Source: a virus. From it: a stretch of DNA of 64,000 bases. The translations under genes were made by a program, and so were the position numbers. Shown here in pieces: positions 1-64,000 of the stretch (within the stretch, counting starts at the first letter, position 1; every line of letters starts with the position of its first letter). The notes beneath the pieces are model-generated. The model saw only the letters and a list, made by a program, of their open reading frames with translations. It searched no databases and had not been told where the DNA came from. The stretch is from IMG/VR virus record IMGVR_UViG_3300010430_002753, positions 17,272 through 81,271 of that record. One strand, 5' to 3'.

Positions 1-246
1 CGATTCTGGCCTGTCATAGTATTCATAATCTTCTATTTCAACTTCAACCCATGTTCTATTCTTTTTACTTAAATGAGGTGCAATAGGTGATAACGTACAA
101 TGCCAACCTTTCCTAAATGCAAATCCTTTTGTTGGGTGGGCTTCTGCGTTAAGCCATTCACCAATTGGGATTCTACTTTTTTTATTTATAAATAATGGAC
201 TTAATCTTCCATCTTTCATTTTTCTAATTAATTTATACGCTTTCAT
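1..246 (-). CDS. Phage hypothetical protein, partial (MKAYKLIRKMKDGRLSPLFINKK...GWHCT...APHLS...), runs off the window edge
   Basis: ATG at 244-246 overlaps the upstream stop and is preceded by a GGAG RBS; the frame is open to position 1. Translated by hand. Confidence 0.75.
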   Translation of the reverse strand, partial: MKAYKLIRKMKDGRLSPLFINKKSRIPIGEWLNAEAHPTKGFAFRKGWHCTLSPIAPHLSKKNRTWVEVEIEDYEYYDRPES

Positions 247-920
247 ATATAAAACTCCTTAAAATCATCTAATCTTAAACAAGCTAATTTTCCACCATAA
301 GCTGCACCACAATCAATACCTATTTTTTGATTATAATGTCGTATTTTCCATTCTTTAGTATAATTATAAGGTAAATTTACTACTGGAGTATGACCAAATA
401 TGTAGTATACGTTTTTAGGAGTATTACTAGTATTTGTGTCAGTGTGGAATTCTCTTCTAGCCCATATTTGAAAATCTCTATTTTGTTTTTCAAATGGTAA
501 TCCATCTTTATTTAATTGAAACCCTGCGTGAGATAAATAAAATATATTATTGTTTATTTCTATTTTTTTACTAAATTCAAGTGTATTCACAAAATATAAT
601 ATTTTTACTTTTTCAGATTTATCATATGTTTCAAATTCTTCATATGTTTTATAACCACCTTGAGTAAACCATTGATGATTATTTAAATTTTTATTATCTA
701 AAGAATAATATTCACACATCCAATCATCGTGATTACCCATTAACATTTTAATATTATATTGATTTTTCATTATATATTTTAATATTTTAATTGAATGTGG
801 TCCTCTGTCTACAACATCTCCAAGAATATATAAACGATCTTCGTCATTAAAATTAATTAATTCTAACATTGCCATAAATTTATCATACTGACCATGTATA
901 TCAGACATTACGTAAATCAT
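243..920 (-). CDS. Calcineurin-like metallophosphoesterase / Ser-Thr protein phosphatase
   Basis: Motifs SDIHG, GDVVDRG, GNHD, HAG, GHTP and IDCGA. Confidence 0.92.
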   Translation of the reverse strand: MIYVMSDIHGQYDKFMAMLELINFNDEDRLYILGDVVDRGPHSIKILKYIMKNQYNIKMLMGNHDDWMCEYYSLDNKNLNNHQWFTQGGYKTYEEFETYDKSEKVKILYFVNTLEFSKKIEINNNIFYLSHAGFQLNKDGLPFEKQNRDFQIWARREFHTDTNTSNTPKNVYYIFGHTPVVNLPYNYTKEWKIRHYNQKIGIDCGAAYGGKLACLRLDDFKEFYI

Positions 921-921
921 A

Positions 922-1155
922 TTATTCTATACCTTCAATATTTTTTTTAACTTCAACTGTCGCTATTCCACTATCATTAATAAATGCATCACTACTTGCT
1001 AAAAATATATCTACACCGTCAAAATTTACTGATGTATTATCAGGTTCAATTAATATAAAATAATCACCGGATTTTAATTTGATCATATCTGTTTTAACCC
1101 ATTCATTATCAATTAAAACTTTACATACTCTTTTATTTCTATTGACATGTCTCAT
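922..1155 (-). CDS. Hypothetical protein
   Basis: ORF in operon, AGGAG RBS. Confidence 0.7.
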   Translation of the reverse strand: MRHVNRNKRVCKVLIDNEWVKTDMIKLKSGDYFILIEPDNTSVNFDGVDIFLASSDAFINDSGIATVEVKKNIEGIE

Positions 1156-1168
1156 AATTTATTCTCCT

Positions 1169-1621
1169 TTATTGGCTCTTATTTTTTAAAATATAATCTT
1201 CTAATATTACAAAATCTTTTTTAATTTTATTAACAACACTATTTAATTGATCAACTGTATCAAACCATTCAGTTTTAACAAATTTGTCATTGATATCATA
1301 AAAATAAATATGTGGTTTTAAAATTGGCGAATATTTATCTTTGTTATACGAACAATCACAATTATCTGATAATTTTTTCATAATATTATAATCTTCTATT
1401 AACACATTATTATCAAAATCATCCCAAGATTTGCCTAAATATTCTGAATCGTAGTACGTGTATAAATAAAATCCTGCTTTCCAAGTAACTTTCTTTTTCC
1501 ACGGTTTGAAAAAACATCTTTTTTCTCTATCTTTAGAAAGATAAATATATCTTGAAGATTCAGTATTAATACAAATTGTCATTGATTTAATTTTTGATAA
1601 AAAGTTTATAGTATTTTCCAT
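1169..1621 (-). CDS. Hypothetical protein
   Basis: ORF in operon, AAGGA RBS. Confidence 0.7.
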   Translation of the reverse strand: MENTINFLSKIKSMTICINTESSRYIYLSKDREKRCFFKPWKKKVTWKAGFYLYTYYDSEYLGKSWDDFDNNVLIEDYNIMKKLSDNCDCSYNKDKYSPILKPHIYFYDINDKFVKTEWFDTVDQLNSVVNKIKKDFVILEDYILKNKSQ

Positions 1622-1632
1622 TTTATTTTTCC

Positions 1633-2565
1633 TTAATAATTATCATAGTTTACATCTACTTTGTGTACACCATTTTCTAAATATGGTTCACTTGTCGCCG
1701 TAAAGCCTATAATGAATTTTTCATTATATTCTACAAATTTATCTTTTGAAATTAATGTTGTAAACCTATTACCTTTTTTAATATTTATCATATTTGTTAA
1801 ATTAGACGCAGTTCCAATATCAGTGTAATATCTATTATCTATATTATCTAATGTTTTTATATTATTTAACATTCGTTTATCCCACCAGTTTAAATTAACT
1901 ATGCACAATTCTTTAACTTCATGATTACATGTTTCATATACTGATACAACTTCACCTAAATTACCGTCATCATCTATAAATCTATTACCTACTCGTTTTT
2001 TATAACTTTCAGTGTTATCTAATAAATTCCAAAAATTTTCATTTACAATTTCTACATATTCACCAGGACAATCTTGTTGATTAGCAACACAGTCAGAAAG
2101 ACCTTTAAACGTATCTTCTAACATATCTTTAAATTGTTCTGGCGTTTTTAATTCTTCAATAGATCCATCTTCTTTTATATATCTATGATTTTTTGTTGGA
2201 CTTTCTTTAATACCATATTTCTTAGCAATCTTTTTAACAGCTTCAGTAATATCTTTTTTATTATTTTCATAAACTTCTAAATTAATACATTTAACTCCAT
2301 CTTTTATTGGCGAAATAATAATATTTTCACTTTTAAATTTATCTTTTAAAATATTTAAAACTTTTTTTAATTCATAATTTATTTTATCATCTTCTACATT
2401 ATCAATAACTGCATGACAAATTAATACATCATTTTCTTTTAAATTTATTTTATCAATATTATTAATTTTTATTTTATTATCATCTTTTTTAGTTGTTAAT
2501 TTAAACATCATATACACAATAAATATTCCTGATATAAAGAATAATACAACAGCCATAATATCCAT
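1633..2565 (-). CDS. Hypothetical protein with N-terminal membrane anchor
   Basis: 310 aa ORF, hydrophobic residues about 3-22, RBS. Confidence 0.7.
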   Translation of the reverse strand: MDIMAVVLFFISGIFIVYMMFKLTTKKDDNKIKINNIDKINLKENDVLICHAVIDNVEDDKINYELKKVLNILKDKFKSENIIISPIKDGVKCINLEVYENNKKDITEAVKKIAKKYGIKESPTKNHRYIKEDGSIEELKTPEQFKDMLEDTFKGLSDCVANQQDCPGEYVEIVNENFWNLLDNTESYKKRVGNRFIDDDGNLGEVVSVYETCNHEVKELCIVNLNWWDKRMLNNIKTLDNIDNRYYTDIGTASNLTNMINIKKGNRFTTLISKDKFVEYNEKFIIGFTATSEPYLENGVHKVDVNYDNY

Positions 2566-2577
2566 AATTTTCTTCCT

Positions 2578-3045
2578 TTATAGTAAACAGTTTTTTAATA
2601 AATCTTTAGAAATTTCAGCCATTAATTTACAATCGTTAATTGATAAAATATCTAAAATTTTATTTTTAATTTTAATATCAATATTAGGATTTCCTAATTG
2701 ACACATCCAATAATTTTTACGTTGACATAAAGATATTTTCTTTTCAATAAATACTATATTTGGAATTGTTCCACAATGATGTAAAAACACATATATTGTT
2801 CCTCGTTTACCTAAAAAATCACAAACGTCTTCAGTTAATTTCATATTTGGAAATTTATCTCGTATTACACTAATTGGCGTTTTCTCAGTAATAAAATACG
2901 CACCACGAAAATCATAACAATAATTGTTAATATAATTATTTATTAAGTTAGATCCATTTTCTTTACTAGTTTCAATATTTTTAAGAAACTTATTATGCTT
3001 TACAACATTAGTATTCTTATCTTTTTCTACATAACCTTTTTTCAT
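2578..3045 (-). CDS. Hypothetical protein
   Basis: ORF directly downstream of the promoter at 3069-3096, AAGGT RBS. Confidence 0.7.
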   Translation of the reverse strand: MKKGYVEKDKNTNVVKHNKFLKNIETSKENGSNLINNYINNYCYDFRGAYFITEKTPISVIRDKFPNMKLTEDVCDFLGKRGTIYVFLHHCGTIPNIVFIEKKISLCQRKNYWMCQLGNPNIDIKIKNKILDILSINDCKLMAEISKDLLKNCLL

Positions 3046-3068
3046 ATCTACAACCTTTTTTATTTTTA

Positions 3069-3096
3069 ATTATAATCATTTAAAAATTATTGTCAA
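3069..3096 (-). promoter_or_regulatory. Sigma70-type promoter (repeat family)
   Basis: TTGACA-N16-TATAAT; the TAG stop of the upstream gene forms TAGTTGACA. Confidence 0.8.
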
Positions 3097-3627
3097 CTAA
3101 AATCCACTAATGACTTCATAAATATGATAAACATATACTAAATCAATTTCAGGTTCATCATAAATATATTCACATATTGGTGTTTGTGTACCAATGTATT
3201 TACCCCATTTATGCCATCTCCAACCACCATGTTCAGACTGGTGTTTTTTACTTATTGGAATTAAAGCGATAATAAATTTTCTATCATCTGTTTCTATAAA
3301 CGGATATTGTTCTAAGATTTGTTTATAATTATCACAAACTCCATAATTACTCAAATAAGTATCTTCACCATATTTGTTATATGTCTTTTCCCAATTAATT
3401 TTTTTATCATTATCTCTAACATAAAAACTATCAAATTCATTAATTTCAAATTTATAATAATAACTAAACATATCATTTAATCCACTATAATAAATACCAG
3501 GTTTTTCTTCATAAAATTTATGTTCATTTATATATCTTATCATTTCAATATTATCTTTAAATCTTTCTAAATCTTCTTTTTTTACTTTTTCATATCGATC
3601 TTTGTATTTTGACAAATCTAATAACAT
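3097..3627 (-). CDS. Phage hypothetical protein (GGWRWHKWGKYIG motif)
   Basis: 176 aa ORF with a Trp-rich motif; function unknown. Confidence 0.75.
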   Translation of the reverse strand: MLLDLSKYKDRYEKVKKEDLERFKDNIEMIRYINEHKFYEEKPGIYYSGLNDMFSYYYKFEINEFDSFYVRDNDKKINWEKTYNKYGEDTYLSNYGVCDNYKQILEQYPFIETDDRKFIIALIPISKKHQSEHGGWRWHKWGKYIGTQTPICEYIYDEPEIDLVYVYHIYEVISGF

Positions 3628-4047
3628 TTATTTATCCTTATTTTGTTTTTTCCATACATTATAATCTTCAACTAATTTATTGTGTTGATCTATAGTTAAA
3701 CAATATCTTAATTCTTTTAGTTCATTATTAACAATACAATTAATAGATGTTTGACCAATTCTATTTGATTCTCGTATATATCCAGATATTGTTTTATTAC
3801 GATCTGATATTCTAATTATACTAACTACATTTATAGAATCAAAATTAATATAATATTCTAAATCTTCATATTCAAATGTTAAACAATTAATCGTATCTTT
3901 TAATCTTTCAATAGTAATTTCAAGTCTTCTACTATAACGGTCAAAATCACTACGATTTGTTGTTATAGCCCGTTCTAATAAACGCAATTCTTGTTTATGA
4001 TCCGATAACATTTTTTCATAATCTTTTTTTGATATAAACATATACAC
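3628..4047 (-). CDS. Hypothetical protein (start probably the Met at 4041)
   Basis: ORF, GAGGTG RBS. Confidence 0.7.
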   Translation of the reverse strand: MYMFISKKDYEKMLSDHKQELRLLERAITTNRSDFDRYSRRLEITIERLKDTINCLTFEYEDLEYYINFDSINVVSIIRISDRNKTISGYIRESNRIGQTSINCIVNNELKELRYCLTIDQHNKLVEDYNVWKKQNKDK

Positions 4048-4070
4048 CTCTCTTTTTATGAATGAATAAA

Positions 4071-4092
4071 TACTCCTAAATTAATAGGAGTA
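4071..4092 (-). terminator. Intrinsic terminator-like hairpin
   Basis: TACTCCTA/TAGGAGTA inverted repeat after the gene end. Confidence 0.55.
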
Positions 4093-4107
4093 CATTAAAT
4101 TTATTAT

Positions 4108-5490
4108 TTATCTTTTTTGGTTATTATACATTTTTTTCTCTAAACTATCAGGTCCAAACATATTTGAAATTAAATCATCAATTGATATATATTCTTTTGC
4201 TACTTTATTATTTTGTTTATCAATATTTATAACAGGTATTTCAGATTTTGCTTGTTTTACTGAACATGGTTCATAACCAAAATGTTCATTAATTAGTTTA
4301 CATTGATTTACATTAGCAGTAATTCCAATACTATTTAAAAAATCATATGTATTATGAACTAATTCTGAAACGCAATTATATGTTTTTCCATCAATTGTCA
4401 TATTCATATTAGTATCTAGTTGATCACTTTGTTTTACTTCTACTAAATAATGTTTTACACCTTTAATATTAATTGTTTGCATATGTTCTTCCTTATTTTT
4501 ATTTATTTTTTTATTAAATTCTTCTTTTGTATATTCTTTACTGTTTATATAATATAATTCACTTATTATTTCTCCATCTTTATAATACCAAATTGAAGCT
4601 GGGCCGTCTAATCTATGAACTTCGTCTTTAGAATTATAATAACATTCATAATTTATTTTAGTTCTTTTATTATCAAAATAATTATAAATTTTATAATTTC
4701 CATTATCTAATAATTCTTTAGTTATATAATCATCAAGTATTATTATATTATTTCGTTTATTAAGAGCAACAACTTCTTGTCTAGTATCAAACTCTTGTTT
4801 TAGATATGTTTTATTGTTTATCCAATAGTGTTCACCTATAATTTCTCCAGATTTTGTATACCAAATTGTTGCTGGACCATTAATTCTATGTCTTTTACCA
4901 TTTTTATAAAATTCTAGTTTTTTAACAGTTTCACAATTTTTATAATATTTAATAACTGCTGGTTTATTTTTTCTATTAAACATATTATTATTGTTAAAAT
5001 AATATTCACCAATAATTTTAGTTTTATCTTTATTTAAATATTTTGTTATTTTATAATTACCGTTTTCTAATAATTCTTTATCTTCTAATTCTTTATAATC
5101 TAATTGATTTATTTTTTTATTATTAACTTTATTATGCCATTCTTTTCTAGTTAATTTTTTACCATCTAAATAATATTCAGATAAGTTATAACCAATAAAA
5201 GCTGGGCCATTTTCTCTATGAAGTTTATCATTAACATAATACCATTCAGCTATTACTTTATTTTTTTCATCATATAATATTTTTGCTGGACCTTGTTTTT
5301 TATCTAATTTATTTTTTCTAATCCATTGTTCTTCTGTATATCCATTTTCAAAAACAGATATTACAGCAGGTCCATTCTGCCTATCAATTTCTTTATTTTT
5401 ATTATAATACGTTGTAACTGTGTAATCAGATCCTTCTTCTACATATATAATTTTAAAACTTCCATTTTTAAAAGTTATAGTTTCAATCAT
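4108..5490 (-). CDS. Multi-copy HRLDGPA-repeat (MORN-variant-like) protein with extra C-terminal domain
   Basis: Repeats DRQNGPA, DKKQGPA, HRENGPA, NRKNKPA, HRINGPA, HRLDGPA; start moved to the ATG at 5490 after GGAGG. Confidence 0.8.
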   Translation of the reverse strand: MIETITFKNGSFKIIYVEEGSDYTVTTYYNKNKEIDRQNGPAVISVFENGYTEEQWIRKNKLDKKQGPAKILYDEKNKVIAEWYYVNDKLHRENGPAFIGYNLSEYYLDGKKLTRKEWHNKVNNKKINQLDYKELEDKELLENGNYKITKYLNKDKTKIIGEYYFNNNNMFNRKNKPAVIKYYKNCETVKKLEFYKNGKRHRINGPATIWYTKSGEIIGEHYWINNKTYLKQEFDTRQEVVALNKRNNIIILDDYITKELLDNGNYKIYNYFDNKRTKINYECYYNSKDEVHRLDGPASIWYYKDGEIISELYYINSKEYTKEEFNKKINKNKEEHMQTINIKGVKHYLVEVKQSDQLDTNMNMTIDGKTYNCVSELVHNTYDFLNSIGITANVNQCKLINEHFGYEPCSVKQAKSEIPVINIDKQNNKVAKEYISIDDLISNMFGPDSLEKKMYNNQKR

Positions 5491-5517
5491 AATAACCTCC
5501 AAGTCATTTATAAATAC

Positions 5518-5545
5518 AATATAATTATTATTAAAATTTTGTCAA
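5518..5545 (-). promoter_or_regulatory. Sigma70-type promoter (repeat family)
   Basis: TTTTTTAGTTGACA-N16-TATATT, then GTATTTATAAAT leader and GGAGG RBS. Confidence 0.8.
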
Positions 5546-5557
5546 CTAAAAAATAAA

Positions 5558-5591
5558 GAAATCCAATTATTTTTTAATTAAATTGGATTTC
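5558..5591 (-). terminator. Intrinsic terminator
   Basis: GAAATCCAATT/AATTGGATTTC stem followed by a T tract on the minus strand. Confidence 0.65.
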
Positions 5592-5603
5592 ACATAAATA
5601 TTA

Positions 5604-7778
5604 TTAGAAATATTTTTTTACTTTTTGTGTTTTTAAAATAAGAGTATCACCTGTTTTTTCACTAGTATATAAGTAATTTCCTTTTTTATCAACTTCTAAT
5701 CCTGTATACCAATCACCGGTTAATACTTTAGATACTTTACAAATAAATAATTTATTACGAATTAAAATTAATTCTTTTTTAATAGATTTTAATTTTTCAT
5801 CTAATATTTCTTTATCTCTAACAACAGTATCTAAATGCATTTTAATCATTTGATCAGCAGCGTTTAATTTTTTATTTCCATCTATTTTCTTTCTAACTGC
5901 ATTAATTGAAGGAATACTTGCTACACCTTTTAAATCATATTCAATTTGTTTTGATTCATAAAAATCAATATCATTCTTTTCAGATTTATTATTTACTCCA
6001 CCGTAATTAAAATTTTTATCTAAACCATGTTCTTTTAAAATTTCAATTTGTTCTTTTGAATATTCAGCTAATTTACCTTCTTGTAATAAAGATGAATCAT
6101 TTTCAATTAATTCTTTAATAATGAATTTAACTACCTTCTGTTCAGCTTCTTTCATTTTTTCATTTTTAACCATAGATAGAATTGTATCTAGATTATTACT
6201 ATCTTTAATATATGTTTCGTTAATTACAGGTAATATATCTAAATTAATAATAAAACTATTACCTTGAGGTTCTAATAATGTTAAATTCCATTTTTCTTCT
6301 AAATCTGTTAATCTATCTAAAGTATTAACATCAATAATAGCTGGGAGTTTATTAATATTTAAGTTGCCATCTTTAATAATAGTATGATTTCTAAATATTT
6401 GAGAATTTACTTCATTTGGTAATCCCATATTAATAGCATTTTCATTTAATTTAACTTTGCCTTCAACAACAAATCTAATAGACACATTCATATGTTTTTT
6501 ATTATACACAAAATCACTAAATAAAGATCTTGATTCTTTTGTTTTTTCAAATAAATTACCACTATCAGTTGTTTTAACTCCAATACGTTTATAATCTTTT
6601 ACAGGAATATAAAAATTATGTCCCTCTGATAATATTTGTAATATATCCATAACACAAGGATGATTAGGGTCCGGTAAATAAGAAGAATCAACTTCTCCAT
6701 CTTTATATCTATACTTAGGTTTAAACGCACATCTTTTTAATTTTTTAATGAATTTTGAACTTTCATCATATGTAAATGCATTTCTAATTTCGTCAATTAA
6801 ACCTTTATCTCCAGTATGATTTACTAATAAGTTTAAAGCTTCTTTTCTATTTCCAATATAATAATTTTCATATGATAATACATAACAAATATTTTTAAAT
6901 GTTTTTTCATTTAAATTAGATACTTCTAAATCTGCAGTATTATATTCTTCATCATTATATTTAAAATTAAAATCACCATCTCCAATAAAAACAAATTGAT
7001 TTTTATTTTTATCAATAGCATTTAATTCTAATTTTTCTTTAACTAATTTAGATGAATTTCTAGTTAAATATAAAATATCAACATCTTTATCTGCAGTCAT
7101 TACTATTTTTTCAACAACTAATTCATTAATTTTTTCATAATTATGTTTAAATATTTCTGAATAATCTTTAATATTATCTGAATGTGTATAAATGCCAAAT
7201 TGAGATAATTGAGACATTTGTGTTAACATTTCTTTATCATAATAATAACCATAACCTATAGTATTAAATGATAAAATATTATTTGATAATGTAGTAATTT
7301 CATTAAGTACTCTTGTTCTTTCCTCAGTAGAACTCCATTTATCTGTTACTGTATAACCATCTGTAAACATTGTAATAGAAAAATTAGGACATAATGCTTT
7401 TAATTCAGAAACTATTTCAGATGCTTCTTTAATTGATTCTGAAAAACACGTTAATCCAATTGTTGATTTAATACCATCTAATAATTTAAATAAACCATTA
7501 GTATCTTTTTTAGCACCTTTAATTAAAGTTCTATATTGTCCAATACCAGAAAACCATATAATAGAAACGTAATCATTATCTCCCATACAATTAATTGTTT
7601 CTTTTACATTTTCAATTAATCCATTAATTTCTCTACTCATTGATAACGATCTATCAATAATATGAATATGATGAATTTCACTAATTGCTACTGATTTTTT
7701 TTCAACTTCTTTTTGATTCTGATTAATTACTACTAAAGTTTTTTCTACTCCGTTAATAACTATTTTGTTTTTCTTCAT
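5604..7778 (-). CDS. von Willebrand factor A (vWA) domain protein
   Basis: MIDAS-like DRSLSM, conserved T (GLTC), FTDG and TIGYG in the N-terminal third. Confidence 0.8.
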   Translation of the reverse strand: MKKNKIVINGVEKTLVVINQNQKEVEKKSVAISEIHHIHIIDRSLSMSREINGLIENVKETINCMGDNDYVSIIWFSGIGQYRTLIKGAKKDTNGLFKLLDGIKSTIGLTCFSESIKEASEIVSELKALCPNFSITMFTDGYTVTDKWSSTEERTRVLNEITTLSNNILSFNTIGYGYYYDKEMLTQMSQLSQFGIYTHSDNIKDYSEIFKHNYEKINELVVEKIVMTADKDVDILYLTRNSSKLVKEKLELNAIDKNKNQFVFIGDGDFNFKYNDEEYNTADLEVSNLNEKTFKNICYVLSYENYYIGNRKEALNLLVNHTGDKGLIDEIRNAFTYDESSKFIKKLKRCAFKPKYRYKDGEVDSSYLPDPNHPCVMDILQILSEGHNFYIPVKDYKRIGVKTTDSGNLFEKTKESRSLFSDFVYNKKHMNVSIRFVVEGKVKLNENAINMGLPNEVNSQIFRNHTIIKDGNLNINKLPAIIDVNTLDRLTDLEEKWNLTLLEPQGNSFIINLDILPVINETYIKDSNNLDTILSMVKNEKMKEAEQKVVKFIIKELIENDSSLLQEGKLAEYSKEQIEILKEHGLDKNFNYGGVNNKSEKNDIDFYESKQIEYDLKGVASIPSINAVRKKIDGNKKLNAADQMIKMHLDTVVRDKEILDEKLKSIKKELILIRNKLFICKVSKVLTGDWYTGLEVDKKGNYLYTSEKTGDTLILKTQKVKKYF

Positions 7779-7804
7779 TATAACCTTCTCCTTTATTTAT
7801 TAAT

Positions 7805-8080
7805 TTATATTTGATTTAATATTTTTTCTTTATCTTTTTTTAATTTCATTATTTCAGAATCTATTAATGTTATTTTTTTATTTATTACTAATTCTTTAGA
7901 TAACATAAATCTACAATTTCCAATTTTTACACTATGTTTTCTTATCAAATTACCATTATATAGATTTCTAAGATCTTTTAAATATTTTTTATTTTCAACA
8001 ACATAATAAGAAACTCTTCTATTTTCGTTAACATCAATTTCTTTTACATTATTGTATATATCTATATAATAAAGTTTCAT
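7805..8080 (-). CDS. Hypothetical protein
   Basis: ORF with AGGAGAAGG RBS. Confidence 0.65.
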   Translation of the reverse strand: MKLYYIDIYNNVKEIDVNENRRVSYYVVENKKYLKDLRNLYNGNLIRKHSVKIGNCRFMLSKELVINKKITLIDSEIMKLKKDKEKILNQI

Positions 8081-8094
8081 AATAACCTTCTCCT

Positions 8095-8622
8095 TTATTT
8101 GTTTAAAAAATAAATTGCTTCTGCGGCAATAGTTCTAGTTAATCCAACGTAATTATCACACCTAAAAAAATTATTACGTTGATGATATAGCATATCACAA
8201 TCATCATCTAATATAATATATTTATGAAAATGCGATTCGTATTCATAATTTAATAATTTTTTATTATACTCAATCCAACATTGAATTTCACATCCTCTGG
8301 GTATAGTATATCCACTACCTGATTTAACTTCATTGCCAATAAATAAAGATGGTGTTTTATCAATTATGTTTTTTGGATATTTAAACCCTTTTTTAACTAA
8401 ATATCCTGCTATTTCTTCTACAGATTTACCTTTTCTCCAAGTAGAAGAAATAACTATTTTTGCTTCTGTTTTTTCTATTAAATAATTTAACCATTTTATA
8501 TTTGAAGAACACAAATGGCATAAAGGATATCCATCTCTTTCATAACGATCTTCTTCAGATTTTAATATAAAATGTATTTCATTATTTAATACTCCATCAA
8601 TATCTAAAAAAATTATTTTCAA
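8095..8622 (-). CDS. HAD-superfamily phosphatase of the 'Swiss Army Knife RNA repair' type
   Basis: IIFLDIDGVLN, IVISSTWR, RGCEI and YIILDDD motifs. Confidence 0.85.
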   Translation of the reverse strand: MKIIFLDIDGVLNNEIHFILKSEEDRYERDGYPLCHLCSSNIKWLNYLIEKTEAKIVISSTWRKGKSVEEIAGYLVKKGFKYPKNIIDKTPSLFIGNEVKSGSGYTIPRGCEIQCWIEYNKKLLNYEYESHFHKYIILDDDCDMLYHQRNNFFRCDNYVGLTRTIAAEAIYFLNK

Positions 8623-8642
8623 TTTAATACTCTCCTTTTATT

Positions 8643-8918
8643 TTAATTAAAAATTTGAATAATATCTTTAGTTATAAATCCACTATATACACTTACTAAT
8701 ATTCCTACTGTAATTATAGATATTTTATGTTTATGCATAAGTTCTCTTATTAATACTATAGTGCCATATCCAACTAATAATATATTATAAGTTAATGATA
8801 AATAAACATATGGAATACTAGTTGTGTATTTAAATACAACTAATGTAATAAATAAACCAAATATTATTGGCGCAAGCGTTTTGCCTAATTTTGTATATTC
8901 TTTATTTTTTATAAACAT
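8643..8918 (-). CDS. Small membrane protein
   Basis: About 3 hydrophobic segments, RBS. Confidence 0.65.
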   Translation of the reverse strand: MFIKNKEYTKLGKTLAPIIFGLFITLVVFKYTTSIPYVYLSLTYNILLVGYGTIVLIRELMHKHKISIITVGILVSVYSGFITKDIIQIFN

Positions 8919-8939
8919 AATGAATCTCTCCTTTTTTAA

Positions 8940-9206
8940 TCAAAAATTTAATATCAAAATAAACATATTTGATAACGAAAATATTAATATACCAGCAGTA
9001 ATTATTAATCTTATTGTATATTTTAATATACTAAAATAAATTAAACTAAATATTGAAAATATAACAATAAATATATAATACAGTAAATTTGTTATATAAA
9101 AACTTTCTGTAATATTATATTTTATAATATTAATTAATATTAATACAGCAATTACTATATACATATTATATTTATAAAAATATTTACAAAATTTTTCTTT
9201 ATTCAT
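8940..9206 (-). CDS. Small membrane protein
   Basis: About 3 hydrophobic segments, GAGG RBS. Confidence 0.6.
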   Translation of the reverse strand: MNKEKFCKYFYKYNMYIVIAVLILINIIKYNITESFYITNLLYYIFIVIFSIFSLIYFSILKYTIRLIITAGILIFSLSNMFILILNF

Positions 9207-9231
9207 AATAACCTCTCTTTTTTAATATAAA

Positions 9232-9615
9232 TTATTCAACCCAAATAAATTTTTGTCCTTTATTTTTAGTATTAAATACAATAATATCTCCAAGATCATA
9301 TAATTCATCTAGATAATCATTAAATAATGATACGTAATCTCCATTATAATCGTATTCATGCCATGTATCTTTTGGTATTGTTCCATCCATTAATTCATGA
9401 ACAAAATTAAAATCATCAATTAGTTTTTCTAGTTTATCTTGTAAATCGTCAATTTCATCTTCTTTTAATCTTCCATGATTCATAACAACGCCTGAAATAT
9501 TACTATTAATTTTTTCTAATTGAACTTTAATTCTACTAATTAATCTGCTTGTTCCTGAATAAGACGGCGCAGATTCTAATAGATTTTTAAATTTAATTTT
9601 GTATCTCCAAACCAT
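9232..9615 (-). CDS. Hypothetical protein
   Basis: First gene after the promoter at 9647-9675, GAGGTTATTATG start. Confidence 0.75.
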   Translation of the reverse strand: MVWRYKIKFKNLLESAPSYSGTSRLISRIKVQLEKINSNISGVVMNHGRLKEDEIDDLQDKLEKLIDDFNFVHELMDGTIPKDTWHEYDYNGDYVSLFNDYLDELYDLGDIIVFNTKNKGQKFIWVE

Positions 9616-9646
9616 AATAACCTCTTTATATTTTATTTATAAATAC

Positions 9647-9675
9647 AACATAAATAATTCAATAAGATATGTCAA
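9647..9675 (-). promoter_or_regulatory. Sigma70-type promoter (repeat family)
   Basis: TTTTTTAGTTGACA-N17-TATGTT plus GTATTTATAAAT leader. Confidence 0.78.
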
Positions 9676-9683
9676 CTAAAAAA

Positions 9684-10004
9684 TTATTTTTTATTTAATA
9701 ATTTTAAATTTCTTTCTATATTTCTAAATTTAATTACTTTTGGATGTTTATCAAATTCTTCTTTTATATAATTTATTCCATCTATAAAATAATATTTTAT
9801 ACCAATATAATTCTGTATTCTAAGTTCTTCTGTAATTGGAATATCGAACGGTGTATTTATTAATGCAGGCCCACTTAAATTATGTAAATGTTCTATAAAG
9901 ATTGCTTGGATATCTTCATCATTATATACATAATCTATAAGTTCTTTGTCTGTTTTAAATTCATATTTAATTCCATAAAAATATGCAATAATATTTGTAT
10001 TCAT
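9684..10004 (-). CDS. HRLDGPA-like protein with C-terminal RNLKLLNK tag
   Basis: HNLSGPA; ends NIERNLKLLNKK. Confidence 0.8.
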   Translation of the reverse strand: MNTNIIAYFYGIKYEFKTDKELIDYVYNDEDIQAIFIEHLHNLSGPALINTPFDIPITEELRIQNYIGIKYYFIDGINYIKEEFDKHPKVIKFRNIERNLKLLNKK

Positions 10005-10297
10005 TATACGGTAGTAATTTCACCTGTAATAGAATTAATAGATATATTTTCACCATATTTTTTTCTTAAATCTATATTTATGAATTCATCAAGTTCTTTT
10101 TTAATTTTTGTAACTTCTTTAGATACTACAATTTTTTGTTCTTTTAAAGTTTCTAATTGATGTGTAATTTCACCTAATACTATTATAGTATTGTAATAAT
10201 TTTTATTATATTCTTTAATCTTATTTAATTCTTCTACTGTCAATTTATTATTACTTTCTTTTTCATTATTTCCAATTACTGACATATTATTCTCCAT
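10004..10297 (-). CDS. Hypothetical coiled-coil protein
   Basis: ORF after promoter; heptad-like helix; ends YGENISINSITGEI. Confidence 0.7.
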   Translation of the reverse strand: MENNMSVIGNNEKESNNKLTVEELNKIKEYNKNYYNTIIVLGEITHQLETLKEQKIVVSKEVTKIKKELDEFINIDLRKKYGENISINSITGEITTV

Positions 10298-10311
10298 TAT
10301 TTTTAATTTAT

Positions 10312-10340
10312 ATTATACATTACATAATTTTATTTGTCAA
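10312..10340 (-). promoter_or_regulatory. Sigma70-type promoter (repeat family)
   Basis: TAGTTGACA-N17-TATAAT. Confidence 0.82.
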
Positions 10341-10625
10341 CTATTCTTTATTCAATAAATATAAATTTCTTTGTATATTAAACTCTTTTTCTGATAATTC
10401 TTTACCTTTAATAAAATAGTAATTCTCTCCTTCACAGTCTCCAGTGTGATGTATTATTGCAGGACCTTTTAGATTATGTAAATGGTCTTTTTGACTATTT
10501 AGATATCCTTCATTACTTAATTGATGATGAGTCCAATTTTGTGATGATGTATATGAATACCATTCATAGCTATTTTTAAAATTATGTTCAATTCCTTCAT
10601 AAAATACTGTTACTTTGCCTATCAT
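10341..10625 (-). CDS. HRLDGPA-like protein with C-terminal tag
   Basis: HNLKGPA; ends NIQRNLYLLNKE. Confidence 0.8.
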   Translation of the reverse strand: MIGKVTVFYEGIEHNFKNSYEWYSYTSSQNWTHHQLSNEGYLNSQKDHLHNLKGPAIIHHTGDCEGENYYFIKGKELSEKEFNIQRNLYLLNKE

Positions 10626-10629
10626 AATA

Positions 10630-11430
10630 TTATTCGTAATCTTTATTATTAACTAAATTATTAATAATTGTATGATCTTTTTGAAATATAACACCTTCTA
10701 TAAATGTCCATTCATTATCTGATTTAATGCAAGTATTTCCATTCTTCCATTTATCTTCTAATTTTGCCCAATTATGACCTTTTTGAAAACACATTTCATG
10801 CATATCTTTTTGATTTTTACCATGTAATTCTTTATGCGAATATAACGATTGAGCTAACATTTGCATTGAATTTCTTATCCAGTCCTGCTGGCGCCAGACG
10901 AAATTATTACATACCTCTTCTCTAGGAATATTAAATGATCTACAATCAAATACTGCTAGTCTATTGTTTTCTATATATTTTATAATATCCTTATCAATAT
11001 CAACTGATGGATATTCTCCAAAACTTAATCCAAAATACTGCGTTCTGCTTTTTTCTTTAAAATATTCTAATAACATAAATTTATTAAACTCAGCAGAGGC
11101 TATACTTGGAGCAACACTACACATTTTTTGAACGTTATAATTAAACCAAGCATCTGTTGTTAATTTATCATAATCAGTTAATAGAATTGTAATCTCATCT
11201 GATTGAGTATAAGCTAATTTAGCACCTTGAATTTGTTCACATAATTTTTTAGTTGTATGTCTCATAGCTTCATTCATTAATTCCGAAAATGGTTTTTCGA
11301 AACTTTTAGTAAACGTGTGAAACGCCTTTCCGTCCAATCTAAGTATTACTGGAGTTCTTCTAGTTAAAAATGTTCTAGATCTAACTTCATAATTATTTTT
11401 CATTCTATCACCAAGTGATGTTTTATCCAT
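10630..11430 (-). CDS. thg1: tRNA(His) guanylyltransferase Thg1-like protein (3'-5' polymerase)
   Basis: LGDRMK..YE, RLDGKAFHTFT, YTQSDEI, FDCR and WRQQDWIRNS motifs. Confidence 0.95.
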   Translation of the reverse strand: MDKTSLGDRMKNNYEVRSRTFLTRRTPVILRLDGKAFHTFTKSFEKPFSELMNEAMRHTTKKLCEQIQGAKLAYTQSDEITILLTDYDKLTTDAWFNYNVQKMCSVAPSIASAEFNKFMLLEYFKEKSRTQYFGLSFGEYPSVDIDKDIIKYIENNRLAVFDCRSFNIPREEVCNNFVWRQQDWIRNSMQMLAQSLYSHKELHGKNQKDMHEMCFQKGHNWAKLEDKWKNGNTCIKSDNEWTFIEGVIFQKDHTIINNLVNNKDYE

Positions 11431-11432
11431 TA

Positions 11433-11732
11433 TTAATTCTCCTCTAATTCTTCTACTAATTCATGCAATATTCTAACTTCCATTAATTCATAACCATATT
11501 TATTAGCAAAATCTTTTATAAACTTAGGTGCATTTTGTATAGTGTTACTAAATATAAACGCCATTGATAAATTAACAGTTTGCATAGTTGGATTTATATT
11601 ATCAATATTAAAACTAATAAATTGATCTTGATTTTCAACATATAGATAACTGTAATTTCTACAAGTATCAGTTTCAGACTTTTTAGCTAAAACTAATCCA
11701 CGGTTTCTACTACCATGATTAAATACATTCAT
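11433..11732 (-). CDS. Hypothetical protein
   Basis: ORF with AAGGAG RBS. Confidence 0.65.
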   Translation of the reverse strand: MNVFNHGSRNRGLVLAKKSETDTCRNYSYLYVENQDQFISFNIDNINPTMQTVNLSMAFIFSNTIQNAPKFIKDFANKYGYELMEVRILHELVEELEEN

Positions 11733-11757
11733 AATGTACTCCTTTTATTTATTAATT

Positions 11758-12000
11758 TTAGCTATAATAAAAATCATAACCTTTCTTTCTAAAACTAGCA
11801 AGATACCAAAATTTTTCCCACCATTCTTTTCCTTCTAAGTGTGCAAGTTTTTCATTTTCGTTTACTGAATGAGATGTATATTTTGTTATTTCTAACATGC
11901 CAGTAAATACAGATTTTTCAGAAATTTTAACATAACAATATTTTTCTGCTATTTCTTTTTTTCTATTTCGTTTTTCTTTCTTATTTTTTTTCCAAAACAC
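11758..12000 (-). CDS. Hypothetical protein
   Basis: GTG start behind GGGAG, overlapping the upstream gene end. Confidence 0.6.
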   Translation of the reverse strand: MFWKKNKKEKRNRKKEIAEKYCYVKISEKSVFTGMLEITKYTSHSVNENEKLAHLEGKEWWEKFWYLASFRKKGYDFYYS

Positions 12001-12295
12001 AATTACTCCCCTTATTTAATAACCTTAAATTTCTTTTTATATTAAAATCTTTTTCTGGTATACATTTTCCATTTATATAATATGATTTATAATTATCATA
12101 TTTATCACTATTTGTCCATTTTATTGCTGGTCCATTTATATTGTGAAGAAAATCTGAGTGTTTATTATTGCCGTTTTCAAATTTATTATCTTTAATAACT
12201 TCATCCCATTTAGAAATAACATCTTCATCGTTATCACCAAAAAATATATACTTTGTTCCATTATACCAAACTTCAACTGATACTATCTTATTCAT
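11981..12295 (-). CDS. HRLDGPA-like protein with C-terminal tag and short extension
   Basis: HNINGPA; NIKRNLRLLNK followed by GSNCVLEKK. Confidence 0.78.
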   Translation of the reverse strand: MNKIVSVEVWYNGTKYIFFGDNDEDVISKWDEVIKDNKFENGNNKHSDFLHNINGPAIKWTNSDKYDNYKSYYINGKCIPEKDFNIKRNLRLLNKGSNCVLEKK

Positions 12296-12298
12296 GAT

Positions 12299-12916
12299 TT
12301 ATAAGTTAGAAAAAACATCATCTGGAATATCATACATAGATTTAGGTTCGTTGTTTTTAGTATTTTCTACAATAGTATCAATATTATTATTTATCTCATC
12401 TCTAGTCATGTCTTTGATATTTGGATTTGCTTTAAACATTTTTTTCTTTAATTCATTATTAGAAGAATATCCAATTCCACTTCTTACTTTATTTATAATA
12501 AAATTTATATCTTTATCACCATGTAATAATTTATTAGTGACAAACGCATTTAAAGCATATAAACTTTCTTCAGCTATAAAAGTATTTGTCTTTTGACCAC
12601 CAACTGCAATTTTATATTCTTTATGAATATTAATAGCATTCTTTCTAGATTCTGATTCTATACCAGCTAAATGTGATTTAGCTATTTCAAAAATATCTGT
12701 ATTTTCTATTAGTAATTTTGCCATTTTAAATGCATTAATAATTTTTTCACCTGAAATACTACATCTAGTTCCTTCAGATAAATCTACAAATTTATTAGCC
12801 TTCTGATTAATTGGTATATAAGAATAAATTAAATGTTTTACAAAACCTTTCTTTTTTGGATCTTTCCACATACTCTCTAATTTTTCAATAATTTTTTCTT
12901 TTTCCATAATAACCAC
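12299..12916 (-). CDS. Hypothetical protein (likely start at Met 12907)
   Basis: ORF after promoter, AAGGTGG RBS. Confidence 0.7.
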   Translation of the reverse strand: MVIMEKEKIIEKLESMWKDPKKKGFVKHLIYSYIPINQKANKFVDLSEGTRCSISGEKIINAFKMAKLLIENTDIFEIAKSHLAGIESESRKNAINIHKEYKIAVGGQKTNTFIAEESLYALNAFVTNKLLHGDKDINFIINKVRSGIGYSSNNELKKKMFKANPNIKDMTRDEINNNIDTIVENTKNNEPKSMYDIPDDVFSNL

Positions 12917-12937
12917 CTTTATTTTTTATTTGTAAAT

Positions 12938-12966
12938 ATAATAATATATGTTACAATTTGTGTCAA
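12938..12966 (-). promoter_or_regulatory. Sigma70-type promoter (repeat family)
   Basis: TTTTTTTAGTTGACA with a weaker -10 box. Confidence 0.65.
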
Positions 12967-13385
12967 CTAAAAAAATTATCCAATGTTACTCTACCATTTT
13001 CTGAAATAAATAATCTAATATTAAATAAACCACATCCATTACTTCCACCACCAAAATGTGTGTATGAATTATGTAAATCTATTGTTACAACAAATCTAAA
13101 ATTATCAGTATCTTTAATTGTTTCTTTTGATAACCAACTTCCAAAGCTTTCAATTCTTAATGTTTTAAATATAACAGGCATTGTTTGAAAATATTCAGAT
13201 TCTACTATAAATCTTAATTTTCCATATCTATCATATTCAACTTCAATTCTTGCAATTTTACAAGTATATGATCTTTTTAAAAGTTCTGTTTCAATAATTT
13301 CTTTAATTTGATATTTTACATCTTCTAAATCAATTCTTGATAAATCTTTCATAACAACTTTACTTGTAATAATTTCTTGTTTCAT
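12963..13385 (-). CDS. Hypothetical protein
   Basis: First gene after promoter, GAGGTTATTATG. Confidence 0.75.
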   Translation of the reverse strand: MKQEIITSKVVMKDLSRIDLEDVKYQIKEIIETELLKRSYTCKIARIEVEYDRYGKLRFIVESEYFQTMPVIFKTLRIESFGSWLSKETIKDTDNFRFVVTIDLHNSYTHFGGGSNGCGLFNIRLFISENGRVTLDNFFS

Positions 13386-13419
13386 AATAACCTCTCTTAT
13401 ATTTTTTATTTATAAATAC

Positions 13420-13448
13420 AATATAATATCTATTAAAATATTTGTCAA
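13420..13448 (-). promoter_or_regulatory. Sigma70-type promoter (repeat family)
   Basis: TTTTTTAGTTGACA-N17-TATATT plus GTATTTATAAAT leader. Confidence 0.82.
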
Positions 13449-13463
13449 CTAAAAAATAAAAAA

Positions 13464-13487
13464 AGATCTATTTTTTATAATAGATCT
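13464..13487 (-). terminator. Intrinsic terminator ending the structural cluster
   Basis: AGATCTATT/AATAGATCT stem followed by a T tract on the minus strand. Confidence 0.65.
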
Positions 13488-13519
13488 CTTGTAAATTTAT
13501 TTTAATACGTATTAATTAG

Positions 13520-14953
13520 TTATTGTTGAACACCTCTTTTTATAGATAATTTTCTAAATTTATCCCCTGCATCCATATCTAAAACGGCAAAGTTTGATTC
13601 TGTATAAGTATTATCAGTAATAGGATTAGTTCCAGATCCTCCAGTTGTATCAACTAAAGTCCAATCAAGAAAATTAGAATCAGTTGGTGATTTTATCCAT
13701 ACTGCAAATGTTCCAACAGGATAAACTCTGCTTATTCTAAGATTACTAATTTCAAAATTACCACTATCATTTAAATATGAAAATGCCAATACAGAAGGAT
13801 TAGTACTAGCCGCAGTTAGTATTATATTATTTCTACCTACTATAGTTGTTTGGGAATTACTTAGTGTTGTGGAATCAAGAGTACTTCTAAATCTAACAAT
13901 TGGTAAACTTCCTTCAATAAGATTAAGATCGAATTCAATCAAATAAGACTCTGTATTAACTATATTAATTTCTTTGACAGTACCTGCATTATAGTTATCA
14001 TTACCGATAGCAGATGCACTAAATCCGTAAGAGCCATTACTTGTAAAGGTTGAATAAGCTGTCGTTGTTCCATTTTCTAAATCACTTGTTTGTAAAGTAT
14101 CTATCTCTTTAAACACTCCACTACTAGCAAGTCTTTGTATCTTGAGATCATACCAAGTGTTGTTGAGTAAGTACGAAGTAGCCGTTAGAAATAACACAAC
14201 AGCACTTCCATTGGTTTTATTGAGTAATCCCAATTGATTAACAGAATTAGTTGCCAAAATATACCCATTAGTATTTACTCTATTATTAACATCCGATATA
14301 AAATCAATATTAATTGTATCGATTAAATTTAAATCAAACTTCCACTCACCATAAGCATGTTTAGAAGGTAAACTAGTTATACCATCACTCACTTGTTCTA
14401 TATATTTAGAACCTTCTGGGATTTCTTGTGGTTCTATATTAACAATATTCTTTATGTATATAATATCATCACTAGAGTCATTGGCGCCAGTAAATACACC
14501 ACTACCAACTTTTGTCATTTCAAATCTAACATTAGCTGCAGTAAATCTTGACATATATAATAATCTATGAGTTGTCCAAGATCCTACTATATTTCCTTCA
14601 ACACTACCCTCTAATTCGTCAATTGATTCTATAGCATTTCCTAATTCAAAACCGTCAACATTAGTATTTTCAGATGGAATATAGTAGTCAAAAGTTAATA
14701 AATATTTTTTACCATTCTCAGAACCTAGACTTCTTTGTATATAGTGTGTTCCAAGATCATTACTAGCGTAATATTTTAATACATTATCTTTACTTGTATT
14801 ACCGTCACTTATATTGTCGTTATTACCAGTTACTGTGGATCTGACATTTGAAAATCCATCTACATTAGAACTGAAGTTAGATGAATATCTTATTTCTGTT
14901 CTATCTTGTTCACCTATCTTTACTGTTCCTGTTTCTACAGAGAATTGTGCCAT
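13520..14953 (-). CDS. Putative virion fibre/decoration protein with carbohydrate-binding-like beta-sandwich domains
   Basis: Ser/Thr/Asn/Gly-rich, Lys-poor; GKKYLLTFDYY and IYIKNI CBM-like patterns. Confidence 0.6.
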   Translation of the reverse strand: MAQFSVETGTVKIGEQDRTEIRYSSNFSSNVDGFSNVRSTVTGNNDNISDGNTSKDNVLKYYASNDLGTHYIQRSLGSENGKKYLLTFDYYIPSENTNVDGFELGNAIESIDELEGSVEGNIVGSWTTHRLLYMSRFTAANVRFEMTKVGSGVFTGANDSSDDIIYIKNIVNIEPQEIPEGSKYIEQVSDGITSLPSKHAYGEWKFDLNLIDTINIDFISDVNNRVNTNGYILATNSVNQLGLLNKTNGSAVVLFLTATSYLLNNTWYDLKIQRLASSGVFKEIDTLQTSDLENGTTTAYSTFTSNGSYGFSASAIGNDNYNAGTVKEINIVNTESYLIEFDLNLIEGSLPIVRFRSTLDSTTLSNSQTTIVGRNNIILTAASTNPSVLAFSYLNDSGNFEISNLRISRVYPVGTFAVWIKSPTDSNFLDWTLVDTTGGSGTNPITDNTYTESNFAVLDMDAGDKFRKLSIKRGVQQ

Positions 14954-15003
14954 ATTTATTCCTCATTTATTTATTATAATTAAATATTATAGTTTTGTAT
15001 CTT

Positions 15004-16290
15004 TTAGTATTCAAACACTTCACCAGCAGTATATTCTTTGCCGTCTGCTGATCCATTTGTTCCATCTGTTGTTAATAATGTTTGTTTTGCATATTTATTA
15101 TAATCAGCTTTATGTTGTTCTAAGGTTCTTGTATAATTATAACATTTAGCAAACTTAATATTGCCATTTAATCCGAAATTACTAAGACCCGCAATTTGTT
15201 CAATACCAACATTAGCAGTTCCTCCAACGTCAACACTTTCTATCTCTTGTCCATTTACTCTTAGTGTCCAAGTTGTATCAATAAGAACAGTTTCAATTAG
15301 GTAGTCAACACCTATTTGAAAATCATAATCAATAGTTGCTACACTTGAAAGAGCACCTTCAATATTAATAGCAGCCAAATCACTTTTTATTCTAATATAA
15401 TTAGTACTTGTACTTCTACCAAATAAGTTGTGAGGATTCCCTGTTGCTCCTTTTAAATTGACTAAAGCAACTGCACTTTTAACAGTTAATAGTCTTGAAG
15501 GTAGTGTAATAGTATCTGTTCCAGCATTTAAACTTGCTCCACCATTACCAAAATCTACTCCAATAGATGTTCCATCATTGTTATTATTAGTAGCATCGAT
15601 AGCATTACCATTTTCGTAATTATGGAATAAAATTAAACCAGAGTCATATTCTACAGGTTTGTGTTCAACTTTCATATCATAATTAGAAGGAGATACTATA
15701 TCAGTAGAGTTTAAAAATTCATTATATAATTTATTTCTTTCTTGTGCATCTAATATTTTATCGTATACTCTTACTAATGGGATATAAGATTTAGTTTCAA
15801 AACTAATAGAATTAATGTCGGTATCATCGATCAATGGATTACTTGCTACTGTTAGCTCTTGAGTATCTTGCCACATTCTTATAACTCTATTATCGCTTTC
15901 GATGATATACATATGATATATTGAATTATAACTGTCCACTGTTGCAAGAGCAGTATCACCATTAGTATTACTTTCAATCTGAAGTGCTCCTGTAGTAGAT
16001 ATTGTTAAAAATGATAAATTAGTTGTCGTATCTTTATTTAAAAGTAAAAATGATTCTACTCCCAATATTCCATTGTTTTTGGCAAATATAACTATTGTTC
16101 TTGCTTCATTTGCAGGTGATAAATTAACAGATGTAGGAAAGTTTAATGTAGAAGTATCAATGAATTTAGCGGCTCTTCCTTTTCTTGATTTCTTGATCTC
16201 AACATCAGTTAATGTTGGTAAAGTTCCAGTTATTTTTTCTCTGGTGGATCCATCTCGTGTATCGAAATTAAATATTAAATTATTTCTCAT
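15004..16290 (-). CDS. LamG/concanavalin A-like domain virion protein
   Basis: VRVYDKILDAQERNKLYN and NGNIKFAKCYN LamG-type C-terminal strands. Confidence 0.65.
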   Translation of the reverse strand: MRNNLIFNFDTRDGSTREKITGTLPTLTDVEIKKSRKGRAAKFIDTSTLNFPTSVNLSPANEARTIVIFAKNNGILGVESFLLLNKDTTTNLSFLTISTTGALQIESNTNGDTALATVDSYNSIYHMYIIESDNRVIRMWQDTQELTVASNPLIDDTDINSISFETKSYIPLVRVYDKILDAQERNKLYNEFLNSTDIVSPSNYDMKVEHKPVEYDSGLILFHNYENGNAIDATNNNNDGTSIGVDFGNGGASLNAGTDTITLPSRLLTVKSAVALVNLKGATGNPHNLFGRSTSTNYIRIKSDLAAINIEGALSSVATIDYDFQIGVDYLIETVLIDTTWTLRVNGQEIESVDVGGTANVGIEQIAGLSNFGLNGNIKFAKCYNYTRTLEQHKADYNKYAKQTLLTTDGTNGSADGKEYTAGEVFEY

Positions 16291-16314
16291 ATTTATTACC
16301 TCTATTATACATTA

Positions 16315-17844
16315 TCATACTAAGTATCCAATGTTTTTATAATATTGCGTTTCTTGTATTATTTGTTCTTGAGTAGCTTTACCTTGTCTAATTTTAAAAA
16401 CTTTCATAAGTCCGTTAAACCAAGCAGTTGTCATATCCCCTCTAGTACCTAATGCAATATTACTAACGCCTCCATACCCAGACACAACATCACTTGTCCC
16501 AATAGAATTACTATCTACAAATACTTCATATGTTTCGGTATTCATATCCCAAACAATATCAAATTTATGTGCTTTGTTGTCTTTATAATTATTAAGATTG
16601 CCAACAGTTTTTGATCTCATCCAAAATATATCATCACTTAAAAATAAGATCCAATCACTAGCATAAGATCCACCTAATACATGGGCTTGTGAAGCTGCAT
16701 AACCAGAACCTATATTATTTGATAATTCTGTTATTGCAGTTAATGTAAAATCTATAGTTTCTGTTAAATCTATATTGATGCCTGTATCTATATATGCAGT
16801 ATTTGTATTTTTAAAGTAAACACCTTGATTTAAAAAATCAACATCTACGATTGCTTGGGTTATTTCAGGAGATGTTGCATTAAAAGCACTTTTATTTTTC
16901 TTGAAATCGTATTCCATGATAGGAGTAAGTTCAGCTGCTTTTAATTCTATAAATTCAAATCTTGTAATATTTGTAGTTCCTGCGTCAGCATTTCTTAAAT
17001 AAAATCCACTATTTTTTCCAATAACTTGTTCATCAAACACAAAAGTTCCTGTAAGAGCGCCAGTATAGTATCCACTAAAACTATCATCACCAACTCTAAA
17101 TTCAGTTGATGTAGTATTACCTTCTATAATTAATCTATATTTATTACCATTGACAATGGAATAATCCTTTTTAACTCCACCTGCTGCTGTTGTCGTAAAA
17201 CTATCATTATCTCCTATTGCTCCACCAACCATAGACCAACCACTAGTAAAATCCCAATTTAATACTATATTTTCCCCATACCCGGCTGTATTTGTAATAC
17301 CTTTATGTAATTTATTATTATATAATAATTCTACTTCTTCTGCTGTTAATGCTTTGTTGTATATTTCAAACAAATAAAAATCACCAACAAAATCAAAAGC
17401 AAGCCCTCCGTTTGTTCCAATAGTAAACGGATTAAGACCGCTACCATAATCTAATATTATATCTGATATTACAATGTCGTAATCTTGCCCAATAACAATA
17501 CTACTACTTGTTGACCCATCAACATATGAGATTCCAGATGAAATTAATATACTATCGTCAGCTTCAATACTACCTAATCCTTTACCATCAAAGTTTTTTG
17601 TTCTAAAATCAAATAATACTCTTGCTATATCATTATTAGTGCATTTACCTTTTATTCTAACACTGTAATTGCCTTTATGTCTTTTTTGATAAATTATAGA
17701 TGAAGTAGATAAACTAAAACTACCAACACCATTACTCAAACTAACATCAGTCGGAGTTCCTCCATTTTTATGAATTGCGTCAAAACTATTAAATGTTTCA
17801 CGAAACACACAACTTTTTTCTATATTATATAAACTTTCTTTCAT
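16315..17844 (-). CDS. LamG/concanavalin A-like domain virion protein
   Basis: FVGDFYLFEIYNKALTAEEVELLYN and WFNGLMKVFKI motifs. Confidence 0.7.
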   Translation of the reverse strand: MKESLYNIEKSCVFRETFNSFDAIHKNGGTPTDVSLSNGVGSFSLSTSSIIYQKRHKGNYSVRIKGKCTNNDIARVLFDFRTKNFDGKGLGSIEADDSILISSGISYVDGSTSSSIVIGQDYDIVISDIILDYGSGLNPFTIGTNGGLAFDFVGDFYLFEIYNKALTAEEVELLYNNKLHKGITNTAGYGENIVLNWDFTSGWSMVGGAIGDNDSFTTTAAGGVKKDYSIVNGNKYRLIIEGNTTSTEFRVGDDSFSGYYTGALTGTFVFDEQVIGKNSGFYLRNADAGTTNITRFEFIELKAAELTPIMEYDFKKNKSAFNATSPEITQAIVDVDFLNQGVYFKNTNTAYIDTGINIDLTETIDFTLTAITELSNNIGSGYAASQAHVLGGSYASDWILFLSDDIFWMRSKTVGNLNNYKDNKAHKFDIVWDMNTETYEVFVDSNSIGTSDVVSGYGGVSNIALGTRGDMTTAWFNGLMKVFKIRQGKATQEQIIQETQYYKNIGYLV

Positions 17845-17850
17845 TTATTT

Positions 17851-18408
17851 TTATCCTTTGTATGTATGAACACCAACTCTAATAGTCAATGTTGCACCGT
17901 TACTTGAACATTTAACTCTAGCCCATATTTTTTTACTAACTAAAATTCTAGACATTTGAGCTTCTATAGGAACAGCTTCAGCTGCGTTACCACCAGTTCT
18001 ATAAGGTATTTCTGTGCATAATTCTGCTTCTCCAAATGTAGTATCTCCACACCAAATTTGAATCATATAATTTTGATCATTAGCACTAGATACATCTATA
18101 ACTATTCTATGCATATCAAAATATACAGGTATATCTGGAAAATCTGACGAACTTATATCATTAGCTTCCGATAATTGAATTTCTGTTCCATAAGCTTCAC
18201 CAGTTCCTGCAGTTAATGTCCATGCAGTTAAATTGTTAGCTGTACTCATAGAATTGTCACCATCATCGCCATACCATCTTTCTACAGAATGAAAATGCTT
18301 TTCTATTTCATGAACTCTGTAAGCTAATGAATTATGAACGCCAGAAAGACCTTCTGTTGCTTGATTATCTATTTTATTTGTACCTTCTTTTGTCTCAAAT
18401 CCTGCCAT
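17851..18408 (-). CDS. Putative virion structural protein (MAGF N-terminus)
   Basis: In the structural cluster, acidic and beta-rich composition, GGAG RBS. Confidence 0.6.
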   Translation of the reverse strand: MAGFETKEGTNKIDNQATEGLSGVHNSLAYRVHEIEKHFHSVERWYGDDGDNSMSTANNLTAWTLTAGTGEAYGTEIQLSEANDISSSDFPDIPVYFDMHRIVIDVSSANDQNYMIQIWCGDTTFGEAELCTEIPYRTGGNAAEAVPIEAQMSRILVSKKIWARVKCSSNGATLTIRVGVHTYKG

Positions 18409-18442
18409 TAATTTTCTCCATTAATTGTATATTTTTTATTAA

Positions 18443-18745
18443 TCAATCAAAATATACAACATTGTAGCATGTATCTTGTTTTGTTGTGATAAACGCACTA
18501 AATTCTGGATGTGAACCGTCTAAAAATATAGCTGGACCATCATAATCTCCAAAGTCTAATGTTATATCAGAACTACTTTGGTCAACATCAACACCTTCAG
18601 CTGAATCTACTATTTGTTGTTGTGTTAATCCTAGATCAACTTTTAGTGTAGTTTCGTTTGTTATTCTAAGTGATGATATTTTTGCTATTTCTGCTTGAAA
18701 TTGTTCAGTTGCGTCTATGTGTATTGGTACTATAATTGTTGACAT
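18443..18745 (-). CDS. Putative virion structural protein
   Basis: ORF in cluster, GAGG RBS. Confidence 0.55.
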   Translation of the reverse strand: MSTIIVPIHIDATEQFQAEIAKISSLRITNETTLKVDLGLTQQQIVDSAEGVDVDQSSSDITLDFGDYDGPAIFLDGSHPEFSAFITTKQDTCYNVVYFD

Positions 18746-18762
18746 AATTTATTCCTCTCTAT

Positions 18763-19332
18763 TTATCTTGTATTACTATATTCTTGATCAGTTCCAGCAC
18801 TATTAACTTGAAAATGTATATCAAATTCTTTAGCTAAAATATCTCCACTAACATCACTATCATCTCTATATAATTTTACTTCTATCATACTACTTGGAAA
18901 TACTAATCCATTTCCATCTATTTCGCCAAATGAGCTTATTTGAATTAAATCACCACTAACATAATCATATACACCGCCATTAGTTGATAATGTTGTCCAA
19001 GTAGTAGGCGCGTGTCCACCATTTATGTATAATCTATAATCTATTTTAAATGTAGGTGTTGCTTCTTGAGATTGCATCCAGTGAATATGTGGTCTTATGT
19101 TACTATTCGGTTTTATAGTATGACTAAATTGACCAATAATATAAACTATCTCTGAATCAATACCTTCAGGGAATAATAATCCTATGTTTACAAAATCAAA
19201 ATCTGGTTTTTGCGATTGACCTTGTTTATCTCTAGTTAATGGGAATCTCATATCTTCCCATACAATACCATTATCTGAATCACCACTCCATAATTCATAG
19301 GGAGTTACTGAATTTGGATTAAATCCTGCCAT
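18763..19332 (-). CDS. Putative virion structural protein (MAGFNP N-terminus; WEDMRFP and RPHIHW motifs)
   Basis: ORF in cluster; resembles beta-sandwich fibre-tip domains. Confidence 0.6.
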   Translation of the reverse strand: MAGFNPNSVTPYELWSGDSDNGIVWEDMRFPLTRDKQGQSQKPDFDFVNIGLLFPEGIDSEIVYIIGQFSHTIKPNSNIRPHIHWMQSQEATPTFKIDYRLYINGGHAPTTWTTLSTNGGVYDYVSGDLIQISSFGEIDGNGLVFPSSMIEVKLYRDDSDVSGDILAKEFDIHFQVNSAGTDQEYSNTR

Positions 19333-19334
19333 AA

Positions 19335-19784
19335 TTATATTTCTCCTAAAAATGTTAAAAATAATGTTTCATGCGTAACCGTTGTTGTTGTAGTATCGCT
19401 TTTTATGTATACTTCGATATAATCACCAGTATTTAATATTACAAAATTTGTAATAGCGATATCACTTAAACTATTTGCATGTTCAAAATTTGTTGGTGTA
19501 CTTGCACCTGGTACGATATTGCCATTTATATATAGTTGATATTCTACTCTACAAACTTTATTTGCACTCAAGTCACTAACACCGTTAAATAAGAATTTTA
19601 CATTACTTTGTCCAAGATATGTTAACTTCCCAGTGCCGTCATAAACAAAACCTTCATTACAAGTTCCGTCAGACCATATACCGTTTACTCTATAATATTC
19701 TCCAGGAGTTGTGCAAATAGTTTCTAATGCTACACTTAAATGATGACATCCTTTATATAATCTTCTAGGTATAAACCCTGCCAT
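19335..19784 (-). CDS. Putative C1q/BclA-like jelly-roll virion protein (MAGF N-terminus)
   Basis: LNTGDYIEVYIKS motif typical of BclA/C1q-like C-terminal domains. Confidence 0.6.
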   Translation of the reverse strand: MAGFIPRRLYKGCHHLSVALETICTTPGEYYRVNGIWSDGTCNEGFVYDGTGKLTYLGQSNVKFLFNGVSDLSANKVCRVEYQLYINGNIVPGASTPTNFEHANSLSDIAITNFVILNTGDYIEVYIKSDTTTTTVTHETLFLTFLGEI

Positions 19785-19800
19785 AATTTACTCTCCTAAA

Positions 19801-20196
19801 TTAATATCCATAACTAGCTTTAAAAACATTCCATGTTTGACCATTCATATAATCTGTTAATACATCATCACACTTTAATAACTCACATGATAGTTGTTGA
19901 ACTAGTTTATTTTCTGTTGTAGGAATAAAATATTCTGCGGGAGTTACTAAATTTCCTTCTACGTCATATTCTGCCGGTGTTATTATTACATTACCATTCA
20001 TTAAATTTTCTATATCTTTAGCTATATCGTTGGCTAATTTAAATACTGTTTTTAGATTAGAATAATCTACACCTATACCGGCTTTAAATGCTTCACCAGC
20101 TGTCATATATCCATCAGTTAAATTATAAATTTGTCTTGCATGTCCTTGATTTAATTCTTTAGTTGATTTCGTTTTTATTTTTTTGTGAAATCTCAT
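19801..20196 (-). CDS. Hypothetical protein
   Basis: ORF in cluster with ITPAEYD...VTPAEY internal repeat. Confidence 0.65.
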   Translation of the reverse strand: MRFHKKIKTKSTKELNQGHARQIYNLTDGYMTAGEAFKAGIGVDYSNLKTVFKLANDIAKDIENLMNGNVIITPAEYDVEGNLVTPAEYFIPTTENKLVQQLSCELLKCDDVLTDYMNGQTWNVFKASYGY

Positions 20197-20220
20197 TTTT
20201 ATAATCCTCTATGGTGATTA

Positions 20221-20976
20221 TTAATCTCTCCATATTTTGTTAATGGAAATTGTTAAATCTCCTGGTGTTGCTCCTATAGTAGAAGACTTTCCTTGAACTT
20301 TAACTATTGGAACAGTTCCTTTATCAAATTCATAATAGATATTTTGATCTTCATCTGTTAATGTTTTTGAACTAATTCCATCTATAGCAAATTCAGTTCC
20401 ACCAGTTTCATCTAATCCAACAACTTGAATTAAAGAACCAGTACTATTATTATTATCATAACTAACATATACGCCTAATCTATTATATGTTCTCATATCT
20501 ATTTCACTTCCAAAATCTACATATGAACCAGTTGTTAAATCTTGTTCAGACACAATTTCAATAGGGTCTGTATAATGATTCCATATTGGATTTTGATCTA
20601 CTGTTTTTTGTATATCTAGTCCTTGATCTATTGTTCTAGGATTAGCTATTACTGTTGCGACTACAACATCACCAGTATCTAAATTTGGTATTAATTTTGG
20701 AACCGTTACAGTGTTACCAGATATTGTTGCATCTTGTAATGATATTGCTTTACCATTAACTAACAAACCACCTGCTTGTATATTTAAAGTTGCTATTGAA
20801 AATGGAGCACCAGAAATAGTAAATGTATTTGAACCAGATACTGCTGTTACTGTGAAATCCTCCATTGCATTTGTATATATTCCGTATGAACTATTTATCA
20901 TGTCTATTGCTCCTATCCCTATAATGTCTTTTATAAATTTTGGAGATAATAAAGTTAAACTGTTTAAAAAAATCAT
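20221..20976 (-). CDS. Putative virion structural protein
   Basis: Thr/Gly-rich, beta-type composition. Confidence 0.6.
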   Translation of the reverse strand: MIFLNSLTLLSPKFIKDIIGIGAIDMINSSYGIYTNAMEDFTVTAVSGSNTFTISGAPFSIATLNIQAGGLLVNGKAISLQDATISGNTVTVPKLIPNLDTGDVVVATVIANPRTIDQGLDIQKTVDQNPIWNHYTDPIEIVSEQDLTTGSYVDFGSEIDMRTYNRLGVYVSYDNNNSTGSLIQVVGLDETGGTEFAIDGISSKTLTDEDQNIYYEFDKGTVPIVKVQGKSSTIGATPGDLTISINKIWRD

Positions 20977-21002
20977 CTTCTTGTCTTCTCCAATTGTATA
21001 TT

Positions 21003-21341
21003 TTAGTTGTCAAATAATTTTGGTCCTTTTTTAATATATCCAACAGCAAAACCTGACGCTAATTGAATATCTGAAAAACTTCCGTATAATACAAATCCAG
21101 CTGGAAATGTATATAATGTTATATATGAAGATAAATTGCTATCTACTTCTTCTTCATCAATTAAACTTGCAAATTCTGAATCATTTATAAATTGTATTGC
21201 ATAATATCTTTGTGTTGTTTCTATTGGTGTATTTGCATCAAAATATTTTCTTAATGCTCCTGGACCCATACCAGCATTTAACGTTTCTGCAACTGTATAT
21301 GGATCTTCATCATATTTAACATTTGGATTATATCCATTCAT
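21003..21341 (-). CDS. Putative virion structural protein (MNGYNP N-terminus)
   Basis: TFPAGFVLYGSFSDIQLASG motif; AAGGAG RBS. Confidence 0.6.
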   Translation of the reverse strand: MNGYNPNVKYDEDPYTVAETLNAGMGPGALRKYFDANTPIETTQRYYAIQFINDSEFASLIDEEEVDSNLSSYITLYTFPAGFVLYGSFSDIQLASGFAVGYIKKGPKLFDN

Positions 21342-21436
21342 AATATATATTCTCCTTTAAAACTTATCTTTTCTTCTTTATATTATATAAATATTAAATA
21401 AATACATTTTTAATATAATAAGTTTTAAACGAAAAA

Positions 21437-21468
21437 AAGCCTATTACTAAATTAATAGTAATAGGCTT
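21437..21468 (-). terminator. Intrinsic terminator ending the tRNA transcript
   Basis: AAGCCTATTACTA/TAGTAATAGGCTT stem followed by a T tract. Confidence 0.75.
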
Positions 21469-21480
21469 AATATAAAATTT

Positions 21481-21556
21481 TGGAGACTGAGTAGGGAATT
21501 GAACCCTAAAATAACAATTTTGCAGACTGCTCCCTTGACCATTCGGGCACTCAGTC
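21481..21556 (-). tRNA. tRNA-Cys(GCA)
   Basis: Cloverleaf; anticodon loop CTGCAAA; encoded CCA. Confidence 0.9.
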
Positions 21557-21588
21557 ATAATTATGTGTGTAATATTTATAAATAAAAA

Positions 21589-21665
21589 TGGGGTGAAGGA
21601 GGAGGCTTGAACTCCCATATGCTGGATCCACAATCCAGTGCTTTACCAATTAAGCTACCTACACC
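21589..21665 (-). tRNA. tRNA-His(GTG) with encoded G-1 and C73
   Basis: Loop TTGTGGA; 5' G-GTGTAGG pairs with CCTTCAC-C-CCA. Confidence 0.92.
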
Positions 21666-21672
21666 ATAAAAG

Positions 21673-21759
21673 TACCTCTGACAGGGGTCGAACCTGTACG
21701 CTCCATTACAGAACCCTGGATTCTAAGTCCAGGATGACTACCAATTCCAACACAGAGGC
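21673..21759 (-). tRNA. tRNA-Leu(TAG), CCA not encoded
   Basis: Loop CTTAGAA, long variable arm; 3' end reads A-CT. Confidence 0.9.
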
Positions 21760-21820
21760 GTATATAAAAAATTTATTTTGTTTATGAATCATAACTTTCT
21801 TTTTGAAGCATTTTTACATC

Positions 21821-22060
21821 TTACTGCTTAAATAATATATCATCCATAATATCTAATATTTCTTGTTTGAATATTGTCCATACTTGTATATAAGGAATAT
21901 AATATTTTTCATACCTTTGTTTAGAATAATTTGCGGTATTTTCTTTGTAACTTTCTAAATGAATATCTATTAATTGGATTAAATGATTTAATTTACATAT
22001 ACTTAATTTTTTTAATTTTGATATTCTTTTAGGGTTTACACGTAATTTTATGATATCCAT
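21821..22060 (-). CDS. Hypothetical protein
   Basis: ORF with AGGT RBS. Confidence 0.55.
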   Translation of the reverse strand: MDIIKLRVNPKRISKLKKLSICKLNHLIQLIDIHLESYKENTANYSKQRYEKYYIPYIQVWTIFKQEILDIMDDILFKQ

Positions 22061-22069
22061 AAATTATAC

Positions 22070-22876
22070 CTACTTATATAATTTTAAAAATTTAAAAAAT
22101 TTTGGCCATTCTCTTCTAGGTTTCAATACTAATATAACTTCTTTCTTATCGAATTGTAATTCAGTAATTACAAACCAATCATCGCCAAAAGTTTTTGCTT
22201 TTTCAAATTGTTCTTCAGTTACTTTACAAGTAACTTTTCTAAATGAATCAGAATACCACTCTTGCATAATAGGATCACTATATTCTGGCCAATGTTTATT
22301 AATGGCACATCCAGCATGAGTAGCACTATTAATTGAATGTCCAACATCTACCCAATCTTTAATTAAAACATACATTTTTAAAGGCTGTACAGCATTTTTA
22401 TTGTCGTCTGTTATTTTCATACAATGATTCCAAGCTTCTACTGTATATCTATTTCCTTCTAAATAATTATTATAATCTGTTTTAGCGAATGCAATACATG
22501 AGTTATCGTCATTAATATGAATAACGTATCTTTTTTGACTTTTAATATATTCATTATTCCATACATGCATTAATTTAACATCTGTTTTAAATGTTTTATT
22601 ATTTTTTAATTTCATATTATTTTCCAATAGTTCTTGAGATTTTTCATAATCATAACTAATATACCAATTTGGATAAAAACATGGTTCGTGTTTAGAATTA
22701 AAAATTTTAGTTACTGTTTCCCAATAACTTTCTTCTTGTTCTAACTTTTCATCATTATGCCATATCCTAAATATATCTTCAACTTCACAATATTCAACAC
22801 CAATACATAGATCTGGATAAATATTTTTAATTTCTTCTATACCATCATTAATACCGTTTATTAATTTATGATCCAT
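22070..22876 (-). CDS. Fusion protein with C-terminal Pth2-like peptidyl-tRNA hydrolase domain
   Basis: C-terminal about 100 aa: KMYVLIK...GHSINSATHA...W...FRKVTCKV...LVLKP...LKLY, matching the Pth2 pattern. Confidence 0.7.
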   Translation of the reverse strand: MDHKLINGINDGIEEIKNIYPDLCIGVEYCEVEDIFRIWHNDEKLEQEESYWETVTKIFNSKHEPCFYPNWYISYDYEKSQELLENNMKLKNNKTFKTDVKLMHVWNNEYIKSQKRYVIHINDDNSCIAFAKTDYNNYLEGNRYTVEAWNHCMKITDDNKNAVQPLKMYVLIKDWVDVGHSINSATHAGCAINKHWPEYSDPIMQEWYSDSFRKVTCKVTEEQFEKAKTFGDDWFVITELQFDKKEVILVLKPRREWPKFFKFLKLYK

Positions 22877-23013
22877 TATAATTCCTTATTCAACTTCTAT
22901 TAATTCAAAATTAGCAAAATCATATATTTTATTATTTAACATAAAGAATTTAAAATTAAATTCATTAATATTATATTCATATTAACCTCTATTATAAATT
23001 TTTTATTATAAAC

Positions 23014-23042
23014 ATTATATTGTATAATTAAATAAATGTCAA
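23014..23042 (-). promoter_or_regulatory. Sigma70-type promoter (repeat family)
   Basis: TAGTTGACA-N17-TATAAT. Confidence 0.8.
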
Positions 23043-23050
23043 CTAATAAA

Positions 23051-23470
23051 TTATATTTTTTTATTTAATAATCCTTCATATACTTTTCTATAACATAACA
23101 TATTAGGAATATATCTACTATTATTTCCAAAATATTCTGAATCATCACCATTAAAATAATTAGATATAGCTGCAGCAACACCAGAACTTCTAGAAATTCC
23201 AGCATCACAAGATATAATAAAATCTTTATTTATATTACTTAAAATAAATTCTATAATACGATCAACATCATTATCAGAAATTGTATTATATTTATCTATT
23301 TTTTCTTCTATATCATAAAATCTTAAATATATTATATCACATCTATTTTCATTTTTAAATTCAGTAAACATAGATGGATCTTGTATTGATATAATACAAA
23401 CATCTTTATCTATTTGTTTATTAAATAACTTATTCTGCAAATCTAATTTTGATAAAACTTTTATATTCAT
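23051..23470 (-). CDS. Cys-dependent (tyrosine/dual-specificity) phosphatase-like protein
   Basis: CX5R-type loop SCDAGISRS; IISIQDP; LRFYDI; PNML. Confidence 0.85.
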   Translation of the reverse strand: MNIKVLSKLDLQNKLFNKQIDKDVCIISIQDPSMFTEFKNENRCDIIYLRFYDIEEKIDKYNTISDNDVDRIIEFILSNINKDFIISCDAGISRSSGVAAAISNYFNGDDSEYFGNNSRYIPNMLCYRKVYEGLLNKKI

Positions 23471-23496
23471 TAATTATACCTCCATAACTTAAAAAA

Positions 23497-23573
23497 TGGT
23501 GGGCCTTGTTGGACTCGAACCAACGACTTCCTGTTTATGAGACAGGATTTCTAACCAACTGAAATAAAGGCCC
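23497..23573 (-). tRNA. tRNA-CAT, probably Ile2 (lysidine) rather than Met
   Basis: Loop CTCATAA; acceptor GGGCCTT/AAGGCCC-A-CCA is Ile-like. Confidence 0.85.
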
Positions 23574-23574
23574 G

Positions 23575-23647
23575 CTTCCCAGACAGGATTTGAACCTGCA
23601 ACAATTGGATTAGAAATCCAATGCTCATCCACTTGAGCTTCTGGGAT
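23575..23647 (-). tRNA. tRNA-Arg(TCT), CCA not encoded, abuts the next tRNA
   Basis: Loop TTTCTAA; 1:72 mismatch; about 1 nt from the 5' end of tRNA-CAT. Confidence 0.82.
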
Positions 23648-23754
23648 ATAAAAATAAAAGAAGATAATTTAGTAGTCCAAAATATCTTCAAGAACACTTA
23701 TCAATTTGAGCTTCATTTTATAGAGAGGCTTAATAAGTTTATTTTATAGTAAAA

Positions 23755-23842
23755 TGGCGGAGATTATAGGACTCGAACCTATATATCCTTTTCAGAACGC
23801 TAGATTAGCAATCTAGTGCAATACCAATTATGCGAAATCTCC
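23755..23842 (-). tRNA. tRNA-Ser(GCT)
   Basis: Loop TTGCTAA, long variable arm, G73, CCA. Confidence 0.9.
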
Positions 23843-23848
23843 AAAAAT

Positions 23849-24172
23849 TTATTTATTTTTTATAAATATTCTTAAACATTCTTTTTTCCAATCAAATCCC
23901 CATTGTCGAATACCAATTATGTTAGATCTTAAGTCTTCAAGTATATTATTTATTTCATATTTTTCTGTTTTTTCTAGTTTGCTATTATTAATAATATTTT
24001 GAATTTTATTTATTGACGGACATTGCATTTGTGGAGATTCATCTATATTAAAATAATTATCTATATTAGGTTTTTTACCAATAATCTTATAAAAATTATC
24101 TCTTAATGTTTTATAATATATTATTGAATTATATCTAAGTATTTTAACAAATAATCGTTTTAAATATTTCAT
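23849..24172 (-). CDS. Hypothetical protein (start at MKYLKR, not inside the tRNA)
   Basis: AGGAG RBS before the ATG; the ORF-track extension runs into tRNA-Ser. Confidence 0.6.
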   Translation of the reverse strand: MKYLKRLFVKILRYNSIIYYKTLRDNFYKIIGKKPNIDNYFNIDESPQMQCPSINKIQNIINNSKLEKTEKYEINNILEDLRSNIIGIRQWGFDWKKECLRIFIKNK

Positions 24173-24189
24173 ATATCTCCTATTAAAAA

Positions 24190-24275
24190 TGGCAGAGAAG
24201 GTGGGATTCGAACCCACGGAGCCGTCACTCACTGGTTTTCAAAACCAGCTCCTTAAACCACTCGGACACTTCTCT
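24190..24275 (-). tRNA. tRNA-Ser(TGA)
   Basis: Loop TTTGAAA, long variable arm, G73, CCA. Confidence 0.92.
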
Positions 24276-24290
24276 ATATTAAAAATTTGT

Positions 24291-24487
24291 TTTCTTTTAG
24301 ATAATGATCTATCATAACAAATATAATTTAACATCTAATTCTACTAGTTTAAATTAGACTTTATATTTACAAGAATCTACACAACTCTCTTATCAAGATA
24401 TTGGCTACGCCAGTTTTTGGTCTATTATATTAATTACTCTAGAAATAAATTAATACGATATTTTTCAAGATCATTATCTAAAAGAAA
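24291..24487 (-). ncRNA. Candidate structured RNA or hairpin element closed by a 20-bp perfect inverted repeat
   Basis: TTTCTTTTAGATAATGATCT...AGATCATTATCTAAAAGAAA with internal hairpins; no ORF. Confidence 0.45.
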
Positions 24488-24488
24488 T

Positions 24489-24564
24489 TGGTGGAGCTGG
24501 TCGGACTTGAACCGACGGCCTTCTGCTTGCAAAGCAGACACTCTTCCAACTGAGTTACAACCCC
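24489..24564 (-). tRNA. tRNA-Ala(TGC)
   Basis: Loop TTTGCAA; G3:U70; CCA. Confidence 0.93.
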
Positions 24565-24572
24565 ATTTTAAT

Positions 24573-24713
24573 TTAATCATTTAAATTTTGTTTTAAATAT
24601 TTACGTAAAGATTTTCTACCTTTTTTCTTAAACCAACGTTTATTCTTTGTATGACATTCATCTGGATGCGCTGGTCTTTTTCTTGAATATAATTTCTTTG
24701 TCGATTTCTTCAT
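24573..24713 (-). CDS. 46-aa very basic protein MKKSTKKLYSRKRPAHPDECHTKNKRWFKKKGRKSLRKYLKQNLND
   Basis: Below the ORF-track cutoff; GGAAGG RBS; translated by hand. Confidence 0.6.
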   Translation of the reverse strand: MKKSTKKLYSRKRPAHPDECHTKNKRWFKKKGRKSLRKYLKQNLND

Positions 24714-24725
24714 AATATAACCTTC

Positions 24726-24914
24726 CTATAAATCAAATTGTTTATAATATTTTTCGTCAGACATACTTATTAAATATCTAATTTCTTTATTTACTTGTTG
24801 CAATTTAATAATATATTCTGATTCTTTCTCCCAAAATGAATTTGAAAGGTGTTTTGTTTTAGAATCTTTTACAGACTGTTTAAGTGATTCTAACAATTCT
24901 TTTGTTCTTTTCAT
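24726..24914 (-). CDS. Hypothetical protein
   Basis: ORF with AAGGA RBS. Confidence 0.55.
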   Translation of the reverse strand: MKRTKELLESLKQSVKDSKTKHLSNSFWEKESEYIIKLQQVNKEIRYLISMSDEKYYKQFDL

Positions 24915-24925
24915 TAATAATTTCC

Positions 24926-25462
24926 TTATTTTTTATAACTAATTCTAAAGCTATAACATATTATGGAAGAATAATCAAAAAGACTATTTACGGCAGATCT
25001 GTTTAACATTTCATTAATCAATTTATGCCTTGATATTTTTTCTTTATCATATAAATGACTCCATAATAAACATACATTATTTATATGTATTAGACCCTCA
25101 ACTCTTTCATCGTTGGAAGGGATTTTATCTAGTTCATATATTAGATTATTATTTTTGAAATACTTATTCAATAATACATTTACAACTACATGATACTCTT
25201 GATATCCACCACCTACTGTTATGTTAAGAAACATGCATTTATCTTTATTAGCTTTTAGTTGATTTATCATATCTAAAGTATCTAACACTTCATAAAGAAC
25301 ATATTGGTTACTTTCAATAATAGATAAAAACTCTTTTTCTATATCTGAGATTTCAGCACTTAGTGTTGATTTATACTCTATTTCTTTTTGTATTCTCTGG
25401 TTTTCCATTATTGTAGATATATTAAAATTTCTGTTGAGTAAAAGTAATGGCATTGCAAACAT
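24926..25462 (-). CDS. Hypothetical protein inserted in the tRNA array
   Basis: 178 aa ORF, AGGAG RBS. Confidence 0.6.
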   Translation of the reverse strand: MFAMPLLLLNRNFNISTIMENQRIQKEIEYKSTLSAEISDIEKEFLSIIESNQYVLYEVLDTLDMINQLKANKDKCMFLNITVGGGYQEYHVVVNVLLNKYFKNNNLIYELDKIPSNDERVEGLIHINNVCLLWSHLYDKEKISRHKLINEMLNRSAVNSLFDYSSIICYSFRISYKK

Positions 25463-25500
25463 TTCAAGCTCCTATTTTGGACAAATTGTCAATATGAAAA

Positions 25501-25576
25501 TGGAGCGAACAGAGGGACTCAAACCCTCAACCAGTAGATTGGAAATCTACCGTTCTATCAATTGAACTATGCTCGC
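25501..25576 (-). tRNA. tRNA-Gly(TCC)
   Basis: Loop TTTCCAA; U73; CCA. Confidence 0.92.
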
Positions 25577-25590
25577 ATAAAATTTAAGAG

Positions 25591-25662
25591 TAGAAAGAAT
25601 AAGACTTGAACTTATAATATTGGTTCTTCAAACCAAGGTGTTACCAATTACACTATCTCTCC
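25591..25662 (-). tRNA. tRNA-Phe(GAA), CCA not encoded
   Basis: Loop TTGAAGA; acceptor GGAGAGA/TCTTTCT-A. Confidence 0.75.
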
Positions 25663-25674
25663 AAATGTTTATTA

Positions 25675-25980
25675 TTATAAATAATCTCTTAAATCTATTC
25701 CACTACATAAATTATAATAATGATAAATTTGTTCACCTACGGATTTATAAAGTCTATAATCTTGTTCTTGTGAATGATCAGTTAATTCTAATGTTCTATT
25801 GTTATGAGCTTTATTATCAAATATTTTAGCAAATTCTTTTAAAGTATCATTATTTAATTCAATATTTTGATTATTATTAATAACTTCAATTGCTTTTTTA
25901 ATACCTTCAATAATTCCCTTTTGTCTATACTCTTCATATTTATCAAGATACTCGCATCTTTGACTAAATGTAACGTCCAT
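25675..25980 (-). CDS. Hypothetical protein
   Basis: ORF with GGAGG RBS. Confidence 0.65.
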   Translation of the reverse strand: MDVTFSQRCEYLDKYEEYRQKGIIEGIKKAIEVINNNQNIELNNDTLKEFAKIFDNKAHNNRTLELTDHSQEQDYRLYKSVGEQIYHYYNLCSGIDLRDYL

Positions 25981-26151
25981 AAAACCTCCATTAGTTAAAA
26001 AATGTCTCCAACATTTGGACTGTTTACCACTCTTATGGTTATCTATACGCAGAGTATATAGAAGAGTTTGTTCTTATAAGATTAATCAAATTTAAGGAAT
26101 TTAAACCTATTGCTTGATTAAACAGAGTATCAATATTGATATTTTAAATTT

Positions 26152-26237
26152 TGGTGGCACCACTAGGAATCGAACCTAGAAACCTCTCGGTTACGGATTT
26201 ACAATCCGCTGAGTTCACCATACTACTCAATGATGCC
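26152..26237 (-). tRNA. tRNA-Tyr(GTA)
   Basis: Loop TTGTAAA; variable arm; CCA. Confidence 0.9.
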
Positions 26238-26244
26238 GTTAAAA

Positions 26245-26334
26245 TGGTGGGAAGTTGTGGAATCTAACCACAATACCTAAATAGGAGCGGGTGCACATTA
26301 TCGCTTGAGATAACAATATACTCAATACCTTCCC
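26245..26334 (-). ncRNA. tRNA-like RNA with intact acceptor, T and variable arms and CCA but a disrupted anticodon arm
   Basis: GGGAAG/CTTCCC-A-CCA; T arm TGTGG-TTAGATT-CCACA; anticodon region pairs only GCG/CGC. Confidence 0.65.
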
Positions 26335-26339
26335 AAAAA

Positions 26340-26418
26340 TGGCCAGGCGTATGGGATTTGAACCCATGATCTCTACCGTGACAGGGTAGCGTCATAAACC
26401 AAACTAGACTAACGCCCG
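26340..26418 (-). tRNA. tRNA-Asp(GTC)
   Basis: Loop CTGTCAC; G73; CCA. Confidence 0.92.
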
Positions 26419-26450
26419 ATTAAAATCATTTAATAAAAAATTAATAAAAA

Positions 26451-26530
26451 TGGTTGGGTAGCTCAGATTTGAACTGAGGATTTGTTGGTCCCAAACCAAC
26501 CGTCATAGACCTAACTAGACCACTACCCAA
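26451..26530 (-). tRNA. tRNA-Pro(TGG)
   Basis: Loop TTTGGGA; CCA. Confidence 0.9.
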
Positions 26531-26548
26531 TAAAAATTTAATATAAAG

Positions 26549-26621
26549 CAGACCATAAAGGACTTGAACCCTTATCTCAGGATTTGGAATCCCACATTCT
26601 AGCCAATTGAACTAATGATCT
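26549..26621 (-). tRNA. tRNA-Trp(CCA), CCA end not encoded
   Basis: Loop TTCCAAA; 3' end reads G-CT. Confidence 0.85.
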
Positions 26622-26628
26622 ATAAAAA

Positions 26629-26713
26629 TGGTGATCCCAGTTGGACTCGAACCAACGCTGTCAAAGACTCCTGCTTAAAAGGCAGGTGCGTTACCAACTA
26701 CGCGTATAGGATC
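26629..26713 (-). tRNA. tRNA-Lys(TTT) with extended variable arm
   Basis: Loop CTTTTAA; extra GTC-TTT-GAC hairpin; CCA. Confidence 0.9.
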
Positions 26714-26760
26714 ATTTATTTAAATTAATTTATAAATTAAAATAAATTAATTTAAATAAA

Positions 26761-27235
26761 GATCTCAGGTTTAAGGATTTTCGACCCAGAGATCTGAGTA
26801 TCTCCATGCTATTAGATTGATCAATCTGATAAGTTCTTATAGTGTGTTTTACAGCAGAACTTATTAATGTTCTTAAATTTGCAATGCTATTTCATTAATA
26901 GAGTTTGTTACGTTTCTATTAATAGGCATATATTTTCTATTGCTAATTCCTGAAACTGTTCACACAATAACCTGACCAATAGAATCAATGTTTGCGTCAA
27001 TCCAACTCAAAGTAACAATACTGAGTTAGTTATCTCATTGCCTCGCCTTTCCGAGTTAAAAATTGTAACTGGCACGAAAGAATGCTTTAATCTATATTAA
27101 GCTATCAATTAAATTATTTGAATAAACAAACTTTTCAATTTTGTGGGATTAGATAATCACCCATATCTTTCTTCGTGAGAGTTATTTCTTTCGAGTCAGC
27201 CAACTAGAACTAGTCTAGGATGAGCTTCGATACTT
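26761..27235 (-). ncRNA. Candidate large structured ncRNA (about 470 nt) within the tRNA array
   Basis: No ORF; GC above background; 5' AGTATC pairs with near-3' GATACT; many internal hairpins; terminal GATCTC/GAGATC hairpin. Confidence 0.6.
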
Positions 27236-27247
27236 TTTAAATAAAAA

Positions 27248-27326
27248 TGGAATCGCAGATGGGAATCGAACCCACAAACTTTACCGTGAAAGGGTAATGA
27301 CTCTAACCTAATTCGTCTACTGCGAC
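27248..27326 (-). tRNA. tRNA-Glu(TTC)
   Basis: Loop CTTTCAC; CCA. Confidence 0.88.
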
Positions 27327-27414
27327 ATAAAAATATTTCAATATTAATATCTAATAAAACATTTATAGTTGTATTAGCATTTATAATTATCTTCCATATT
27401 GAAATATTTTAAAA

Positions 27415-27489
27415 TGGTAGCGGAGATGGAATTCGAATCCATATATCACGGGATATGAACCCGTTGAGTTGCCAGTACTCTACTCCGCT
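27415..27489 (-). tRNA. tRNA-fMet(CAT), initiator type
   Basis: Three consecutive G:C pairs in the anticodon stem (ACGGG/CCCGT); CCA. Confidence 0.88.
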
Positions 27490-27495
27490 ATAAAA

Positions 27496-27571
27496 TGGCT
27501 AACCAGGTGGGACTTGGACCCACATACTTTCGATTAACAGTCGAACGCTAAACCAATTTAGCTACTGGTCA
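27496..27571 (-). tRNA. tRNA-Asn(GTT)
   Basis: Loop CTGTTAA; U1:A72; G73; CCA. Confidence 0.9.
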
Positions 27572-27577
27572 ATAAAA

Positions 27578-27663
27578 TGGTATTCCCAATAGGACTTGAA
27601 CCTATACACCATAAAGATACAAGATCTTAAATCTTGTGTGCCTACCAATTACACCATGGGAAC
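27578..27663 (-). tRNA. tRNA-Leu(TAA)
   Basis: Loop TTTAAGA; long variable arm; CCA. Confidence 0.9.
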
Positions 27664-27719
27664 ATAAAAATATTTATTTAAATTAATCTACAAATTAAAA
27701 TAAATTAATTTGAATAAAA

Positions 27720-27796
27720 TGGAGCCAAATCTCGGACTCAAACCGAGGACCCGATGCTTACAAGGCAACTGCTCTAATCAACTGAGCTAATTTGGC
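27720..27796 (-). tRNA. tRNA-Thr(TGT)
   Basis: Loop CTTGTAA; CCA. Confidence 0.9.
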
Positions 27797-27806
27797 ATTA
27801 AATATA

Positions 27807-27895
27807 TTATTTGCGGTAGGTAGGATTCGAACCTACGATACTTTCATTTGTATGAATGTGTTTTCCTTTTACACTATCTATAGTTCCGCAAATAA
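27807..27895 (-). ncRNA. Aberrant tRNA-like RNA (shrunken anticodon loop, bulged and extended closing stem, no CCA)
   Basis: Canonical T arm GTAGG-TTCGAAT-CCTAC; D-like arm; TTCAT-ACAA-ATGAA hairpin; TTATTTGCGG/CCGCAAATAA closing stem. Confidence 0.6.
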
Positions 27896-27900
27896 AAAAG

Positions 27901-27971
27901 TTAGTCTGTGTAGAATCGAACTACAACTATTAGGACCAAAACCTAATGCACTACCATTATGCAACAGACCA
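27901..27971 (-). tRNA. tRNA-Gln(TTG), CCA not encoded
   Basis: Loop TTTTGGT; U1:A72. Confidence 0.85.
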
Positions 27972-28150
27972 TCAAAAAATATAAAGCAATAGGAATTATT
28001 CACATGTTTCTATGACTTTGAACTGCGTCAAATGATTTTTTCAATAATTCTAAACCAATATTTTTACTATTACTATAATTTATTTTAAATTATTCACAAA
28101 TATTACACATCTATGCTTTTGTTTAAGATCTAATTTTTAATTTCTTAGTC

Positions 28151-28178
28151 ATTATAATTTGATTAAAGATTCTGTTAA
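28151..28178 (-). promoter_or_regulatory. Promoter of the tRNA array (variant -35 TTAACA)
   Basis: TTTTTTAGTTAACA-N16-TATAAT; near copy of 28503-28530. Confidence 0.7.
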
Positions 28179-28207
28179 CTAAAAAATTATTTTTTTTTTA
28201 CAATAAA

Positions 28208-28232
28208 AAAAGGAGGTTTTTTCAACCTCCTT
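28208..28232 (-). terminator. Intrinsic terminator
   Basis: AAGGAGGTT/AACCTCCTT stem followed by a T tract. Confidence 0.75.
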
Positions 28233-28502
28233 ATATATAATTTTGTTTATTAATTTTTATATTTTTAGAGGTATTTAAATATATCATGATCAAATTTGGC
28301 AGGTGTATTTACACAATTAGATTCACTAGTATATAATGATTGATAACTTGTTCTACCAACTAATTCTTTGAGTGTAAGTCCTATTAAATTTTGCCAAACG
28401 TTCATGATTTTTATTTCCTTTATTTTTTTCATTCTAATATAAATATATGAAAAAAATATTTTTATACATTTTTTTAAAGATCTAATTTTTAATTTCTTAA
28501 TC

Positions 28503-28530
28503 ATTATAATTTGATTAAAGATTCTGTCAA
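28503..28530 (-). promoter_or_regulatory. Sigma70-type promoter (repeat family)
   Basis: TTTTTTAGTTGACA-N16-TATAAT. Confidence 0.8.
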
Positions 28531-28538
28531 CTAAAAAA

Positions 28539-28901
28539 TTATTTTTTATTTAATAATTTTAAATTTCTATTAATATTTCTAAATTTAATAACTTCTGGGC
28601 GTTTATAGAACTCTTCTTTTGAATAACTTTTACCATTGATATAATAATATGCATGTTCTATTTCTCCAGATCTATTATACCAAATCATTGCTGGTCCATT
28701 TAATCGGTGTCGTTTTCTATTTATACAATATTGCATAGCTTCTATTTTGCCAGATTTATAATATTTAATCTCTGCGGGACCATATAAATTGTGAATATAA
28801 TCATTTTTGTTATAATACATATCATGCATAATTTTAGTATCTTTATCATCATAATATACAATTCTTCTGTAATTACCATTTTCTAATTCAATTCTTTTCA
28901 T
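28539..28901 (-). CDS. HRLDGPA-repeat protein with C-terminal tag
   Basis: HNLYGPA, HRLNGPA; ends NINRNLKLLNKK. Confidence 0.85.
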   Translation of the reverse strand: MKRIELENGNYRRIVYYDDKDTKIMHDMYYNKNDYIHNLYGPAEIKYYKSGKIEAMQYCINRKRHRLNGPAMIWYNRSGEIEHAYYYINGKSYSKEEFYKRPEVIKFRNINRNLKLLNKK

Positions 28902-28928
28902 AAATTAAACCTTATTGAAGTTAATATT

Positions 28929-29438
28929 TTATTTTTTATTGATAAGTTTAATTCTATTTTCCATATAATCACAAAATTCAGCAAATCTACTATTAGGTGT
29001 AATATAACCATTAAAATCGTGTTGTAATACTCCTAATTCAATAAATGCTACTATAAAATGATTAATATTTTTTGTTGAATCTCCATAAATATGATAACTT
29101 AATTCTTCGATTTTTGCGCCACCATTGTCAGAAATATATTCAATTATTCTTTTATAAAATGTTTCTTTTCTTCCACTATTAAATATTGGAGTATTAAACA
29201 TAAATTTATTTTCATATTTAAATGGTGTTTGACTATTTATATTAATTTTTTTATTAAAAAATGATGTTAATTCATCTTTATCATAACCAATTTGTTTAAA
29301 TTTATTTTCAATACAATTAAAGTTATTTGTTAAAGCATTAATTGCATTTTTTGCAGTTAATCCTAAATTTTTTTGTAAAAAAATTCTAGCTTTTGCAGGT
29401 TCAATCCAATTTCCAAAATCAATTTTTTTATTTCTCAT
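28929..29438 (-). CDS. Hypothetical protein, possibly winged-helix (start at MRNKK)
   Basis: GGAG RBS before ATG 29438; the longer ORF-track start lies inside the promoter; ends ENRIKLINKK. Confidence 0.65.
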   Translation of the reverse strand: MRNKKIDFGNWIEPAKARIFLQKNLGLTAKNAINALTNNFNCIENKFKQIGYDKDELTSFFNKKININSQTPFKYENKFMFNTPIFNSGRKETFYKRIIEYISDNGGAKIEELSYHIYGDSTKNINHFIVAFIELGVLQHDFNGYITPNSRFAEFCDYMENRIKLINKK

Positions 29439-29472
29439 AATCAACTCCAATATATTTTTTATTATTAAATAC

Positions 29473-29501
29473 AATATAACAAATACTAATAAATATGTCA
29501 A
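29473..29501 (-). promoter_or_regulatory. Sigma70-type promoter (repeat family)
   Basis: TTTTTTAGTTGACA-N17-TATATT GTATTT. Confidence 0.8.
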
Positions 29502-29513
29502 CTAAAAAATTAT

Positions 29514-29744
29514 TTATTTTTTAAATTTAATAAAAAACATTATAAAAGCAATTATGAACACAATAGCAGTTATTAATAATGTTGATATTATTGGAATAAA
29601 CGTAATAAATATATCTATATTATTCACAACATTTAATAGTTTTAAAAAATATATAAGTATAGAACAGCATACTCCGAACATATTAAATTGAAATATTGTT
29701 TTTAACGTTACTTGACCCCATAAACTTTTTAAAAATTCTATCAT
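29514..29744 (-). CDS. Small two-helix membrane protein
   Basis: Two hydrophobic segments; GAGG RBS. Confidence 0.6.
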   Translation of the reverse strand: MIEFLKSLWGQVTLKTIFQFNMFGVCCSILIYFLKLLNVVNNIDIFITFIPIISTLLITAIVFIIAFIMFFIKFKK

Positions 29745-29771
29745 TATAACCTCTTTATAATTAATTAAAAA

Positions 29772-29797
29772 TACCCTATTACTATTGTAATAGGGTA
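29772..29797 (-). terminator. Intrinsic terminator after groEL
   Basis: TACCCTATTAC/GTAATAGGGTA stem followed by a T tract. Confidence 0.75.
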
Positions 29798-29810
29798 AAA
29801 TTATATTTAT

Positions 29811-31439
<1,629 letters not shown>

Positions 31440-31462
31440 TTATACCTCTTTATTTATTTATT

Positions 31463-32326
31463 TTAAAATTCTAATTTCCATGTTTTTACGCCATGTAATT
31501 CTCTATCTTCCTTATAAAATGAATCTGTTGTATATATTTTATTGTAAAAAAATAATAACTTATAAGATCCCTTTGAAAAAATACCATGCGATACATATGT
31601 ATATTTATTTTTAAAATTTAAAGTATCTAGTAATAAACCAGTATCTTCTAATGAACTCCCAGTTTCACATATATCATCAAAAACTATTGCTACACCATCA
31701 CTATAATCTTTTACATCTGGTAATATATCAAAATCTAAATTTATAACTTCTTTAGTTTTAGAATCTCTAATTTTTTTCATACCGATAAATTTTATTTCTT
31801 TATCAGGATATCTTGATTCTGCAAATTGGCATAGTGAAGCTAATCTTGGAATAGCACCTTTATCAGGTGCTACAAAATATAATGTTTTAACTTCTTTATT
31901 TAAATTAATAATATCATTTATTGTCTTATCAATATAAGTATAAGCATTTATTAAATTACAGTTTTCTAATGATTCATAAACTACTTGTGAATGTGGATCT
32001 AAAATACTAACAGATTCGTACATTTGAAAATTTATTAATTCTGTCATAGCCTTTACTGAAAATGCTTCTCCTTCTACAAATATTTTATCTTGTCTTGCAT
32101 ATGGAAAATAAGGAATAGTTAAATGTATATTTGGATAATTGTATTCTAAATTTCTTATAGCATTAGTAACTAATAATAATTTAAGTATATCATTAGAATT
32201 TCTTATATTTGCTATAATATTAATATCAATATCATCTACATCAACTAATTCTGTTATACCACCAATATGGACTTCTCCACCATTAAATAGTTTTGATTTA
32301 ACATCATCTAATTTAATATTTTTCAT
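31463..32326 (-). CDS. prs: Ribose-phosphate pyrophosphokinase-like protein (phage Prs/Adps-like)
   Basis: [40 protein letters not shown] and YTTDS motifs. Confidence 0.88.
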
Positions 32327-32328
32327 TG

Positions 32329-32598
32329 TTATTCCTTATTTAATAATTTTAAGTTTATATTTACGTTTATAATTTTATTTGATTCTATTATCCAATCTTC
32401 TTTTGAATATTCTATGCCGTTTAAAAAATATGTTTCATTTGTTTGTGTTTCAAATATGTTATAAAAAATTCTAGCTGGTCCATCTAATCTATGTATTTCA
32501 TCTTCTAAATTATAATAAATTTCACTGTATTTTGTTGTTTTTTCTATATCCCAATAATTTAATCTTTTATAATTTCCATTTTCTAATTCTATTTTCAT
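32329..32598 (-). CDS. HRLDGPA protein with C-terminal tag
   Basis: HRLDGPA; ends NVNINLKLLNKE. Confidence 0.82.
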   Translation of the reverse strand: MKIELENGNYKRLNYWDIEKTTKYSEIYYNLEDEIHRLDGPARIFYNIFETQTNETYFLNGIEYSKEDWIIESNKIINVNINLKLLNKE

Positions 32599-32600
32599 AA

Positions 32601-33086
32601 TTAAACCTTATTTAATAATCTTAAATTTCTTTGAATATTAACAGTTTTGATATCATTTTTATCTATTATTTTATCTTTATATTTATAAAATTCATAAGCT
32701 ATATTTTTTTCATTATATACATTTTCATAATCTTCGTAATCAATTATTTCTATACATACAGTATCTATAGAATTAATTATTTCATTATTTTCATTTAATT
32801 TTATTATAATATTATTGTAAGAATAAAAATCATCTTCAGGTATATTTTCCTTAACCATAGAATTTTCAATACATATTGTATATTCATCAAATTCAATATG
32901 TATATTATTATTTTTATATTTTATAGTTCCAGTAAAATAATCACTATAATCCTCACAACTTAAAGAAAATCTATCTAAATAAGGAAGTTGTAATAATAAT
33001 TGTAAACCTTTTTCTCCAATAAAATACTCTAAAATTTTATTTAAATCATTTATAAATTTTTCTTTAAATAATAATTCTTTCAACAT
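32601..33086 (-). CDS. Hypothetical protein carrying the C-terminal tag without a GPA repeat
   Basis: Ends NIQRNLRLLNKV. Confidence 0.75.
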   Translation of the reverse strand: MLKELLFKEKFINDLNKILEYFIGEKGLQLLLQLPYLDRFSLSCEDYSDYFTGTIKYKNNNIHIEFDEYTICIENSMVKENIPEDDFYSYNNIIIKLNENNEIINSIDTVCIEIIDYEDYENVYNEKNIAYEFYKYKDKIIDKNDIKTVNIQRNLRLLNKV

Positions 33087-33089
33087 TAA

Positions 33090-33401
33090 TTAATCCTTTT
33101 GCAATAACCTTAAATTTCTTTGTATATTAAATTCTTTTTCTGAACATCTTGTATTATCAATATAAAAAGATTCACAAAATACTTTTTCATTTTCATCATA
33201 CCAAATACAAGATGGACCGTTTAATCTATGAACAAATCCATGTTTATTCCATTCTTTATAAGCTATATTATTATTACTGTCGTAACATATTTTACTTGGT
33301 TTATCATTATAAGAATGAAGAAAACCTTCTTCGTCTAATAATTCTAATCTAATCAATTTAAATAATTTATTATATATTTTTTTATATTTAATGTTTAACA
33401 T
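33090..33401 (-). CDS. HRLDGPA-repeat protein with C-terminal tag
   Basis: HSYNDKPS, HRLNGPS; ends NIQRNLRLLQKD. Confidence 0.8.
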   Translation of the reverse strand: MLNIKYKKIYNKLFKLIRLELLDEEGFLHSYNDKPSKICYDSNNNIAYKEWNKHGFVHRLNGPSCIWYDENEKVFCESFYIDNTRCSEKEFNIQRNLRLLQKD

Positions 33402-34134
33402 ACCCGTGTTTTCTCATTTCACTAAGAATTTCAGATTTTTTATTTAATACTTTATCAAATAATGTTTGTAATTTATTAGCTGGTTTACCATTGTTATGTT
33501 TACTTATAATTTGTAAACGTAATTCGTGAGCTCTTTTCATTAAAGAATTATATAATTCTCTATATTCAGACTTTGATAATTCATCATTAATATCTTCTTC
33601 AGAAATGCTTTTTTGTTTTTTAATTTTTTTAAGTTCTTCTTTAAACGTATATTTTTTATCAGAGCTTTTATCAGGTAAAGATCTATAATATTTATCCATA
33701 CCTTTTTTATCTTTTTCATAACATTTAAATGCTTTACTTCTTGTGGTATGTTTCTTTTTACATACAAGACAGCCTGTATTAAAATGTTTTTCACTAGATA
33801 ATGTAAATTTTTTATTACTACTATAATCTGGCAATGATCTAAAATACCATTCTGTTTTATCTTCTGTTTCACCGCCAAATAATTGAGATTCTTCCCAACA
33901 CTTATATGCCTTTGCTCTACTTACGTGTTTTTTACCGCAAATAGGACAATGTTGTATTACACCATAGTCTTTTTTCTTTTCTTCTACAACATCTTTAAAT
34001 TCTGGATATTCTCTACTACCTCTTAATGTATTATAATAATCTACCATTTCTGGCTTTAATAGATAAAAATCCATTAAACATTTATGAGCCTGTCTTCTTG
34101 TTGTATGAGATTTACTACATACTGGACAATTCAT
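33388..34134 (-). CDS. Protein with three CxxC-x3-H-x8-C putative zinc-finger repeats
   Basis: CPVCSKSHTTRRQAHKC, CPICGKKHVSRAKAYKC, CLVCKKKHTTRSKAFKC. Confidence 0.8.
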   Translation of the reverse strand: MNCPVCSKSHTTRRQAHKCLMDFYLLKPEMVDYYNTLRGSREYPEFKDVVEEKKKDYGVIQHCPICGKKHVSRAKAYKCWEESQLFGGETEDKTEWYFRSLPDYSSNKKFTLSSEKHFNTGCLVCKKKHTTRSKAFKCYEKDKKGMDKYYRSLPDKSSDKKYTFKEELKKIKKQKSISEEDINDELSKSEYRELYNSLMKRAHELRLQIISKHNNGKPANKLQTLFDKVLNKKSEILSEMRKHGYVKH

Positions 34135-34166
34135 TAATTCTCCTTTTTTAAATCTTAATTTTATAT

Positions 34167-34194
34167 ATTATACATTTATATAAAATAATGTCAA
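34167..34194 (-). promoter_or_regulatory. Sigma70-type promoter (repeat family)
   Basis: TAGTTGACA-N16-TATAAT. Confidence 0.78.
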
Positions 34195-34401
34195 CTACTT
34201 TTTATTTAATAGTCTAAAATTTCTATTAATATTTCTTATGTTATTTAACTCTTTTTTAAAATCAAATAGTGGATTATACAATTCATAAAATGAAATAAAT
34301 AATAAATCAATTGATTCATTTTCAATTTCACAAAGTTGATCATCTGAATATTTTGATAGTCTATTTAGAACTGCTTTTAAGATTTTATTTTTATTTCTCA
34401 T
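34195..34401 (-). CDS. 68-aa protein carrying the C-terminal tag without a GPA repeat
   Basis: Ends NINRNFRLLNKK. Confidence 0.7.
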   Translation of the reverse strand: MRNKNKILKAVLNRLSKYSDDQLCEIENESIDLLFISFYELYNPLFDFKKELNNIRNINRNFRLLNKK

Positions 34402-34422
34402 ATTAATTCCTATATAAATAAA

Positions 34423-34444
34423 AAAGGAGATGTTAATCTCCTTT
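34423..34444 (-). terminator. Intrinsic terminator
   Basis: AAAGGAGAT/ATCTCCTTT stem followed by a T tract. Confidence 0.7.
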
Positions 34445-34462
34445 AATATTTATTTTTATAAA

Positions 34463-34846
34463 TTATACTTTAAGTTCATCTAACAGTTTTTGTAATTCTT
34501 CTTTAGTTTTACCTTTAATTTCTTCATCTTCTTTTTCTGCTATTAAACTTTTAATTCTATTAGCCTTTGCTTTATTTTCAATTGCAATTTTTCTATTATC
34601 TTTTTCTTCTGATTTTGCTTTGATAATATATAAAACAATATCAAATTTTAAATTCAATTCAGTTGATTCATTTGTTCTTGTAGTAATAAAGCTTTCTTCT
34701 GCTACATCTTTTTTAGCTTTATTTAATTCAATAGCAATTTCATCTAATTGTTTTAATGTCAAACTCCATAAATCTTCAACTTGTAACATACCTTTTTTTG
34801 ATTCAAAACGTAATCTCATTCTTAATGCTTGTTCAAATATATTCAT
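34463..34846 (-). CDS. Phage hypothetical helical protein (MNIFEQALRMRLRF...EDLWSL)
   Basis: ORF with AGGAG RBS, cotranscribed with the 682-aa gene. Confidence 0.75.
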   Translation of the reverse strand: MNIFEQALRMRLRFESKKGMLQVEDLWSLTLKQLDEIAIELNKAKKDVAEESFITTRTNESTELNLKFDIVLYIIKAKSEEKDNRKIAIENKAKANRIKSLIAEKEDEEIKGKTKEELQKLLDELKV

Positions 34847-34865
34847 AATATTTCTCCTTATTTTT

Positions 34866-36914
34866 TTAAAATTTAATTTTTAATATTCTGTTAAAATTAC
34901 CTTCAACTTTAACAACCAATTCATTTCTTTTAGTTTCTGAAAATCCTAAACCAGATAATTGATTATCAGAATATTCAGCTGACATTTTTGATCCTAATGC
35001 TTCAAATAATCGTTTATTTGACATTAACTCTTCATTTAAAAATTCATTATAGAATCCTCTAGTTCTAACAGGATTTTTACAATCTTTTAAAAAGAATAAA
35101 TAATGTTTATTGCCCGTAGTTTTGTTATCCCAATAATTTGGACTATACATAATAGTTGAAACATCTACAAAATTATTAGTTTTAATATTCCAAATATCTT
35201 TTGAAGAACATGAACTCTCAATTAATGGTTCAACTATAAACTCACCATTTTTAAGTGTTACGTTTGCAACTTTTACAGTTTGGTCATTACGTAATTCTTT
35301 ATTGTATGAAAATTCATAAATTTTTCCATCAACTTCTAATTCAGCTGTAAATCCTGTTTTACCACCATTATGAGAATAATTATGAACTGATAATATATAT
35401 TTTCCTTCATCCATTGTATGTTTATTTGGGAATGTTATGTTTTCAACTGCTCCATTTGGTGCTTGAGTATATGGTCGCCTTATATCAACATCTAATTGAC
35501 CGCCATTGCTCATTTTACAAGGTTTTTTATATGTATTAAACGCTATTGTTTTTCCACAAGGACATTTTAAATGAGCGTCAAAATCATTATTATTTTCATT
35601 ATTGTCGTTCCACATTATACTATATCTAAAATCACCGTCAACTGCACCACCAAACTTTTTAACTAATTTTTTCATTGAACTATCTGCAATGTTACCATTG
35701 TAACTCCAACAAAAATTATTATCCCATTTAAACATTGATTTAGAATCTTTATTTTGTGGACCAATAAGACTAACTAAGTTATTAGTATGTTTACTATCTA
35801 ATAATACTTTAATATTTTTAGATTTAGGCAAAACATCGTTAATAAAATCTGTAATACTAATTTCTTCAACTTTATCAAATTTCTTTGGATTTTCAGTTAC
35901 TTCAGATTTTAATTCATCAAAAATAGATGTATTTACTTTTTCAACATCTCTATTAATATAAATAATATTATTTGCTGTGATATCATCCAATGTTGCAAAT
36001 TTTCTTTGTAGTGAATCTTCAAAACCTAATTCTTTAATTTGTTGTTCAGCTTTTTCTACCATCTTTTTTGTAAAAATTGCTTTAGGTCTTTTGTAATTTT
36101 CAGGTGCTACAACATTTTTTTCATATTTCCTTACTGCTTCATTTATATCTACATTATTTGACAAATCTATTAATAATGTTCCAATTGCAGAATTTCGTAT
36201 TCTACATACTCTATTATCAATTGAATTTTTCCAATACCAATTATCATTTTCTACATGTAATTTTTTATATTTCAAAAATTCTTCAATTGAAATTTTATAT
36301 TCAATACCTTTATATAATGATTTTTGTGCAATCAATTCTAAAATAGTTTCAGCTGCATCTACTGTTAATTCTGTCATTGCTCTTTGTAATAACTGTTTAT
36401 TTTCTTTATGTTTACCTTGAATAGCTTCAACAGAATATCGTAAATTGCTACTAACAAATTTATTAGGTAATACTAAGTTAAAATGGTCCCAAGAAATAGT
36501 TGAATTGTCTTCTAACAATTCTTTATTATTTGCTGTTCCTAACTTATTATTAATTGTAATAAATTTATTATAAATTACTTTAGAATCAATATAATTTTTT
36601 AATTCTTTTGCAACAATATTGTATGGATATTCTAAATCTTCAATATCCCAAATATTTTTAGTTTCATTATTTGAATCAATAATAACAATATTTCCAAAAT
36701 GTTGAATAAATTGTCTACAACATGAACAATCAAATTCTCTATGTTCTCTGTAGATCTCATTAGTTCCTTCTGGAAATGAATCAAGATATAAATTCCAAAA
36801 TTTTTCTTTGTCAATATTTGCTAAAAATAAATGTTTTTCATCTTTAGAAATATTTGTAAATCTTTCTTGAACTGCTTGTTTAAACTTAATAAAATCTGCC
36901 ATGTTTTCCTCCAC
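34866..36914 (-). CDS. Large phage hypothetical protein with a YfaP/DUF2135-like domain
   Basis: DCSCCRQF N-terminal motif; DFDAH...LDVD...AVENI motif. Confidence 0.7.
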   Translation of the reverse strand: MEENMADFIKFKQAVQERFTNISKDEKHLFLANIDKEKFWNLYLDSFPEGTNEIYREHREFDCSCCRQFIQHFGNIVIIDSNNETKNIWDIEDLEYPYNIVAKELKNYIDSKVIYNKFITINNKLGTANNKELLEDNSTISWDHFNLVLPNKFVSSNLRYSVEAIQGKHKENKQLLQRAMTELTVDAAETILELIAQKSLYKGIEYKISIEEFLKYKKLHVENDNWYWKNSIDNRVCRIRNSAIGTLLIDLSNNVDINEAVRKYEKNVVAPENYKRPKAIFTKKMVEKAEQQIKELGFEDSLQRKFATLDDITANNIIYINRDVEKVNTSIFDELKSEVTENPKKFDKVEEISITDFINDVLPKSKNIKVLLDSKHTNNLVSLIGPQNKDSKSMFKWDNNFCWSYNGNIADSSMKKLVKKFGGAVDGDFRYSIMWNDNNENNNDFDAHLKCPCGKTIAFNTYKKPCKMSNGGQLDVDIRRPYTQAPNGAVENITFPNKHTMDEGKYILSVHNYSHNGGKTGFTAELEVDGKIYEFSYNKELRNDQTVKVANVTLKNGEFIVEPLIESSCSSKDIWNIKTNNFVDVSTIMYSPNYWDNKTTGNKHYLFFLKDCKNPVRTRGFYNEFLNEELMSNKRLFEALGSKMSAEYSDNQLSGLGFSETKRNELVVKVEGNFNRILKIKF

Positions 36915-36932
36915 TATTTTTTAATTATTACT

Positions 36933-36960
36933 AATTTAATATATCTATATTTTTTGTCAA
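36933..36960 (-). promoter_or_regulatory. Sigma70-type promoter (repeat family)
   Basis: TTTTTTAGTTGACA with a TAAATT-like -10 box. Confidence 0.65.
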
Positions 36961-36972
36961 CTAAAAAATTAA

Positions 36973-37314
36973 TTATTTTATTGGGTTATTAAATTTATTT
37001 TTTAATATTAAAAATAATCTATATAATAATTTGCAAATAAAAATGATTATTAAAATAAAAGTTATCATTGATGTCAATATTGGTAGTATAGAACATATCA
37101 TAGCTACCCAAAATACAGATATATTTTTTATTTCATCATACACACCAGTTTCTGTAAATAACCATTCGCTTTTAACTATTGTAGATGTTTTATTTGTTAA
37201 CAAATATAATATATTATTTACATTTATTTGTAATTTATTAAATTTACAAACACTTATTAATAATACTGTTAAATTAATTAACATACACATAAAATATATT
37301 GTTAAAAAAATCAT
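36973..37314 (-). CDS. Membrane protein (start at MIFLT)
   Basis: Two long hydrophobic segments; GGAGGTTATTATG. Confidence 0.65.
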   Translation of the reverse strand: MIFLTIYFMCMLINLTVLLISVCKFNKLQINVNNILYLLTNKTSTIVKSEWLFTETGVYDEIKNISVFWVAMICSILPILTSMITFILIIIFICKLLYRLFLILKNKFNNPIK

Positions 37315-37346
37315 AATAACCTCCAAGTTATTTTATTTATAAATAC

Positions 37347-37375
37347 AATGTAAATAACATATAAAAATCTGTCAA
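37347..37375 (-). promoter_or_regulatory. Sigma70-type promoter (repeat family)
   Basis: TTTTTTAGTTGACA-N17-TACATT plus GTATTTATAAAT leader. Confidence 0.8.
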
Positions 37376-37383
37376 CTAAAAAA

Positions 37384-37698
37384 TTATTTTTTATTTAATA
37401 ACTTTAAGTTTCTTATAATATTTGCTTCTTTTTTCCAATCGTCAATATTATTAAAACGTATACCATTTATATAATACCATCCACCATATATTTCTCCAGA
37501 TTCATAATATCTAATCTCAGCTGGTCCATCTAATCTGTGTAATTTATTATTTATATAATATGTTTCAGTTCTTATTTCTCCAGATTCATTATACCAAATA
37601 GATGCTGGACCGTCAATTCTATGTTTTTTACCATTTTTATAAAATTCTAGTTTTTTAACAGTTTCACCATTTTTATAATATTCAATTATTTCTTCCAC
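37384..37698 (-). CDS. HRLDGPA-repeat protein with C-terminal tag
   Basis: HRIDGPA, HRLDGPA; ends NIIRNLKLLNKK. Confidence 0.85.
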   Translation of the reverse strand: MEEIIEYYKNGETVKKLEFYKNGKKHRIDGPASIWYNESGEIRTETYYINNKLHRLDGPAEIRYYESGEIYGGWYYINGIRFNNIDDWKKEANIIRNLKLLNKK

Positions 37699-37700
37699 AA

Positions 37701-39101
37701 TTAAACCTTATTTAAAAGTTTTAATAATTCTTCTTTAGATATATTAGGATTTTCCATAAAAATATCTTCAGCTTTTCTCATATACTCACCAACTTTAATT
37801 CCTGGTTTAATATTAAATGTATTAATAATATCTTTTCCAGAAATAGGCATTGATACTGGTTCATGTTTTTCTTTTAGTTCAGCAATTCTTTTTGCTATAT
37901 TCGGAACTTGATAAGGTAAACAATGTTCAGGTGCATGAGAAATATTATCTGCGTGAATAACTTCTAATAATTCTGTTAATAGATTACCTGATAATTTAAT
38001 TAACTTTCTTATTGATTTATCTTTAATGTTTAAAGTTTCATTTCCCCATTGTTTAGTATGCATATGATTTTTGACAATAAAAGAAACACTATCAACTATT
38101 TCATTCTCATACTTTAATCTTTTTAAAATATCAATAACCATAGTTTCACTAAGAGTATTATGATCTATAAAACTATAATCATTTTTATCAGAATTCCATA
38201 CTCTAGTTTTTAATTTACCAATATCATGTAATAACGCAGATAGTCTAACAACTAATTTATTTTCATTTTCTAGTATTGGTTTTTTAACAACGGCTTGTAA
38301 TACGTCAAATAAATGATTAAATAAATCTGCAGAATGATATTCGTTTTGTTTAAAATCTATAGTTTCAATTAATTCTGGAATAATATAATTAATTAATCCA
38401 GTTTTTACTAAATAATATAATCCATTTAAACAATTATCAGATAACATTATTTTTGTAAATTCACTATTAATTCTCTCTTTTGATAAAATTTCTGTAGATT
38501 TATAATTTCTAATTATTGAATCGTATACATCTTTAGTTAATTTAAATCCTCTTGTAGAAAATCTAATAGCTCTTAACATTCTTAAAGGATCTTCTTTAAA
38601 AATACTATCAGGATCTGATGTTGTATTTAAAACATTATTACCTAAATCATTAATACCATTTCCAGTAAAATCTTCTAATTTATTTAAAGATATATTATAC
38701 ATTAAAGAATTAATAGTAAAATCTCTTCTTACTGCATCTTGCTCTATTGTTCCAAATTTAACTAATGGTTTTCTACTACCTTCTTCATACGCTTCTTGCC
38801 TACTCATCACAGATTCAAAATCTAAATCACTATTAGGTAATCTAAAATTAGCAGTTCCAAATCTTCCAAAGATTACTGGATTGCTATCTTTTTTATATAC
38901 TCCTAATTTCCTTGTTAAATATTCTGCTAATGCAACACCACCCATTGGTAAATTTACAACAATATCAATATCTTTAATTTCTTTCTTTTTTAACAAAATA
39001 TCTCTTACCGCGCCACCTACTATATATACCTTATTCTCAAATTGAGTATCTATAATATGCTTATTGATACTTTCAGATATTTTAAATAATCTTTCTAACA
39101 T
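37701..39101 (-). CDS. cca: CCA-adding tRNA nucleotidyltransferase with HD domain
   Basis: VGGAVRD, DIDIV, RRDFTIN, EDPLRMLRAIRF, ERINSE and LLHDIGK motifs. Confidence 0.93.
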   Translation of the reverse strand: MLERLFKISESINKHIIDTQFENKVYIVGGAVRDILLKKKEIKDIDIVVNLPMGGVALAEYLTRKLGVYKKDSNPVIFGRFGTANFRLPNSDLDFESVMSRQEAYEEGSRKPLVKFGTIEQDAVRRDFTINSLMYNISLNKLEDFTGNGINDLGNNVLNTTSDPDSIFKEDPLRMLRAIRFSTRGFKLTKDVYDSIIRNYKSTEILSKERINSEFTKIMLSDNCLNGLYYLVKTGLINYIIPELIETIDFKQNEYHSADLFNHLFDVLQAVVKKPILENENKLVVRLSALLHDIGKLKTRVWNSDKNDYSFIDHNTLSETMVIDILKRLKYENEIVDSVSFIVKNHMHTKQWGNETLNIKDKSIRKLIKLSGNLLTELLEVIHADNISHAPEHCLPYQVPNIAKRIAELKEKHEPVSMPISGKDIINTFNIKPGIKVGEYMRKAEDIFMENPNISKEELLKLLNKV

Positions 39102-39126
39102 ATAACCTCCAAATATTTATAAATAC

Positions 39127-39155
39127 AATATATCTAATTTTAAAATTTATGTCAA
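39127..39155 (-). promoter_or_regulatory. Sigma70-type promoter (repeat family)
   Basis: TTTTTTAGTTGACA-N17-TATATT plus GTATTTATAAAT leader. Confidence 0.82.
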
Positions 39156-39163
39156 CTAAAAAA

Positions 39164-39424
39164 TTATTTTTTATTTAATAATTTTAAATTTCTATTTATA
39201 TTAATTAGTTTATTAAATTCTTCTTTTTCATATTCGTTTCCATTTAAATAATAATATTCACTAATAATTCCACCATTTTTATGATGCCAAATTACAGTTG
39301 GCCCGTCTAATCTATGTCTTTCATCTTTTGAATTATAATAACATTCACTTTCTATTTTTTTTTCTTCTTTATCATAATATCTTATGTTTTTATAACAATC
39401 ATTTCCTAATTTTATAATTTTCAT
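39164..39424 (-). CDS. HRLDGPA protein with C-terminal tag
   Basis: HRLDGPT; ends NINRNLKLLNKK. Confidence 0.85.
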   Translation of the reverse strand: MKIIKLGNDCYKNIRYYDKEEKKIESECYYNSKDERHRLDGPTVIWHHKNGGIISEYYYLNGNEYEKEEFNKLININRNLKLLNKK

Positions 39425-39433
39425 AATTAAACT

Positions 39434-39589
39434 TTATTTAACACAGCTATATTTATCTCTAAAATTTCGTTTTTCTTCATCACTCATTAATTTCCATTGT
39501 TTTTTTAATCTTTGATAATAAGATCTTTTATCAATTGGATTATCATAATCAACAACTTTTTTTAAAAATTTTAATACTGTTTTTCTCAT
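39434..39589 (-). CDS. 51-aa basic hypothetical protein (MRKTVLKFLKK...)
   Basis: Translated by hand; GGAAG RBS; fills the operon gap. Confidence 0.6.
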   Translation of the reverse strand: MRKTVLKFLKKVVDYDNPIDKRSYYQRLKKQWKLMSDEEKRNFRDKYSCVK

Positions 39590-39604
39590 TATATACTTCC
39601 AATA

Positions 39605-39739
39605 TTATTTGTTTTTATTGCCATCACGCTCTTTAAAGTTTTCACATTCATCTGTTTTAACTACAGTTCCTTTTTTACTTGATTTACAAGTATTATAATT
39701 TTCACATTTTCCACATTTAACTCTAAACATATTTCTCAT
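39605..39739 (-). CDS. 44-aa Cys4 mini-protein (CGKC-x5-C-x13-C)
   Basis: Translated by hand; AGGAG RBS overlapping the upstream stop. Confidence 0.6.
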   Translation of the reverse strand: MRNMFRVKCGKCENYNTCKSSKKGTVVKTDECENFKERDGNKNK

Positions 39740-39748
39740 AGTATTCTC

Positions 39749-40012
39749 CTATTTTTTATTTAATAACTTTAAGTTTCTATTTATATTAATTTTTTTATTA
39801 TACTCTTCTTTTGAATAACTTTTACCATTTATCCAATAATGTTCACCTCTTATTTCTCCAGATCTATAATACCAAATTCTAGCTGGTCCATCTAATCTAT
39901 GAAGTTTTCTATTTATATAATACACTTCACTTTCTATTTTAGTTTTCTCTACATCATGATAATATATTTTTTTATAACAACCGTTTTCTAATTCAATTCT
40001 TTTCATTTTCAT
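39749..40012 (-). CDS. HRLDGPA protein with C-terminal tag
   Basis: HRLDGPA; ends NINRNLKLLNKK. Confidence 0.85.
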   Translation of the reverse strand: MKMKRIELENGCYKKIYYHDVEKTKIESEVYYINRKLHRLDGPARIWYYRSGEIRGEHYWINGKSYSKEEYNKKININRNLKLLNKK

Positions 40013-40042
40013 AATTAAACCTCTCTTTTTATTTATAAATAC

Positions 40043-40071
40043 AATATAAATTATACATAAAAATATGTCAA
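40043..40071 (-). promoter_or_regulatory. Sigma70-type promoter (repeat family)
   Basis: TTTTTTAGTTGACA-N17-TATATT plus GTATTTATAAAT leader. Confidence 0.82.
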
Positions 40072-40079
40072 CTAAAAAA

Positions 40080-40559
40080 TTATTTTTTATCTAATAACTT
40101 TAAATTTACTTGTATTTTAAAATCTTTTAAATTTTTACATCTAATTCTTTTTCCATTATAATAATATCGTATATAAGGATTAGGAGACATTGAATTATAC
40201 GCATTCATATATGATTCTAAATCTAAAACAGTAAATGCTGTATTTTCATCATATATAGTAGATGTAATCCAAGCTGGTCCGTTTATATTATGTAATTTTC
40301 CATCTTTATATTTTTTAAAACTAAATTCTGAACTTACAAAATTTACATAATTAATATATTCTTTTATAAATGTATTTACCAATTTTTTTGATGTCATTTG
40401 AATAATAATCTTAAACGTATCAAATACTATCAAATAATTATAATCAGATCCGTAATAATCGTGTATTTCTAATTTTGTATCAATATCAAATAATTTAATG
40501 TGACCAATTTTTGATGCAGATTTTATAATTTTATCTTTTAATTCTATTGATATTTTCAT
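40080..40559 (-). CDS. GPA-motif protein with variant C-terminal tag
   Basis: HNINGPA; ends KIQVNLKLLDKK; paralog of 41125-41643. Confidence 0.78.
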   Translation of the reverse strand: MKISIELKDKIIKSASKIGHIKLFDIDTKLEIHDYYGSDYNYLIVFDTFKIIIQMTSKKLVNTFIKEYINYVNFVSSEFSFKKYKDGKLHNINGPAWITSTIYDENTAFTVLDLESYMNAYNSMSPNPYIRYYYNGKRIRCKNLKDFKIQVNLKLLDKK

Positions 40560-40847
40560 TTAATCTTCAAATGTTATAATAGGATTTCTGCAAGTATTAT
40601 CTTTTTTATTTACTTTTAATTCTGCGTACACAGTTTTTATGTCTCTATTTTTGTTCCAATATTCTATAACAAAATTATAAGAATTGTCTATTTTTGATTT
40701 TATGCCTTTATAATTAATATTTTTTATATTAAAAAAATCATCTTTAAACTTATCATACATAACTCTAATAAATGCACCATTAACGTTATCAGCAATTTCT
40801 TCTGTATTTACGCCACCACTTGTACTAAATCTAAATTGTTGTTGCAT
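40560..40847 (-). CDS. Hypothetical protein
   Basis: AAGGAG RBS supplied by the end of the upstream tag. Confidence 0.7.
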   Translation of the reverse strand: MQQQFRFSTSGGVNTEEIADNVNGAFIRVMYDKFKDDFFNIKNINYKGIKSKIDNSYNFVIEYWNKNRDIKTVYAELKVNKKDNTCRNPIITFED

Positions 40848-40849
40848 AT

Positions 40850-41122
40850 TTACTCCTTATTTAATAACTTTAAATTTCTGTTTATATTAATTATTTTAAT
40901 TACTTCTGAATGTTTATAGAATTCTTTTTTTGAATATTCTTTACCGTTTATCCAATAATCTTTATTATATATTTTACCAGATTTATAATACCAATTTTTA
41001 GCTGGTCCTTCTAATCTATGTGATTCACCATTTGAATTATAATAATATTCATAATGAATTTTTCCATTTTCATGATAATGTATTTTTTTATAATTTCCAT
41101 TTTCTAACTTAATTCTTTTCAT
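40850..41122 (-). CDS. HRLDGPA protein with C-terminal tag
   Basis: HRLEGPA; ends NINRNLKLLNKE. Confidence 0.85.
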   Translation of the reverse strand: MKRIKLENGNYKKIHYHENGKIHYEYYYNSNGESHRLEGPAKNWYYKSGKIYNKDYWINGKEYSKKEFYKHSEVIKIININRNLKLLNKE

Positions 41123-41124
41123 AA

Positions 41125-41643
41125 TTAAACCTTATTTAATAACTTTAAATTTCTATTTATATTATATATTTTATCAAAATCTTTTTTATCTAACCCTCTT
41201 CCATGTAATTCATAATAATGTTCACAACATAAAGCTTTTCTATATTTAAAATATTCTTCATTTATATATTTTTTAGGATCTATAATATATTCATTCCAAA
41301 AATAATTAGAATTCATACTATTAAAATATACTCTGCTTGGACCTAAATCATTATGATATTTACCATTTTTTAAAAATTTAATAGTAAATGGCGATATTAC
41401 ATATTTTAAATATTTTCCATATTTTAAATGAATAATATTATTAATATATGTTGCCTTTGTATTTACTATTTCAATTTTAAATGTTTCAAAACATAATATA
41501 TAATAACTTTTATCGGCACCTTCATATTGTTTTAATTTTCCTATTGGATCTTTAACATTTAATATAGAATAATTAATATAATTATCTTTAAAATGTTTTT
41601 CAAAATGTTTTTTTAATTCTTTTTGAGTAATAATTTTTTTCAT
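41125..41643 (-). CDS. GPA-motif protein with C-terminal tag
   Basis: HNDLGPS; ends NINRNLKLLNKV. Confidence 0.8.
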   Translation of the reverse strand: MKKIITQKELKKHFEKHFKDNYINYSILNVKDPIGKLKQYEGADKSYYILCFETFKIEIVNTKATYINNIIHLKYGKYLKYVISPFTIKFLKNGKYHNDLGPSRVYFNSMNSNYFWNEYIIDPKKYINEEYFKYRKALCCEHYYELHGRGLDKKDFDKIYNINRNLKLLNKV

Positions 41644-41667
41644 AACTATCCTTTTTTTTTATAAATA

Positions 41668-41696
41668 ATTATAAATTACAATAACAATAATGTCAA
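41668..41696 (-). promoter_or_regulatory. Sigma70-type promoter (repeat family)
   Basis: TTTTTTAGTTGACA-N17-TATAAT. Confidence 0.85.
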
Positions 41697-41709
41697 CTAA
41701 AAAATAAAA

Positions 41710-41732
41710 AAGAGGAATATTTAATTCCTCTT
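41710..41732 (-). terminator. Intrinsic terminator after the RNR gene
   Basis: AAGAGGAAT/ATTCCTCTT stem followed by a T tract. Confidence 0.72.
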
Positions 41733-41753
41733 AATACTTAATTTAATTATAGT

Positions 41754-44351
41754 TTATCCACATTTTGACCAAGCACATGAATTACAACTAATACAACCTT
41801 GTTCATATCTTAATGTAGATTGACCACATGAAGGACATTCTTGTTCTTTATCATCTTTAACTACTTTAGTTCCATCTTTTATAAAATTACTTAATAATTT
41901 TTTAATATGAAATATTAAAGTAGAAATACCAGTATTATGTTCATCTAATACATTAATAATATCTTGAATCTGAACATTATGTCTAAGTGCCATTCCAATA
42001 GCTCTTGCTATTTTATTTACATTAGATTGACCATTATATTTTTCTTTTTGTTTTACTATTAATTCTTCATTTATTTCTTTATTTATACATAATGTTTCCA
42101 TAGCTTCTACAACACTTCCTGCAATTTCTGTAGATTCATGACAATTAGTATTAATAAACATTCCAAATGGTTTAGTTAAATTTCTATCAGCAAATATTAT
42201 ATTAACATACCATTTCTTTTTATTGATATCTTTAATTTTATAACCTTTAGAATAATATTCACCAGGTAATTTTACGCTGTCTTTAATTACATATCCATTA
42301 GATTTAATAAATAAAGTTTCTAATTCTGATTTTTCTTTTTCTACTGTTTCTTTTCTTTCTAATACAGCAGACATTGTTCCATCACGGTATGTAGTAATTC
42401 CTTTAATACCAGATTTATAAGCGTCTAAATAAAGATCTTTAAATTTTTCATACGGATAATCTTTAGGTATATTTACAGTTTTACTAATAGCCTGATTACA
42501 ATAATGTGCTAATACTTTTAATGTTTTAATATGGTCTTCTACAGATAATTCATTAGTAGTACTAAACGCACCTTTATCTTTATATTTTTTAAATTGATCT
42601 TTTGTTAAATTTTCTTTACACCATTTATATCCGTAATCTATAACTTCAGTTTGTTTTACTAATCCTCTATTTTTATCACATTCATAATTAATATTATTAA
42701 ACTTACCTTTTAAAATATCTTCTGTTCCGCGTTTACTAAATTTTAAATCTTTTGTTTCAAACCATTCACCATTATGAATATCAGGAAATTTCATTTTGTT
42801 ACTCTTTAATGTATTTAATTCTTTTTCATTTACAATAGACCATCTAAAATAATCTGTACTAAATACTGGTTCTATTCCACCACTAACTATACCTGCAAAA
42901 ATTCCAGTATTTCCATTTGGTGCAAACATTGAATGATGCGAATTTCTCATACACCCAATATCTTTAATTTTATTTTTTACTTCATCACTAATTTTTAAAT
43001 TATTAAAATATTCTGTATTAAAATAATGTGATGAATCAAATAATTCAAAATTACCTTTTTCTTTTCCAAGCTCTGCAGAATATAATAATTCTGTTTCTGC
43101 TTTAATTTTCATCAATTTTTTAGTAAATTTTAAACATTCTTCACTTCCATATTTTATACCTAACATCATTAAAGCTGATCCATACCCCATAAATCCTAGA
43201 CCAATTCTTCTTTTTTCTTTTATTGCAGTTTTATAAATATCTAAAGGCACTGTAGATATATCATTAATATTATCTAAAAATCTAATAGCTGTTTTTACGT
43301 CTTCTTTATATGATTCGAAATCAAATCTAATAGATCCATCAAAATATAATATTATATATTTAACTAAATTATGAGAAGATAAATTACAAACACCGGTAGA
43401 CATGGGAATTTCTCCACAAGGATTTGTTTGGTATATTTTTTCTTTTCCATTTAACGGATTAATTTTATTAATTAAGTCTAAAAACATTATACCTGGTTCA
43501 TTTCTATTATATGTGGCCTTCATAATTTCTTCCCAGATGTTTTTGGCTTTTAATGTTTCATGAATTACTGTTGGAAATCCTTTTGATTTCCAATCTATTA
43601 AATCACCAAACCACTCAGTTTTATATTTATCATAAGTAGTATCTGGGAATTCTAAATCCCAATCTAAATCATTTTTAAGTGCATTCATAAATCCATCGAC
43701 TATACCAATGCTTAAATTAAATTTTGATAATCTACCAGGAGTTTGTTTTACTTTAATAAATTCAATAATATCTGGAGAATTAATATTTAATACTCCCATT
43801 TGAGCACCTTTTCTTATTTTTCTTTTTTCATTTTGTTTTTCTTCACCTAAAATCTTTTCAGTTCCACATGTCACTATTTCTGAAGATTTATCCCATAGTT
43901 CTAAAAATTTCAATACACCAGGTGTTCTTATATTATTACCGTTAACATATGACCCATTAGGTCTTAAATAAGAAAAGTTCTGACCATACCCTCCTTCAAC
44001 TGCTAAAATCTTTGCTTGATCGGCTAATAATGAATATATACCTTCTATACTATCTGGATTTTTTAAACCTGTATCGTATGGATGATGTGTATAACAATTA
44101 AAAGACGTTGAATTTTTTCGTTCTTCTAAACCTATATTTGATAAAATTCTTCCAGCTGGTATTAATTTAAATTCTTTCATTAAATTTAAAAATTTATTTT
44201 CCCATAATTCTTTATCTTTTTCTACAGAAGCTACTTTCTTTGCTATTCTTTTAAATGTATCTATAACATCTAATTCTTTACTACCTTTATAATTATCTTT
44301 CCAAACTTCTAAACTAAATTTTTCAATTGTATCATTTAAAGACTCTTTCAT
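41754..44351 (-). CDS. nrdJ: Ribonucleotide reductase, probably class II (B12-dependent NrdJ)
   Basis: PAGRIL, FNC, EPG, TNPCGE, CNLSS, RRIGLG, APNG, SGGIEP, ISKTVN, KGITTYR; C-terminal CPSC...CISCNSCAWSKC; no nrdB in the window. Confidence 0.88.
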   Translation of the reverse strand: MKESLNDTIEKFSLEVWKDNYKGSKELDVIDTFKRIAKKVASVEKDKELWENKFLNLMKEFKLIPAGRILSNIGLEERKNSTSFNCYTHHPYDTGLKNPDSIEGIYSLLADQAKILAVEGGYGQNFSYLRPNGSYVNGNNIRTPGVLKFLELWDKSSEIVTCGTEKILGEEKQNEKRKIRKGAQMGVLNINSPDIIEFIKVKQTPGRLSKFNLSIGIVDGFMNALKNDLDWDLEFPDTTYDKYKTEWFGDLIDWKSKGFPTVIHETLKAKNIWEEIMKATYNRNEPGIMFLDLINKINPLNGKEKIYQTNPCGEIPMSTGVCNLSSHNLVKYIILYFDGSIRFDFESYKEDVKTAIRFLDNINDISTVPLDIYKTAIKEKRRIGLGFMGYGSALMMLGIKYGSEECLKFTKKLMKIKAETELLYSAELGKEKGNFELFDSSHYFNTEYFNNLKISDEVKNKIKDIGCMRNSHHSMFAPNGNTGIFAGIVSGGIEPVFSTDYFRWSIVNEKELNTLKSNKMKFPDIHNGEWFETKDLKFSKRGTEDILKGKFNNINYECDKNRGLVKQTEVIDYGYKWCKENLTKDQFKKYKDKGAFSTTNELSVEDHIKTLKVLAHYCNQAISKTVNIPKDYPYEKFKDLYLDAYKSGIKGITTYRDGTMSAVLERKETVEKEKSELETLFIKSNGYVIKDSVKLPGEYYSKGYKIKDINKKKWYVNIIFADRNLTKPFGMFINTNCHESTEIAGSVVEAMETLCINKEINEELIVKQKEKYNGQSNVNKIARAIGMALRHNVQIQDIINVLDEHNTGISTLIFHIKKLLSNFIKDGTKVVKDDKEQECPSCGQSTLRYEQGCISCNSCAWSKCG

Positions 44352-44369
44352 ATTAATACTTTTCCACCT

Positions 44370-44990
44370 TTATAATTTATTTTTAAATCTATCTTTTAAT
44401 TTTTGATTCTTTTCTATTTTATCTTTGACTTTTTGTTTTTCTATACTTCTTAAATATCCATCTTCTGGTTTTTTTTCTTTTCTATTATCATTTATATATT
44501 CTCTTACTTCATCTATATTAGTTAAAGCTAAACTTGGTAATCTATGCAAATTATTATTACACAATATATACCAATAATCATCTTTATTTCTATAAATGTC
44601 TGCAACTGATTCTTTGTCAAATGAATAAAATTCTATAAACCCTGCTTTTATTAATTTTAAAACACTTTCTGGGCATGCTATATATGAATTATCTTGATTA
44701 GACAAGCATTGCAATAGTAATGTTTTTTTATATGTTTTTAAATGTGAATAAGGTTTAATAGTAATAGTTTTATCTTTATTTTGTTTTAATACCCTAATTG
44801 TAACATATTTTTTTAAAAAGTCAATTGATTTTATATTATAATATTGAACGTTCTTTTTATAATAAATTGTTAAGTAATAATCTTTAAATAATTTTTTTAT
44901 TGGTGTATATAAATATCTTTTAGTTATTCCTGAATAGAGTTTATCTTTGTATTTTTTAATCCAAAAAAACCCTTTAAAAGTTGTTAACAT
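44370..44990 (-). CDS. Hypothetical protein
   Basis: 206 aa ORF, AAGGA RBS. Confidence 0.65.
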   Translation of the reverse strand: MLTTFKGFFWIKKYKDKLYSGITKRYLYTPIKKLFKDYYLTIYYKKNVQYYNIKSIDFLKKYVTIRVLKQNKDKTITIKPYSHLKTYKKTLLLQCLSNQDNSYIACPESVLKLIKAGFIEFYSFDKESVADIYRNKDDYWYILCNNNLHRLPSLALTNIDEVREYINDNRKEKKPEDGYLRSIEKQKVKDKIEKNQKLKDRFKNKL

Positions 44991-45018
44991 AAATATTCCT
45001 TTATTAAAAGTTGAGAAA

Positions 45019-45057
45019 AAAATAGAAAGTACTAAAAATATAAGTACTTTCTATTTT
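45019..45057 (-). terminator. Intrinsic terminator
   Basis: AAAATAGAAAGTACT/AGTACTTTCTATTTT stem. Confidence 0.7.
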
Positions 45058-45073
45058 AAAATAAATTGTTGTA

Positions 45074-45964
45074 TTATACGGTCATTAAAACTGCATCCAT
45101 TACTTCATTAGGATCAAAATTTAATTCTTTATCAAATAAATAATCTTTAATTGTTTGTAATAATTCGTCCTTAATAACTGTAATATTATCTTCTGCTCTT
45201 GCAATAGCTGCTGGAGTTATTGCTACTTCTATATTACGTTCTTCTTTATTGATATTATTAAATTTCTTTTTGACGTCTTGATTATTTAAGATTAGATCTA
45301 TGTCTGATTTTTTAAATCTATCATATGTTTTTTTAACAGAAGATTTTAAGTTTGTTAATGAATCAGTATTTAAAACAAAATTTAATGCTTCATCAGATGT
45401 TATATCATAATCAATTACATCATCTCTTAGTAAATCATATAATTCATTTTCTATAGAATCTGTTAAATCTTGAAGTTCATCATTAACTATAGCCTTTTGT
45501 GATTTTGATTCAGCTTTAGATAATTTAATTTTTAAATTGTGATATTGATTATGAAGTTCTTCTAATTCAGGAAATCTTTGCAATAAAAATAATCCGTAAT
45601 CAGGCTTATTAATAATTTGATTCGCCTTTTTTCTTACATCATTTAATTTAAGACCTACTAAAGTTTTATCTTCGTCTTCAGCATACCCTATTAATTCTTC
45701 TTGTTGTCCCATTAAAAAATTAGTTAATTCTTCTGGTAATTGAAATTGTGCTTTTAATTTTTGTTCTCCACCTAAATATTCAATTAAATCATTTACTGTC
45801 AATATTTCGAAATCTAAATCTTCTGCATGTTTTTTTATATTTCCATGAGTTTCACTTCTGTCTTTAACAAAATCTTCTTCATTTACTGATTCTTTGACAA
45901 ATTCTTTATTTGCATTTTTATAATTACTAATTAAATTTTTCATATTTAATTTATCCATTTTCAT
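45074..45964 (-). CDS. Acidic helical hypothetical protein
   Basis: 296 aa ORF, AGGAG RBS. Confidence 0.7.
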   Translation of the reverse strand: MKMDKLNMKNLISNYKNANKEFVKESVNEEDFVKDRSETHGNIKKHAEDLDFEILTVNDLIEYLGGEQKLKAQFQLPEELTNFLMGQQEELIGYAEDEDKTLVGLKLNDVRKKANQIINKPDYGLFLLQRFPELEELHNQYHNLKIKLSKAESKSQKAIVNDELQDLTDSIENELYDLLRDDVIDYDITSDEALNFVLNTDSLTNLKSSVKKTYDRFKKSDIDLILNNQDVKKKFNNINKEERNIEVAITPAAIARAEDNITVIKDELLQTIKDYLFDKELNFDPNEVMDAVLMTV

Positions 45965-45982
45965 ATCTCCTATTACTTATAA

Positions 45983-47332
45983 TTATAAATATTTAGATTC
46001 TAAAATTTCTATACATTCATCAAATATATCTTGTATAATATCTTTATCATTAACAAATCTTAAATCTATGTTTATTATAGTTTTATGACCGCCAGATAAA
46101 TTTTTTACTAATTCATATACATTACTTTTTATACTATCTAAAAATTCAATTTCTGATTGTTCTAATTTTGTATATGTTTTATCTAATAATTTAATTAATA
46201 AATTTTCACATTGTTCAAATCTATTTCCAAATGTTTTTTGTATATCTTTATAAGTATCTGGTAAATATATTTTTAAATCGTTATATGTAAAACCAATTGA
46301 ATTTTCTTTATATCCTTTTGGTGAATCAATATTTTGTTCTAATAATTTTTTAACATCATATAAAGATATTGTTTGATCTAATTCTATAAATCTATCTTTA
46401 TATGAACTAATAATTTTATCTAATACTTCTTCTATTAAATTATATTTAGGATTAATATTATTATGTTTAAATGGATTATATGATAGACTTATTAATTGAG
46501 AAAAATCCCAATAAGTACAAACAAAATTTGAATCTGGATAATTTATAAACGAACCGTATCTATTATATGAACCCTTATTATAACAATTTGCGACAGTTCC
46601 ATCTTGCACAACAATGCTATCGTTTAACACATAATGTTTTTTTGATTTTTTATAACTATCTACGTAATCTCTTGTATTATCATTCATTATATTAACAGGG
46701 GTTGCCTCAGTGAACTCTATTATGTAATTTAATGTTTCATATATATTATCAAAAGAAGTGTTACTACTTTCAACCAGAGCGTTTAATAGATCATCTTCGT
46801 GTTTATACGCATTTATCATTTTACTTAATAGTATGGCTTGCAAATACTTATCTTTGTCATAAACATACCCATTTAACTGCTCTGGGTAAATTCCATATTC
46901 GCAAAACTGAGCTCCATCTACAATATCAATACCAACTAATTCATCAGTATTAAATGTATTTATATCTTTACACAAATATTCATTAATTACTGAAACGTTA
47001 GATGCTTTACTTCCGTCAATAATAGATATACATTCATCTGAATTTAATCCAGTTTTATTAGTATCATGATGGTCTATAAATAAATTAATTCCTTTTTTGT
47101 ATCTTGAAAAATCTACAAGAATACTAAATTTAGTAGGATCTGGTTTTTTTATAATAAACTCTGATTCCATTATACTCATAACATAAGTTTTATGTAATTT
47201 TAAATTAGTATTTTCTTCAATATACTTTTTTATCATAATAGCAGACGTTACTCCATCTAAATCGTTATGATAATAAATTTCAAACTCTGTAAACTTATAA
47301 GATTCTATCATCTTATTTATTTTTTTTAACAT
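45983..47332 (-). CDS. DHH-family phosphoesterase
   Basis: YYHNDLDG, VDF, IDHH and C-terminal GGH motifs. Confidence 0.85.
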   Translation of the reverse strand: MLKKINKMIESYKFTEFEIYYHNDLDGVTSAIMIKKYIEENTNLKLHKTYVMSIMESEFIIKKPDPTKFSILVDFSRYKKGINLFIDHHDTNKTGLNSDECISIIDGSKASNVSVINEYLCKDINTFNTDELVGIDIVDGAQFCEYGIYPEQLNGYVYDKDKYLQAILLSKMINAYKHEDDLLNALVESSNTSFDNIYETLNYIIEFTEATPVNIMNDNTRDYVDSYKKSKKHYVLNDSIVVQDGTVANCYNKGSYNRYGSFINYPDSNFVCTYWDFSQLISLSYNPFKHNNINPKYNLIEEVLDKIISSYKDRFIELDQTISLYDVKKLLEQNIDSPKGYKENSIGFTYNDLKIYLPDTYKDIQKTFGNRFEQCENLLIKLLDKTYTKLEQSEIEFLDSIKSNVYELVKNLSGGHKTIINIDLRFVNDKDIIQDIFDECIEILESKYL

Positions 47333-47363
47333 ATTTATTCCTTTTAAAAATAACTTATAATCA

Positions 47364-47391
47364 AATATAAAACTTTATAAAAAAATGTCAA
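47364..47391 (-). promoter_or_regulatory. Sigma70-type promoter (repeat family)
   Basis: TTTAGTTGACA-N16-TATATT. Confidence 0.72.
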
Positions 47392-47404
47392 CTAAAATTT
47401 TTAT

Positions 47405-48841
47405 TTATTGAATATTAGCATCTCGTTTTTTTCTTTCTTCAATTTTTTTAAGCATTTCATTCATAGATTGTCTAGTTGATGCGTCTATTGATTTTTTATT
47501 CGTTCTCATTTGATTTATTTGAGTTTGTCCGTTTAAACTATTCTCTTCAAATATTTTAATATTACCACTACTTGCATCTATTTTAGCAGGATAAGTTATA
47601 CCATCTCTACCAAATCTATTTTTAATAATAAAAACTCTACCTGTATCACTAACTTTATCATCTTTTGTTCTAGATAATGAAAATACAAAATCTGCAATCA
47701 TTAATTTTTTATAACTATCTGCTATTTGATTACCTTCAATAACTTCACTAGTTTCACCAGACTTATTACTTTGTGAAGCTGTCCATATTGGAATCTCTAA
47801 CATTCCAGCTAGTCCTCTAACATTTTTATATATATTTCCACCTATATGATAGCTATTGGCAAGACTTTTATTTGCAATATTACCAGGATCCATATTATCT
47901 GCATAATCAATAATAATTAAATCAGCTTTACCCCACAAAATTTCTGCTTTTTTATTATGGGCTAATAACGTATTTACACCTGCAGTTCCATCTGGATAAT
48001 GCTTTATTAATAATTTACCTATTTTTTCATCTTTAATAGCTTGTGGGTTTTTTAATTCTTCCATAGTTGAATCAACAGTTTCTCTATTATACTTTAATTC
48101 ATTTACATTTATACCAGTTAACAAAGAACAATACCTCATACTTGAATATTCTTGACTTAATTCTAATGTATAATGAATTACATTTTTACCTTGTTTTAGT
48201 GCATGAGCGCCTATAGCAGATAAAAACCATGATTTTCCACTTCCAGCCGCACCAACTACTACATGTAATTCACCTTTACCTGCACCACCCCCAGTTAAAT
48301 TATTAATAAGTTCCCATGGAGTTTCAACAGCTTTTCTTAATGCAGAATCATATATTACTTTATAATCTTGATTAAAATCTAAACCAATATCTGTATGAGT
48401 TCCTGCGATCATAGCTTCATCAATTAATTCTTTAATTGCATCATAATTTCCTTGTTCTAATAAATCTACAGATTCTACTATTGCATTTTTTATTTTTTGA
48501 TTTTTACAAAATTTTAATGTTTCTTCTTCAACATATTCTAAATCTTTATCTTCTATATGAGTATATACATCTTTTAAAGTATCAGTAGTTGATAATTTCA
48601 TTATTTCATTTTTTATCTTTTTTACTTCTAATACTAAAACTTCCATTGTAGGAATATCATGATACGTATCATAATAATTATGAACTATACTAAATATACT
48701 TCTAAAAGATTCATTATCAAAAAAATCTTCAACTAATATATCCTTTGTTCTTTCTAAGAATTGTTTACTTGTTAATAATAATGATAATAATTTTAATTGA
48801 AATGGTCTACCATAATATGCGAATGTTTCAGTGCTACTCAT
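47405..48841 (-). CDS. Replicative DNA helicase (DnaB / T4 gp41-like)
   Basis: Walker A GAAGSGKS, YTLEL, IIIDYAD, IWTASQ and KNRFG motifs. Confidence 0.93.
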   Translation of the reverse strand: MSSTETFAYYGRPFQLKLLSLLLTSKQFLERTKDILVEDFFDNESFRSIFSIVHNYYDTYHDIPTMEVLVLEVKKIKNEIMKLSTTDTLKDVYTHIEDKDLEYVEEETLKFCKNQKIKNAIVESVDLLEQGNYDAIKELIDEAMIAGTHTDIGLDFNQDYKVIYDSALRKAVETPWELINNLTGGGAGKGELHVVVGAAGSGKSWFLSAIGAHALKQGKNVIHYTLELSQEYSSMRYCSLLTGINVNELKYNRETVDSTMEELKNPQAIKDEKIGKLLIKHYPDGTAGVNTLLAHNKKAEILWGKADLIIIDYADNMDPGNIANKSLANSYHIGGNIYKNVRGLAGMLEIPIWTASQSNKSGETSEVIEGNQIADSYKKLMIADFVFSLSRTKDDKVSDTGRVFIIKNRFGRDGITYPAKIDASSGNIKIFEENSLNGQTQINQMRTNKKSIDASTRQSMNEMLKKIEERKKRDANIQ

Positions 48842-49905
48842 TATTTGCTCTCATTAAATTGTTTAGCAAACATATTTAATCTAAAATACGCGTCTATGAA
48901 CGATATAGTATTTTTTAATGCAAATTCCATTAAATCTTTTTTAATCATTATTTGAATTTTAAATTTATTTAATTCTTGAATTTTATTATCTAAACTTTCA
49001 TTTATTGTTAATATTTTTTCACCTGGAATAAGCGGATCTTTTAATTGCATTAACATATAATTTCTTTCTAAAATATCTTTACTTTCAACAAATGTTTTTG
49101 CTTTTTTACCTTTAATATTTTTTGCCTCTTCAATTAACTCGTCAAACTCTATATCTCTATCTTCATTTAAAATATTTCCAAACATTTTAATTATAGTTTT
49201 TAAACCTAAACCATTTACTCCTGGAACATTATCAGAAATATCTCCATCGATAGCTCTATATTTTACAAAATTTTTAGAATTAATTCCATAATCTTCAAAT
49301 ACTTTTTCTTTTGTATATATCTTCTTTTTAGAAGGTGACCAAACTTTAGTATTATTATCAACTAATTGTAAAAAATCTTTATCAGTAGACATTATAACTA
49401 TATTAGAATCATATTGTTCTTTCATATATTTATTTAATTGGGCTATAACATCATCAGCTTCTATATAATCTAATTGTAATATAGAAACAGGTAATTCATC
49501 TAAATAATTTATAAATCTATTTGCTTGCCATATTCTATTTCTATCTTCTGTTAATGGATCAATTTCAAATGTTCTATTATATTTAGGTCTTATTTTTGGT
49601 TTAGATTTTCTGTTTGATTTATATTCTGGGAATATTTTTTTTCTTCTATAAGAACCATTTTTTCCGTCAAATACAACTATGCATCTAGTTGGTTTAAATG
49701 TTTTTATTGCATATGATAATGATGTTAATGCTCCAACAATACCACCAACATGGTCGCCATTTCTATTAGATGAAGGATTACTTGCATAACCTCTAATAAA
49801 TAAATTTATACCATCTACTAATAGTACTTTACTATTTATATGTTCTTTTTCTTTATTTTTTTGTCTTTCTTCTAAAATTTTATTTATATTTGATAAATCT
49901 ATCAT
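48841..49905 (-). CDS. 5'-3' exonuclease / flap endonuclease (T4 RNase H-like)
   Basis: LLVDG, VFDG, EYKSNR, EADDVIA, STDKDFLQL and GDISDNVPGVNGLGLKT motifs. Confidence 0.93.
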   Translation of the reverse strand: MIDLSNINKILEERQKNKEKEHINSKVLLVDGINLFIRGYASNPSSNRNGDHVGGIVGALTSLSYAIKTFKPTRCIVVFDGKNGSYRRKKIFPEYKSNRKSKPKIRPKYNRTFEIDPLTEDRNRIWQANRFINYLDELPVSILQLDYIEADDVIAQLNKYMKEQYDSNIVIMSTDKDFLQLVDNNTKVWSPSKKKIYTKEKVFEDYGINSKNFVKYRAIDGDISDNVPGVNGLGLKTIIKMFGNILNEDRDIEFDELIEEAKNIKGKKAKTFVESKDILERNYMLMQLKDPLIPGEKILTINESLDNKIQELNKFKIQIMIKKDLMEFALKNTISFIDAYFRLNMFAKQFNESK

Positions 49906-49916
49906 TATAACCTCAA

Positions 49917-50240
49917 TTATTTAATCAATTTTTTTTCTGACTTTCTAATTACCCATGCTATTAAATCTGGATTTTGTAAAAAATTATCTTCTAAACCTTC
50001 CAAAAAAGCAAAATCTTGTTCGTTGTCTTCATCAATTTCATATTTTTCAATTATTCTATTTAAAAGTTTATCATATAATTTATCCCATATAATTTCTTCT
50101 AAATATTTTTTCTTTCTTGATTTAAATTTAATTGTGGTAAATTCTTCACTAATATCGTAATCATTACTTATAAATTCTTCTATAAAAAACTTTAATACAT
50201 TTTCTTTTAATAAACTTATATCATTTACACATTGCTTCAT
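49917..50240 (-). CDS. Hypothetical protein
   Basis: ORF, AAGGAG upstream. Confidence 0.6.
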   Translation of the reverse strand: MKQCVNDISLLKENVLKFFIEEFISNDYDISEEFTTIKFKSRKKKYLEEIIWDKLYDKLLNRIIEKYEIDEDNEQDFAFLEGLEDNFLQNPDLIAWVIRKSEKKLIK

Positions 50241-50309
50241 AATAAAAAATAACTCCTTTAAAAAATAACTTTAAAAATAGGAGTATTTTATTATACTCCT
50301 ATTTATACT

Positions 50310-51464
50310 TTAATGATCTACTGTTGTGTTATTAACTTCTTTATTTTCTTCATTGTCTTTTATAATATCTTTTCCATCTTCATCTATAATATTACTATGA
50401 TCGACGTTTGTAACATATTTCATAATTTTATGTTCACATATTTTTTCATACATCCACTCTTTTATTTCTTTATTAACAGGATCATTTATAATAGAACTAA
50501 AAGATTCTGAAGTGAACTTTATTTTTTCACCTTTATACTCAAATGAATTTGTTCCAACTACATTAAATTTTTTAAGTTCAGATAGCCATGAACCGACATT
50601 ATCTATTCCACTATGAAAATATAAAGGAAATTCAATTTTCCTAAAAGGAGGTCCAACTCTATTTTTAACTACTTCTGCTCTAATCATAGCGCCCATAGGT
50701 TCTTTAGTTGTTTTATTTATTAACTTTTTAATTCTCGTTAATTTTATTCTTGTTGACATATGATATTTTACAGCCATACCGCCGGCAGTATCGTATTTTT
50801 CACCAAATGCCATTGCGTCTAGTTTTGCTCTGAATTGATTAACTACAACAAAAGTAATTTTTCTTCTTGCTATTTTTTGAGTTAATTTTCTCATAGCCTT
50901 TGTATTAATTTTAGCTTTAGCTGTAGCAAAACCATCTACTCCATAATCAGATTCCATTTCTGTTGCTGTTGAAGCACCAGCTAAACTATCTAATAAAAAT
51001 GTAACTGGGACATCTTTATTTTTACTTCTAATAGAATCAATTATCATTTCTATCATTTCATATATTTGTTCTAATGTTTCTAAATGAAAATATATCATTT
51101 TTTCTAAATCTACACCGATAACTCTTAAAAAATTTCTATCTACTGATGCTTCAGTATCTATATATACTGCAACACCGCCTTGACGTTGTGTATCAGCTAA
51201 CATATGCGCACCAATTAATGATTTACCACCACCAGATTCTCCAATAAGTTCTGTTATTCTTCCCATTGGAATACCTGCATTAGGTCTATTTGATATTATT
51301 AAATCCATTAAATCACTACCTGTAGAAATCCACCCAGGTATATCTGTTGGTGTTAATCTATCTGTAAATTCATTTAATAAATATGCTGCATCATGACCTA
51401 GAGATTTTTTAAAATGTTTATTTGCATCATCTACAATATTTGCAATATCTATTTTATTACTCAT
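50310..51464 (-). CDS. recA: RecA/UvsX-like recombinase
   Basis: ISTGS, GRITELIGESGGGKS, YIDTE, DSLA, NQFR, GGMAVKY and VVKNRVGPPFR motifs. Confidence 0.93.
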   Translation of the reverse strand: MSNKIDIANIVDDANKHFKKSLGHDAAYLLNEFTDRLTPTDIPGWISTGSDLMDLIISNRPNAGIPMGRITELIGESGGGKSLIGAHMLADTQRQGGVAVYIDTEASVDRNFLRVIGVDLEKMIYFHLETLEQIYEMIEMIIDSIRSKNKDVPVTFLLDSLAGASTATEMESDYGVDGFATAKAKINTKAMRKLTQKIARRKITFVVVNQFRAKLDAMAFGEKYDTAGGMAVKYHMSTRIKLTRIKKLINKTTKEPMGAMIRAEVVKNRVGPPFRKIEFPLYFHSGIDNVGSWLSELKKFNVVGTNSFEYKGEKIKFTSESFSSIINDPVNKEIKEWMYEKICEHKIMKYVTNVDHSNIIDEDGKDIIKDNEENKEVNNTTVDH

Positions 51465-51536
51465 AATTATCCTTTTTAATAGAAAAATAAGATTTATACA
51501 GATTTATAGTATAAATCTTATTATAATAACTTTAAA

Positions 51537-52328
51537 TTATTTTGAATTGTTTAAAACATTTTCAAATTTGTTTAAAACTGCTTGTTTGTCTAAATTTTGT
51601 TCTGTTGTTTGGTTTTCTGAATGTTGTTGAGTTTCAGTGGTTTCTTCAGTGTTTGATTTTTCAGGATCTGGATTAACATGTTTATCTAATTGAAATTTTA
51701 ACTCGTCATATGTATATCTAGGATATAAATCTTCAACTTTTGATTGTTCTTCAAGAATTTTTCTCATTAATTCTGTATCAGAAGTAACTGCACTTGGTTT
51801 AGGTAATACGTCAATAGTTGTTTCTCCATATTTATTACCACATTCTTCTGGAGTTCTAGATGTTACTTTTACCCAATTTCCTTCATAAGGATCTGTTATA
51901 TCGCCAAAATCTGCATCACTTACAATTTCAAGTAATTTTTGATAAATTTTAATACCAAAACCCCAAAATCTAACACCTTGATCTTCTTCACCTTCTACTA
52001 CTACAGGCACAAAAGTTCTTAATTTTGGTTCAAGACCTTTAGCAGTTTTGTATTCTTCTTTATCTAAATTTCCTTCACTTAACATAGCTTCAGATAATTC
52101 AATAAACGGATCTGCTTCATTATAAGTTTTTGGTGATAACATTGATGGTTTTCCATTAATTCCATAATGGAAGTATAACTCTCTAAATGGATTACCTTTA
52201 TCGTAAGTATAAGGTACAATTCTAATTTTAGATGAACCTTTTTTAGGACGCCAAATATTTTTTTTGCTGCTGTTTTTTGATTTTAATACACTAAGTTTAC
52301 TTTTTAATTGTTCCACATTAATTCCCAT
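51537..52328 (-). CDS. Single-stranded DNA-binding protein (T4 gp32-like)
   Basis: WRP..G..KIRIVP, PF.ELYFHY, GVRFWGFG and DFGDITDP.EG motifs; acidic tail; next to recA. Confidence 0.82.
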   Translation of the reverse strand: MGINVEQLKSKLSVLKSKNSSKKNIWRPKKGSSKIRIVPYTYDKGNPFRELYFHYGINGKPSMLSPKTYNEADPFIELSEAMLSEGNLDKEEYKTAKGLEPKLRTFVPVVVEGEEDQGVRFWGFGIKIYQKLLEIVSDADFGDITDPYEGNWVKVTSRTPEECGNKYGETTIDVLPKPSAVTSDTELMRKILEEQSKVEDLYPRYTYDELKFQLDKHVNPDPEKSNTEETTETQQHSENQTTEQNLDKQAVLNKFENVLNNSK

Positions 52329-52435
52329 TTTTCATTCTCCTTTGGCCGTTTGCCATTTGTCTTTCTTTTTTTGTTGTTTTTTCATTTGTCATTATTTATT
52401 TGTTGTTTTTCTTTATATAAATATCAATAAATAAA

Positions 52436-52897
52436 TTAAATGAACACTTTTTTTACATTATCTAAATAATTTTCTTTTGTTTTCTTACTATATACTTTTT
52501 GAATTACTATATTAATTTTATGTAAATCATTATTTTTTAATAACAAAAATTTATCTGAATAATTATCCCAATTTACTCTATATTTAGGATTTGGCTTTCC
52601 ATCGTTTAATAACCAAATTAATCTATTTAATGCGTTAATTGTATAAAAAGTATTTGTTCCTCTTTTTCTTTGAATTAAAATAGTATTTGGTAAATATTGA
52701 ATTCTCTTTGATGGATCATCTTCTTTATATATATTATATATACAATATATATCATCAGAATTTTTATCTTTAATTACTGTTATTTCCTTATTATCAAGCA
52801 CTGAATTAAACCTAAATAAAATTTTTTTAACTGTTTTTTCTAAAATCTTCTCAGTTGTTTGTGTGCATAATAATTGTGTTTTTACATGTGTTGTCAA
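52436..52897 (-). CDS. Phage hypothetical protein (TQLLCT...RKRGTNTFYTINALN)
   Basis: TTG start with AAGGAG RBS; lies between polymerase and SSB. Confidence 0.72.
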   Translation of the reverse strand: MTTHVKTQLLCTQTTEKILEKTVKKILFRFNSVLDNKEITVIKDKNSDDIYCIYNIYKEDDPSKRIQYLPNTILIQRKRGTNTFYTINALNRLIWLLNDGKPNPKYRVNWDNYSDKFLLLKNNDLHKINIVIQKVYSKKTKENYLDNVKKVFI

Positions 52898-52968
52898 AAT
52901 GTTCTCCTTTTTTTAGTATAACCTTTTAATTGATTTGTAAATTTTTAAATGTTATTTTTTATTGTTAT

Positions 52969-54324
52969 TTATTTTAATTTTTTTAATTCTTTATAATTTA
53001 ATCCATATTCTATATGAACTAAAAATTTACTTTCGCAACTCATTATATTTTTTATATCTTCTATAATATTTCCATCTTCAAAATTATAATCAACTAATAT
53101 TGCGTCATAATTATATAATACCATTTTAGATTTTTTATTTTTTAAATATTCTAATAAACTTTGTAATACATCTAGATTATTTTTAGTTTCTAAATTCTGA
53201 ATTATATAATTAAATAATGTTCCTCTATTAGCAATATTATTATTTTTTCTATTTATTAAAGGAATATATTGCCTTCCAGTTGACTTATATTCATACCATA
53301 TCATATCTATAAAATCACTAGTTTGTTTTATAAATGGAATATATTTATATTCTTCAAATCTTGCACTATATAATAATTTAAAAGATAGTTCTTTACCTTT
53401 TGCTAACATTTTATCACTTGCTATTTCATCAACTCTAAAATATTTTTTAGTTAAATATTCATGTATATGCTCATTTTTTGGAAATTCATAATCTATTAAA
53501 TCTGCTATTAAAGATAAATGATATGCACTATAATCAAATTCTATTAACATTCCATTTTCTTTAAATCTACTAACAAATGATTTTCTAGTATCATCTTTTT
53601 TATTTAATGCAACAAAATTTATATTATTCATATTATTTGAAGGTCTACCTGTTAATGTAGTAAATGAATAATCTTGATATATTTTATTATTAGATATATT
53701 AAAATCTTTATTTATTTTTTTAAAGTGATTATCAAATTCTTTAATATCTAAATATAATCCTGGTTTTTCTAATTCATAAAATATTGGTATTGCTGAATTA
53801 TTATAAATAACATATTCTTCACAATTTATATCCATATTAATAATCGTTTTAATAAAGCTATTTTTTATATTATTACAAAATTCATAATGTTTATAAATTG
53901 GTATTATCAAATTTATTTCTTTATAATTTGGATATTTTATATAATAATGGGTATATGCTTTTGTCGTATAATTATTAATATTATAATTTTTTAGTTTATT
54001 TAAATAATATAATAATTGTATATCATATATATTTTTATTTACATCAAAAAAATACATTAACTGTTTTTTATTTATTGTATACTTTTTAAAATTATTGTCA
54101 ATTACTTTTTTAAAAATATCATCTTTTTTTATATCACTATTTGGTGCTTCTGAATGTTTTATTGTTATTACATATTCTTTTTTAGAATTTATCATATAAA
54201 CATAAACTAATGATAAATCATTAACTATACTATGAAACTTTTTATTGAATGTTATTGGAATAATTAATAAATCTTCTTCAAACTTTAATTTATTAAATTC
54301 TTTTGATAATTCTATTATTTTCAT
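52969..54324 (-). CDS. Short family A DNA polymerase-like protein
   Basis: TLTGRPS, motif A EFDYSAYH, motif B KELSFKLLY, NYIIQ, motif C YNYDAILVD. Confidence 0.8.
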   Translation of the reverse strand: MKIIELSKEFNKLKFEEDLLIIPITFNKKFHSIVNDLSLVYVYMINSKKEYVITIKHSEAPNSDIKKDDIFKKVIDNNFKKYTINKKQLMYFFDVNKNIYDIQLLYYLNKLKNYNINNYTTKAYTHYYIKYPNYKEINLIIPIYKHYEFCNNIKNSFIKTIINMDINCEEYVIYNNSAIPIFYELEKPGLYLDIKEFDNHFKKINKDFNISNNKIYQDYSFTTLTGRPSNNMNNINFVALNKKDDTRKSFVSRFKENGMLIEFDYSAYHLSLIADLIDYEFPKNEHIHEYLTKKYFRVDEIASDKMLAKGKELSFKLLYSARFEEYKYIPFIKQTSDFIDMIWYEYKSTGRQYIPLINRKNNNIANRGTLFNYIIQNLETKNNLDVLQSLLEYLKNKKSKMVLYNYDAILVDYNFEDGNIIEDIKNIMSCESKFLVHIEYGLNYKELKKLK

Positions 54325-54453
54325 ATTATTAATAACCTCATAATGATATTTTTAAAATAACCTTTCGTATATATTAAATTATAAAACTATATACGAAAGG
54401 AATGTAGGAGAAGCAACGATGTTCTTGTTAAAATAATTTTAATTGATAAAAAT

Positions 54454-54481
54454 ATTATACATCTTTTAAAACTTATGTCAA
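54454..54481 (-). promoter_or_regulatory. Sigma70-type promoter for the replication genes
   Basis: TAGTTGACA-N16-TATAAT. Confidence 0.75.
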
Positions 54482-54488
54482 CTATTTT

Positions 54489-56129
54489 TTAAAACTTTTT
54501 TGTCTTTATTTTATTTAAAATTTTTACTAATTTTTTATTATCTATAATAGGCAAATTTGAGTAATCACCTTGTATTGTATATTGTCTTTTTATGCCATCT
54601 CTACCTATAACCATTGATGGATATACTGCTACAAAATGTTTATATCCAAATACCTCTATTATATCTTTATCGTTATTTGTATTTTCTAATTTAAAAACAG
54701 TTCTTCCAGGCCATATTTCATTTGTTAAAATCCATAAATGTCTACCGTTTGTTGCTGTCTTTTCATATATTATATTATCTAAATTTAAATTGTCAACTAA
54801 ATAATCGAAAATTTTATTTATTTTATCATTGTATACATCTAAATCAATTATTATAAAATAATTACCGTTAATTATTTTTCCTGTTTTTATTCCTATATTA
54901 TTATCTTCATTAAAATCGTTTGCAGTATACATCTTATTATAAGATTTTTCTATATCAAATTTATCTGCGTCTATTGATTGTTTTGATAATGGGCCAAATG
55001 GAGCTATTTCATATCCAACATCAATATATTTTTGAGCATAATCTTTTATGTTTTCTATATTATTATAATTATATACACCTTCACTGTCAGTAAGATCTTG
55101 AATAAATTGTAATAATGAATTTCCAGAAACTTCTTGTATTTTATTAAAATCTATTTCTGTTACTTGATAATCTAAACCATTAGATGGAGTTGCTACTATA
55201 TAATTACCTCTTCCAATAATTTTACAATCTTTAAAATATATAGTTTCTAGATATGAATCGGTTGTATATACAAATATTTGAATTCTATTTTTAAATTTTC
55301 TAAAAAATGTATTATTTGTAAATTCTAATATTTGTTCTACTAAACCTGGATTAGGCTCAATAACGGTTAAATATTTATTTTCATCATTTACAATAGTTCC
55401 AGTTTTTATACCAATATTTAAATTACTATTTGAAAAATCTAACATATTATATTTTGTATTTAAAAATAAATATAAATTATCTATAATATTTTCAGGATAA
55501 ACACTGTTACTTTTTAATGGTATAGAATCAAATCCTAAATTATTATAAGTAGTATAATATATCTGATTATTATTTTTATTTACACCTGGTGTATTTCCTT
55601 GCTGAAATATTAATTCGTCTTGTGGCTTATAATATTCCATCAAATTTGATAATTTATTTTCTAAACCTATTATATAATCTTTATTTTCATTTACTTGAAT
55701 TCTATTATGAACAACAACGGCTTCTGTGTTTCCATTTATCATCCATTCAATACTTATCTTTTTATAATATTCTGAATCTAAAGAATTATATTGATTTTCA
55801 TCTATTTCTATTATAGAAATTTCTGAATTAAATTTTTGTACAAAATATCTTAATAAAAAATTATTATCATAATCTATATTTATAGGTTTTACTTCTTTAG
55901 CATATATTTTTTTAATTCTACTATAATCTTCATTTATGGTTTTATAATATTCAACTTCGTTATCAATATCACCTTGTAAATTTTTACCAGTATTTTCTAT
56001 TAATTTTAATTGTATTGATATTCCAAAAATATATTCATTGCCAGTATATGAATTATTATCTGGGCCTATAGTATACTGACCTATATATGGTATGTTATTT
56101 AATAAAAATTTTGTTCCATCAGTATACAT
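54489..56129 (-). CDS. Fusion of a baseplate-operon hypothetical domain with tandem Prim-Pol (bifunctional primase-polymerase)-like domains
   Basis: C-terminal NIGIKTG...IIIDLDV...KTATNGRHLW...FVAVYPS; degenerate copy NIGIKTG...GNYIVATPS upstream. Confidence 0.7.
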   Translation of the reverse strand: MYTDGTKFLLNNIPYIGQYTIGPDNNSYTGNEYIFGISIQLKLIENTGKNLQGDIDNEVEYYKTINEDYSRIKKIYAKEVKPINIDYDNNFLLRYFVQKFNSEISIIEIDENQYNSLDSEYYKKISIEWMINGNTEAVVVHNRIQVNENKDYIIGLENKLSNLMEYYKPQDELIFQQGNTPGVNKNNNQIYYTTYNNLGFDSIPLKSNSVYPENIIDNLYLFLNTKYNMLDFSNSNLNIGIKTGTIVNDENKYLTVIEPNPGLVEQILEFTNNTFFRKFKNRIQIFVYTTDSYLETIYFKDCKIIGRGNYIVATPSNGLDYQVTEIDFNKIQEVSGNSLLQFIQDLTDSEGVYNYNNIENIKDYAQKYIDVGYEIAPFGPLSKQSIDADKFDIEKSYNKMYTANDFNEDNNIGIKTGKIINGNYFIIIDLDVYNDKINKIFDYLVDNLNLDNIIYEKTATNGRHLWILTNEIWPGRTVFKLENTNNDKDIIEVFGYKHFVAVYPSMVIGRDGIKRQYTIQGDYSNLPIIDNKKLVKILNKIKTKKF

Positions 56130-58031
56130 TTATAAATTATCTCCATTTGCATCAACATCTAATCCAAATCTCATTATACCAGCAATTTCTGTGTCCCATT
56201 TACTAGCATCTATTTTATCGACAACTTCTGTTATTTGAAATGCTATATTATTTTTTTCATATCTTTCTGGTAAGTAATCAACAGAAAATAGATTTCCAAA
56301 TTCTAAACCTGATATTCCATCAATTGTTAAACCCATACTTATAGGCAATAATCTATTATTGCTTATTCTATTATTATAATTAGAATCTGGTTCATCTAAT
56401 AAATTTTTATAATATTCCCACATAACTTCTGGTATTATGGCTTTATGAGTATGTCTTTTTTTTAATAATAGTTTATTTAATTTTTTTTCATTTTGTTTAT
56501 ATTCTATAGAACCTTTATAATCAGCTTTTTCTATAGTTTTAACACTATTTTCTTCTCTAATTTGTTTTAATAATCTATCTTCTACATCACCAAATAATCC
56601 TTCTATAGATAAATTTTCAGATCTATCTGAGTGTAATGAATGAAGTGCAGCCGTTTTAAATGTATCAGGTATATTAGATGCAACATCAATATTTTTTACT
56701 ATTGAATCGTATTTGTAAACTGGGAACATAAATAATTTATCTTTATTTTCAGAAATTTCATTTTGTAACCATCTAGAATCTATTATTTTACATTTGCCTT
56801 CTTCTGTGTCTGGTAATAAAATTAAATTCCAATATCCAGCAGAGTATTGATTTAACATATCTAATAAAGAATTAATAGCGTCCATTATTGTTTCACTATT
56901 TGTAAATATTTCAACAACAGTATCTAAATTAATTAATATGTTTCGAACAACACCAACACTTTTATCTTTTGCTAAAATATTAACAAAATTTTTTGCACCA
57001 ATAATACCGACAGGATTACCAGGTATTATAAATTTTTTATAATCTAACGATCTTAATTTTGAATGATTTCTAATAAGAACTTCAGATTTTTCTCTTGTAA
57101 ATTTATTTGTATTAGTACTTTCAAATACACTGATACTATTTTTGTCGCTACCTCTAGTTACAAATGGTTTTATTATATGGTTTTCTATAAATCCTATTGG
57201 AACATAAGTAGATCCACCAAATAATTTTTTAATTTCAACTGGTTTAAAATCCTTTATACTATCAACATAATCAGAATCTGAACATTTATTTTTTAGAGTT
57301 TCTACAAATGATTTAATATTTTGTTTTTTACCATCTGCTATATCTACGTCTAATGAATCTTCTATTTTTCTAAATGCCGCTTCAAATCCTCTAGCTGTTA
57401 ATTTTACTTTACAACTAAATGTTCCATTAGTATTCATTGACCATCCAAAATCTGTAACATAACCCATCATAATATCAGAAGAGTAATTTGTATTTTTTCT
57501 AAATCCTCTTATTAAATCTGGTAATTCTTCATTAGTTAATTTTTCTACACCATCATCATATTCAATTCCAGATTCTACATTTATATTGCCAAATTGATCT
57601 ACAGTCCAACCCCATTGTAATACACATGTAGTTCCAGGCGTCATATATAAAGTTTCAATATTAGTTAATTGATCTCTAGTAAAACAAACTATATTTAATT
57701 CTGCAATTCTTATACTACCATATTTACCTCTAGATGATATAGTTGCAGTTTGAATTATTGGTGTAGGTCTTAATGGAATATCGTCTATCATAGCATATGA
57801 TTTATCAAATGTTCCGTCATTAGACACTACTGTTCCTTCTAAAATATATGATTCTGCTAGGTTTTTAGGTAATTTGTCGTTCATTGGAATAACGTTAGAA
57901 AATAATTTTATCCATGGTATTCTAGAATTCCATTTTAAATACGAATCATTATCTTTTTGTGATTGTAATTCTATACGTTTATTTAAAATTTTAACTACAT
58001 CATTATTTATATTTGAACCGAATAAAGCCAT
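56130..58031 (-). CDS. Putative baseplate hub / tail-tip protein
   Basis: GSIRIAEL, YMTPGTTCVLQWGW, VTDFGWS, TIDGISGLEFG and WDTEI motifs; follows the LysM wedge gene. Confidence 0.65.
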   Translation of the reverse strand: MALFGSNINNDVVKILNKRIELQSQKDNDSYLKWNSRIPWIKLFSNVIPMNDKLPKNLAESYILEGTVVSNDGTFDKSYAMIDDIPLRPTPIIQTATISSRGKYGSIRIAELNIVCFTRDQLTNIETLYMTPGTTCVLQWGWTVDQFGNINVESGIEYDDGVEKLTNEELPDLIRGFRKNTNYSSDIMMGYVTDFGWSMNTNGTFSCKVKLTARGFEAAFRKIEDSLDVDIADGKKQNIKSFVETLKNKCSDSDYVDSIKDFKPVEIKKLFGGSTYVPIGFIENHIIKPFVTRGSDKNSISVFESTNTNKFTREKSEVLIRNHSKLRSLDYKKFIIPGNPVGIIGAKNFVNILAKDKSVGVVRNILINLDTVVEIFTNSETIMDAINSLLDMLNQYSAGYWNLILLPDTEEGKCKIIDSRWLQNEISENKDKLFMFPVYKYDSIVKNIDVASNIPDTFKTAALHSLHSDRSENLSIEGLFGDVEDRLLKQIREENSVKTIEKADYKGSIEYKQNEKKLNKLLLKKRHTHKAIIPEVMWEYYKNLLDEPDSNYNNRISNNRLLPISMGLTIDGISGLEFGNLFSVDYLPERYEKNNIAFQITEVVDKIDASKWDTEIAGIMRFGLDVDANGDNL

Positions 58032-58041
58032 TTAATTATCC

Positions 58042-58332
58042 TTATGAATTATTATTTTTTAAATCGCTAATTATTTTTTTATAATTATACGGTATTATTA
58101 TTTGAGTTCCTATTTCAATAAATTGAGAATCAGCAGATATTTTATTAAACTTAGCAATTATCCACCATAAAGAAACGTCATTATAATATTTATATGCAAA
58201 TCCTTGAAAAGTGTCTCCATATTTAGTTATTATATAAATATCATTATCGCTTTTTTTATTATCTACATTTGGCAAATTAGTATTTATATATCTATTATTT
58301 TTATCTTTTTTTGTATATTGATATCTATTCAT
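58042..58332 (-). CDS. LysM-like baseplate wedge protein (T4 gp53-like)
   Basis: GDTFQGFAYKYYNDVSLWWIIAKFN...GTQIIIP. Confidence 0.82.
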   Translation of the reverse strand: MNRYQYTKKDKNNRYINTNLPNVDNKKSDNDIYIITKYGDTFQGFAYKYYNDVSLWWIIAKFNKISADSQFIEIGTQIIIPYNYKKIISDLKNNNS

Positions 58333-58335
58333 TTA

Positions 58336-60150
58336 TTAATTCCTTACCCAATTATTTCCTTCAGGGTCCCAACTATCTTTAATTCCACCAAAGTGTCTAC
58401 TTGTAGAAGTTTGTAAACTATCTCCAATAACAGTAAAGTTAATATTTAATGTTGCGCCTATTGGAACATTTATAACGTCATCACTATTATTTTCTAATTC
58501 CCATGTAAAATCATCATCCCAAACTATATTAATATTGCCAAAGAATCCAGGAGTATTTTTTAGTAAATCTCCTAATGTTAATTTTACTAATGGTGATATC
58601 ATTCTATTATCTTGTGTGTGATGTGGGTAATTTAAACCTTTTAAGTAATTTAATTTTACATATAAAGGTTTTAATTCTTGTCTAGATAAAGCAACTACTC
58701 TCAAATTAAAGTTGAAAGATCTTTCAACCCCTGTATAAATATATGATGGAATTGCTCTACCAATATATTTAAATGCATCATATGTAGGAGTACTATTATC
58801 AGTTATTCCAGTTATATATGATCTAAATCTTATATATTTTCTATTATAAATGTCAAATATTTTAAATATTGCTAAATCGTTTAAATCATTTCCTTCTTCT
58901 CCATAGTCTAACATAGATAATTTATCTTGTGTATCTAATAATGGTATAGTTCTATCACTTCTATCTAAATTTATATTTCCAGGATTTCCTAAGCCATAAT
59001 ATATTTCTAAATCTTTAGTTCCTTTTTTAGTTATAAAGGGTGCTGTTACTGTAGGTTCATAATTATTACTACCATATCTTCTATTAGACCCATTATCACT
59101 TGCAATATCTTTAATTTGAGTATAAGACAATGCGGCGTATCTAGCCATACTATCATTATCTATAGATGTGTCAACTATATTTTTAGGAAATGGAGAATTG
59201 TCAACAGATTCTTCAATCATATCTTCTATTTTTGATGTTATTTTAGAAGAATTTGGTTTTCTAGCTATAGGAATATCTTTAGCGTATTCAAATATAATAC
59301 CATTTGAATCTTGATATATTCTATTATCTCTATAAAAGTTTTTTAATACTACATCATTACCACCTTCTTCAAATCTAAATATATTAGTAGGTGTTACAGA
59401 TAATACAGGTTGTATTGGAATATATTTATCTAATGTAAGAGAACCTACCTGTGATGTTATCATATCATTATAACTTTTTTTATATGGAAATACAGATGGA
59501 TTTGCCCATAAGTTTGCAATACTTAAATTTTGAAAATTTATATTTATAAATCCTAAATTATTAGATATAGATTCATTATAATTTCTTTCTCTTAAAGAAT
59601 ATGAAGTTTCTTGTCTTTCTATCCAATTAGAATATAATAAATCTAAATTAGTTAAACTTCCGCCGGCAACTCTTGCTGCATTAACTCCCGGAACTCTAGA
59701 TTTAGGAATAGCAGTTATATTAAATAATCTTGTATCTAACCTAGCATTATGTTGTTGTAAAAATTGTTGTTCTATATTAAATAATATTCCCTTTGAACTA
59801 GCTAAAAATTTACCTATTCTTATTTCGTCTCTAATTAAACTTCCAACTGGCAATGTTCTACTATCATATTTAATTAAATCTCTTTCTAATTTTGAATCAT
59901 TAGGTTTTATAATAATAAATGGTTGATTAAACACTGATGGTAATAATCCACTGCCGTCAGATAGATCTCTTATATTATCTTTTGAATATATATTATACTC
60001 GGCATTTATATCTTGATCAGAAATTTTTTCTGGAGAATATATGCTCAATTTATTAACAGATTGATACGCGTTAGGATCTATTCTATCAGATGTTGAATCG
60101 TAATTAGTATTTATTTTTGAAAGATCACTTGTGAAATTTACTAAAGCCAT
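58336..60150 (-). CDS. Putative tail tube initiator / baseplate protein
   Basis: FRSYITGITD, YIGRA, ERSFNFN, KLNYL and PLVKLTLGD...PGF motifs; follows the tape measure gene. Confidence 0.65.
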   Translation of the reverse strand: MALVNFTSDLSKINTNYDSTSDRIDPNAYQSVNKLSIYSPEKISDQDINAEYNIYSKDNIRDLSDGSGLLPSVFNQPFIIIKPNDSKLERDLIKYDSRTLPVGSLIRDEIRIGKFLASSKGILFNIEQQFLQQHNARLDTRLFNITAIPKSRVPGVNAARVAGGSLTNLDLLYSNWIERQETSYSLRERNYNESISNNLGFININFQNLSIANLWANPSVFPYKKSYNDMITSQVGSLTLDKYIPIQPVLSVTPTNIFRFEEGGNDVVLKNFYRDNRIYQDSNGIIFEYAKDIPIARKPNSSKITSKIEDMIEESVDNSPFPKNIVDTSIDNDSMARYAALSYTQIKDIASDNGSNRRYGSNNYEPTVTAPFITKKGTKDLEIYYGLGNPGNINLDRSDRTIPLLDTQDKLSMLDYGEEGNDLNDLAIFKIFDIYNRKYIRFRSYITGITDNSTPTYDAFKYIGRAIPSYIYTGVERSFNFNLRVVALSRQELKPLYVKLNYLKGLNYPHHTQDNRMISPLVKLTLGDLLKNTPGFFGNINIVWDDDFTWELENNSDDVINVPIGATLNINFTVIGDSLQTSTSRHFGGIKDSWDPEGNNWVRN

Positions 60151-60163
60151 TTATTATTCTCCA

Positions 60164-62887
60164 TTATATAGTATCTATACTTTCAGCTATTCTAGATTTT
60201 AAAGAACCAGCTCTATTTTGTGCTAACGTTAATTCCATCAATTCAGCTAATTTATCCATTCTTGCTATTAATTTTTCTATATTAGTAGAATTAGTTTGCT
60301 GTGTTGAAGTAGCAGAAGTTGTTTTTTGTGCAGTATTATCTGTTGCGTCTGTTTGTTGTGTAGAAGTAGTTGTTGTGCTTACATTTACAGACGGTGATAT
60401 ATTTTGTCCAAACGCTAATTTTTCTATAAATTCAAATGCTAATTTAAACGGTGTTATAATAGCTAAATATATTCTATCAAATATTTTTATTATTGTTTCT
60501 AATATAGGCGTGAATACTCCAATAATTGCCTTTGAATCCCATACTGTATGTAAAAATAAAAAATCAAATGCATGCACAAACGGATCTATTAAAGCTAAAA
60601 ATATATTTTTTCCAAATCCTTTTAATGTTTCAATTATTCCAGTCATAGCTTTAGTTATAGCACCATTTATAACATCTTTAAACTTAATATATAAAGCTCC
60701 GCCAATCCAACCTATAGGACCAATTAATATAGTCTTCCAATTATCTTTAAAGAAATCATATAATTTTAAAAATAATCCTTTTAATGTTTCAATTATTCCA
60801 GTCATAGCTTTAGTTATAGCATTGTTTATAACGTCTTTAAACTTAATATATAAAGCTCCACCAATCCAACCTATAGGACCGAGTATGGCACCTATTAATA
60901 TAGTTTTCCAATTATCTTTAAAGAAATCATATAATTTTAAAAATAATCCTTTTATTTTTTCTGGTATATCTTTTATAAATTCCCATGCAGACATAAAAGC
61001 ATTTTTAAGTGATTCACCAATTCCTGGAAATTTTTTATATAATAAAACTCCTATACCTATTAATGCACCAATTGCTAAAACTATTAACGTTATTGGCCAT
61101 ATTGCTGCGTTAACTGCTACAGCAAATCCAGTCATTACACCAGTTGCTATTGTAGTTGCACTAGATAATACTAATGTTGCAGCAGATTTTGCATACATTG
61201 CTACAGTTGTTCCTATTAATTGAGCTTTTTCTAAAGCGTATAAACCAATTAATTGTAGTGTAACAATATTATCTTTAATATTTGCTGCTATTTTTGCATA
61301 CGTTGCAGTTGTTAGTGCTATAGTACTCATAGTAGTTCTAATTAATGACCCTTCTAATAAAATAAAAGATGCAGTTAAAATTCCAATAGGTATTTTTAAA
61401 ATATTTAATACTTTTATTAAACCTGTTAACATATCTAATAATTTAGCCAATCCTGATAATAAAGGAATAATAGCAGTTGCAGCTACTACACCAAAAGCCT
61501 TTAATGACATAGTTAATCTACTAAAAGAATCTTGTGTATCTTTCGCACTTATAACGTCTTTCATAGATAAACCTTCTGATAACGCCTTGTTAATAGAAAT
61601 TTGTTTCGTGTTTAATTTTAATAAAGTTTTTTGCCTATTTATTAATTTAGCGGTTTCAGATTCTGTTAATCCTACTGCTTGTGCTATTGCATCTTTTTGA
61701 ATAAAATTTAATTTATCCCATTCAACTTGTTTTCCAAGCTGATTAGTTATTTCTTTCATAGCTTCAAGATGTTTTCCACTAAATGATAATTCTCTTGCTT
61801 TATTAAAACTAATATCTTTTCCTAATATAACACTAGCTTGTAATTCGGATGCTATTGAACTTTCAAAATCTAATAAATGTTCAGTTGTTTTTGCAACTGT
61901 TGATAAACTAAGACCTAATTGTCTTGCATATATAGCAGCATTTATTATATTTTGACCAGCTTCTTTAGAATATTTAGCAAAGAAATTAGTATTTTCTGCT
62001 ATATCTTGCATCACTAATGCAGGAGCTACATCATTTATTTCGGCTGTTCTTTTAGCTGCAGCTAATAAATTTATAGCAGATTCTTTTGATGATTCACTTA
62101 TATTCTGAAATAAATCTAATATAGAAACAGACGTACTTGCACTTATACCTAATGCTTTACTAAATATACTTATATCAGTTAATAATTTTTTATTAATTTT
62201 TTCTGTTGCACCTAATGTAGATTCTAAAGCTATAGTTGTTTCTACAATTTTTTCCATTTCTATTCCATATAATAATGTAGTAGAATATGTTTTTTTCATA
62301 GCTTTGTCTAAATCTTTAGAATAATTTACAGATAATCCTAAATTTGTTCTTAAACTTGCAGAAGCTCTATCTATTTCTTTTATTATATTTAACAGTACTG
62401 CATTTATATTTTTAGTTGCTTTTGCTGATGCTTCTCTATTTAATTCTATTTCTTCTAATTTATCATTAATAGATTTTTGTTTTAGTAATTCATTACTTGT
62501 TTGTAATAACATTTCTAAATATCTTGAATGTGTTCCACTTATTACACCTGATATTTTTCCACTTTCTAATTTATATTCAGTTATTAATTCTTCATAAGAA
62601 ACTTCTTTTCTTAAACCACTCAAAATTTCTTTTTGTAATTTTTTTTCTATTTTAAATAATGCATTAACTTGTTTAGTATTATCATATCTATCTTCAGAAA
62701 ATGATTTAATATCTTTATTTATAGATTTTAATAATTTAGCTGATAAATTTAATTTATCTTCTTTTGCTATAATTTTTTTTAATACTGTATCTCTTTTATT
62801 ATCTATATCTAATATTGATTTATTCATATTTAAATAATCTAATTTAGATTGTAATAACTCTCTAGCAGTATCCTTTTTTTCAGCCAT
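60164..62887 (-). CDS. Tail tape measure protein
   Basis: 907 aa helical and Ala-rich with hydrophobic and Trp-periodic repeats; LDFESSIASELQASVILGK motif; follows the chaperone pair. Confidence 0.85.
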   Translation of the reverse strand: MAEKKDTARELLQSKLDYLNMNKSILDIDNKRDTVLKKIIAKEDKLNLSAKLLKSINKDIKSFSEDRYDNTKQVNALFKIEKKLQKEILSGLRKEVSYEELITEYKLESGKISGVISGTHSRYLEMLLQTSNELLKQKSINDKLEEIELNREASAKATKNINAVLLNIIKEIDRASASLRTNLGLSVNYSKDLDKAMKKTYSTTLLYGIEMEKIVETTIALESTLGATEKINKKLLTDISIFSKALGISASTSVSILDLFQNISESSKESAINLLAAAKRTAEINDVAPALVMQDIAENTNFFAKYSKEAGQNIINAAIYARQLGLSLSTVAKTTEHLLDFESSIASELQASVILGKDISFNKARELSFSGKHLEAMKEITNQLGKQVEWDKLNFIQKDAIAQAVGLTESETAKLINRQKTLLKLNTKQISINKALSEGLSMKDVISAKDTQDSFSRLTMSLKAFGVVAATAIIPLLSGLAKLLDMLTGLIKVLNILKIPIGILTASFILLEGSLIRTTMSTIALTTATYAKIAANIKDNIVTLQLIGLYALEKAQLIGTTVAMYAKSAATLVLSSATTIATGVMTGFAVAVNAAIWPITLIVLAIGALIGIGVLLYKKFPGIGESLKNAFMSAWEFIKDIPEKIKGLFLKLYDFFKDNWKTILIGAILGPIGWIGGALYIKFKDVINNAITKAMTGIIETLKGLFLKLYDFFKDNWKTILIGPIGWIGGALYIKFKDVINGAITKAMTGIIETLKGFGKNIFLALIDPFVHAFDFLFLHTVWDSKAIIGVFTPILETIIKIFDRIYLAIITPFKLAFEFIEKLAFGQNISPSVNVSTTTTSTQQTDATDNTAQKTTSATSTQQTNSTNIEKLIARMDKLAELMELTLAQNRAGSLKSRIAESIDTI
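60615..60944. repeat. Tandem near-identical duplication (about 159 + 171 bp) in the tape measure gene
   Basis: GLFLKLYDFFKDNWKTILIG...AITKAMTGIIETLK occurs twice; the copies differ by a 12-nt indel and a few substitutions. Confidence 0.9.
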
Positions 62888-62942
62888 ATTATTAAAATTT
62901 CCTTTTATTTATTTTCTATATATAAATATTACGATATAAAAA

Positions 62943-62968
62943 AAGATTCAAGCGTTAACTTGAATCTT
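62943..62968 (-). terminator. Intrinsic terminator-like hairpin
   Basis: AAGATTCAAG/CTTGAATCTT stem followed by a T tract. Confidence 0.65.
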
Positions 62969-62974
62969 ACATAT

Positions 62975-63235
62975 TTATCTTTTTGGAGGTTTACTTATCT
63001 TACTTTTATTAGTATTACTATTTTTTTCAGCATCTTTTTTTGATTGATCTTGATCATGTTTCATCTTCATAATACAAAATTTTCTTATATTAATTGGCAT
63101 ATTATAAACTTCATACCAAGATGTTCCATTAGAATTAAAAGCTATAGTTGATACTTCTTCATATAGTAATCTTTTATAATTATTTGGAAGGCCAAAGAAA
63201 GTCTTTCCCCATTGGTAAAGGGATTTCCTCCTCAT
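62975..63235 (-). CDS. Second ORF of the tail assembly chaperone pair, probably expressed by frameshift
   Basis: Overlaps the upstream gene end in the +1 frame; SWYEVYNMPINIRKF motif; no clear RBS. Confidence 0.7.
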   Translation of the reverse strand: MRRKSLYQWGKTFFGLPNNYKRLLYEEVSTIAFNSNGTSWYEVYNMPINIRKFCIMKMKHDQDQSKKDAEKNSNTNKSKISKPPKR

Positions 63236-63959
63236 TCTCGCAAGAGTTACACATAAAATTTATATCAGTTATTAATTTTGGTGCAACATCAACCATATAT
63301 CCTCTTAATTTTAAAGAATCAATTGAAGGTAATTGTCCTTCTATAAATAAGTCTTTATCATTACCAATTAAATCATTAATAGAAATAACTTGTTGTTTTA
63401 ATCTTGTAGTAATAGATGGATCTACACCGCTTTCTTTATACATCTTTGATTTATGTTTAATAGAATTTTCTATTGATAACATATCACCAATCGTCATTAA
63501 TTTAAATTTAACATTTGATTTACTTCTTGGTAATATAAATTCAAATTCATTTTTATTCTTTGTAAATTTATCAAAATCAAATTCTTCATTGTCAAAATTA
63601 TTTAAATCTATAGATAACTTACTTTTTGTATCACAATTTGGACAAGAATATTTTACTTTATAATCTGATCCATACGCCATAATTCTTCCTGCAATTAATA
63701 ATGCATTAAAATCGCATTCTAATATATCATTCAATTTAATACCAACAGTGGCTATTAATGATCTAATAAATTCATATATAACTGTTCCATTTTGTATTAA
63801 TTTTTTAGATGTTAAAATATCTTCTTCTCTAGCTGTTGGATATTTTAAATCTATATACCCTTGTGCTAATTTAGAATCTTTTGGATAAAAATGTCCTTTA
63901 GATGGTAAATAAATTTTCTCTGTAGGATAATCATATTTTACTGTAGATTGGTTACTCAT
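63180..63959 (-). CDS. Tail/baseplate hub assembly chaperone (T4 gp26-like)
   Basis: LPSKG.FY, TAREEDILT, RIMAYG, CPNC, LPRSK and CNSC motifs; immediately upstream of the tape measure gene. Confidence 0.78.
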   Translation of the reverse strand: MSNQSTVKYDYPTEKIYLPSKGHFYPKDSKLAQGYIDLKYPTAREEDILTSKKLIQNGTVIYEFIRSLIATVGIKLNDILECDFNALLIAGRIMAYGSDYKVKYSCPNCDTKSKLSIDLNNFDNEEFDFDKFTKNKNEFEFILPRSKSNVKFKLMTIGDMLSIENSIKHKSKMYKESGVDPSITTRLKQQVISINDLIGNDKDLFIEGQLPSIDSLKLRGYMVDVAPKLITDINFMCNSCENEEEIPLPMGKDFLWPSK

Positions 63960-64000
63960 TATTTCTCCTTATTATTTTTATGTATTTATTATAAATATAG

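Follow-up and report, generated by a model that had tools for sequence, protein, structure and literature searches.

A shared C-terminal helix on many small proteins of a marine-sediment phage: a candidate portable docking module

What is the function of a nearly invariant peptide that ends protein after protein in one phage? The stretch of DNA analyzed here (the window, 64,000 nucleotides, positions 17,272 to 81,271 of record IMGVR_UViG_3300010430_002753) comes from an IMG/VR fragment of 81,271 bp from an uncultured marine-sediment phage. CheckV gives a completeness of 33, so, for 81 kb, the source phage is probably very large. An initial annotation of the window had named 14 ORFs with a common C-terminal tag, and all of them were found where it had placed them, on the minus strand and ending in NIxRNLKLLNK plus one residue. 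It had also not recognized the tag as a described system, and we found no published description of it in the literature. All features below are on the minus strand, in window coordinates.

Distribution and structure of the tag

A 12-residue tail HMM was run against every six-frame ORF of at least 30 aa in the whole 81,271-bp record. With scores of at least 8.8 bits it matches 25 ORFs, every one on the minus strand; the next best match has 5.1 bits. Thus, the count of 14 was an undercount, as 11 more carriers lie upstream of the window, and about 1 gene in 5 of the approximately 130 in the record is tagged. The genes had been described as dispersed, but they are clustered in arrays and not evenly spread. 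The match is the extreme C-terminus in 24 of the 25 ORFs. The exception is 11981..12295 (104 aa, one repeat), where the usual stop is missing, so that 8 residues come after the tag, NIKRNLRLLNKG, and the protein ends about 9 beyond the usual stop position. At the DNA level, a 33-nt consensus of the tag has six matches in the window with three or fewer mismatches, compared with none in 100 dinucleotide-preserving shuffles; the tag of 39164..39424 (86 aa, one repeat, with a promoter behind it) is identical to this consensus. When 1.84 billion proteins were searched with a profile, no more than 34 clusters had the module, and it is terminal in all of them, one of which ends 9 residues early. The module is restricted to one phage clade, to which all the clusters that were read or recognized belong.

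The shared piece is longer than the 12 or so residues first reported. The tag is the end of a C-terminal helix module of 17–30 residues, with a core of about 17–20 residues consisting of K-E-E-F, a linker of variable length, and K-x-x-N-I-x-R-N-L-K-L-L-N-K. There are three linker lengths between the KEEF anchor and the tag, and one linker contains a proline (KHPEVIKF), a variation that speaks for a tag independent of the body. The long linker form, ...KRPEVIKFRNINRNLKLLNKK, is seen in 28539..28901 (120 aa, two repeats), which has a promoter behind it. An AF2 model of 39749..40012, a canonical one-repeat member of 87 aa, has a mean pLDDT of 89.8, with beta hairpins followed by a helix at residues 68–84. 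The confidence drops to 81 and then to 64 over the tag, although the tag is the best conserved segment, and this weakly suggests that the helix may be free. On a helical wheel, as read from residue identities, the conserved positions (I, L, L, N, K, L, N, R) cover more than half of the circumference, and the free positions (x and the two before N-I) share one arc.

The tag occurs on non-homologous bodies

Most of the carriers, 21 of the 25, are MORN-like beta-hairpin proteins. A motif scan of the window carriers found one or two H-[RN]-x-x-G-P-[AST] repeats in 12 of the 14 and none in 32601 and 34195, as had been noted. The single-repeat proteins include 9684..10004 (106 aa, HNLSGPA), which ends in ...KHPKVIKFRNIERNLKLLNKK with the tag as its last 12 codons; 10341..10625 (94 aa), which ends in NIQRNLYLLNKE; 32329..32598 (89 aa), with the weakest tag, NVNINLKLLNKE, at 8.8 bits; and 33090..33401 (103 aa, HRLNGPS), which ends in NIQRNLRLLQKD. 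Two others have divergent N-terminal halves, namely 40080..40559 (159 aa, HNINGPA, ending in KIQVNLKLLDKK) and 41125..41643 (172 aa, one weak repeat, HNDLGPS, ending in NINRNLKLLNKV). Among 10 carriers scanned against Pfam, only 37384..37698 (104 aa, two repeats, GTG start) matches MORN_2, below threshold.

A body HMM built without the helix matches 24 ORFs of the contig, 21 tagged and 3 untagged, and it leaves four tagged ORFs unmatched. In hhalign comparisons of these four non-repeat carriers with the repeat family, homology is confined to the last 30, 20, 17, and 19 residues. The first two values are for 32601..33086 (161 aa, no HRxxGPA repeat), for which the query was its family alignment, and 34195..34401 (68 aa). 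Hence, neither is the full-length homolog of the repeat proteins that would have made the tag an ordinary part of one fold. The former represents a second family, with seven tagged proteins; its fold appears unrelated by sequence methods, and its AF2 model is poor (pLDDT 49). One untagged member, 4108..5502 (464 aa), consists of three fused family units and an extra C-terminal domain; it scores 202.7 bits with the body HMM, and its would-be tag positions are degenerate (e.g., ...KEEFNKKINKNKEEH...). Across the clade, 79 distinct tagged proteins sort by body into sets of 63 and 7 and nine single BLAST clusters, some of which are short or possibly truncated ORFs; since the loci of related contigs were fetched with the tag pattern itself, the share of non-repeat carriers there is a biased estimate. 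One single-cluster carrier of a relative seems, judging by its sequence, to be a zinc-ribbon protein that spans the membrane twice; another is a P-loop protein. The tag thus occurs on non-homologous bodies and the body also occurs without the tag, which bears out the earlier description of a portable module.

Weaker versions of the tag, also noted before, are real. The gene for the CCA-adding enzyme ends in ...SKEELLKLLNKV (37701..37727), and its final 26 nt, taken together with the junction, correspond to the 3′ half of a canonical tag and its junction, so this end is a half tag. The intergenic segment 28902..28928, AATATTAACTTCAATAAGGTTTAATTT, would translate as NINFNKV-stop and resembles a tag that has lost its middle, followed by the usual junction to the next ATG.

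Selection on the peptide and signals at the 3′ junctions

Conservation could belong to the DNA or RNA, as a promoter UP element, terminator, recombination site, or translational enhancer, with the peptide incidental. Ten conserved codons were compared with the consensus in 75 distinct 3′ ends from the 79 tagged proteins. Departures number 34, 23, and 144 at codon positions 1, 2, and 3, and 15 of the 34 changes at position 1 are Leu TTA/CTN. The changed codons are synonymous in 134 cases and non-synonymous in 37. For 20 repeat-bearing paralogues of the contig, pS is 0.39–0.46 and pN is 0.06–0.09 in the tag, compared with 0.43 and 0.41 in the body. The body pN/pS of about 1 is no sign of diversifying selection, as it comes from saturation and from noise in the alignment of old paralogues. 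For codons drawn independently from genome codon usage, the 2.5–97.5% range of the tag pS would be 0.369–0.634, and the observed value of 0.393 is inside it. The tag pS is therefore at codon-usage equilibrium, showing neither DNA-level conservation nor recent gene conversion. It is the reading frame that conservation tracks, not the DNA, and the excess of position-3 changes, the low tag pN, and the body-like tag pS show that purifying selection acts strongly on the tag as a peptide, as had been proposed.

The last residue is a different matter. The AAA/AAG variation of the last Lys had been taken as free synonymous change and the choice of K, E, or V as part of the peptide signal, but both follow DNA signals. 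The terminal residue may be K, V, E, R, I, D, A, or F, and extensions of 1–9 residues occur. Which of K, V, and E is used depends on what the DNA there encodes, either the Shine–Dalgarno site of the following gene or a stop codon fused to a sigma70-like promoter, giving the repeated junctions AAG GTT TAA TT ATG and AAA AAA TAA T6 AGTTGACA. The first couples 41125 to 40850..41122 (90 aa, one repeat, ending in ...NLKLLNKE), whose own AAG GAG TAA is the Shine–Dalgarno site of the next gene. The second is seen at 9647..9683, where T6-AG-TTGACA, a 17-nt spacer, and TATGTT are welded to the stop codon of 9684. Similar tag-linked copies of AGTTGACA start near 10342, 28532, 34196, 37377, 39157, and 40073. 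TAGTTGACA begins with the TAG stop at 10341, and the TAG stop of 34195 also lies within TAGTTGACA. The contig has 23 copies of the AGTTGACA promoter, all in gene orientation, with 9 behind a tagged gene; the other 14 share only AATAATTTTTT or the terminator stretch. Since these 14 promoters have no tag and 15 of the 25 tags have no promoter behind them, the tag is not part of the promoter. The terminator–promoter cassettes resemble the PeSLs of T4-type phages (PMC2839356).

The idea of a DNA or RNA element draws on this double use of the last two codons. The last Lys is AAG in 13 copies, none with a promoter behind, and 12 of these 13 begin a Shine–Dalgarno-like AAGG or AAGA. Furthermore, the tag can pair with the T-run of the promoter in a 9-bp all-AU hairpin, but its −3.5 kcal/mol does not stand out, as 53 of 200 shuffles do as well (z = −0.66). 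In the six-frame search of the whole record, no copy of the tag at 8.8 bits or more was found in another frame or outside an ORF end. Together with the codon data, this makes the explanation extremely improbable and close to refuted.

Possible functions of the shared helix

The tag may have no separate function. It would then be the inherited end-piece of one expanding family, kept for stabilizing tiny proteins, and recombination at the 3′ junctions would incidentally have carried it onto other bodies. The predominance of one family, the repeated junction DNA, the PeSL-like cassettes, the DNA-level match of the CCA gene end, and the deleted remnant behind 28929 are what such a history would leave. 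A terminal helix could simply stabilize very small proteins, a role that would also yield peptide-level selection, and a tag found in a single clade may be a lineage quirk without a dedicated reader. However, three ORFs and the untagged relative P0023 show the family body folding and persisting with no tag, linker length varies, and accidental fusions would not hold the tag at a pN of 0.06 with saturated synonymous sites; we consider this account quite improbable. Even less can be said for a virion address that loads proteins into the capsid for co-injection, by analogy to the T4 capsid targeting sequence or encapsulin cargo peptides. One short terminal tag on many unrelated small proteins of a probably very large phage would fit such an address. 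But the tagged genes are behind sigma70-like promoters in non-structural regions, the structural blocks are without these promoters, and the relative's carrier looks by sequence like an integral membrane protein with two spans. Packaging or injection, which the initial annotation had entertained, is thus disfavored and very improbable. No prohead protease or cleavage motif was found in the record, itself a fragment.

Three other roles begin from the helix itself. The helices might bind one another as a short zipper or bundle element, giving homo- or hetero-oligomers and multivalent mixed assemblies, in which a membrane-anchored carrier could recruit soluble ones. The narrow Ile/Leu/Leu stripe with i, i+4, i+7 spacing and invariant Asn at its flanks would suit this, as would the conserved surface of more than half the helix. 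In the repeat family, no segments are better conserved than the N-terminal hairpin and the tag, and in the putative two-span carrier the tag follows a basic loop, taken as the cytoplasmic side. Yet about 12 conserved residues are short for a stable coiled coil, and like helices with net charges of +4 to +6 should repel, so self-association seems unlikely. A basic amphipathic helix might instead bind the inner membrane, like the C-terminal targeting helices of MinD and FtsA, or nucleic acid. The terminal position, the net charge of +6 over the last 15 residues, and the hydrophobic moment of 0.52 over the last 12 point this way, and MORN repeats are classically associated with membranes. But this moment is ordinary for the composition, being equaled or exceeded in 12.8% of 5000 shuffles, one carrier seems to cross the membrane twice by itself, and such helices usually keep their character rather than their exact sequence, while here the three Asn and the order of the residues hardly vary. 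Surface binding is therefore distinctly unlikely. We give similarly little credence, at most, to a common degron by which a host or phage protease clears early proteins on schedule. An exposed, basic and hydrophobic C-terminal tail on proteins behind early-type promoters is suggestive, and lambda O, MuA, and lambda CII are short-lived phage regulators recognized through their tails. The free terminal residue and the extensions misfit degrons read from a free C-terminus, however, and twelve nearly invariant positions are far above what known degrons need.

We tentatively favor the tag as a candidate portable docking helix, through which many early proteins with variable bodies would share a single interaction, and hold this with somewhat less than even confidence. 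The promoters of the tagged proteins are of the host type, sigma70-like, and it is from promoter type only that we infer probable early expression. The tag would be a protein–protein docking handle at the end of the C-terminal alpha-helix, binding something outside its own protein, and recombination at the repeated 3′ junctions is the probable means by which the module spread, its last two codons being co-opted as a Shine–Dalgarno site or a stop-plus-promoter junction. The F-box-like adaptor architecture and the partners suggested earlier (a protease, RNA polymerase, GroEL, or a vWA protein) serve as analogy only. The reader, presumably common to all carriers, may come from the host, or from the phage itself with its gene in the missing two-thirds or so of the genome. 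The carriers would then be a lineage-specific panel of small proteins, mostly fast-diverging MORN-like beta-hairpin binders, and with a variable body and the same handle on each, one reader could recognize them all.

Tagged genes on the phage fragment

The initial annotation listed 14 ORFs in the window that end in one shared C-terminal tag of 12 residues, NIxRNLKLLNK plus one further residue, where x is a free position. All 14 are present and all end in the motif, but the total was too low. An HMM of the 12-residue tail, run against every six-frame ORF of at least 30 aa in the whole record, found 25 ORFs at 8.8–24.3 bits, with the next best at 5.1 bits. Every one of the 25 is a minus-strand ORF. 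In 24 the match is at the extreme C-terminus; in the remaining one, at window 11981, the usual stop is absent and the tag is followed by about 9 extra residues. The 33-nt consensus DNA of the tag, with at most 3 mismatches, has 6 copies in the window and none in 100 shuffles. By a simple greedy ORF count, the tagged ORFs (carriers) account for 25 of the 130 minus-strand ORFs, for 25 of the 89 ORFs of 40–175 aa, and for 10.4% of the bases. Arrays of carriers are located at 1021–4157, 5293–5888, 49600–50672, and 56435–58914 in coordinates of the full contig, and the other carriers stand singly.

The window is AT-rich (GC 0.20–0.30), and nearly every gene in it is on the minus strand. The record is an 81,271-bp IMG/VR virus of the linear class with a CheckV completeness of 33, and therefore the whole phage is probably about three times larger than the record. 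The sequencing runs listed as containing the stretch are two marine-sediment metagenome DNA runs, with no RNA run among them. The fragment encodes gp32-like, RecA/UvsX-like, DnaB-like, 5'-3' exonuclease, and DHH proteins; a chaperonin, a ribonucleotide reductase, a CCA/poly(A)-polymerase-family enzyme with an HD domain, a Thg1-family enzyme, and a PRPP-synthetase-like protein; and a metallophosphatase, a VWA_2 protein, and an HAD_SAK_2 RNA-repair domain. An array of 21 tRNA genes (window 21481–27971, minus strand) adjoins the Thg1-family, CCA-family, HAD_SAK_2, and metallophosphatase genes, and with these neighbors looks like a large tRNA supply and repair kit. The RecA-like protein has its best identity, 43.5%, with that of a Microcystis phage, and a megablast search with 20 kb gave as its sole match 127 nt of the chaperonin gene, shared with three Vibrio phages. 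A tblastn search of 50,697 phage records with a canonical tagged protein gave no match. The phage is without a close cultured relative.

Two further ORFs deserve mention. A 248-aa protein (window 33388–34134, minus strand), encoded between two tagged genes, has three zinc-finger-like units of the form CP(V/I)C...H(T/V)(T/S)R...KC and no Pfam match. A 139-aa ORF (window 23051–23470, minus strand), also without a Pfam match, contains CDAGISRS and, from its sequence, has the look of a Cys-based phosphatase; it ends in ...EGLLNKKI just before a promoter, a faint echo of the last residues of the tag.

Selection on the peptide and the codons at the gene junctions

Conservation of the tag had been attributed to selection on the peptide, and this was tested against conservation of the DNA in 79 distinct tagged proteins from the record and related contigs, with 75 distinct 3' DNAs. 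The differences from consensus in the ten conserved tag codons number 34 at codon position 1, 23 at position 2, and 144 at position 3, and 15 of the 34 position-1 differences are Leu TTA/CTN; 134 codons are synonymous and 37 non-synonymous. The x position is free (41% identity), and a Lys three residues upstream of N-I is 96% conserved. For the 20 repeat-bearing paralogues of the record, Nei–Gojobori-type counts gave pS = 0.46 and pN = 0.093 over the full tag, 0.39 and 0.061 without x and the last Lys, and 0.43 and 0.41 over the bodies. The conserved N-terminal hairpin has pS = 0.36 and pN = 0.14; in the 10 members used for this comparison, the tag has 0.48 and 0.049. When nine conserved codons were drawn independently from the codon usage of the phage itself, the expected pS was 0.50 (2.5–97.5% range, 0.37–0.63), and the observed value of 0.39 is inside this range. 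Within the limits set by the extreme codon bias, synonymous sites in the tag are fully scrambled. There is therefore no DNA-level conservation of the tag and no recent gene conversion, and it is the peptide that has been kept.

The terminal K, E, or V, in contrast, had been included in the peptide signal, and it does not belong there. Nine tagged copies run directly into a promoter, with either AAA AAA TAA at the end or a stop that is the TAG of TAGTTGACA. This promoter is sigma70-like, with T6-AG-TTGACA, a 17-nt spacer, and TATAxT. In 15 other copies the next start codon is within about 20 nt, and the aligned 3' ends show that the coupled junction is typically AAG GTT TAA TT ATG, AAG GAG TAA AT ATG, or similar. 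The last Lys codon together with the final residue forms the Shine–Dalgarno site at these coupled junctions. The last Lys is encoded by AAG in 13 copies, none of which is promoter-linked, and 12 of the 13 start a Shine–Dalgarno-like AAGG or AAGA. Since the last codons are built into a Shine–Dalgarno or promoter junction, the terminal K, V, or E is outside the peptide signal. The locus is thus a clean example of dual coding, in which the last two codons of the peptide are chosen by the ribosome-binding site or promoter of the next gene.

The AGTTGACA promoters are present in 23 copies in the record, all in the orientation of the genes, with the pattern (T6)AGTTGACA-N17-TATAxT-like; only 9 of them follow a tag. 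The 14 promoters without a tag have in common only the AATAATTTTTT stretch or a terminator hairpin. The promoter is independent of the tag. Several copies, for example those at window 41690–41740 and 13442–13492 (minus strand), are preceded by hairpin terminators, and the two hairpins that were folded, at window 41698 and 13450, have energies of −11.2 and −11.4 kcal/mol (z = −2.9 and −3.25). An all-AU hairpin made of the tag and the T-run of the promoter was also considered as a terminator and was rejected, as it is no better than shuffles (z = −0.66).

The PeSLs of T4-type phages, as described by Arbiol et al. (2010, PMC2839356), are strong sigma70-like promoters, often with a stem-loop terminator, that recur across regions where small non-essential genes abound and that have been proposed to drive modular shuffling. 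The record has a similar architecture, with repeated sigma70-like promoters, some with a stem-loop terminator, among small variable genes. However, PeSLs are non-coding, whereas here 9 of the promoters are welded to a coding tag without a significant hairpin. The PeSL-like arrangement of terminator and promoter sits here in a non-T4 phage from marine sediment.

There are also indirect traces of possible recombination at the junctions. The CCA-adding enzyme, which had been noted to end in a weaker version of the tag, ends in ...SKEELLKLLNKV, and the last 26 nt with the junction match the 3' half and junction of the canonical tag. This half tag, LLKLLNKV (window 37701–37727, minus strand), is probably a scar of recombination; the gene that it ends is coupled to a family gene with a GTG start. 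After the stop of the ORF at window 28929 there is a 27-nt intergenic remnant (window 28902–28928, minus strand) that reads NINFNKV-stop, followed by the usual junction and ATG; it looks like an internally deleted tag. Both the half tag and the remnant would fit the gain and loss of cassettes at repeated junctions.

Bodies and carriers of the tag

Most carriers belong to a repeat family, with MORN-like bodies that have HRxDGPA-type repeats. The AF2 model of an 87-aa member, from a 26-row alignment, has a pLDDT of 89.8 and shows stacked beta hairpins with six strands, followed by a helix at residues 68–84, with the confidence falling over the tag to 81 and then 64. The BFVD entries nearest to it are MORN repeat and YwqK-like proteins from giant viruses, along with many proteins from uncultured phages (best E = 7.9e-4), and in the Atlas its neighbors are phage MORN_2-variant clusters (score 0.93, TM 0.72–0.77). 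A Foldseek search of the PDB gave only weak matches, none at E ≤ 0.001. By AF2, BFVD, and the Atlas, then, the body folds as a stack of beta-hairpin repeats, much like annotated MORN/MORN_2 proteins. Pfam found nothing above cut-off in 19 tagged proteins; among 10 scanned for MORN_2 (PF07661), one matches at 16.6 bits (E = 0.0086), below the gathering threshold of 29.6 bits, and the other 9 do not match. PHROGs gave no families for 10 of 10 proteins. The bodies of 21 of the 25 carriers thus have the same kind of fold as the MORN_2/YwqK-type proteins of phages and giant viruses, whereas the definition of MORN_2 does not include the HRxDGPA signature or the constant C-terminal helix of the carriers.

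The tag had been described as a portable module, and this is borne out from both sides. A body HMM with the helix removed finds 24 ORFs of the record, 21 of them tagged and 3 untagged, and misses 4 tagged ORFs. One untagged ORF of 464 aa (window 4108–5502, minus strand) consists of three fused MORN-like family units and a C-terminal domain of some 130 aa that is not related to them; between the units the former tag sites have decayed, and the ORF is a natural control for the body persisting without the tag. A second untagged ORF stops directly after the last hairpin, and P0023, an untagged relative of the repeat family, has a different ending. Conversely, four non-repeat carriers are family-like at the end only. 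In profile comparisons with the repeat family, the likeness is restricted to the last 30 columns (93%) for the window 32601 family, the last 20 residues (85%) for window 34195, the last 17 (68%) for contig 16215, and the last 19 (94.5%) for contig 5637. The window 32601 family has an AF2 pLDDT of 49.4, too poor for fold comparison, and an Atlas search with its body gave no usable feature match (TM ≤ 0.51). Both halves of the dissociation are seen, the tag without the family body and the family body without the tag. The portable unit is the C-terminal helix, and in one family the last hairpin as well. Furthermore, the linker from the KEEF anchor to the tag has three lengths, one of them with a proline (KHPEVIKF), which argues against the tag being packed in one fixed way on the body that carries it.

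Outside the record, a word-indexed search gave 23 relatives, all from this record or from a few JGI/ENA metagenome contigs. Pattern scans gave one 45-kb IMG/VR contig and 24 metagenome loci, and a pattern scan of genome contigs gave 13 matches, none of which is a relative. The tail HMM has 88 matches on the IMG/VR contig and the metagenome loci, representing 64 distinct proteins; with those of the record added, the distinct tagged proteins total 79, and they cluster by body BLAST into 63 of the repeat family, 7 like window 32601, and 9 singles, although the loci were fetched by means of the tag itself and some singles are short or possibly truncated. Among the singles are a protein with a two-span membrane look on reading of its sequence (L023 3855–4226, plus strand), with a sub-threshold match to a Lar-like zinc ribbon (PF14354, E = 0.0045), and a P-loop protein (L013 3015–3668, plus strand), with a sub-threshold Pfam match that is KaiC-like (E = 0.005). 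Three of the related contigs (L005, L016, and L028) are near-identical.

A search of 1.84 billion representative proteins with a profile built on the last 32 residues gave 34 matches at E ≤ 0.001, all of them C-terminal. Ten sequences and seven recognized ids among the 34 are of this clade, and the rest were assigned to it by their lengths only. The confinement of the matches to this clade points to the tag as a lineage-specific invention. The impression that it is not a described system still stands, as no published account was found in the full-text papers covered; there was no mention of the strings RNLKLLNK, NLKLLNKK, HRLDGPA, or HRLNGPA, and no publication on a MORN repeat variant in phage.

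Possible function of the C-terminal helix

Terminal docking and address tags are a known kind, and this tag is without detectable relation to any of them. Poxvirus ANK/PRANC proteins and the repeat-plus-F-box adaptors of giant viruses occur as many paralogues, with a variable, repeat-type body, a constant C-terminal module, and one presumed partner. The tagged proteins would be analogous in their many paralogues per viral genome and in the combination of a variable binding body with a constant C-terminal module. However, an F-box or PRANC domain has three helices and about 40–50 residues, with Skp1 as the known reader, whereas the module here is one helix of 17–20 residues, without a Pfam match, in a phage of a bacterial host. 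Pfam scans of the 19 tagged proteins found no F-box or PRANC family, and the shared module is only 17–30 residues. C-terminal tethering peptides, such as the SspB XB peptide on the ClpX N-domain, the clamp-binding tails of T4 gp43, gp55, and gp33, and the bacterial QL[SD]LF motifs, are similar in being short, terminal, linker-attached handles, with an L-basic-hydrophobic-hydrophobic core, common to unrelated proteins. The tag differs in being longer and helical, and its core, NLKLL, has neither the Gln nor the aromatic residue of the clamp motifs. The clamp profiles PF02916 and PF00712 had no match in this one-third or so of the genome. In the searches for a clamp and for a T4-type prohead protease taken together, two of the controls, PF02916 among them, matched none of the control genomes, so that these searches carry little information either way.

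We suggest that the tag is a docking handle that would be recognized by a shared partner. The helix is terminal, near-invariant, linker-attached, and portable, and is found on many small proteins behind host-type promoters. By our reading of the helical wheel, the conserved Ile, Leu, Leu, two Asn, Lys, Leu, and Arg span more than half of the circumference, and the free positions fall on one arc; this is the pattern that a helix held in a groove or bundle would show. We give a handle with one shared partner a little less than an even chance. That the helices instead associate with each other is unlikely, and co-folding of two copies of the 87-aa protein with the alignment scored 0.00 in both runs, which gives no answer either way. 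Binding to membrane or nucleic acid seems distinctly unlikely. The hydrophobic moment is 0.52 compared with 0.32 ± 0.16 in shuffles, and 12.8% of the shuffles reach this value, so the amphipathic moment was dropped as a discriminating feature; furthermore, the sequence is nearly invariant, including the polar Asn, whereas only the character of a membrane helix is expected to be conserved.

A degron, to which a terminal peptide might lend itself, is quite improbable. In degrons of the ssrA or MuA type the last residues are conserved, and here they are K, V, E, R, I, D, A, or F, with extensions of 1–9 residues; this freedom argues against reading of the C-terminal carboxylate. We rate as equally improbable that the tag is an end-piece of the repeat family without a separate function: most carriers do have the family body, but this body also persists without the tag. 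Shell address peptides, namely the T4 capsid targeting sequence, encapsulin cargo-loading peptides, and the encapsulation helices of microcompartments, likewise are terminal peptides or amphipathic helices of 10–20 residues on unrelated proteins, with one reader in the known systems. In the present case, however, the tagged genes are behind early-type promoters outside the structural modules, and the carrier of one relative is membrane-protein-like, both of which count against an address to the virion and make it very improbable; a search for a T4-type prohead protease gave no match in the fragment, about a third of the genome. An element acting as DNA or RNA can hardly be credited, given the freedom of the synonymous sites.

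A more specific form of the docking handle, which we regard as possible but doubtful, is that large phages have a dedicated sorting or adaptor system, so far undescribed, for which the tag is the address label and in which a single reader grips the helix. The gene for this reader would lie in the two thirds of the phage genome that the record lacks, or in the host. Through the reader, several dozen different small effectors, most of them MORN-like binders able to evolve, would be gathered at a single machine or location, which might be a protease, the membrane site of DNA entry, or a replication or transcription factory.

The tag is near-invariant while its surroundings drift, and it is carried by about a fifth of the genes of the fragment and more than a quarter of the small genes. 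A peptide of 12–20 residues thus gives easy experimental access to a large block of phage 'dark matter', and any protein caught by the peptide would assign a place or machine to dozens of proteins at once. If there is a single reader, the system would be the counterpart in a bacterial virus of the repeat-plus-F-box libraries of eukaryotic viruses, or of a dockerin-type assembly, and the MORN-like bodies would be a natural library of small binders.

Follow-up and report, generated by a model that had tools for sequence, protein, structure and literature searches.

What is half a kilobase of DNA with no evident gene doing between two tRNA genes of a phage? The question is raised by the spacer that separates tRNA-Glu from tRNA-Lys in a viral contig (hereafter the Glu-Lys gap), to which a preliminary description had drawn attention. 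Here, we weigh whether this spacer is best read as the gene of a non-coding RNA, as functionless sequence, as a processing signal of the tRNA array, or as a site acting at the DNA level. Throughout, "the window" means the whole 64,000-nucleotide stretch of the contig that was analyzed.

The phage and its presumed host

The source of the window is an 81,271-base IMG/VR viral contig with an estimated completeness of 33% (CheckV) and a G+C content of 23.9%, on which nearly all long ORFs occupy the minus strand. Its products include GroEL, ribonucleotide reductase, a DnaB-type helicase, a RecA-like protein, a CCA-adding enzyme, and PRPP synthetase. The nearest relatives of the phage GroEL are bacterial: it shares 72-73% identity with Cloacimonadota GroEL (68% with that of two MAGs of the phylum), a likeness that suggests Cloacimonadota as the host phylum. 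Other proteins have more distant counterparts. The best identity found elsewhere is 46% for the DnaB-type helicase and 52% (followed by 38%) for the CCA-adding enzyme, and a 682-aa PF26675 protein reaches 48.5% in phage records and 54% in another search. The ORF at 24926-25462, which lies within the tRNA array, matches only itself among 5.8 billion proteins, and four contigs are recorded for it.

The sequencing runs that contain the sequence are marine-sediment and sediment metagenomes. No RNA run is found among the runs listed, and the three used below (X1 to X3) supply DNA contigs.

A long spacer in a co-oriented tRNA array

ARAGORN predicts 21 tRNA genes at 21481-27971, all on the minus strand, and Rfam 15 at its gathering thresholds returns the identical 21 tRNAs and no other family in the window. 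The preliminary description placed the element between tRNA-Glu and tRNA-Lys, and this is indeed where it lies, with both neighbors on the minus strand. The gap measures 534 nt (26714-27247) and begins directly after the CCA end encoded by the tRNA-Glu gene; the core of the element accounts for 475 nt of it (Table 1). It is the longest non-coding stretch of the contig (the runner-up has 293 nt), and the remaining 19 tRNA spacers are far shorter. The array is bracketed by promoter-like sites at 28178-28151 and 28530-28503 and, after the last tRNA, by a terminator-like site at 21468-21437, and no minus-strand promoter-like site falls inside the gap among the 60 strongest sites listed. Another spacer of the array (27797-27899) holds a tRNA-like sequence that scores a sub-threshold 25 bits against RF00005; inside the Glu-Lys gap, the same model finds no tRNA or tRNA-like match at E ≤ 10.

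The sequence itself is well attested. Contigs of runs X1 and X2 show zero differences from it over the parts that they cover, and reads of run X3, which belongs to a separate study, span 26811-27099 with three differences; this agreement shows that the stretch is not an assembly artefact. The sole listed variant of X3, a T>C change at 26845, sits in the loop of the hairpin at 26829-26864. Outside its A/T palindrome, the gap is unique within the contig except for short A/T words, and the word that forms its 5' linker recurs after the tRNA ending at 26621 (direct repeat D5).

Table 1. Features of the Glu-Lys gap and its two neighbors (window coordinates)
Feature	Position	Strand	Remarks
tRNA-Glu(UUC)	27248-27326	minus	upstream neighbor; ARAGORN; Rfam tRNA, 56 bits
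A/U-only 5' linker	27236-27247	minus	joins the tRNA-Glu 3' end to the terminal helix
Core	26761-27235	minus	475 nt, non-coding, G+C 0.324
Terminal helix, 5' strand, 6 bp	27229-27234	minus	pair probability 0.95 in the 534-nt ensemble
Terminal helix, 3' strand	26797-26802	minus	ensemble pairing
CUAGA/UCUAG hairpin, 5 bp	27204-27218	minus	folds and ensemble
131-nt domain	27069-27199	minus	closed by a 14-position long-range helix, 27186-27199 / 27069-27082 (inverted repeat I9)
Irregular 22-pair hairpin, 7 G.U pairs	27001-27060	minus	segment fold
10-bp hairpin, 12-nt loop	26893-26924	minus	I21; pair probability 0.93; z -2.51
9-bp perfect hairpin, 18-nt loop	26829-26864	minus	I20; z -2.48
3' hairpin, 7 + 4 pairs, then a U-rich run	26760-26795	minus	I19; -12.1 kcal/mol; z -2.19
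19-bp all-A/T perfect palindrome	26715-26760		I1; within the last 47 nt of the gap (26714-26760)
tRNA-Lys(UUU)	26629-26713	minus	downstream neighbor; ARAGORN, Rfam

Absence of coding signal

The gap is clearly non-coding. Its description as free of ORFs stands, with a single ORF of at least 30 aa inside it (26908-27000) and a longest stop-free frame, largely inside it, of 53 aa (26730-26891). Its 3-base periodicity signal of 0.51 (genome median 5.2) ranks in the lowest 1.8% of windows and is like that of tRNA-dense ones. Codon log-odds, trained on 48 long ORFs and expressed per 90 nt (stops being ignored for the gap), separate true frames (11.1 ± 4.3) from wrong ones (-11.6 ± 6.5). The best frame of the gap scores -0.91 against -0.66 ± 1.17 for dinucleotide shuffles, 57% of 500 shuffles doing at least as well. 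An alternative genetic code was rejected as well: each of the six frames holds at least six TAA codons plus TAG and TGA, so that no stop reassignment opens a frame.

One protein lead was followed. The gap shares an exact 20-mer with L101, an IMG/VR contig of 46% G+C, where the word lies in a 55-aa ORF behind tail-fibre-like genes. The family of this ORF has 76 representatives at E ≤ 0.001 and a weak Pfam assignment (XkdW, PF09636). A profile built from the ORF and 70 members was searched against 5344 six-frame pieces, and a frameshifted remnant of the family was rejected: the piece in question, 27138-27203(-), reaches 0.1 bits (E 170), whereas 7.3 bits (E 0.99) is the top score in the contig as a whole, and the upstream piece is not among the matches listed above -0.2 bits. 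Some likeness of the flanking peptides to the ORF is apparent in two frames; tblastn aligns only the nine residues of the shared word, and Pfam has no match in either of the two frame pieces concerned. Given scans of a very large collection, the 20-mer is a chance match. A decayed protein gene, the finding that the preliminary description had named as fatal to its own reading, was thus looked for by periodicity, codon scores, and the L101 family profile, and none of them gives a sign of it.

Base composition

Fourfold-degenerate sites in the 48 long ORFs contain 7.3% G+C and third codon positions 10.1%. These values indicate that unconstrained phage DNA is driven to extreme A/T richness. The median G+C is 19% in the 22 non-coding gaps of at least 80 nt and 23.9% in coding DNA. 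The raised GC reported earlier for the element is therefore easily recovered (0.324 in the core vs 0.239 in the contig), and the value of the core is reached by 2.6% of 3232 windows of 475 nt. Some of these stretches fall within or next to the tRNA array (~21.3-22.0 and 25.9-28.0 kb); the others cover GroEL, genes at 13.8-18.7 kb, and the start of the window. The only other gaps with at least 29% G+C are those at 26238-26339 and 27797-27899.

A G+C content so far above that of neutral sites leaves two options for the core: selection on it, or an import too recent to have decayed. Structured RNAs are strongly over-represented in long intergenic regions of raised GC when the genome is AT-rich, according to the part of the source available to us (PMC2704228).

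Folding

The pairings that were listed from the letters are all there. AGTATC pairs with GATACT to form the terminal helix; ATAAGTTCT/AGAACTTAT corresponds to inverted repeat I20, ATTAATAGA/TCTATTAAT to I21, and the GATCTC...GAGATC hairpin to I19. CTAGA/TCTAG is present too, as is the AACTCA/TGAGTT stem, which is read in the sequence. What did not survive is the claim that the element is highly structured beyond what chance would give. The whole gap has z-scores of -3.97 (minus strand) and -3.81 (plus strand), largely because the A/T palindrome is included; the core has -2.17 and -2.27, respectively (60 shuffles). Among 22 other 475-nt windows outside the tRNA array, the mean z is -0.57 (sd 1.24), and three of them lie at or below -2.2. 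Perfect hairpins with a stem of at least 8 number 132 in the contig and two in the core, a count equaled by 15% of 808 windows. Both measures are ordinary for this genome.

The two strands can hardly be told apart. The terminal helix forms on the plus strand too and is therefore no indicator of strand. In the ensemble of the minus strand, only eight helices reach a pair probability of 0.7, the list for the plus strand is similar, and the central part of the element adopts no clear fold. When the minus strand is folded piecewise, six of eight segments beat their shuffles with z-scores of -2 to -3.5, values that are indicative only since the segment boundaries were chosen after seeing the sequence. 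Strand preference among the segments is mixed. The sole clearly minus-specific part, its boundaries likewise picked after seeing the sequence, is 27000-27068, with -16.8 kcal/mol and a z of -3.53 on the minus strand (none of 200 shuffles as good) and -8.1 kcal/mol and a z of -1.43 on the plus strand. The 131-nt domain folds better as plus (z -2.94, vs -2.04 as minus); the 14-position helix that closes it has 12 Watson-Crick pairs, one A.C, and one U.U on the minus strand. The irregular 22-pair hairpin is incompatible with the AACUCA/UGAGUU and CUCG/CGAG hairpins of the global fold, and the segment around CUAGA/UCUAG (27200-27235), when folded alone, does no better than shuffles (z +0.46).

One possible tertiary contact emerged. 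Two hairpins have 12-nt loops that are perfectly complementary over 7 bp (part of inverted repeat I23), and a loop-loop complement of at least seven arises in one of 200 shuffles. This lead was found after the fact: the first of the two loops is partly paired in the 534-nt fold, and in the minimum free energy fold of the 475-nt core the best loop-loop complement is three. The self-complementary words CUAG and GAUC also occur in hairpin loops and may likewise hint at tertiary or intermolecular contacts.

Known RNA families and possible relatives

It had been proposed that the element is a compact member of the ROOL or GOLLD class. This is not borne out, as neither model has a match in the window or in the whole 81-kb contig. 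The Rfam comparison that had been suggested as a check was made with Rfam 15 and returned none of ROOL, GOLLD, OLE, and the group I/II introns. For ROOL (RF03087; threshold 99.1 bits), nothing appears at E ≤ 10 in the whole contig, a search that stands without a positive control since the control recovered 0 of 14 genomes. For GOLLD (RF02032; threshold 150 bits), nine first-look candidates were scored, none at E ≤ 10 in the whole contig. RNase P RNA, group I and II introns, OLE, and 6S RNA are absent at E ≤ 10 from 26600-27400. The 12 matches that Rfam 15 does give there at this cutoff are the two flanking tRNAs and ten weak, unrelated ones, the best of which has 26.2 bits against a gathering score of 59.

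The earlier statements that the element lacks tmRNA ends and the RNase P motif agree with these searches. A tmRNA (RF00023 and its clan) is detected neither by ARAGORN nor by Rfam at E ≤ 10, and a tRNA-like end is lacking. A related lead, some interplay with tmRNA, was tried and rejected. Among the stop-to-stop frames, none has an ending that resembles the ANxxxxLAA tags known from four Cloacimonadota tmRNAs; with these tmRNAs as partners, 8-77% of 100 shuffles pair as well as the element does (by duplexfold, which is blunt on long RNAs).

Relatives of the sequence were sought widely. Distant-mode blastn found no match to the gap in 50,697 phage records, nor did nhmmer find one in 80 GroEL loci, in 19 loci found by alignment of the CCA-adding enzyme, or in one of the loci (L194) taken alone. 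BLAST against four related viral records returned only alignments with E of at least 0.1, and against two Cloacimonadota genomes only those with E of at least 0.36. Across 232 Cloacimonadota genomes, scattered matches of 20-45 nt turned up in 12 and nothing longer; two short contigs with such matches carry no CRISPR-like repeats. The exact tRNA-Lys arm pattern had 0 matches. Exact words of the element had 0, 1, and 0 matches in three scans of viral contigs, and both scans of metagenome contigs returned 0. All that the word scans and the blastn and 232-genome searches yielded was short A/T-rich fragments. The related records that were searched lack an array like the present one: two tRNAs are found in one of four records and none in G237, and the arrays of G238-G240 have no similarity to the element. 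With no homologue found, there is no alignment and hence no covariation to draw on.

A lineage-specific RNA as the preferred reading

We tentatively prefer to read the gap as the source of a non-coding RNA specific to this lineage, or of a short series of hairpin modules, maintained by selection, and we give this reading somewhat short of an even chance. It is favored because the gap is non-coding, GC-enriched, the longest in the contig, and placed inside 21 co-oriented tRNAs; because the phage encodes a CCA-adding enzyme; because several local hairpins have z-scores of -2 to -3.5; because the sequence is no assembly artefact; and because, as far as the accessible parts of the sources go, ROOL, GOLLD, and the T4 RNAs occur in phage tRNA regions as well. 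On the other hand, it is weakened by a core folding energy and a perfect-hairpin density that are ordinary for the genome, by a plus strand that folds as well (with one domain even better as plus), by a middle part that is poorly defined in the ensemble, and by the lack of a homologue and thus of covariation. Moreover, GroEL has equal G+C, and foreign import could explain the G+C of the core.

The analysis shows where the gap lies, that it is co-oriented with the tRNAs, that it has no coding signal, and that its composition is constrained; from this setting we infer how such an RNA could be transcribed, excised, stabilized, folded, and used. As it lies among tRNA genes that all point the same way, the gap would be transcribed within one minus-strand tRNA operon, which would start at the promoter-like site at 28178-28151 and stop at the terminator-like site at 21468-21437. 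Release would then come from 3' trimming of tRNA-Glu on one side and RNase P cleavage at the tRNA-Lys 5' end on the other; that maturation of these two tRNAs would set free a ~0.5-kb spacer RNA follows from general tRNA processing. The 19-bp A/U hairpin may add a double-strand cleavage site. The released core of ~440-475 nt would have its ends joined by the 6-bp helix and a stable hairpin at its 3' end. By analogy, it could be placed among the stable RNAs from phage tRNA regions, presumably acting on translation or the tRNA machinery during infection.

In a bolder version of this reading, the core would be the first representative of a new family of large phage RNAs of the ROOL/GOLLD kind, tertiary-structured and possibly self-assembling, in a jumbo phage that probably infects Cloacimonadota. 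We regard it as improbable, since the evidence for it is the 7-bp loop-loop complement found after the fact. In short, the stretch is real and unusual, and it matches no described family; the compositional argument for its function is good, and an ornate structure is unproven.

Alternative explanations

The strongest competitor is that the gap is functionless DNA, either the remnant of a decayed gene (such as a small ORF or an insert of the homing-endonuclease type, both of which break up phage tRNA arrays) or a recent import of higher GC, transcribed only through its place in the operon and with its spacer RNA degraded. The unremarkable structure statistics and the absence of a strand signal fit this well. 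So does the state of the array, which is interrupted elsewhere by ORFs (among them 25675-25980, 24926-25462, and 22070-22876), and the phage has taken up foreign genes, as its Cloacimonadota-like GroEL with a window of equal G+C illustrates. In addition, GC skew and AT skew each carry the same sign here as in coding DNA, unlike in tRNA-dense windows. However, periodicity and codon scores reveal no coding residue, the sole protein lead (the L101 20-mer) fails against its family profile, and no donor is found in the 232 Cloacimonadota genomes or the phage records. What is more, with neutral sites at 7-10% G+C, long-dead sequence should have fallen far below 32%. We therefore judge functionless DNA unlikely, though it is to be taken seriously. 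If it is correct, the locus teaches a lesson of its own: visible stems and shuffle z-scores on a hand-picked window overstate structure in a genome of 24% G+C, and the useful signal there is G+C relative to fourfold-degenerate sites.

Alternatively, the gap could act in cis, as punctuation of the tRNA transcript. By leaky termination or attenuation, its 3' hairpin and U-run would divide the array into a Gln-to-Glu part and a Lys-to-Cys part, and the hairpins and the A/U palindrome would be ribonuclease entry or blocking sites that set the ratios of the tRNAs. With -12.1 kcal/mol and a U-rich run behind it, the 3' hairpin does look like a terminator or a hairpin that protects a 3' end, and terminator-like sites are frequent in this region (11 in 21000-29000 vs 1.8 ± 1.5 in shuffles). 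The A/T palindrome has a second copy at 27672-27718, between tRNA-Thr and tRNA-Leu, with 93.6% identity over 47 nt, and its pattern has two matches in the window and none in 100 shuffles. Because it recurs in another tRNA spacer, we regard it as a repeated spacer element separate from the core, and its recurrence suggests a spacer signal. Yet a terminator needs ~40 nt, which leaves ~430 further GC-enriched nt over, and the other 19 tRNA spacers work with far less sequence. The terminator scan, moreover, passed over the hairpin, whose loop is longer than 8 nt and so too long for it, and there is no strong minus-strand promoter beyond. As an account of the whole gap, punctuation in cis is thus a doubtful candidate.

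Finally, an element acting at the DNA level (a replication origin, a packaging site, or a palindromic cluster for protein binding) would suit helices that are perfect Watson-Crick inverted repeats, equal on both strands, and a nearly pure A/T run beside a GC-richer core, but it is very improbable, given that direct repeats amount to one 16-nt pair of 81% identity with none iteron-like, that the GC skew keeps one sign across 20-30 kb, and that palindrome density is ordinary, with a mild excess of GATC and CTAG (three each vs ~1 expected).

Comparison with known RNAs of phage tRNA regions

Should the preferred reading of a maintained non-coding RNA hold, the gap would add an unrelated new family to the few large phage RNAs encoded beside tRNA genes, namely ROOL, GOLLD, and T4 RNAC/RNAD. 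To our knowledge, none of these has a known function. It would also do so in a phage of an uncultivated host phylum, whose extreme A/T bias makes compositional constraint unusually readable.

Phages and prophages carry the genes for ROOL, often close to tRNA islands, as stated in the part of the preprint available to us (bioRxiv 10.1101/2024.12.08.627333). The gap resembles it as a large non-coding stretch of a viral contig inside a 21-tRNA array, and it is of the same size order (574 positions in the RF03087 model vs 475-534 nt). It differs in having no covariance-model match. The ROOL fold has several conserved pseudoknots, supported by covariation, and quaternary kissing loops; thermodynamic support for a fold of the gap is weak. 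GOLLD, according to the same portion of that preprint, is phage-borne, often lies near tRNA islands, occurs in marine samples, and has an unknown function; many of its members exceed 800 nt (bioRxiv 10.1101/2024.12.08.627333). GOLLD also has a conserved 3' region. The likeness again lies in a phage-borne position near tRNAs (the RF02032 model has 416 positions), and the difference in the missing model match and in length, the element measuring 475-534 nt.

A tmRNA would be another large RNA beside phage tRNA genes, and ARAGORN does find tmRNAs in GroEL-bearing viral loci (L077-L080), whereas the gap has neither a tRNA-like end nor an LAA-type tag frame. T4 RNAC and RNAD are small RNAs that are released from precursors shared with tRNAs. 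The gap is several times longer, and it is likened to them by description, not by sequence. According to the accessible part of the source, these two RNAs stem from the tRNA region of T4 and their biological role is unknown (PMC3014915). Compared by location and co-orientation, the RNA that the gap may encode would resemble them as a non-tRNA RNA arising from a phage tRNA region.

Composition and the tRNA gene array

The viral contig (G000) is under an extreme drive toward A/T: across 48 long ORFs, its G+C content is 0.355 at first codon positions, 0.101 at third positions, and 0.073 at fourfold-degenerate sites. In the tRNA array on this contig, the tRNA-Lys(UUU) carries about 10 additional nucleotides in its variable region according to the Rfam alignment, and a 25-nt word across this variable arm had no exact matches in IMG/VR. 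The array also holds a tRNA-like sequence with a perfect T arm and a shortened anticodon loop, which was not called by ARAGORN and scored 25 bits on RF00005, under the gathering score of 29.

The spacers of the array hold features of their own. An all-A/T palindrome occurs twice, the second copy being 93.6% identical to the first over 47 nt, and its pattern gave two matches in the window versus none in 100 shuffles. Proteins may bind at this palindrome, or it may be a point at which double-strand RNA is cut. Among all non-coding gaps, G+C content peaks at 0.38 in the one between tRNA-Tyr and tRNA-Asp. The 213-nt gap separating tRNA-Ala from tRNA-Ser (24276-24488) has a G+C content of 0.21.

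Coordinates of the features discussed (window positions, except for the ORF on contig L101)
Feature	Position	Strand	Remarks
All-A/T palindrome, copy 1	26715-26760		perfect, 19 bp, 8-nt loop; before tRNA-Lys
All-A/T palindrome, copy 2	27672-27718		between tRNA-Thr and tRNA-Leu
Non-coding gap	26238-26339		102 nt; between tRNA-Tyr and tRNA-Asp
tRNA-Lys(UUU)	26629-26713	-	85 nt
tRNA-like sequence	27820-27876	-	between tRNA-Gln and tRNA-Thr
GroEL gene	29811-31433	-	
PRPP synthetase-like gene	31463-32326	-	upstream of tRNA array
682-aa protein gene	34866-36914	-	PHROG 1735 / PF26675; upstream of tRNA array
CCA-adding enzyme gene	37701-39101	-	upstream of tRNA array
55-aa ORF	L101 5257-5424	+	downstream of tail-fibre-like genes

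A 20-mer shared with another virus

The non-coding element at 26761-27235 has an exact 20-mer in common with a 55-aa ORF on L101, a viral contig of 46% G+C that is not related to ours. This ORF belongs to a family of 76 representatives (E<=0.001), mostly 53-74 aa long, and its Pfam match, to XkdW, is weak (E 0.076). Kinship between the element and the ORF was considered on the strength of this word and rejected, the sharing being put down to chance.

Neighboring genes and the host

The genes upstream of the array encode, among others, a PRPP synthetase-like protein, a CCA-adding enzyme, and a 682-aa protein that is common among large phages (best identity 54%). The phage GroEL has its nearest relatives in bacteria, namely Cloacimonadota, at 72-73% identity (68% to two Cloacimonadota metagenome-assembled genomes in another search), versus just 52-58% to the GroEL proteins on other viral contigs. 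The gene was probably acquired from the host, and its affinities suggest Cloacimonadota as the host phylum.
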